Shown here one piece after another: positions 1 through 20,000 of a stretch of 20,000 nt of DNA; position 1 is the stretch's first letter; each line of letters opens with the position of its first letter. The stretch lies in the IMG/VR virus record IMGVR_UViG_3300037455_000492. One strand, 5' to 3'. The notes beneath the pieces are model-generated. The model was not told the DNA's origin. It searched no databases and saw only the letters and a list, made by a program, of their open reading frames with translations. The position numbers and the translations under genes were made by a program. Source of the DNA: an uncultured virus (IMG/VR IMGVR_UViG_3300037455_000492) (taxonomy: Duplodnaviria; Heunggongvirae; Uroviricota; Caudoviricetes).

Positions 1-2
1 GC

Positions 3-131
3 TGTGCCTGCTACAAGCGGTGGGTCGGCGAGAAACCGCTTGGCAAAAGCGAATGGTACGTGGACTACGATATGCCAATCATCTCCAAGGACAGAAATTA
101 TATCGAGCAGTACATTTTGCCGAAAGATTAA
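3..131 (+). CDS. 3' end of a hypothetical protein (partial, runs off window start)
   Basis: Frame 3 is open from the window edge (CACYKRWVGEKPLGKSEWYVDYDMPIISKDRNYIEQYILPKD) to TAA at 129-131, followed by an A-rich spacer and the next ATG. Confidence 0.6.
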   Translation, partial: CACYKRWVGEKPLGKSEWYVDYDMPIISKDRNYIEQYILPKD

Positions 132-169
132 CAATTCACTTTTTTATAAACAATCAAAAACCAAAAATT

Positions 170-595
170 ATGCTTACAATTATTTTATTAGCAGCAATTA
201 CAATCGGATGTATCATTTGGTCTTGCAAATCCGAATGGGATGTACAAGACGTAGCCATCGGCTTCGCTATCGTTATGTGCTTGTGCCTATCCATCGTTCT
301 TCTGACCTTGTGCAACAGAGGCAAGCGTTTCGAGTATGCCAAGCAGGAATACCTCAACTTGAAAACGCAGGTCGAGGAATACAACTCACTGCCCGACTCC
401 TGCAAGTTGGTGACATTCGAATATGACATCAGAAAGGACGTGTTGGCAATGAACAACAAAATCTCCCGCCACGCCGTTATGCACAAGAGCATTTGGAAGG
501 GCCCCTGGTTCAGCGAGGAAATCGGTCAACTCCCCAAACTCCATATTGTCGCAAAGACCAACAGTGACATCATTCAGCAAGAAACTGAAAAATAG
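170..595 (+). CDS. hypothetical membrane protein (two N-terminal hydrophobic segments)
   Basis: ATG at 170 after an A-rich leader; MLTIILLAAITIGCIIW and VAIGFAIVMCLCLSIVLLTL are hydrophobic, followed by a coiled-coil-like soluble part. Confidence 0.75.
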   Translation: MLTIILLAAITIGCIIWSCKSEWDVQDVAIGFAIVMCLCLSIVLLTLCNRGKRFEYAKQEYLNLKTQVEEYNSLPDSCKLVTFEYDIRKDVLAMNNKISRHAVMHKSIWKGPWFSEEIGQLPKLHIVAKTNSDIIQQETEK

Positions 596-601
596 CAAAC
601 T

Positions 602-898
602 ATGAACATTGACTTTGAAATTTGCGAGAAACCTATGCCGTTCAACAAGGACGCTGTTAAGTTTTTGTCCGAAAAGGGCAGTGTGATGTTTCTGTGGCTT
701 CGTGAAACGAAAGACGAATACGACTACGACAAGCACAAGGATGTCAAAAAAATTACGGACAAAATAGTCACGATAAACATCCACCCGAACATCACCATTG
801 TCGGACACGATTTTTTCAGTGACATACGTTTCCGCAACACGGAACTCATAGGATACTGCCCCCTTGAGTTCCCAAGTCAATGTCAAATCTCAATCTGA
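602..898 (+). CDS. hypothetical protein
   Basis: 98-aa ORF in the tightly packed + strand series. Confidence 0.7.
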   Translation: MNIDFEICEKPMPFNKDAVKFLSEKGSVMFLWLRETKDEYDYDKHKDVKKITDKIVTINIHPNITIVGHDFFSDIRFRNTELIGYCPLEFPSQCQISI

Positions 899-904
899 TT
901 CGTT

Positions 905-1540
905 ATGAAAGAAAAAGTATTTTCCACATTTCTCGGAATGCCAATTGTTATGGAGGTTGTGAAAGAGGATGAATCACAGTACCCGTACCAACTCACGCCA
1001 ATCAAATTCTCGAAAAAGGATATGAAACGGCTGAACATCAGCGAGCGCGACAACTATTGCCACATCACAAAGAACGGCAAGAAAGTCAGCGACTTGATAT
1101 TCAGACGCGGCGGTTTCTCATCATCCTTAAAGGATATGAACACGAAACGCTATGTCGAACTTCTGACCTATGACGAGGACAGATACAGCGATTCCGTGGT
1201 AAAGGATTGCAAACTCAAAAGTCCGTATTGCCTGCAATCGCACAACTGCGTTTTTGATATGGAGAAGCACGAAATCGCGTTCAAGACGAATGACCGTTTC
1301 CACGATTATATCTTCATCTACGAAAATCTGTGCATCAGCAAAATCAATGACGGAGTTTGGTTTCTTCCCGAAAGAAAGTGGGTGCTTGACAAATCCTACA
1401 ACTTGGACGGCTATATCGAAACCAAGCAGTTCATCTACGCCTATTCGGACAAATACAGAAAAGAGAACACGATTATGTACCGCATCGACAAAATAACGGG
1501 AGAGGTCGTGAACTGCAACGAAATAAACGGAACGGAATAA
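905..1540 (+). CDS. hypothetical phage protein (beta-rich)
   Basis: 211-aa ORF, 6 nt after the previous stop; no motif recognised with confidence. Confidence 0.8.
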   Translation: MKEKVFSTFLGMPIVMEVVKEDESQYPYQLTPIKFSKKDMKRLNISERDNYCHITKNGKKVSDLIFRRGGFSSSLKDMNTKRYVELLTYDEDRYSDSVVKDCKLKSPYCLQSHNCVFDMEKHEIAFKTNDRFHDYIFIYENLCISKINDGVWFLPERKWVLDKSYNLDGYIETKQFIYAYSDKYRKENTIMYRIDKITGEVVNCNEINGTE

Positions 1541-1542
1541 TT

Positions 1543-1956
1543 ATGGACGACTATTCAAGTTTTGAACTCGGACTGCTGCTGAAAAAGGCGGGGTTTGACG
1601 AAGCGTGCTTTATGGCATACGTCAAGTTCAACCACGGACTGAAAACATTGAAGTACGTGGACTGCCCGACCAACAGCGACTTGAACCATCTGTGGTGCAA
1701 CACCGAGTTTTGCAGCGCACCGACACACCAATCCGTTCTGAAATGGCTTCGCGACAAGTACAAAATCCTCGTATATATCGACTATGACGGTATGACGGAC
1801 AACTACTGTTGGGCTACAACCGATTTGGTGAGCGGCGACCCAAGACCCTATGACGGCATTGCCGACTCATATTACGATGCGGTCGAAAACGCCGTGAAAT
1901 ACATTGTGAAAAACGTCATACCGAAAGACATCGAGTGGGCAGAAAAACAAAGATAA
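1543..1956 (+). CDS. conserved hypothetical phage protein
   Basis: Motifs SFELGLLLKKAGF, APTHQSVLKWLRDK and SYYDAVENAVKY match a recurrent uncharacterised Bacteroidota-phage family (recalled pattern; not searched). Confidence 0.8.
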   Translation: MDDYSSFELGLLLKKAGFDEACFMAYVKFNHGLKTLKYVDCPTNSDLNHLWCNTEFCSAPTHQSVLKWLRDKYKILVYIDYDGMTDNYCWATTDLVSGDPRPYDGIADSYYDAVENAVKYIVKNVIPKDIEWAEKQR

Positions 1957-1957
1957 T

Positions 1958-2194
1958 ATGGAAATAAACGAAAGACGAAAGCAGATAACGAAAGAGGTCA
2001 AGAAAATTATCCAAGACCAATTCAACAGTTGGCATTCGAGAGACTGCGCGGAATGCCCGTTCACAGACGAATGCAAATACACGGTTATGAACACACAAAA
2101 CTCTTCATCGCTGTGCGAACTTGTATCGCGCAATTCAGATTCCAACAATGCGCCGACAAGGAAAGCAAACGAAGAAAATCTGATTTCTTGGTGA
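1958..2194 (+). CDS. small Cys-rich hypothetical protein (possible Zn binder)
   Basis: 78 aa with CAECPFTDEC...LC; starts 1 nt after the previous stop. Confidence 0.7.
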   Translation: MEINERRKQITKEVKKIIQDQFNSWHSRDCAECPFTDECKYTVMNTQNSSSLCELVSRNSDSNNAPTRKANEENLISW

Positions 2195-2252
2195 CATTCA
2201 ATAATTTTCGAAATTACCCCCTTTAATCTTGTAAACAATAGAAACAAATAGT

Positions 2253-2561
2253 ATGACAAGGCGAGAATTGGAAAATATGCAATGTGTACATAAGAAAATG
2301 CAGTTCGGCAAATATAAGGGAATGTGTATTCTTGATGTAATTGACAAGGATGCCTCTTATATCGTATGGTGCATAAAAAATGTGAAAGGATTTGAACTTG
2401 ACGAAAATTTAGTTCACGATATGCTTGCCCAATATGAACGTCACCATCGGAATTTGCAAAATGACACACCGCAAGTTTTACATCTTATGAAAACCTATGG
2501 TATGCACGCAAACGAGGCAATTGACTTCATTGACAATAACGAAATGCCCGAACATTTCTGA
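2253..2561 (+). CDS. FGKYKG-motif protein (exodeoxyribonuclease X C-terminal-like / DUF3820-like)
   Basis: MQFGKYKGMCILDVIDKDASYIVWC fits the FGKYKG-x-I-x-D-x-YxxW signature. Confidence 0.65.
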   Translation: MTRRELENMQCVHKKMQFGKYKGMCILDVIDKDASYIVWCIKNVKGFELDENLVHDMLAQYERHHRNLQNDTPQVLHLMKTYGMHANEAIDFIDNNEMPEHF

Positions 2562-2629
2562 TTATGAGACTTTGTAAACACAATTTATAACTGTCATTTT
2601 TTACAAGACTAAAGAGACAATTCCGATAA

Positions 2630-2641
2630 TTTTTATTATAT
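2630..2641 (+). promoter_or_regulatory. putative early promoter motif TTTTTATTATAT (copy 1)
   Basis: Same 12-mer occurs in three long intergenic gaps (2630, 12288, 15085), each 14-24 nt upstream of a + strand ATG. Confidence 0.6.
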
Positions 2642-2655
2642 TATAGAAAAACGAT

Positions 2656-2868
2656 ATGGACGTAAGATACCTATTTGACACTGACGAGATTGAGGTTACG
2701 GACGAATTCGGATTCCCGACATACTATCCTATGTCGGAACTCAAGGAGATAGACGCAAACGAAAGAGAACTCGGAACGGAAACCGAATACTTGATTGAGG
2801 AAAGGGGTTTGCACGTGGTGATGTACCCAGAGGGGGTGGTGTCGGATTATTTTATTGACGAGGACTAA
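2656..2868 (+). CDS. small highly acidic hypothetical protein
   Basis: 70 aa, 21 D/E vs 4 K/R by hand count; first gene after the promoter-like motif. Confidence 0.75.
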   Translation: MDVRYLFDTDEIEVTDEFGFPTYYPMSELKEIDANERELGTETEYLIEERGLHVVMYPEGVVSDYFIDED

Positions 2869-2881
2869 AAAACACAAGGAA

Positions 2882-3205
2882 ATGGAAGAAAAGCCGAAAA
2901 TCAAATTCAAGAATTTCAAGATATGGTTCGCCGACCAATGGAAACGCAAGAGGTTTTTTTACAACTTCTTCATTTCAAGGAACGCTTGGGGTGCGTTTTC
3001 AATCAATTCACACATCAACCAAGGAAGCGGCAAGCCAAAAGTGATGTACAACACACTCAAGACGGCGTTGAAAAGCGCGGAGAAAATGTCGGAGAAGCAC
3101 GGCACGCATTTTAGCACTTACAAATGCTTGTTCTGTGACGGATACCATATCGGCAAAAACAGAGACAATAAAATTAAAAAAACAGACAAAAATGACGGAG
3201 AATAA
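2882..3205 (+). CDS. basic protein with C-terminal YxCxxCxGxH zinc-ribbon-like motif
   Basis: KVMYNTLKTALKSA...YKCLFCDGYHIG is a common small phage Zn-finger pattern; ATG at 2882. Confidence 0.75.
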   Translation: MEEKPKIKFKNFKIWFADQWKRKRFFYNFFISRNAWGAFSINSHINQGSGKPKVMYNTLKTALKSAEKMSEKHGTHFSTYKCLFCDGYHIGKNRDNKIKKTDKNDGE

Positions 3206-3536
3206 AGAAGTTGTGCAGAATGTGAAGGAATGGATGGTGACTATATTCATCGTGCTGTTCCTTGTCGTGGGGTTCGCCCTTTCGGTTTTCACGAAAGAGT
3301 ACAAGGCTACTCGGAAAACAAACAAATTGGAAGTCGGCGACAGATTCAAGGTGGAATTCGTTTCCGATAACCCCTATGAAGACCACATCATTTTCGGCGG
3401 AACGATAACCGCGAAGCACGGGAACTACATCCAATATGTGAACGAGAAAGGCGACACCGTCTCAACGAACATTCGTGATGCATACCGTTTTCCAAAAATG
3501 TTCACAGTCACAGTTTACAAAAACAAAGAGAAATGA
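3192..3536 (+). CDS. single-TM hypothetical protein with SH3-like soluble part
   Basis: WMVTIFIVLFLVVGFALSVF TM segment, then LEVGDRFKV...GTITAKHGNYIQY. Confidence 0.7.
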   Translation: MTENKEVVQNVKEWMVTIFIVLFLVVGFALSVFTKEYKATRKTNKLEVGDRFKVEFVSDNPYEDHIIFGGTITAKHGNYIQYVNEKGDTVSTNIRDAYRFPKMFTVTVYKNKEK

Positions 3537-4192
3537 GCAAGACAATAATCACAGTAAGAAGAAAAAGTGACGGCAAGATTCTGAAGGATGTAATCAACGA
3601 TTCCTGCCAAGTACACAACATCTATGACGGAGATGAACTCGTTGAATCCAACAAGGATTACACAATCGGCTATGTCGAGGACGGAGGATTTCTCGATTGG
3701 TCTGACTACGAGGAAGTCTATGACTGCGATGAAACCGATGAGCAAAGAGAGGAATCCAACAAACTGCTCGACAACTTGGATAAATTGTCAAGGTACAACA
3801 CGAACCTTCTGATTGCCGACTTGTGCGCCCGCCTGCCGTACAATGTGGTCTGCCATATCTCGCAGCACGTGCAGGGCGGTGACTTGGAGCGTGACGACAT
3901 ACTTCAAAAAATCGAAAAAGACGGGACTTGCGAATTCTTGGAGACCGTAGGTTTTGAATACGGATGGTTCTTTGCCGAAACGGAAGTGCGCCCGTACCTG
4001 CGCCGTATGAACACTATGACAACGCAGGAAGGTTTTGAATTCAACGGGCTGCGCAACGAACACGCTAATTTCGATTTCCAAGTTACATCGCATTTGTTGT
4101 ACGATTGGCTCAACAAAAAGCATTTCGACTACAGAGGACTTATCGACAGAGGTCTTGCAATAGAAGTCACTGACGAAAACAACCCGTATTAA
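3533..4192 (+). CDS. RLPY/LRPM/HFDY paralog family copy 1, with ~85-aa acidic N-terminal extension
   Basis: LLIADLCARLPYNV...RPYLRRMNTMT...DWLNKKHFDYRGLIDRGLAIE; ATGA overlap with the upstream gene. Confidence 0.9.
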   Translation: MSKTIITVRRKSDGKILKDVINDSCQVHNIYDGDELVESNKDYTIGYVEDGGFLDWSDYEEVYDCDETDEQREESNKLLDNLDKLSRYNTNLLIADLCARLPYNVVCHISQHVQGGDLERDDILQKIEKDGTCEFLETVGFEYGWFFAETEVRPYLRRMNTMTTQEGFEFNGLRNEHANFDFQVTSHLLYDWLNKKHFDYRGLIDRGLAIEVTDENNPY

Positions 4193-4195
4193 GAA

Positions 4196-4378
4196 ATGAA
4201 ACAATTAATCACAAAGGAAGAATACATCGAGTCGGGCGAAAATGGAATACGTTTCGTGAAACTCACGCCGAAGCAGAAAAAGGCAATAAACAAAAGATTG
4301 GTCGGGGTCAGACAGCGTGTCATCGATAACAGCATAAAAGCACGCGAAGAGGCTTCGAAAATCCACATAAACCGATAG
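4196..4378 (+). CDS. small basic hypothetical protein
   Basis: 60-aa ORF filling the gap between flanking genes. Confidence 0.65.
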   Translation: MKQLITKEEYIESGENGIRFVKLTPKQKKAINKRLVGVRQRVIDNSIKAREEASKIHINR

Positions 4379-4380
4379 TT

Positions 4381-4926
4381 ATGGAAATCGAAGAAATCAA
4401 CAGATTGTTTGAAACCTCGCAGCAGTACGAGGAATTCAAGACAACTAACGGCAAGCAACTCCGAATCGGCGACTATGTTCGTGTGAACAAAATCGCCGAG
4501 CGCAAGTATATCCACCAAGGGATGTACAAAATCGGATTCAGTTTCATAGGCGGACTCCGCTTTGAATTGGTGGGCATCTACAAAGAAGAACACAAAGTAG
4601 AGCCGAACAACAAATACAAATACAAATTGGAGTGCGAATACAACCAATGGCTCGGCAGCACTTCGTTCAACAGCCTGCAATTCTATAAAGAAAAAGAGCA
4701 GCAGGTTTGGTATATTGACGGCGAGGTGTCCGATGTATTCAAAATCGAAAACCCGCGTGACGAGATAAAGAAAATCACCTTGCTTTGGCACGTCCACCAA
4801 AATTTTGTCAAGGAGATTGACAAAATAACCAACAGAGACAGAACCGACCAAAACGACCCGATTAACTTCGAGTACGAGGCAATTGAAAAATACATTCACG
4901 AGAATTTGGACAAACTTAATTTTTGA
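4381..4926 (+). CDS. hypothetical protein
   Basis: 181 aa; contains NGKQLRIGDYVRV, a KOW/YopX-like N-terminal motif. Confidence 0.8.
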   Translation: MEIEEINRLFETSQQYEEFKTTNGKQLRIGDYVRVNKIAERKYIHQGMYKIGFSFIGGLRFELVGIYKEEHKVEPNNKYKYKLECEYNQWLGSTSFNSLQFYKEKEQQVWYIDGEVSDVFKIENPRDEIKKITLLWHVHQNFVKEIDKITNRDRTDQNDPINFEYEAIEKYIHENLDKLNF

Positions 4927-4930
4927 TTTT

Positions 4931-5383
4931 ATGAAAAAGGAACAAAAAGAACTGCTGTTGAACACCTTGCTTCGCGGAGTGCAGCACGGGTTGAACGTGA
5001 TGCGTGGCGACACCATATATGACTTATATATGGTCGGCGACCAAAAAGCCGTTGTCGTAAAGACGCTTATGAGCAACTTGGAAACATTCCCCATCACGGA
5101 ACTCAAACCAATTATGCGCCCGATTTCCGATATGAAGCCCGATGAGGTGAAACGGTTATACGATATACTTTCCATAGATATGGACAACAACGATTGGCTG
5201 AAAGTGAACGACCTCGGAGTTATGCGCCTTTACAGTGAGCAGGGAAAGGAATACTGCGACATCGCCAAGTCTATGGATTATCTCGATTCAATCCACGTTG
5301 ACTACCGTGGTTTAATCAAAAGCGGAATCGCTATCGACATAACGAAAAACAAACAAATCAAATTGGTATGGAAGTCACTATAA
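4931..5383 (+). CDS. paralog family copy 2 (divergent)
   Basis: ELLLNTLLRGVQHG...KPIMRPISDMKPDE...DYLDSIHVDYRGLIKSGIAID. Confidence 0.85.
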   Translation: MKKEQKELLLNTLLRGVQHGLNVMRGDTIYDLYMVGDQKAVVVKTLMSNLETFPITELKPIMRPISDMKPDEVKRLYDILSIDMDNNDWLKVNDLGVMRLYSEQGKEYCDIAKSMDYLDSIHVDYRGLIKSGIAIDITKNKQIKLVWKSL

Positions 5384-5580
5384 CCAAAAAACTGTTTTTG
5401 ACAGTTGACATAGACATCCCCGATGACGAAATCACGCAGGAACGCCTTTCGGAAGAAATAAAGAAAGTCATTGAAAAGCACGATGACATAGAAGATTGGG
5501 ACACTACTGATTGGACGGGCAAAGAGCGTTACGAGGCATACGAAACATACGGCGGCACTGAACTTGAATTGAATTTTTGA
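5368..5580 (+). CDS. small acidic hypothetical protein
   Basis: 70 aa, 21 D/E by hand count; overlaps the previous gene by 16 nt. Confidence 0.7.
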   Translation: MEVTITKKLFLTVDIDIPDDEITQERLSEEIKKVIEKHDDIEDWDTTDWTGKERYEAYETYGGTELELNF

Positions 5581-5581
5581 T

Positions 5582-5908
5582 ATGGAAATAGATTGCAAAG
5601 AGGAAAAACAGATTGCCGAGGCAATCGTTGCCGCACGGAAGATGCAGGAATTTCTGTGGGGTGAGTACAACGGTCAGTGGAACATCGAGGAATGGCGGCG
5701 TATGTTCAGAAAGCGCATACAGAAGATTGACGACATTGACCCCGCCAACCCGCACGCCAAGGTTGAGATGCGGAAACGCCTCGTCCAAAACGCCGCTCTT
5801 TCAATCGCGCTGCTCCGAATAATTGACGAGGAGGGCATTCCGACAAAGGACTGCGACATACCGAGCAACCTGCCGCAATACAGCCAACCCTTAACACACA
5901 AGATATGA
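5582..5908 (+). CDS. possible all-alpha NTP-pyrophosphatase (MazG-like) fold protein lacking the acidic motif
   Basis: ARKMQEFLWG...W...KRLVQNAALSIALL parallels the ERxRQxxKWG...W...EE.GE...ELVQVAAVAVA pattern of small phage MazG-like proteins. Confidence 0.45.
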   Translation: MEIDCKEEKQIAEAIVAARKMQEFLWGEYNGQWNIEEWRRMFRKRIQKIDDIDPANPHAKVEMRKRLVQNAALSIALLRIIDEEGIPTKDCDIPSNLPQYSQPLTHKI

Positions 5909-6165
5909 CAAAGGAAGAAATATTTGACATCAACGGCAAGAATCCGAAAGTCGGCGACAGAATCGCCTTGGCTGTCGGTTGGGGGACGAACAACGCATAC
6001 CTCAACATCTGCACAATCAAAGAGATTGTCGAACACCCGAAAACCGTTGAGGTGAAACTAACGACCGAACTGACGGGTCTATACAACAGACTGACTGACA
6101 TTCGATATGAATGGAAGCCCGTCATCAAATTCCCTATGGAGCATTGCAAATTCATTATATTATGA
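5905..6165 (+). CDS. small SH3/KOW-like hypothetical protein
   Basis: DINGKNPKVGDRIA N-terminal motif; ATGA coupling at both ends. Confidence 0.7.
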   Translation: MTKEEIFDINGKNPKVGDRIALAVGWGTNNAYLNICTIKEIVEHPKTVEVKLTTELTGLYNRLTDIRYEWKPVIKFPMEHCKFIIL

Positions 6166-6479
6166 CACAGAACGAAACAAAGAAAAACAGAGACCTGCGG
6201 GACATAATCATCTTCATCATTATGGTTCTGCTTGCACTAACGGCGGTTATTGTCAGTTACTTCGAAAACAAGAAAGACCGCGATATGTGCAAAACAATTG
6301 AAAGCGAAATGCGAGGCAGCGCGTTTTCCGCCCCGTCAATCGCAACGGACATAAATTGGTCGCCGAAGTACAGAAAGGAAACCTTCAGCGGGCATACCTA
6401 TGTAATCCGTATGTATGATTCGCAGCAGATGGTTCACGACCCCGACTGTGCCTGCCAAAAGAAAAACACAAAACAATAG
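6162..6479 (+). CDS. single-TM hypothetical protein with C-terminal HDPDCxC motif
   Basis: IIIFIIMVLLALTAVIVSYF TM segment; GHTY...VHDPDCAC metal-binding-like motif. Confidence 0.75.
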   Translation: MTQNETKKNRDLRDIIIFIIMVLLALTAVIVSYFENKKDRDMCKTIESEMRGSAFSAPSIATDINWSPKYRKETFSGHTYVIRMYDSQQMVHDPDCACQKKNTKQ

Positions 6480-6481
6480 GT

Positions 6482-6805
6482 ATGGTAAGAAAGGCAATCA
6501 TAACAGACGGCAACTATGTCAAAATGGCGGTTGACTGCTACAACCTTGACGATGACGGCACATTCGGACACATCGGAAAGATGTACAAATTTGAGAACGT
6601 CAAGGCTACCATCAAGCAGGACTGCTATGACGAGGCTGACCTCCACTATTTCAGAAAGAACCCGAAAAAATTGGAGAAGGGAACGGAAGTGACAATCAAT
6701 GTATATTGGATTAACTTCTACGGCTCTTATTACAGAATCACACACGAGGGTAAGACATACGACATCAAACGGGACAACGTATTGTTCAACATTAAAAAGA
6801 ACTGA
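6482..6805 (+). CDS. hypothetical protein
   Basis: 107-aa ORF, tightly coupled to neighbours. Confidence 0.75.
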   Translation: MVRKAIITDGNYVKMAVDCYNLDDDGTFGHIGKMYKFENVKATIKQDCYDEADLHYFRKNPKKLEKGTEVTINVYWINFYGSYYRITHEGKTYDIKRDNVLFNIKKN

Positions 6806-6806
6806 T

Positions 6807-7241
6807 ATGACAGTAGAGGAAAAGAAACTTTTGGTGGTTGACCTGCTCGCGAGAATGCCATACGGTGTGTATGTGGAACACGAGAGCAGCGGTTTTGTGG
6901 GCGTGGCGCACAACATATCCGTATATCCGAAATACGGTGGCGAGGACGACACCATAACCGACTATGTATGCACAATCGACTTTTTCGGAGACCTCGGATG
7001 GCTTCCGATAGAAAACTTCAGACCGATGCTTCGACCTATGTCGAGTATGAGCGATGAAGAGAAAATGAAATACGTCACACTCACGCACTACAACACTGAC
7101 GAAAACGGAAACCCGTTCAGAGAACTCACATTGGAAGCCTTGGATTGGCTCAACGCCAATCACTTCGATTACCGTGGGCTTATCGAAAAAGGTCTTGCAA
7201 CAGTGAACGGACTGTACGAGCCGCTTGCAACGGAAAAATAA
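6807..7241 (+). CDS. paralog family copy 3
   Basis: LLVVDLLARMPYGV...RPMLRPMSSMSDEE...DWLNANHFDYRGLIEKGLA; ATG at 6807. Confidence 0.9.
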   Translation: MTVEEKKLLVVDLLARMPYGVYVEHESSGFVGVAHNISVYPKYGGEDDTITDYVCTIDFFGDLGWLPIENFRPMLRPMSSMSDEEKMKYVTLTHYNTDENGNPFRELTLEALDWLNANHFDYRGLIEKGLATVNGLYEPLATEK

Positions 7242-7267
7242 TCACCAACATCAAACAAACACATATT

Positions 7268-7741
7268 ATGACAAACGAGGAAAAGGAACTTCTGCTAAAA
7301 GACTTGTTCGCAAGAATGCCATACGGAGTGGTTGTGCGGATATTGCCAAGCAATGAAGAGGAGACACTCTATTCGGCAAGACTGAATGGAGGTAAATGGC
7401 TGTTTAACGACTGCTACTACCTTGAAGAGATAAAGCCCTGCCTGCGCAGAACGAGGAATATGACTGACAAAGAATTGGCTGACGCGACAAAATATATGTT
7501 CAACACTGACAAAGTGGTGTACACATCAAACGGCAATCAAGGTATGGGGTTTTATGGCGAGATGCCCAACGGACACAAACTTCGGCTTGACGAAATTATG
7601 TTCAAACTCGGATGCTGCGGCATAAAGAACACGGATTGGTTAAATATCCATCACTTCGACTACCGCGACCTCATCAACAAAGGGCTTGCCTTGGAGGTGG
7701 ATGCCAAATTTTACGCAGAGCCAACGGCTGACGTTCAATAG
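7268..7741 (+). CDS. paralog family copy 4
   Basis: LLLKDLFARMPYGV...KPCLRRTRNMTDKE...DWLNIHHFDYRDLINKGLALE; ATG at 7268. Confidence 0.9.
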   Translation: MTNEEKELLLKDLFARMPYGVVVRILPSNEEETLYSARLNGGKWLFNDCYYLEEIKPCLRRTRNMTDKELADATKYMFNTDKVVYTSNGNQGMGFYGEMPNGHKLRLDEIMFKLGCCGIKNTDWLNIHHFDYRDLINKGLALEVDAKFYAEPTADVQ

Positions 7742-7771
7742 CCGTATACCCTAAATATACGATTGGATAAT

Positions 7772-8254
7772 ATGGAAAACAAAAAAGACATAAGCAAGAT
7801 AGTGTTGGCGCATCGTAAAAAAGGAAGCGATTTCGCCAATGGATTTCAGATTTACAAGCAAACCGACATACGCGGTGATGAAAAGGTGTTCAAATTCGGT
7901 GACATCTATGTTTTGCTCGAATCCGAATTCGACTTGATATTCAGCCTCGGCGATTTGAAACTTGATTGGGTGGATTTCAAGCAGCCGTATGTCCCTACGT
8001 TTTGGGAAAAGGTGCGCAAAAAACTTTTCAACAAACCGTATCAAGAGTTCGTTGTGAACCGCCCGCGCAACGGAAGCATTGTAATCGTTGACTACGGCAA
8101 TTGGTACGAAACCGTTGAATTCAGTTACAGCAAAAACCACACCCCTATGTGGGTCACAGCCCTATACACGGGCATCAACCCGACACGATGGTCATACATA
8201 CCGAATTGGATATTCGAGTCAGCAGCCATACTAAAATCAAAACCAAATATATAA
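7772..8254 (+). CDS. hypothetical protein, possible C-terminal DUF551-like domain
   Basis: WVDFK...RPRNGSIVIV...W...PTRWSYIP resembles the W..P..V.V..W..THWxPLP pattern. Confidence 0.6.
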   Translation: MENKKDISKIVLAHRKKGSDFANGFQIYKQTDIRGDEKVFKFGDIYVLLESEFDLIFSLGDLKLDWVDFKQPYVPTFWEKVRKKLFNKPYQEFVVNRPRNGSIVIVDYGNWYETVEFSYSKNHTPMWVTALYTGINPTRWSYIPNWIFESAAILKSKPNI

Positions 8255-8261
8255 CGCATAT

Positions 8262-9146
8262 ATGAACAAGAAAGACAAAGACCTTCTTTTGAGCGACTTG
8301 TGCGGGCGGCTTCCATACGAGGTTATTCTTGAAGTGTCATTTGACACGGAGGATTCCAATGAATCGCAGAACCCGTATCCTATGGTGAGTCTGTCCGCTG
8401 ACGGTGTTGTCATCGAAACGGACTATCACAGATACAACATTCCGATAGAGAAAGTCAAACCGTACCTGCGCCCTATGGAGGATATGACGGGGGATGAAAT
8501 GAAATATGTGAATGAAACGTTCTTCAAGAAATCCGACCACTTTATGATTGACGATTGCGGGGAGATGTTCGTTTCGGCGCAACCGTTTGAAAGCGTTTAC
8601 ACACTCGCGCTCAAATATCAAGCGGAATATTTCGATTGGTTGAACTCCCGCCACTTCGACTACCGCAGGCTTATTGAAAAAGGTCTTGCACTGAAGGCAG
8701 ACGACACTATGTACGATTCGTTCACGAAAAAACTCACGAGAGGGGAGCGCGAAGCCATATACAAGGAGATTTGCAGGAGAATGCCATACGGGGTGATTGT
8801 TAGGGACGAGAACAATTACAACCCAATCAAAAAGACATACGACTACGAGGCGTATCCGAGTATGTTGACGAACAACGATTTGGAAGGGTTGAGACCTTAT
8901 CTCCGCAGCATTGACAAAATAACGCCGAAAGAGAAAGAATACATAAAGAAACACGGCAACATACTTCCCGATTTCGCCAACTCAAAAATGTTGTTCGCGC
9001 AGCAGGTGGCTAAACTCACCAAGTATCTCGACTCGCATATGTTTGACTATGACAATATGATTGCGAAGGGTCTCGCCTTGGAAGCCCCAGAGGGTTTGTA
9101 TGATGTCGAAAATTTCGGAAAGGAGGTGAATGTATGCCCGTTATAG
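8262..9146 (+). CDS. paralog family copy 5: tandem two-domain protein
   Basis: Two complete block sets: DLCGRLPY/KPYLRPM/DWLNSRHFDY..KGLA, then EICRRMPYG/RPYLRSI/YLDSHMFDY..KGLALEAPEGLY. Confidence 0.9.
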   Translation: MNKKDKDLLLSDLCGRLPYEVILEVSFDTEDSNESQNPYPMVSLSADGVVIETDYHRYNIPIEKVKPYLRPMEDMTGDEMKYVNETFFKKSDHFMIDDCGEMFVSAQPFESVYTLALKYQAEYFDWLNSRHFDYRRLIEKGLALKADDTMYDSFTKKLTRGEREAIYKEICRRMPYGVIVRDENNYNPIKKTYDYEAYPSMLTNNDLEGLRPYLRSIDKITPKEKEYIKKHGNILPDFANSKMLFAQQVAKLTKYLDSHMFDYDNMIAKGLALEAPEGLYDVENFGKEVNVCPL

Positions 9147-9823
9147 CACCGATAGTTTATCCGTATTTCGGTGAGGGCTTTGGCACGCTGTTCAAAATAA
9201 ACGAGCAGAAATCCAAGGACGAATCCCGAAAATGGCTGATGTCATTAAAGACAATCATCCCCGAAAGGTTTGACGAGTTGGGTTACAACTCCATCACCAT
9301 AAACACGCTTGACTACGGCGTGTCCTGCTTCGCTTCAAGCAGGAAATACCCGAATCTCTACACGACATTCACCATATCCGAAGAAAAAACAACGCCTATG
9401 GTCGAATGGAAATACTACATAAGTGAAAACCGTTGGTGTACGTTTGAGGTCAGTATGCTCCAAATGATGAGCGTTCTCGAACTTACGGCGAAGCGTTCCT
9501 CCAAAAAGCATTGGTGGAGTCGCAGAGAGGAACACTCCATTATGACAAACGATATGTTCAACGAGGCGATTGAACAATTGTTCCAAGCGAACCGAATTTA
9601 TCCAAAGCCATACAAATTCCACTATGGATACGGCGGTCTTGATATATACCTTGACAAAAACAAGGACATATTCGGCGGCAAGGACGAAGGCTACTTTTTC
9701 GAGAACATAGGGGGCAGGATAGTCAAGAATCTGATAACCCTCGACAATACACAACAGAAACTTCTGTTTATGTTCAACAACGACATCGTTGGCGACCTTC
9801 CCAAAAAATTCTCACAACAATGA
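9134..9823 (+). CDS. hypothetical protein
   Basis: 229-aa ORF overlapping both neighbours. Confidence 0.8.
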   Translation: MPVIAPIVYPYFGEGFGTLFKINEQKSKDESRKWLMSLKTIIPERFDELGYNSITINTLDYGVSCFASSRKYPNLYTTFTISEEKTTPMVEWKYYISENRWCTFEVSMLQMMSVLELTAKRSSKKHWWSRREEHSIMTNDMFNEAIEQLFQANRIYPKPYKFHYGYGGLDIYLDKNKDIFGGKDEGYFFENIGGRIVKNLITLDNTQQKLLFMFNNDIVGDLPKKFSQQ

Positions 9824-10323
9824 CAAACGAAGAAAGAAAACTTTTGATAAAAGACACGCTCGGTCGTATGCCATACTCTCTCTACATAGAGAACAAGGGC
9901 GACAAGTCAAGGAGCATACTCCACACAATATCCGTTTACCCTATCTTTGATGGGAACAAGATAGGCGACTGCTCTTGTGACGTGGAACTGAAAGACGGCA
10001 GGCGTGTCGGCATAGACGAATGTATGCCTTTGCTACGACCAATCGGCACTATGACGGATGACGAACTCAAGCATTTGAGATGGCTGTGTCATTTCGGTTA
10101 TCCGTCTGACGATTACGACAAATACGACCATCGTGGCGTTGAGGTGCTGACATTCATATACGATTCCGATAAGACACCGCACTATATGTCAAAAATGGAA
10201 TATGATTCCGATGACTTGGACGAACTCACGGATTACTTGAACTCCCGTTACATCGACTACCGTGGTCTTATCGAAAAAGGGCTTGCGGTTGACGCAGGCG
10301 ACATATACGCAGGACAACTTTAA
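9820..10323 (+). CDS. paralog family copy 6
   Basis: LLIKDTLGRMPYS...PLLRPIGTMTDDE...DYLNSRYIDYRGLIEKGLAVD. Confidence 0.9.
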   Translation: MTNEERKLLIKDTLGRMPYSLYIENKGDKSRSILHTISVYPIFDGNKIGDCSCDVELKDGRRVGIDECMPLLRPIGTMTDDELKHLRWLCHFGYPSDDYDKYDHRGVEVLTFIYDSDKTPHYMSKMEYDSDDLDELTDYLNSRYIDYRGLIEKGLAVDAGDIYAGQL

Positions 10324-10344
10324 TACAATTTAATACAAACAAAT

Positions 10345-10836
10345 ATGGAACAACACGAAAGAACAATATTGGCGGCGTTGTGCGAGGGTCTTCCCCACAA
10401 TCTTATATGCGATTTCTACGATGACGAGGAACACGTCCATCACGAGGCTGTGCTAATCACGGTGCATAAAGTTATGTTCAAGGATTGGAAACGCGAGGTC
10501 ATTGACATCAGCGGGCAGTCCACCATAATAGGCGACAACACGAGGTATGTGTACAGCCTGCACAATGTCAAGCCATACCTGCGACCTATGTCCTCTATGA
10601 CAAATGTGGAAAAACTTGAATTTGAATCAATCACAAACAAGGCGAACAGCGACAAAATCAAAAACGTCCTGCATTGGGACTTCATCGGGGAAACGCAATA
10701 CTTCGAACTCAATTGGTTCGATGTCGCCGAAATCGTGGAGTGGCTTAACGCGCATCATTTCGACTACAAGAAACTTATTCAAAAAGGTCTCGCTTATGCT
10801 GCGACCGAAAATATGTATAACATCAAAAACCAATAA
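10345..10836 (+). CDS. paralog family copy 7
   Basis: ILAALCEGLPHN...KPYLRPMSSMTNVE...EWLNAHHFDYKKLIQKGLA. Confidence 0.9.
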   Translation: MEQHERTILAALCEGLPHNLICDFYDDEEHVHHEAVLITVHKVMFKDWKREVIDISGQSTIIGDNTRYVYSLHNVKPYLRPMSSMTNVEKLEFESITNKANSDKIKNVLHWDFIGETQYFELNWFDVAEIVEWLNAHHFDYKKLIQKGLAYAATENMYNIKNQ

Positions 10837-10838
10837 TT

Positions 10839-11315
10839 ATGGAAGAACACGTTTACAGAATGTACAGCATTGTACTGAAACAACTTGACGGAATACACAG
10901 CGGAGTACAGACGGCGCACGGCGTTTGCGAGTATATCCGCAAGCATTGGGGTGACAAAGACCTTCAGCAATGGATGGATACAGACAAAACCCTTATCATC
11001 CTCAACGGCGGCTCTACGAGCAATATGGAGTACATAATGAAAGAGTTTGAGCGGGCGAATGTCAAATTCGAAACATTCGAGGAGGAAGACCTCGGCAACC
11101 TCACCACCTCAATCTGCGTTCTCGCCGATGAACGGATTTGGGATAGGGCTTTCATTTCAATGTATGACTATCTGAACAACCGTATCGCGCAATACCGCAA
11201 CGAACCTCTGCCAAACGATTTTACCGATAAAGTCGAAACCGAGTACTATGAATACATCGGCGGAGAGGAAAACGCTATGAAAAAGTTCATCCTTAATGAG
11301 TTGAAAACCAAATAA
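10839..11315 (+). CDS. Pth2-like peptidyl-tRNA hydrolase
   Basis: RMYSIVLKQL-GIHSGVQTAHG, W...KTLIILNGG and FEEEDLGNLTTSICV match the phage PTH2-fold pattern (QxxH helix; FxEPD..N..TAI). Confidence 0.7.
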   Translation: MEEHVYRMYSIVLKQLDGIHSGVQTAHGVCEYIRKHWGDKDLQQWMDTDKTLIILNGGSTSNMEYIMKEFERANVKFETFEEEDLGNLTTSICVLADERIWDRAFISMYDYLNNRIAQYRNEPLPNDFTDKVETEYYEYIGGEENAMKKFILNELKTK

Positions 11316-11325
11316 CGTTGCCTCT

Positions 11326-11796
11326 ATGAAAAAGAGCGATAAGAAAACAATACTGAAAACTCTGTGTGAAAGACTCCCGTATGGTGTTAAAGTGCTTCAC
11401 CAAAGTTGGAACTATGAGTGGGATGACGAGATGTCATACGTTCTCACAGTGACGGGCATAGACACCAAGGGCGAGATTATCCAATACGATTTCAACGGCG
11501 AGAAAGAAACACACTCATACGGAGACCCGCTTGACATAGACCTGCCAATCCTGCGACCGATGGCAACTATGACGGATGAGGAGCGCGATGAGGTTACACA
11601 AATCTGCTATGACATTGACTTAACCAAAGAAGGCATTTCGATAATCAAGCAGAACCTCCCGTACCAAAAAGTTTCCGCCGTTATGGATTGGCTCAACGCC
11701 CGCCACTTCGACTATGACGACCTCATCGGCAGGAAACTCGCCGTGGAAGACTTCAGTGGCGTTTATAAAAAAGACTATGTTTCAAAACCTTGTTAG
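11326..11796 (+). CDS. paralog family copy 8
   Basis: ILKTLCERLPYGV...PILRPMATMTDEE...DWLNARHFDYDDLIGRKLAVE. Confidence 0.9.
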   Translation: MKKSDKKTILKTLCERLPYGVKVLHQSWNYEWDDEMSYVLTVTGIDTKGEIIQYDFNGEKETHSYGDPLDIDLPILRPMATMTDEERDEVTQICYDIDLTKEGISIIKQNLPYQKVSAVMDWLNARHFDYDDLIGRKLAVEDFSGVYKKDYVSKPC

Positions 11797-11798
11797 CG

Positions 11799-12041
11799 AT
11801 GGGAAAAAAACACACATATTACGCGGCATACCATTATTCTTATGAGTATTTCGACACGCAGGAAAAGGATTGGATTAAGTCCACCGACTTCGATGCGCAA
11901 ATAATTTCAGATACATTAAAACGCGACATACCGAAGAAGATAAAGGATGAAGTTCTTTATGAATTGAGGAATGACGACATACGGAATTTCGAGTTCAAAA
12001 TGGACGAACTCTATCTCACAACGGATGACGCTTGTTTATAA
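11799..12041 (+). CDS. hypothetical protein
   Basis: ATG at 11799, 80 aa, acidic and aromatic. Confidence 0.7.
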   Translation: MGKKHTYYAAYHYSYEYFDTQEKDWIKSTDFDAQIISDTLKRDIPKKIKDEVLYELRNDDIRNFEFKMDELYLTTDDACL

Positions 12042-12060
12042 ACCACAAATACCAAAAACA

Positions 12061-12264
12061 ATGACAAAAGAAGAGTTAGAAGAATATGAACGCTTGAAAG
12101 CGAAAATGGAACGCGAGCGTGAAAACTGCGTAACTTGTGTGCATAGCAGGAGACCCGACAAATGTTGGAAGGCTGACAATCCAGAGGTGGAGAAATGGCT
12201 TCGCGGTGAAGGCAAGTACAGCGACCCGAAGATTATGTGTCCCGAATGGTATGACGAATATTAG
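12061..12264 (+). CDS. small Cys-rich hypothetical protein (CxxC...C...C)
   Basis: ATG at 12061 after an A-rich spacer; CVTCVH...KC...MCPEW. Confidence 0.7.
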   Translation: MTKEELEEYERLKAKMERERENCVTCVHSRRPDKCWKADNPEVEKWLRGEGKYSDPKIMCPEWYDEY

Positions 12265-12287
12265 GCACGGGATACATAATAATCCGA

Positions 12288-12299
12288 TTTTTATTATAT
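12288..12299 (+). promoter_or_regulatory. putative early promoter motif TTTTTATTATAT (copy 2)
   Basis: ccgaTTTTTATTATAT in the intergenic gap upstream of ATG 12324. Confidence 0.6.
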
Positions 12300-12323
12300 A
12301 AATTAAAAGCAAATATATTAGAT

Positions 12324-12722
12324 ATGACAGAGCAGAACATTGAAAGAGTATTCGCCGAGATATGCGCAAGACTGCCATACGGCGTGAAAATCACAACCGA
12401 AATTTGGGATGAGGATACATTGACCGAATCGGAAGCGACATTGAAGGTCTATTCAGTAAACGCTGACAGATACGTCTATGTGAACACGGACGAGGAAACC
12501 ATCCAATTGTACGCCGACAACGTGACAATGCTTCTCCGACCTATGGACGATATGACGGAAAAGGAGAAAGCGGAATACATCGGATTGTTCGATGGTATGC
12601 CGTTCTGCCCCGAACCGCAGAAACAGATTCAATGGCTGACCGCCCACCACTTCGACTACAACGGTCTAATCGAGGACGGTCTTGCTGAAAAAGCACCTAT
12701 TGGCGTATATCACGTGGAGTAG
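12324..12722 (+). CDS. paralog family copy 9
   Basis: FAEICARLPYGV...MLLRPMDDMTEKE...QWLTAHHFDYNGLIEDGLAE. Confidence 0.9.
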   Translation: MTEQNIERVFAEICARLPYGVKITTEIWDEDTLTESEATLKVYSVNADRYVYVNTDEETIQLYADNVTMLLRPMDDMTEKEKAEYIGLFDGMPFCPEPQKQIQWLTAHHFDYNGLIEDGLAEKAPIGVYHVE

Positions 12723-12723
12723 T

Positions 12724-13206
12724 ATGAGAGAGCGAGCGGTATTCACGGGTTCATTCGACCCGTTCACAGAAGCGCACCTTGATGTGTGCAAAACAGCAAG
12801 CAAGTTTTTCGACATCACAATCCTAATCTGCTGCAACCCCAAAAAAGGAAACGGTATGTTCCATTGGTTGGACAGAGAGGAAATGATTAAGTCGATACTG
12901 CGCGAACTTGACGGAAACGCAACCGTTGATATTTGTATGGGTTCGGTCGCCGCCTATTGCAAGGATAAAGACATCAAATACGCAATTCGCGGAATCCGTT
13001 ACAGCAACGCTGCGGAGGAAATCGAACTCGCGGGCATATACAACGAAGACGGGGTGAAAACTATCCTGCTGCCCGTGTATGACCCGAAGCACATAAACAT
13101 ATCGTCAACCCGTGTACGGGAATATATCAGATGCGGTCTGAATTGGACGCGCCTTGTTCCAGAACAGATTATACCTATAATGCACAAACACCTTAATTTG
13201 GAATGA
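12724..13206 (+). CDS. coaD: phosphopantetheine adenylyltransferase (CoaD) homolog
   Basis: RAVFTGSFDPFTEAHLD, NPKK..MF...R, IRGIR, ISSTRVRE and LVP are collinear with bacterial CoaD (YPGTFDPITNGH, IRGLR, ISSSLVKE); 160 aa. Confidence 0.85.
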   Translation: MRERAVFTGSFDPFTEAHLDVCKTASKFFDITILICCNPKKGNGMFHWLDREEMIKSILRELDGNATVDICMGSVAAYCKDKDIKYAIRGIRYSNAAEEIELAGIYNEDGVKTILLPVYDPKHINISSTRVREYIRCGLNWTRLVPEQIIPIMHKHLNLE

Positions 13207-13207
13207 T

Positions 13208-13633
13208 ATGACACAAAACGAAGAACTTTTACTGAAAGACTTGACGGCAAAACTTCCATACGGCGTGAAGGTCGAGATAGAGGGGTTGGACGGCATACAC
13301 ACCGTGGACGGAATAAATATAAAAACCGACCGAAACGGTGTCAAGCAAGCCGAGGTTAAGGTTGACACATACAACGTCTATTACCCCATAATCGATGTGC
13401 ATCCGTACCTGCGCGATTTCGAGGATATGACGGAAGCGGAGTTTGACGAAAACGAGAAATACGTGTTCCCGATTTTCGATATGGCTTCAAGCGAATCCAT
13501 ACCTGCGGGAACATTGGTTGACAATGCGCACAAGGTCACGGAATTCTACGACTCGCATCTGTTTGACACAAGAAGCCTGCTGAAACTGAAACTCGCAAAA
13601 AAAGCGGAGGAAGGATTCTATGATTTCAAATGA
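13208..13633 (+). CDS. paralog family copy 10
   Basis: LLLKDLTAKLPYGV...HPYLRDFEDMTEAE...FYDSHLFDTRSLLKLKLA. Confidence 0.9.
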   Translation: MTQNEELLLKDLTAKLPYGVKVEIEGLDGIHTVDGINIKTDRNGVKQAEVKVDTYNVYYPIIDVHPYLRDFEDMTEAEFDENEKYVFPIFDMASSESIPAGTLVDNAHKVTEFYDSHLFDTRSLLKLKLAKKAEEGFYDFK

Positions 13634-13634
13634 T

Positions 13635-13940
13635 ATGAACGAAAAGGAAGCACTTGAGAAATTCATATCCGACCAATTTGACGGAATCGGGTATTTGAAC
13701 AAAAGCGTTGACTATGACGAGGAAGGCAAGATAATCAATGTCAGTTACCGACTGATGGGTGACATCATAATCTCGCTCACAAAACCATACGAAACGCTTG
13801 ACGACAACTTTGTTGCGTTCAACGTGTACCAAGACAAAACTCTGCTTATATCGGAAATAGCGGATTGCAAACTCATTCTCACCTATCTTCACAACGTTAA
13901 CGAGAAAGTCATTATTTTGAAAAAAAGACAAAGCGTATGA
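13635..13940 (+). CDS. hypothetical protein
   Basis: ATG at 13635, 101 aa, ATGA-coupled to the next gene. Confidence 0.7.
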   Translation: MNEKEALEKFISDQFDGIGYLNKSVDYDEEGKIINVSYRLMGDIIISLTKPYETLDDNFVAFNVYQDKTLLISEIADCKLILTYLHNVNEKVIILKKRQSV

Positions 13941-14515
13941 ACCAAATATCTTATATATTGGCTGCGATAATGATTATAGCCTCCATCATATTCATCAGCG
14001 TTCAATGCGTCCGTTTTGACAGACGAAAAGCAAAGCGTGATGAGCGCGACAAAGAAACCGAATCCGAGGAAACGCCAGAACCGACATTATACGATGAATG
14101 GGACGAGGACAAAAAACTTCTGTATGCCGATATGTGCAGCAGAATACCATACGGGACGAAATGCTCAATTCTGTTCAAAGAAAGAACCGAGGGCGGAATT
14201 GACGGATACATAACCGACTTGGACGTTTTCGTCATCGAGGAATTCGAGGATATGGAGGCGTATGATTTGAAGTCGATAAAACCTATCCTACGAAGATTTA
14301 CCGATATGACGGAGGATGAACATACGGAATTGTTTAATACATATCACAATGTTGAAATGGAAGAATGCGAAAAAAGTGGAGACTATCCAAAAGCGTCTTG
14401 CTTGGGGGATATGGCAAAATATGATTGGTTAAACGCCCACCACTTCGACTACCGAGGTCTGATTGACAAGGGGCTTGCAGAACCCGTGACCGAGAAACAC
14501 AATCCGTACATATAA
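13937..14515 (+). CDS. paralog family copy 11, with N-terminal transmembrane anchor
   Basis: ISYILAAIMIIASIIFISV TM segment plus charged linker, then LLYADMCSRIPYG...KPILRRFTDMTEDE...DWLNAHHFDYRGLIDKGLAE. Confidence 0.9.
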   Translation: MNQISYILAAIMIIASIIFISVQCVRFDRRKAKRDERDKETESEETPEPTLYDEWDEDKKLLYADMCSRIPYGTKCSILFKERTEGGIDGYITDLDVFVIEEFEDMEAYDLKSIKPILRRFTDMTEDEHTELFNTYHNVEMEECEKSGDYPKASCLGDMAKYDWLNAHHFDYRGLIDKGLAEPVTEKHNPYI

Positions 14516-14518
14516 AAG

Positions 14519-14549
14519 AAAACGCGGTTGCAATGCAGCCGCGTTTTTT
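14519..14549. terminator. bidirectional intrinsic terminator
   Basis: AAAACGCGGTTGC-AAT-GCAGCCGCGTTTTTT hairpin between convergent genes, with an A-tract before and a T-tract after. Confidence 0.85.
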
Positions 14550-14634
14550 GTTTTCGATTAGTTAAAAGGACTTCTTATGTGTACCATAGTTTTGATTTTT
14601 TATTTTTGTATATCTTTGATTGCATTCGTATAAT

Positions 14635-15031
14635 TTATTTTCTATTCCTATACCACGCAGGTGGGTTGTTTTGTAATGGACAATAGTCAAACATTTCGTC
14701 CATATCCCAATATTTCACATTTGAAACATCCCATTTTGAAATGTCTCCATTGAATCTGGAACGGTAAAACATACGAAACATAGTAGTTACATTGGATACA
14801 TTCCATTTAGATATGTCACCATTAAATTCGGAATTTTGAAACATACCAAACATTTTAGTCACATTAGAAACATCCCATTGTGATATATCACCATTAAAAT
14901 CAGATTTTAGGATAATAATTATAATGTTTTGACTTATAATTACTTTTATCTATTGTTGGATTGTTATTGTCATTTATATTATGTCTTTGTGAAGTTAATG
15001 ACATTTCATCAATTTTCATTATATGTGCCAT
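14635..15031 (-). pseudogene. DUF285/BspA-type repeat protein, frameshifted
   Basis: ATG 15031 gives MAHIMKIDEM...NYYPKI* (TGA 14902-14900); three FNGDISxWxVSNV repeats lie in another frame starting about 14904 and end at TAA 14635. Confidence 0.75.
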
Positions 15032-15050
15032 AATCCGATTTATATTACAA

Positions 15051-15060
15051 TATTTATACG
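15051..15060 (-). promoter_or_regulatory. T4-type late promoter CGTATAAATA
   Basis: Contains TATAAATA (T4 gp55 consensus); 19 nt upstream of ATG 15031; identical box and spacing at 19396-19405. Confidence 0.75.
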
Positions 15061-15084
15061 AATTTGTTTTGTACGTTTCGGATT

Positions 15085-15096
15085 TTTTTATTATAT
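15085..15096 (+). promoter_or_regulatory. putative early promoter motif TTTTTATTATAT (copy 3), divergent from the late promoter
   Basis: Located where + strand transcription must restart after the 14519 terminator and the - strand insert. Confidence 0.65.
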
Positions 15097-15113
15097 TAAG
15101 TAAAAAGACTTTT

Positions 15114-15215
15114 ATGATAAAGCACGATTCAATATTCAACCTAATACCGAGCGGCTATTGCATAGCGGGCGGTATGTGTGTGCCGATTGGCTTAACGAAA
15201 AGCAAGACGCTATGA
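15114..15215 (+). CDS. possible 33-aa ORF or remnant
   Basis: ATG 17 nt after the promoter motif; MIKHDSIFNLIPSGYCIAGGMCVPIGLTKSKTL; ATGA-coupled to 15212. Confidence 0.4.
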   Translation: MIKHDSIFNLIPSGYCIAGGMCVPIGLTKSKTL

Positions 15216-15643
15216 GAAGGGGAGACATCAAACTTGTTATGGAAGATTTGTGTTCGCGTGTATTCTACAACCCGCGTTTTCATTATTTCCCGATGTTCGC
15301 TGACGGTGAGGAATACGAATATGACGACACACTTTCCTTGGTTGATTCTGTTGAGGAGAAGATTGAGGGTTGCGACACAACAGAATTGTTAAGTGTCGAG
15401 TGCATTATGCTGTATTTACGACCTATGTCAAGTATGACGGAAAAAGAAAGGGCTGAATACGAGAATAACTCAAAAAACGAATTTGGTAATACCATCGGAA
15501 CTTATATGTCGCCCAAAAACAAGTTTGTGTTTGAGCAGTTGGCGAAAGCGAAAGACATCGAATGGCTCAACGCCCACCACTTCGACTACAGAGGTCTCAT
15601 TGAAAAGGGTCTTGCTTTGGAAGCACCCGAAGATATGTACTAA
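15212..15643 (+). CDS. paralog family copy 12
   Basis: LVMEDLCSRVFYN...LYLRPMSSMTEKE...EWLNAHHFDYRGLIEKGLALEAPEDMY. Confidence 0.9.
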   Translation: MRRGDIKLVMEDLCSRVFYNPRFHYFPMFADGEEYEYDDTLSLVDSVEEKIEGCDTTELLSVECIMLYLRPMSSMTEKERAEYENNSKNEFGNTIGTYMSPKNKFVFEQLAKAKDIEWLNAHHFDYRGLIEKGLALEAPEDMY

Positions 15644-15655
15644 TAAACTATAGAT

Positions 15656-15862
15656 ATGGAAGGATTTATCATAATATACCAAAGAGGCGAGCAGTACGAC
15701 TGCGCAGGAAACTGTGTGCCGAAAACCGTTGCAAAGATGTTCCCGCCAGAAACCACGCTCAAAGAGGTTTCAAAATGGGTGATTGAAACCGCAGGTGTTT
15801 TCAATAACATACCAAACATCATAGACAACCCGAAAATAATCGGAATAGGAAACGATAATTGA
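15656..15862 (+). CDS. hypothetical protein
   Basis: 68-aa ORF in the coupled series. Confidence 0.65.
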   Translation: MEGFIIIYQRGEQYDCAGNCVPKTVAKMFPPETTLKEVSKWVIETAGVFNNIPNIIDNPKIIGIGNDN

Positions 15863-15863
15863 T

Positions 15864-16028
15864 ATGGGAAAGGTAAAAGACAAAAACGGCAAAAATAAAC
15901 AGCACAGCGTTCCCGTGAGAATCGAGGTGGTCGGTAAGAACGGCAAAACCATTTCTGTAAATGAATACGATTCACAACTCAAACCGCAGGGAAGCGGCTT
16001 CGTTATAGTACTTGAACCAAAAGAATAA
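15864..16028 (+). CDS. small hypothetical protein (54 aa, not in ORF track)
   Basis: MGKVKDKNGKNKQHSVPVRIEVVGKNGKTISVNEYDSQLKPQGSGFVIVLEPKE fills the gap between 15862 and 16031. Confidence 0.65.
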   Translation: MGKVKDKNGKNKQHSVPVRIEVVGKNGKTISVNEYDSQLKPQGSGFVIVLEPKE

Positions 16029-16030
16029 GT

Positions 16031-16402
16031 ATGAAAAAAGTTATGACAAAAGAAGAAAAAATCGAATTGCGGCGTGAAGTCTGCGCGAGGATGCTCTACG
16101 GATTGAAGGCACTCGCCACAAAAAGCAACCAAGTCGTAAGCATACTTCGCGGCGGCTACTACGATGACGAAAATTATTATTTCATACCGACCATAATCGC
16201 CGTGGCGTTTGAAATCGATGACTTCAAAATGTATCTGCGACCTATGACAAGTATGACGAAAGAGGAATTTGACTTCGTTGACACAGAATTCAAAAACCTC
16301 AAAATACACGAGAAAATGGATTGGTTCTACGAACACCACTTTGACGTGCGCGGTCTGATTGAAAAGGGGCTTGCACTTGAAGCCCCCGAAGGTATGTATT
16401 AA
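16031..16402 (+). CDS. paralog family copy 13
   Basis: EVCARMLYGL...KMYLRPMTSMTKEE...DWFYEHHFDVRGLIEKGLALEAPEGMY. Confidence 0.9.
   Translation: MKKVMTKEEKIELRREVCARMLYGLKALATKSNQVVSILRGGYYDDENYYFIPTIIAVAFEIDDFKMYLRPMTSMTKEEFDFVDTEFKNLKIHEKMDWFYEHHFDVRGLIEKGLALEAPEGMY
16350..16398 (+). repeat. 49-bp exact direct repeat, copy A
   Basis: GCGGTCTGATTGAAAAGGGGCTTGCACTTGAAGCCCCCGAAGGTATGTA, identical at 17214-17262. Confidence 0.9.
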
Positions 16403-16421
16403 ACCCTAAAAAAATATAATT

Positions 16422-16856
16422 ATGGACATTAACGAACACGAATTATTGGTAAGCGAACTTTCCAAATTGTTGCCTTACAACATTATATGTGAAACCGATG
16501 ACGGGAAAGGCACGTTGGTTTCAGTCGAGCCTACTTCAGATTTGGCTTACGTGGAATTTCGTTCAAACGTAGATGCCGAGGAATACGAAATATGGGACGG
16601 CACATTAAAACCGTACTTGCGCCCGCTGTCAAGTATGACAAAAGAGGAGGAAACGGAATATAAAAACCTTTTCGAGTATGAGGAGCGCGAATACAACCAA
16701 GGATGCAATTTCTATGACGAATGGAAAATTGACATCGATGACCAATGCAGGCTGATGGAAGTCGCCGATTGGCTCTACAAACATCACTTTGACTGCCGTG
16801 GTCTTATCGGAAAAGGATTGGCAATCGAAGCCCCAGAGAATATGTACACGAAATAA
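16422..16856 (+). CDS. paralog family copy 14
   Basis: LLVSELSKLLPYN...KPYLRPLSSMTKEE...DWLYKHHFDCRGLIGKGLAIEAPENMY. Confidence 0.9.
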   Translation: MDINEHELLVSELSKLLPYNIICETDDGKGTLVSVEPTSDLAYVEFRSNVDAEEYEIWDGTLKPYLRPLSSMTKEEETEYKNLFEYEEREYNQGCNFYDEWKIDIDDQCRLMEVADWLYKHHFDCRGLIGKGLAIEAPENMYTK

Positions 16857-16864
16857 CGGGTAAT

Positions 16865-17287
16865 ATGGAAAAGGAACAAGAAACACTGCTTGTGAAAGTT
16901 CTGTGCGGAGGAATCCCGCACAAGTGGAACATTGAAATCACCGACACCAATGAAACGGAGGAACTGTATTCCGTTGAGGAAGTCGGTCAATGGGTTGTCA
17001 ACGGCAGAATCCCGACAGAGAACGTGAAGCCGTATCTGCGACCGCTGTCGTCTATGACGGAGGATGAACTCAACGAAATCAAAAGGCGTTGGCTGTTCAC
17101 GCAGAACTGTAATGATGACGGGAACATATCCGAACTGTTCGACAGAGGTCGCCTTGAACTGTGTTCGGTTTTTATTATGCTCGATTGGTTCAACGCCCAC
17201 CGCTTTGACTACTGCGGTCTGATTGAAAAGGGGCTTGCACTTGAAGCCCCCGAAGGTATGTACGGAAAGGGGGAACACAATGCGTGA
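16865..17287 (+). CDS. paralog family copy 15
   Basis: LLVKVLCGGIPH...KPYLRPLSSMTEDE...DWFNAHRFDYCGLIEKGLALEAPEGMY. Confidence 0.9.
   Translation: MEKEQETLLVKVLCGGIPHKWNIEITDTNETEELYSVEEVGQWVVNGRIPTENVKPYLRPLSSMTEDELNEIKRRWLFTQNCNDDGNISELFDRGRLELCSVFIMLDWFNAHRFDYCGLIEKGLALEAPEGMYGKGEHNA
17214..17262 (+). repeat. 49-bp exact direct repeat, copy B
   Basis: Identical to 16350-16398. Confidence 0.9.
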
Positions 17288-17840
17288 TACCGAATACAAA
17301 GGCGTAATCACCAAGGAATTGTTCCAACTGTATGTCACGCGGTTTTTCGCAGGAATGCCATACGGGATAAAGGCGAACCTCGGTGGTGAAACGCAACTCA
17401 CCGTCACGGTGTACGGCATTTCAATCAAGGAAAATCTCAACAAAAAGGAATGCCTCAAATACGAACACGATTCTCATCTTACCCTATGCGAAGCATTCGC
17501 CTTGCTCTACAATGATATTACGGACATTAGGACATTCGGCAAACTGATATGCGACAAGAATGACTATGTTTACTCACTTATAGATTACCACAGACGTTCC
17601 GACACTGATGAATGGGTGAACGATGTTGTCAAACCGTATCTCCGACCGATTGCAAGTATGACAGAGGCGGAGAAAGCGGAATTCGACAGCCTGCCGAAAG
17701 GATACACGGCAGACATCAGCGGAGATAGGATTATGATACCGATGTACGTGGATTGGCTCAATGCCCGCCATTTCGATTACAGCGGTCTGATAGAAAAAGG
17801 ACTTGCATTGGAAGCACCAATCGATTTATACGAATTATGA
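17280..17840 (+). CDS. paralog family copy 16 (long first variable segment)
   Basis: FFAGMPYGI...~88 aa...KPYLRPIASMTEAE...DWLNARHFDYSGLIEKGLALEAP; ATG at 17280. Confidence 0.9.
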   Translation: MRDTEYKGVITKELFQLYVTRFFAGMPYGIKANLGGETQLTVTVYGISIKENLNKKECLKYEHDSHLTLCEAFALLYNDITDIRTFGKLICDKNDYVYSLIDYHRRSDTDEWVNDVVKPYLRPIASMTEAEKAEFDSLPKGYTADISGDRIMIPMYVDWLNARHFDYSGLIEKGLALEAPIDLYEL

Positions 17841-18265
17841 GAAAGGAAAAAATAGAACTGCTGAAGCAGGATTTGTACGCGAGAATACCTTACGGGGTAA
17901 AGGCGAAAGCCATATACATCGAGCCTTGGACAACAGCGGGTCGCGATGTCGAAGGCATCGTGCAAAGCGCATACCTTGACAGCGTTGTGATTAACCGTTG
18001 CCATTGCGAATTGAGAAACACCGTTCTGTTTCTGCGCCCGATGTCCGACATCACGAAAGAAGAGAAAGAATATGTTTCCAAGGAATTGGGATTCGACATA
18101 GACACGGACAACGTGATATGGGGCGGCATTGACACGGTTCTCGGAACTCCTCTCCCATTTAATTTGGACGATATGACAAAACTGTTCTCTTGGCTCAACA
18201 AAAACCAATTCGACTACAGAGGACTTATAGAAAAAGGTTTGGCAATAGCATTTAAAAAGGAATAA
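17837..18265 (+). CDS. paralog family copy 17
   Basis: LLKQDLYARIPYGV...LFLRPMSDITKEE...WLNKNQFDYRGLIEKGLAI; ATG at 17837. Confidence 0.9.
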   Translation: MRKEKIELLKQDLYARIPYGVKAKAIYIEPWTTAGRDVEGIVQSAYLDSVVINRCHCELRNTVLFLRPMSDITKEEKEYVSKELGFDIDTDNVIWGGIDTVLGTPLPFNLDDMTKLFSWLNKNQFDYRGLIEKGLAIAFKKE

Positions 18266-18267
18266 TT

Positions 18268-18492
18268 ATGGAAACCGCTTTCATTACATTGACAATCGTA
18301 TATGCCGTGGTCTTGGTCGCCGACCTAATCATATTGGGCAAATACTGCGATGCTGGATATATGGGTTATCCAGACGAATGGCACTCCGCCAAAGCGGAGA
18401 AAGTGCATTATGCACTCGGAACTGCAATGATAGTCTTGACGGTCATTGTGTGCGTGTTAGGAATAATATTATCAATCACAACAAAATCATAG
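18268..18492 (+). CDS. small two-TM membrane protein
   Basis: Two ~20-aa hydrophobic segments separated by a short loop. Confidence 0.75.
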   Translation: METAFITLTIVYAVVLVADLIILGKYCDAGYMGYPDEWHSAKAEKVHYALGTAMIVLTVIVCVLGIILSITTKS

Positions 18493-18494
18493 AT

Positions 18495-18914
18495 ATGGAA
18501 AACATCAAACCAAAAGGAATTGAATCCCTTGTTAATGTCATACAAAAGGCTGTGAACAAGGAATGCGGTTTGCCCGAAGGGTACAACGCAGACATTGAAG
18601 TAGTTGAATCCGACAGCGATGAAAGCATATTCGGATTTGAGGTGATAGGATTCACCGTAACTGACGAACACGGGAACTTTGTCGGCGGGACTTTCAGAAA
18701 CGAAAAGGAAGTCCGTGCGTTTTTCGAAAGCGGCTTATACAAAAGCGGGGATTCACTCGCCGAAAACTATGTAAAAGGCGTGAGGGAGAGCGGCACTATA
18801 CTGACGTGGGATACCGTTATGACAGCGTTCTGCGCGGGTATGGAAGAGCAACGATTGCGAAACAAGAAGTTCGAAGCATATATGCAACATATATCGGATG
18901 ACGATGACGAATAA
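18495..18914 (+). CDS. acidic hypothetical protein
   Basis: ATG at 18495, 139 aa, last + strand gene before the terminator. Confidence 0.75.
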   Translation: MENIKPKGIESLVNVIQKAVNKECGLPEGYNADIEVVESDSDESIFGFEVIGFTVTDEHGNFVGGTFRNEKEVRAFFESGLYKSGDSLAENYVKGVRESGTILTWDTVMTAFCAGMEEQRLRNKKFEAYMQHISDDDDE

Positions 18915-18916
18915 AG

Positions 18917-18945
18917 AAAACGGGCTGATTGTTCAGCCCGTTTTT
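18917..18945. terminator. bidirectional intrinsic terminator
   Basis: AAAACGGGCTGA-TTGT-TCAGCCCGTTTTT perfect stem between convergent genes. Confidence 0.9.
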
Positions 18946-18962
18946 GTTTGATTGTCATCAGA

Positions 18963-19376
18963 TTATATTTCGTTATGCTTTCTTTTGATAAGTTCCAAAA
19001 GTTCTTCGGTTGTCGAAAATTCTTCCCCGTCATAATAAAACTCAAGCGGACGGGTACTCAACACTATCTTGTCTGCTTCCTCTGAAGTCACATCTTGGTT
19101 TTCAACAAGGTCTCGAACATAAGTGTCGAAAATTGATTGATAATATGCGTTTGTTATATCGCTGACATCATTGATACCCAAACTGCTCATAGCACTCTCA
19201 AATTCTTCTTCACCGTAATCCAAATCTGGACAAAGTTCATCAAACTTATTCAAATCTGATTCATACATACCGAGGCAACCACTCAAGAAAAAGTTTGAAT
19301 ATGAATCATCACCAAGTGATTCGTTAATTTTACGAGAATGATTTTTCATCTCATCAATTCTTTTAATGTGTGTCAT
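18963..19376 (-). CDS. late-expressed acidic protein, putative internal virion protein
   Basis: Preceded by CGTATAAATA; N-terminus MTHIKRIDEMKNHSRKINES; remainder strongly acidic. Confidence 0.75.
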   Translation of the reverse strand: MTHIKRIDEMKNHSRKINESLGDDSYSNFFLSGCLGMYESDLNKFDELCPDLDYGEEEFESAMSSLGINDVSDITNAYYQSIFDTYVRDLVENQDVTSEEADKIVLSTRPLEFYYDGEEFSTTEELLELIKRKHNEI

Positions 19377-19395
19377 ATTTCAAATTATATTTTAT

Positions 19396-19405
19396 TATTT
19401 ATACG
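19396..19405 (-). promoter_or_regulatory. T4-type late promoter CGTATAAATA
   Basis: Immediately after the TAG of the upstream gene and 19 nt before ATG 19376; same box and spacing as 15051-15060. Confidence 0.75.
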
Positions 19406-19999
19406 CTATTTGTTCTCACGAACATCCTCATAGTTGGATTTGAGCGCAGGCTTGTATTCGCGCCTGCTCAAATAGACACGCTGTTTCAGATTGTTCGGAT
19501 TGTCGGTGTCAACCTCGTCCATATAGATTTCAAAGCCCGTGACAACATACCAACCGCTCAAACTCTCGTTGAGAGTTTCACCCGCCTTGTTGAGCGGGTC
19601 TGCCGCGCCGTTTGTCGCGAACTCCGAGTAAACACCCGCCTTCTTCGCCTCATTGACACCTTCTTCCGTTTCAAGGTCAAACCTCGGCGTGGTGTCGCTC
19701 TGTATTGACGGATGGTCTTTTAGGTTGAGCGTTTCACCCTTTTCGTTTTCAAGAACGGAATCCTCCGTCAGATTCGGGTTTTCGGTCAACGCCCCCTGCC
19801 CCATATCGTTCTTCTCGAACACTATGAGTTTGATTCTCGAAAACCTCGTTATCGCGGGATTGACTGCGGGCAGTTCAACCACCATACCGAATTTCGCCAT
19901 ATCGTTCAGATTCATTTGGTTGTTCACCTCGGCATAGTAGAAGTTATCGTCCATATGGTCGTTGACAACGCCATTGAACGTGTAGGTTTTGAGATTCTC
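19406..19999 (-). CDS. C-terminal part of a larger protein, possibly baseplate hub/gp27-like structural protein (partial)
   Basis: Frame is open to the window edge (ENLKTYTFNGVVNDHMDDNF...); C-terminal LSGWYVVTGFEIY...VYLSRRE resembles the SGxYxV beta-barrel end of hub/late-control-D proteins. Confidence 0.45.
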   Translation of the reverse strand, partial: ENLKTYTFNGVVNDHMDDNFYYAEVNNQMNLNDMAKFGMVVELPAVNPAITRFSRIKLIVFEKNDMGQGALTENPNLTEDSVLENEKGETLNLKDHPSIQSDTTPRFDLETEEGVNEAKKAGVYSEFATNGAADPLNKAGETLNESLSGWYVVTGFEIYMDEVDTDNPNNLKQRVYLSRREYKPALKSNYEDVRENK

Positions 20000-20000
20000 C

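Follow-up and report, generated by a model that had tools for sequence, protein, structure and literature searches.

Organization of the gene array

The window analyzed here, a stretch of 20,000 nucleotides taken at its full length, carries a real family of protein-coding genes belonging to a large uncultured gut or rumen phage. Eighteen family domains lie on 17 plus-strand ORFs between positions 3533 and 18265, and all of them bear the same three conserved blocks. A six-frame search with a profile built from the 18 domains recovered exactly these 18, a result that is circular for the window itself, and found no further family match on the minus strand or in the other frames of the window; the same profile independently identified 10 full copies in L001 and 10 in L002. 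The block-bearing ORFs, the profile search and the tandem gene at 8262-9146 together bear out the 17 paralogs and 18 domains counted in an earlier sequence-only reading. The coordinates also agree with its description of copies interspersed singly or in runs, the runs being located at 6807-7741 (two genes), 9820-10836 (two) and 16031-18265 (five). Added up, the family genes measure about 8.5 kb (42-43% of the window); reading frames are intact in all 17, and profile matches range from E 1e-33 to 1e-45. The features are listed below with their profile E-values; orthologs are those of the closest relative, G003.

3533..4192, + strand: family gene 1, 219 aa (E 2.9e-35); N-terminal extension of 75 aa without family similarity, family domain from 3758; syntenic ortholog in G003 (53% identity)
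4931..5383, + strand: family gene 2, 150 aa (E 9.4e-37; phrog_10841 E 6.6e-6); most divergent copy, 19-21% identical to some paralogs
6807..7241, + strand: family gene 3, 144 aa from ATG 6807 (E 1.5e-39)
7268..7741, + strand: family gene 4, 157 aa (E 1.1e-39); syntenic ortholog in G003
8262..9146, + strand: family gene 5, 294 aa, two-domain tandem (8262-8723 and 8724-9146; E 1.3e-45 and 2.6e-32); database homolog P0001 (72% identity)
9820..10323, + strand: family gene 6, 167 aa (E 2e-36); ortholog in G003 (49% identity)
10345..10836, + strand: family gene 7, 163 aa (E 9e-42)
11326..11796, + strand: family gene 8, 156 aa (E 2.9e-39)
12324..12722, + strand: family gene 9, 132 aa (E 2.6e-39)
13208..13633, + strand: family gene 10, 141 aa (E 4.1e-37)
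13937..14515, + strand: family gene 11, 192 aa (E 4.6e-38)
14517..14549, + strand: strong terminator-like hairpin (15 pairs and a T run), closing the first long operon
15212..15643, + strand: family gene 12, 143 aa, heading the second operon (E 7.9e-40); best match in a second G003 array (44%)
16031..16402, + strand: family gene 13, 123 aa, shortest copy (E 3.3e-37)
16422..16856, + strand: family gene 14, 144 aa (E 1.9e-43; phrog_10841 E 1.9e-9)
16865..17287, + strand: family gene 15, 140 aa (E 1.4e-42)
17280..17840, + strand: family gene 16, 186 aa (E 2.9e-37); 8-nt overlap with gene 15
17837..18265, + strand: family gene 17, 142 aa (E 1.6e-33); 4-nt overlap with gene 16
18916..18945, strand '.': bidirectional terminator-like hairpin, closing the second operon

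The start of gene 3 is most likely the ATG at 6807, two bases past an upstream stop at 6805, rather than 6699, from which the longer ORF would overlap the gene upstream. Exact contigs from two RNA-library runs fall on genes 1, 7, 9, 10, 11 and 12, among them 10384-10617 on gene 7 (run X14) and 12317-12660 on gene 9 (run X13), but they are weak evidence because DNA carry-over is possible.

Conserved blocks, variable segments and predicted fold

The consensus of the 18 domains reads M..E...LL..DLC.R.PYGV in block 1, KPYLRPM..MT..E..E in block 2 and DWLN.HHFDYRGLIEKGLA.EA....Y in block 3. Over the 153 pairs, mean identity reaches 34%, 46% and 55% in the three blocks, versus 13% in the first variable segment (V1) and 11% in the second (V2), in keeping with the initial description of three shared blocks and two dissimilar segments among paralogs. 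V1 spans 32-87 aa and V2 14-52 aa among window copies, the longest V2 being that of gene 6.

Each member is small (about 125-190 aa). The AF2 model of the gene 13 protein (pLDDT 87.5, pTM 0.80) and the ESM Atlas's own model of the gene 14 protein (pTM 0.74) are available for single domains; the model of a natural tandem protein (pTM 0.48) is too poor to read domain packing. The predicted fold opens with an N-terminal helix, continues as an Sm/SH3-like beta-barrel of 4-5 strands and ends in C-terminal helices. In the AF2 model, the blocks coincide with confident regions, namely helix 1 to strand 1, the final strand of the barrel plus helix 2, and helix 3 plus the C-terminal strand, which supports the idea that they form a common core. 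V1 provides the middle strands of the barrel and V2 a loop between helices.

Hfq assembles into hexameric rings and Sm proteins into heptameric ones. The conserved platform could similarly be an oligomerization surface through which paralogs assemble into homo- or hetero-rings acting on RNA or as a scaffold, an explanation that we consider unlikely; scaffold composition would then set specificity. Scores against Hfq/Sm-like proteins and against Rof (YaeO), an Sm-like Rho inhibitor, do not rise above noise; the family carries neither an Sm1/Sm2 nor an Hfq signature in its sequence (Pfam 0/17), and it has about 55 additional residues of conserved C-terminal helices. The WYL domain of CapW, BrxR, DriD and PafBC is likewise an Sm-like barrel, with a ligand-sensing role, but none of the 17 proteins has a WYL match in Pfam, and the family lacks the wHTH and WCX partner domains of WYL proteins. 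By their entry titles, the WYL domains of those entries bind ssDNA, whereas the family proteins are acidic.

Ten residues are conserved in at least 90% of 128 family sequences: R16, Y19, Y65, R67, T73, E76, N119, D124, Y125 and R126 (numbered on the gene 14 protein, encoded at 16422), with D124 invariant. These near-invariant polar residues could mark a ligand or catalytic site instead of the scaffold. In that case the family would bind a small molecule (a nucleotide signal, for example) or catalyze a reaction, its members acting as sponges or modifiers whose V1 and V2 tune specificity or localization. A His-His pair common in block 3 and rare fusions to GNAT, class II aldolase and also DUF6794 domains point the same way. 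We nevertheless find a ligand binder or enzyme improbable: enzyme and nucleotide-binding families give no match, the His-His pair is not strictly conserved, each enzyme fusion is a lone gene call from a metagenome and may be a read-through artefact, and it is hard to see why one genome should need as many as 45 sponges or enzymes that differ in their barrels.

Distribution and database status

Family members number 9,377 representatives (50% identity) at E<=1e-3 and 3,816 at E<=1e-10, and sit on uncultured phage contigs. Counting copies per genome with the profile, as had been proposed, gave 5-45 family matches in each near-complete related jumbo phage contig, the maximum of 45 occurring in a 413 kb genome; in some jumbo phages the family is the most repeated gene. 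A genome collection gave 20 loci only, all in metagenome bins and 14 of them in Bacteroidales bins, while a single one of 50,697 GenBank phage records matched, this sole cultured match being a Cellulophaga phage; gp097 of Cellulophaga phage phi13:1 is a family protein from a cultured carrier. The link to Bacteroidota phages stated in the sequence-only reading holds, and restriction of the family to phages, linked to Bacteroidota, is supported.

None of the 17 proteins matches any Pfam family at E<=0.01, NCBIfam provides no match, and none of the 18 domains matches any model of PADLOC-DB, a catalogue of known defence and counter-defence systems. A mapping to a characterized domain, which would have undercut the initial proposal, was not found in these three resources. 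The only label is phrog_10841 (PHROGs v4), category 'unknown function', in line with the earlier statement that no assigned function was known. This is the same family: 11 of the 17 proteins in the window hit its profile (E 2e-4 to 1.9e-9), as do fused relatives, although the profile, 163 positions long, aligns with partial stretches of the window proteins only and the other six have no match at E<=1e-3. We found nothing in print on phrog_10841.

A single sequence match in the PDB, RyR3 repeat domain 4erv_A (E 0.16 with A1, 0.49 with A4), raises the question of whether the family is a divergent RyR-type domain (PF02026) of Bacteroidales and their phages, carrying V1 and V2 as insertions and having the same function as that domain. 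The alignment places block 2 on the signature stretch of both RyR repeats, the common motif being a short one in block 2 and the next helix, and the order of the blocks is collinear with the RyR consensus. RyR domains also occur in Bacteroidales and on phage-like contigs, and a Prevotella bin holding a family locus has three PF02026 genes. Against this, the PF02026 model matches none of the 17 proteins at E<=0.01 (gathering score 27.4 bits), although it does detect genuine members in G008 and in a control genome. Aligning the 128 family sequences to nine RyR domains with hhalign gave a probability of 7.6% over 29 columns; removal of the V1 and V2 columns gave 9.6-14.5% over 20-31 columns (14.5% over 20), and global mode nothing. 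No RyR chain appears among the structural matches listed, PF02026 was not found in G003 or G005, and an RyR profile found nothing in the family loci. As neither Pfam nor hhalign nor the fold search (among the matches listed) shows similarity over the entire domain, we consider an RyR origin very unlikely.

Age and turnover of the copies

No two window paralogs exceed 38.5% identity, and each of the 18 domains has a better-scoring match in another phage than any that it has among the paralogs of the window. By these comparisons the copies are old subfamilies shared between phages, not recent duplicates. In 10 ortholog pairs with G003, V1 identity is 42%, versus 17% in non-orthologous pairs, and V1 has the same length in six pairs and stays within one residue in eight; gene 16, which has the longest V1 (87 aa), has an ortholog whose V1 is also 87 aa long and 60% identical. 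V2 in the same pairs is 26% identical, versus 14% in non-orthologous pairs. The two segments had been described as hypervariable, interchangeable loops. Of the two, only V2 behaves as a fast-changing loop; V1 is a stable subfamily signature, not a segment under continuing diversification. V1 would rather be a constrained specificity element, particular to each paralog.

Median identity of syntenic orthologs at aligned positions is 45% for the family and 59% for 15 non-family neighbors: the family evolves faster than its surroundings. The syntenic array of G003 contains 29 matches, versus 18 domains in the window; V2 and copy number turn over quickly.

Variation between strains was assessed against a strain about 2% diverged (run X3). 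Among 40 SNPs listed, of 293 in total, 25 fall in family genes, 15 of them synonymous and 10 non-synonymous; gene 10 has eight synonymous and seven non-synonymous SNPs among those listed. The sampled SNPs show ordinary purifying selection and no excess of change in V1, a pattern unlike the one that an ongoing arms race in this segment would predict.

The same data bear on a selfish or near-neutral expansion, in which copies spread by recombination at conserved DNA blocks of 40-100 nt or as mobile cassettes; the genes would have no host-directed function of their own. Copies are indeed interspersed, their number varies widely between related phages, the DNA repeats of the window are the paralog blocks only (60-85% identity), and at block 3 of gene 1 the contigs from other strains either stop or diverge, leaving loose ends at 4100-4160. 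Yet we judge such an expansion decidedly unlikely, given the lack of recent duplicates, the retention of syntenic orthologs with conserved V1, the mostly synonymous SNPs in intact frames, and the absence of nuclease, integrase or transposase domains in Pfam.

Two further candidates were also rejected. A diversity-generating retroelement target was dismissed because there is no TR/VR pair, no reverse transcriptase among 30 neighboring ORFs and no adenine-specific substitution, strain differences being mostly two-way transitions (A>G 52, G>A 59, C>T 44, T>C 37; A>C 15, A>T 8). Homing-endonuclease-type genes were dismissed since no nuclease domain (GIY-YIG, HNH, LAGLIDADG etc.), nor any other family match in Pfam, NCBIfam or PADLOC-DB, was obtained.

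Genomic context and protein location

Family genes belong to two long co-directional operons of small genes (ORFans), bounded by the two terminators. Convergent minus-strand genes lie beyond the hairpin at 18916..18945. An 'early' timing may be proposed from gene size and context only. Neighbors in the window include a PTH2-like hydrolase and a CoaD/NMNAT-like nucleotidyltransferase. In G003 the arrays are flanked by genes for tRNA/RNA repair and DNA modification; these flanks encode a CCA-adding enzyme, Thg1, Tpt1, RlaP, a helicase-methyltransferase, a DNA methylase and an FtsH-like AAA+/M41 protease, the last of them some 10 kb away from the array.

Every one of the 17 proteins is acidic or near-neutral (pI 4.3-6.7, median 4.75), with a net charge of -7 per 100 aa, compared with a median pI of 6.1 for neighboring proteins; V1 is the most acidic segment (-12 per 100 aa). 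By hydropathy, 16 of the 17 have no hydrophobic helix. The remaining one, gene 11, has a predicted N-terminal membrane anchor (transmembrane helix at about aa 5-23, hydropathy peak 2.69), then a charged linker and the family domain from 14090; a hydrophobic helix also opens its G003 ortholog.

The family might also supply internal virion proteins, a variable set loaded into the capsid via a conserved element and injected with the DNA: its paralogs are numerous, small and acidic, occur in jumbo phages, and join a conserved N-terminal block to a variable remainder. Comparable sets are the plastic internal-protein loci of T4-type phages and the inner-body paralogs of phiKZ-type phages. This explanation seems quite improbable to us: conservation covers the whole domain and not just a short targeting peptide, one member is predicted to be membrane-anchored, and the arrays of the window and G003 lie among non-structural genes, with no capsid, portal or prohead protease gene adjoining them in the stretches examined.

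A candidate battery of host-protein binders

The explanation we tentatively prefer, with less than even confidence, is that the family forms a battery of proteins that bind or inhibit host proteins in the cytoplasm. A host-directed cytoplasmic role is indirectly supported by acidity, by the small-gene operons and by the RNA-repair and DNA-modification genes flanking the G003 array. The conserved helical platform would build the fold and might also provide a single contact shared by all copies, with one another or with a common partner, while the acidic barrel face formed by V1 would recognize a different host protein in each paralog. The likeliest targets would be host proteins that are basic and bind nucleic acids, for instance defence nucleases or factors of transcription and translation; binding would block or redirect them while the phage takes over the host or counters its defences. 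One member of the battery would be tethered to the membrane. Many subfamilies would pile up in large phages, each covering a different target or host variant.

A more specific arrangement, which we regard as highly improbable, is a library of substrate adaptors: the helical platform would dock all paralogs on one hub, and the V1 barrel of each subfamily would bring it a different host protein for destruction or sequestration. Candidate hubs would be the FtsH-like protease of G003 or a host machine; the membrane-tethered gene 11 product may be mentioned beside this idea. Were it true, a phage could retarget host takeover by gain or loss of cassettes.

Large viruses are known for multigene families, such as the MGF of ASFV, poxvirus ankyrin/BTB proteins and T4-type internal-protein loci. 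Like these, the present family consists of diverged small-domain paralogs arrayed in the accessory genome, with gain and loss between relatives. It differs in its fold and sequence family and in its bacterial host, and its paralogs are old subfamilies found across phages and not lineage-specific recent duplications.

The family is among the largest gut and rumen phage protein families without a domain model or function, and its clear anatomy (platform, subfamily-specific barrel, fast loop) permits comparison of paralog against paralog. Should it turn out to be a ligand binder or an Sm-like assembly, it would still be a new fold family meriting a Pfam entry and a solved structure. If each paralog binds a different host protein, the arrays would offer a ready-made set of phage inhibitors for Bacteroidales, hosts for which few proteins of phage-host interaction are known, and a battery of binders would help account for the extra genes of jumbo phages.

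An array of 17 divergent paralogs

Seventeen plus-strand genes between 3533 and 18265 have three conserved blocks (B1 to B3) in common, and one of them (8262-9146) encodes two domains, which brings the family to 18 domains in the window. The sequence-only reading had described an array of this composition, covering about 42% of the window, and both statements are borne out: together, the family genes occupy approximately 8.5 kb, or 42-43%. The family consensus can be written as M..E...LL..DLC.R.PYGV - V1 - KPYLRPM..MT..E..E - V2 - DWLN.HHFDYRGLIEKGLA.EA....Y, where V1 and V2 are variable segments of 32-87 and 14-52 aa. Mean pairwise identity among the 18 domains (153 pairs) is 34%, 46% and 55% in the successive blocks, 13% in V1 and 11% in V2. 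The nearly invariant R/E/D/Y residues could form the basis of a ligand-binding or catalytic domain, an explanation that we consider rather unlikely. A profile built from the 18 domains and applied to six-frame translations of the window recovers these domains and no further family copy; as such a profile is circular for the window, non-circular support comes from two unrelated viral loci, in each of which it detects 10 full copies.

Nearly all of the window is small-gene coding sequence on the plus strand, with convergent minus-strand genes past ~18.95 kb. The start of the third family gene is most likely at 6807 rather than 6699. Two hairpins split the genes into two long operons:

14517-14549, strong terminator-like hairpin
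18916-18945, strong terminator-like hairpin

A scan of the window for sigma-70-type promoters stays at chance level (40 found, 39.6 expected), and the window contains neither a tRNA nor an Rfam match.

Relatives and probable host

The window has no DNA match among GenBank phages (megablast). The closest relative found is G003, a syntenic 413-kb viral contig rated 100% complete by CheckV. For 15 pairs of non-family proteins from the window and G003, identity over aligned positions has a median of 59% and a range of 40-82%, with 14 pairs lying within 44-82%. Relatives from a metagenome scan are 32-53% identical among the matches listed. Near-identical DNA is present in sequencing runs whose records give a bovine gut or gut metagenome as the source: exact contigs fall in 30 of 30 window bins in run X2, and 28 of 30 are covered at ~2% divergence in run X3. 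Fourteen of 20 genome-collection loci are in bins labelled Prevotella, Paludibacteraceae, Parabacteroides, Bacteroidaceae or Bacteroidales, all 20 being in metagenome bins and some consisting of single 286-410 kb contigs that resemble binned phages. The sole cultured phage with a match is phi13:1, which infects Cellulophaga, also in Bacteroidota (32% identity, E 9e-5); the matching protein, gp097, is annotated as hypothetical. Both observations are in line with the link to Bacteroidota phages drawn from the sequence alone, and the bin labels point, weakly, to a host that is probably a member of Bacteroidales.

Size and database record of the family

Of 1.84 billion representative proteins searched with a profile, 9,377 match at E<=1e-3; stricter thresholds leave 3,816 (E<=1e-10) and 231 (E<=1e-30). 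Details were taken from the best 150 of the 9,377. A 5.8-billion-protein collection yielded at least 7,998 proteins at E<=1e-5 (7,998 of 8,000 scored candidates); among the 120 matches listed, the sole source name is 'hypothetical protein', and one has a Pfam domain, DUF6794, as a C-terminal fusion. That no function had been assigned, as claimed earlier, agrees with every resource consulted: Pfam matches none of the 17 family proteins, NCBIfam and PADLOC match none of the 18 domains, and the PHROGs entry, phrog_10841, whose profile is matched by 11 of the 17 window proteins, is listed as function unknown. Neighbours in the ESM Atlas are viral clusters without names, with no match among its named clusters, and sequence profile searches of the PDB gave nothing with E below 0.05.

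Of 279 proteins retrieved, 10 carry two domains and the other 269 a single one. Nineteen longer forms are mostly fusions to an unannotated stretch of 330-490 aa that recurs at the N-terminus and is also found as a separate gene adjoining family genes; none of the fused forms (DUF6794, GNAT, aldolase, unannotated N-terminal region) gives a functional lead. Literature searches, including those under phrog_10841, DUF6794, and jumbo/huge or rumen phage paralog expansions, found no publication on the family, and a term search of PMC13037316 gave no mention of paralogs, duplication, multi-copy genes, gene families or copies. The family is already in PHROGs as an unnamed entry, and nothing on it was found in print.

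Large arrays in particular jumbo-phage lineages

A count of copies per genome, suggested by the sequence-only reading, gave 2 to 45 matches on viral contigs rated at least 90% complete.

Table. Family matches per viral contig rated >=90% complete
G003, 413 kb: 45 matches, 43 near full length
G004, 388 kb: 27 matches
G005, 353 kb, terminal repeats: 18 matches
G002, 361 kb: 16 matches
373-kb contig: 7 matches
335-kb contig: 7 matches
355-kb contig: 6 matches
345-kb contig: 6 matches
317-kb contig: 5 matches
60-kb contig, complete: 2 matches

Across 68 viral loci of ~20 kb each, copies range from 1 to 20, all on a single strand within a locus. Given this spread, large arrays characterise certain jumbo-phage lineages, and it is to the most expanded of these that the window belongs. 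When array content was compared among related phages, as had also been suggested, the G003 array syntenic with the window was found to hold 29 matches, as against 18 domains in the window, a difference of many genes; a second G003 array holds 15 matches on the opposite strand.

Old paralogs with a subfamily-specific V1

The paralogs are old; the highest identity between any two of them in the window is 38.5%. For each of the 18 domains, the best-scoring copy lies in another phage and not among the paralogs of the window. We compared 10 ortholog pairs between the window and G003 (7 syntenic and 3 best-hit partners, 2 of these in G003's second array). Identity is 49% in B1, 42% in V1, 51% in B2, 26% in V2 and 62% in B3, versus 32%, 17%, 45%, 14% and 54%, respectively, in non-orthologous pairings. 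V1 lengths are equal in 6 of the 10 pairs and within one residue of each other in 8, and the 87-residue V1 of the gene at 17280-17840 is among those conserved in length. Given this identity and constancy of length, V1 is a constrained element that defines subfamilies, and V2 a loosely constrained loop. The description of two hypervariable segments therefore holds among paralogs, but not for V1 between orthologs.

Family orthologs diverge more than their syntenic neighbours (median identity 45% vs 59% of aligned positions). At the 35-53% protein identity between the window and G003, synonymous sites are saturated, so that no dN/dS value can be given. Relative to the X3 strain, 25 of a sample of 40 from the 293 differences are SNPs in family genes, 15 synonymous and 10 non-synonymous. 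This pattern is consistent with purifying selection, although 40 of 293 differences are too few for a comparison of blocks with variable segments. A selfish or near-neutral expansion seems quite unlikely to us.

Contigs of other strains (X2, X3 and the RNA-library run X13) depart from the window at or near block 3 of the first family gene (4100-4160), with further departure points at 8252, 8455-8477 and 16066; one runs on into a different block-3-like coding sequence. These departures may reflect cassette exchange or recombination at conserved DNA blocks, or a repeat assembly artefact. A diversity-generating retroelement was excluded: no reverse transcriptase lies nearby, the substitution spectrum is transition-rich both ways, and the sole DNA repeats are the paralog blocks (60-85% identity).

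A predicted small barrel with a helical extension

Structure prediction and a Foldseek search, proposed for all copies in the sequence-only reading, were run on the shortest member (123 aa, 16031-16402). With the 18-domain alignment, AlphaFold2 gave a confident model (pLDDT 87.5, pTM 0.80).

Table. Secondary structure in the AlphaFold2 model of the 123-aa member
Residues 7-23: helix
Residues 25-29, 34-43, 49-53 and 65-70: strands
Residues 77-85 and 92-102: helices
Residues 115-117: strand

In this model, B1 covers helix 1 and the run into strand 1, B2 the last barrel strand plus helix 2, and B3 helix 3 plus the C-terminal strand. The middle strands come from V1 and have pLDDT values falling to 57-60, and V2 is the loop linking helices 2 and 3. 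The predicted fold can be described as a small, Sm/SH3-like barrel to which an N-terminal helix and a conserved helical extension are added. The N-terminal helix on the barrel would be as in Hfq and Rof. An Sm-like homo- or hetero-oligomer seems rather unlikely to us. The model of the tandem protein (8262-9146; pLDDT 66, pTM 0.48, 7-sequence alignment) is too poor to inform on domain packing.

Foldseek returned no PDB row at E<=1e-3; the top row, CapW (E 0.08), scores within chance by the tool's own calibration, and the model appears to have no convincing match to any solved structure. In BFVD, the model matched two uncharacterised phage proteins, the first at E<=1e-3 and the second at 3.9e-3.

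The sole PDB sequence match is a repeat domain of RyR3 (E 0.16), aligned to block 2 in both RyR repeats. The family could thus descend from a divergent RyR-type domain, a matter of ancestry more than of function, which we judge very unlikely. Against 9 genuine RyR domains from Bacteroidales genomes, profile-profile probability was 7.6% over 29 columns, and 14.5% over 20 columns once V1 and V2 were removed, and whole-domain kinship was rejected. The Pfam RyR model matches none of the 17 family proteins, no RyR chain is among the structural matches listed, and an RyR profile found nothing in the family loci. At the sequence level, the resemblance appears confined to one short motif. Separately, a Prevotella metagenome bin with a family locus (G008, L091) carries three canonical RyR-domain genes on contig C191 (L106-L108, at 27.8, 49.0 and 51.6 kb).

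Protein properties, expression and gene neighbourhood

Isoelectric points of the 17 family proteins run from 4.3 to 6.7 (median 4.75, as against 6.1 for neighbouring proteins), all of them acidic or near-neutral. Net charge is -7 per 100 aa, and V1 is the most acidic segment. Sixteen have no hydrophobic helix; the product of 13937-14515 instead begins with a membrane anchor, behind which comes a positively charged stretch, and the anchor is also present in the G003 ortholog. Six family genes are matched exactly by contigs of two libraries whose records describe them as metatranscriptomic, which is weak evidence of expression, DNA carry-over being possible; the bins without cover in the RNA-library runs (8 of 30 in X13, 19 of 30 in X14) are not read as silence.

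Window neighbours are mostly ORFans. There are three exceptions. Two of them, at 10839-11315 and 12724-13206, are a PTH2-like hydrolase, which matches phrog_3668 at E 1.8e-25, and a CoaD/NMNAT-like nucleotidyltransferase, which scores 83.6 bits with TIGR01510, below the cut-off of that model. The third, a small protein at 2253-2561, has an ExoX-like C-terminal domain (PF20600, E 8e-10) with no exonuclease domain. The G003 arrays, as read from loci L071, L073 and L074, are flanked or interrupted by CCA-adding enzyme, Thg1, Tpt1/KptA, RlaP and nucleoside deoxyribosyltransferases, and by a helicase-methyltransferase, a DNA methylase, a resolvase and an FtsH-like AAA/M41 protease (L073:716-2941, ~10 kb downstream of the array). 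Taken together, the RNA and nucleotide enzymes interleaved with the arrays (hydrolase and nucleotidyltransferase in the window; CCA-adding enzyme, Thg1, Tpt1/KptA and RlaP in G003) look like a tRNA-repair toolkit. No virion genes occur in these G003 flanks and interruptions, and the array region is a non-structural, host-interaction part of the genome. That the family proteins are internal proteins packaged in the virion seems improbable.

The three commonest companion gene families, all unannotated, encode proteins of ~375 aa (38 of 69 sources) and, in two cases, ~129 aa (30 and 26 of 69; window 1543-1956 and loci L003-L070). It is the ~375-aa family to which the family domain is recurrently fused (P0262-P0267, P0270). 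Of the two ~129-aa families, one includes the window gene at 1543-1956, which matches phrog_12005.

Inside the 700-bp gap at 14516-15211, a short minus-strand ORF (14635-14910) consists of 72-nt tandem repeats (14715-14898) and codes for part of a DUF285-type repeat. Its sequence has many matches in viral locus L003, and the second array of G003 includes a full DUF285 protein (L074:10585-11223, PF03382, E 7e-42). In the window, the ORF looks like a remnant between the two operons.

A putative battery of binders

We tentatively propose that the family is a putative battery of cytoplasmic binders or inhibitors directed at different host proteins, probably basic nucleic-acid-binding ones. On the conserved platform, the stable barrel face of each subfamily would bind or inhibit a different host protein. 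Several features, taken together, fit such a battery best: the proteins are small, acidic and soluble; a conserved platform carries a stable, subfamily-specific barrel face; the family evolves faster than its neighbours, with gain and loss of whole cassettes; and it is restricted to phages and sited among RNA-repair and DNA-modification genes. The boldest reading, a library of adaptors docking on one hub, had been put forward from the sequence alone, and we hold it to be very improbable.

Large viruses are known for carrying multigene families. The present one differs from the others in its fold, its bacterial hosts and its exceptional size, and in consisting of old shared subfamilies, not recent duplications.
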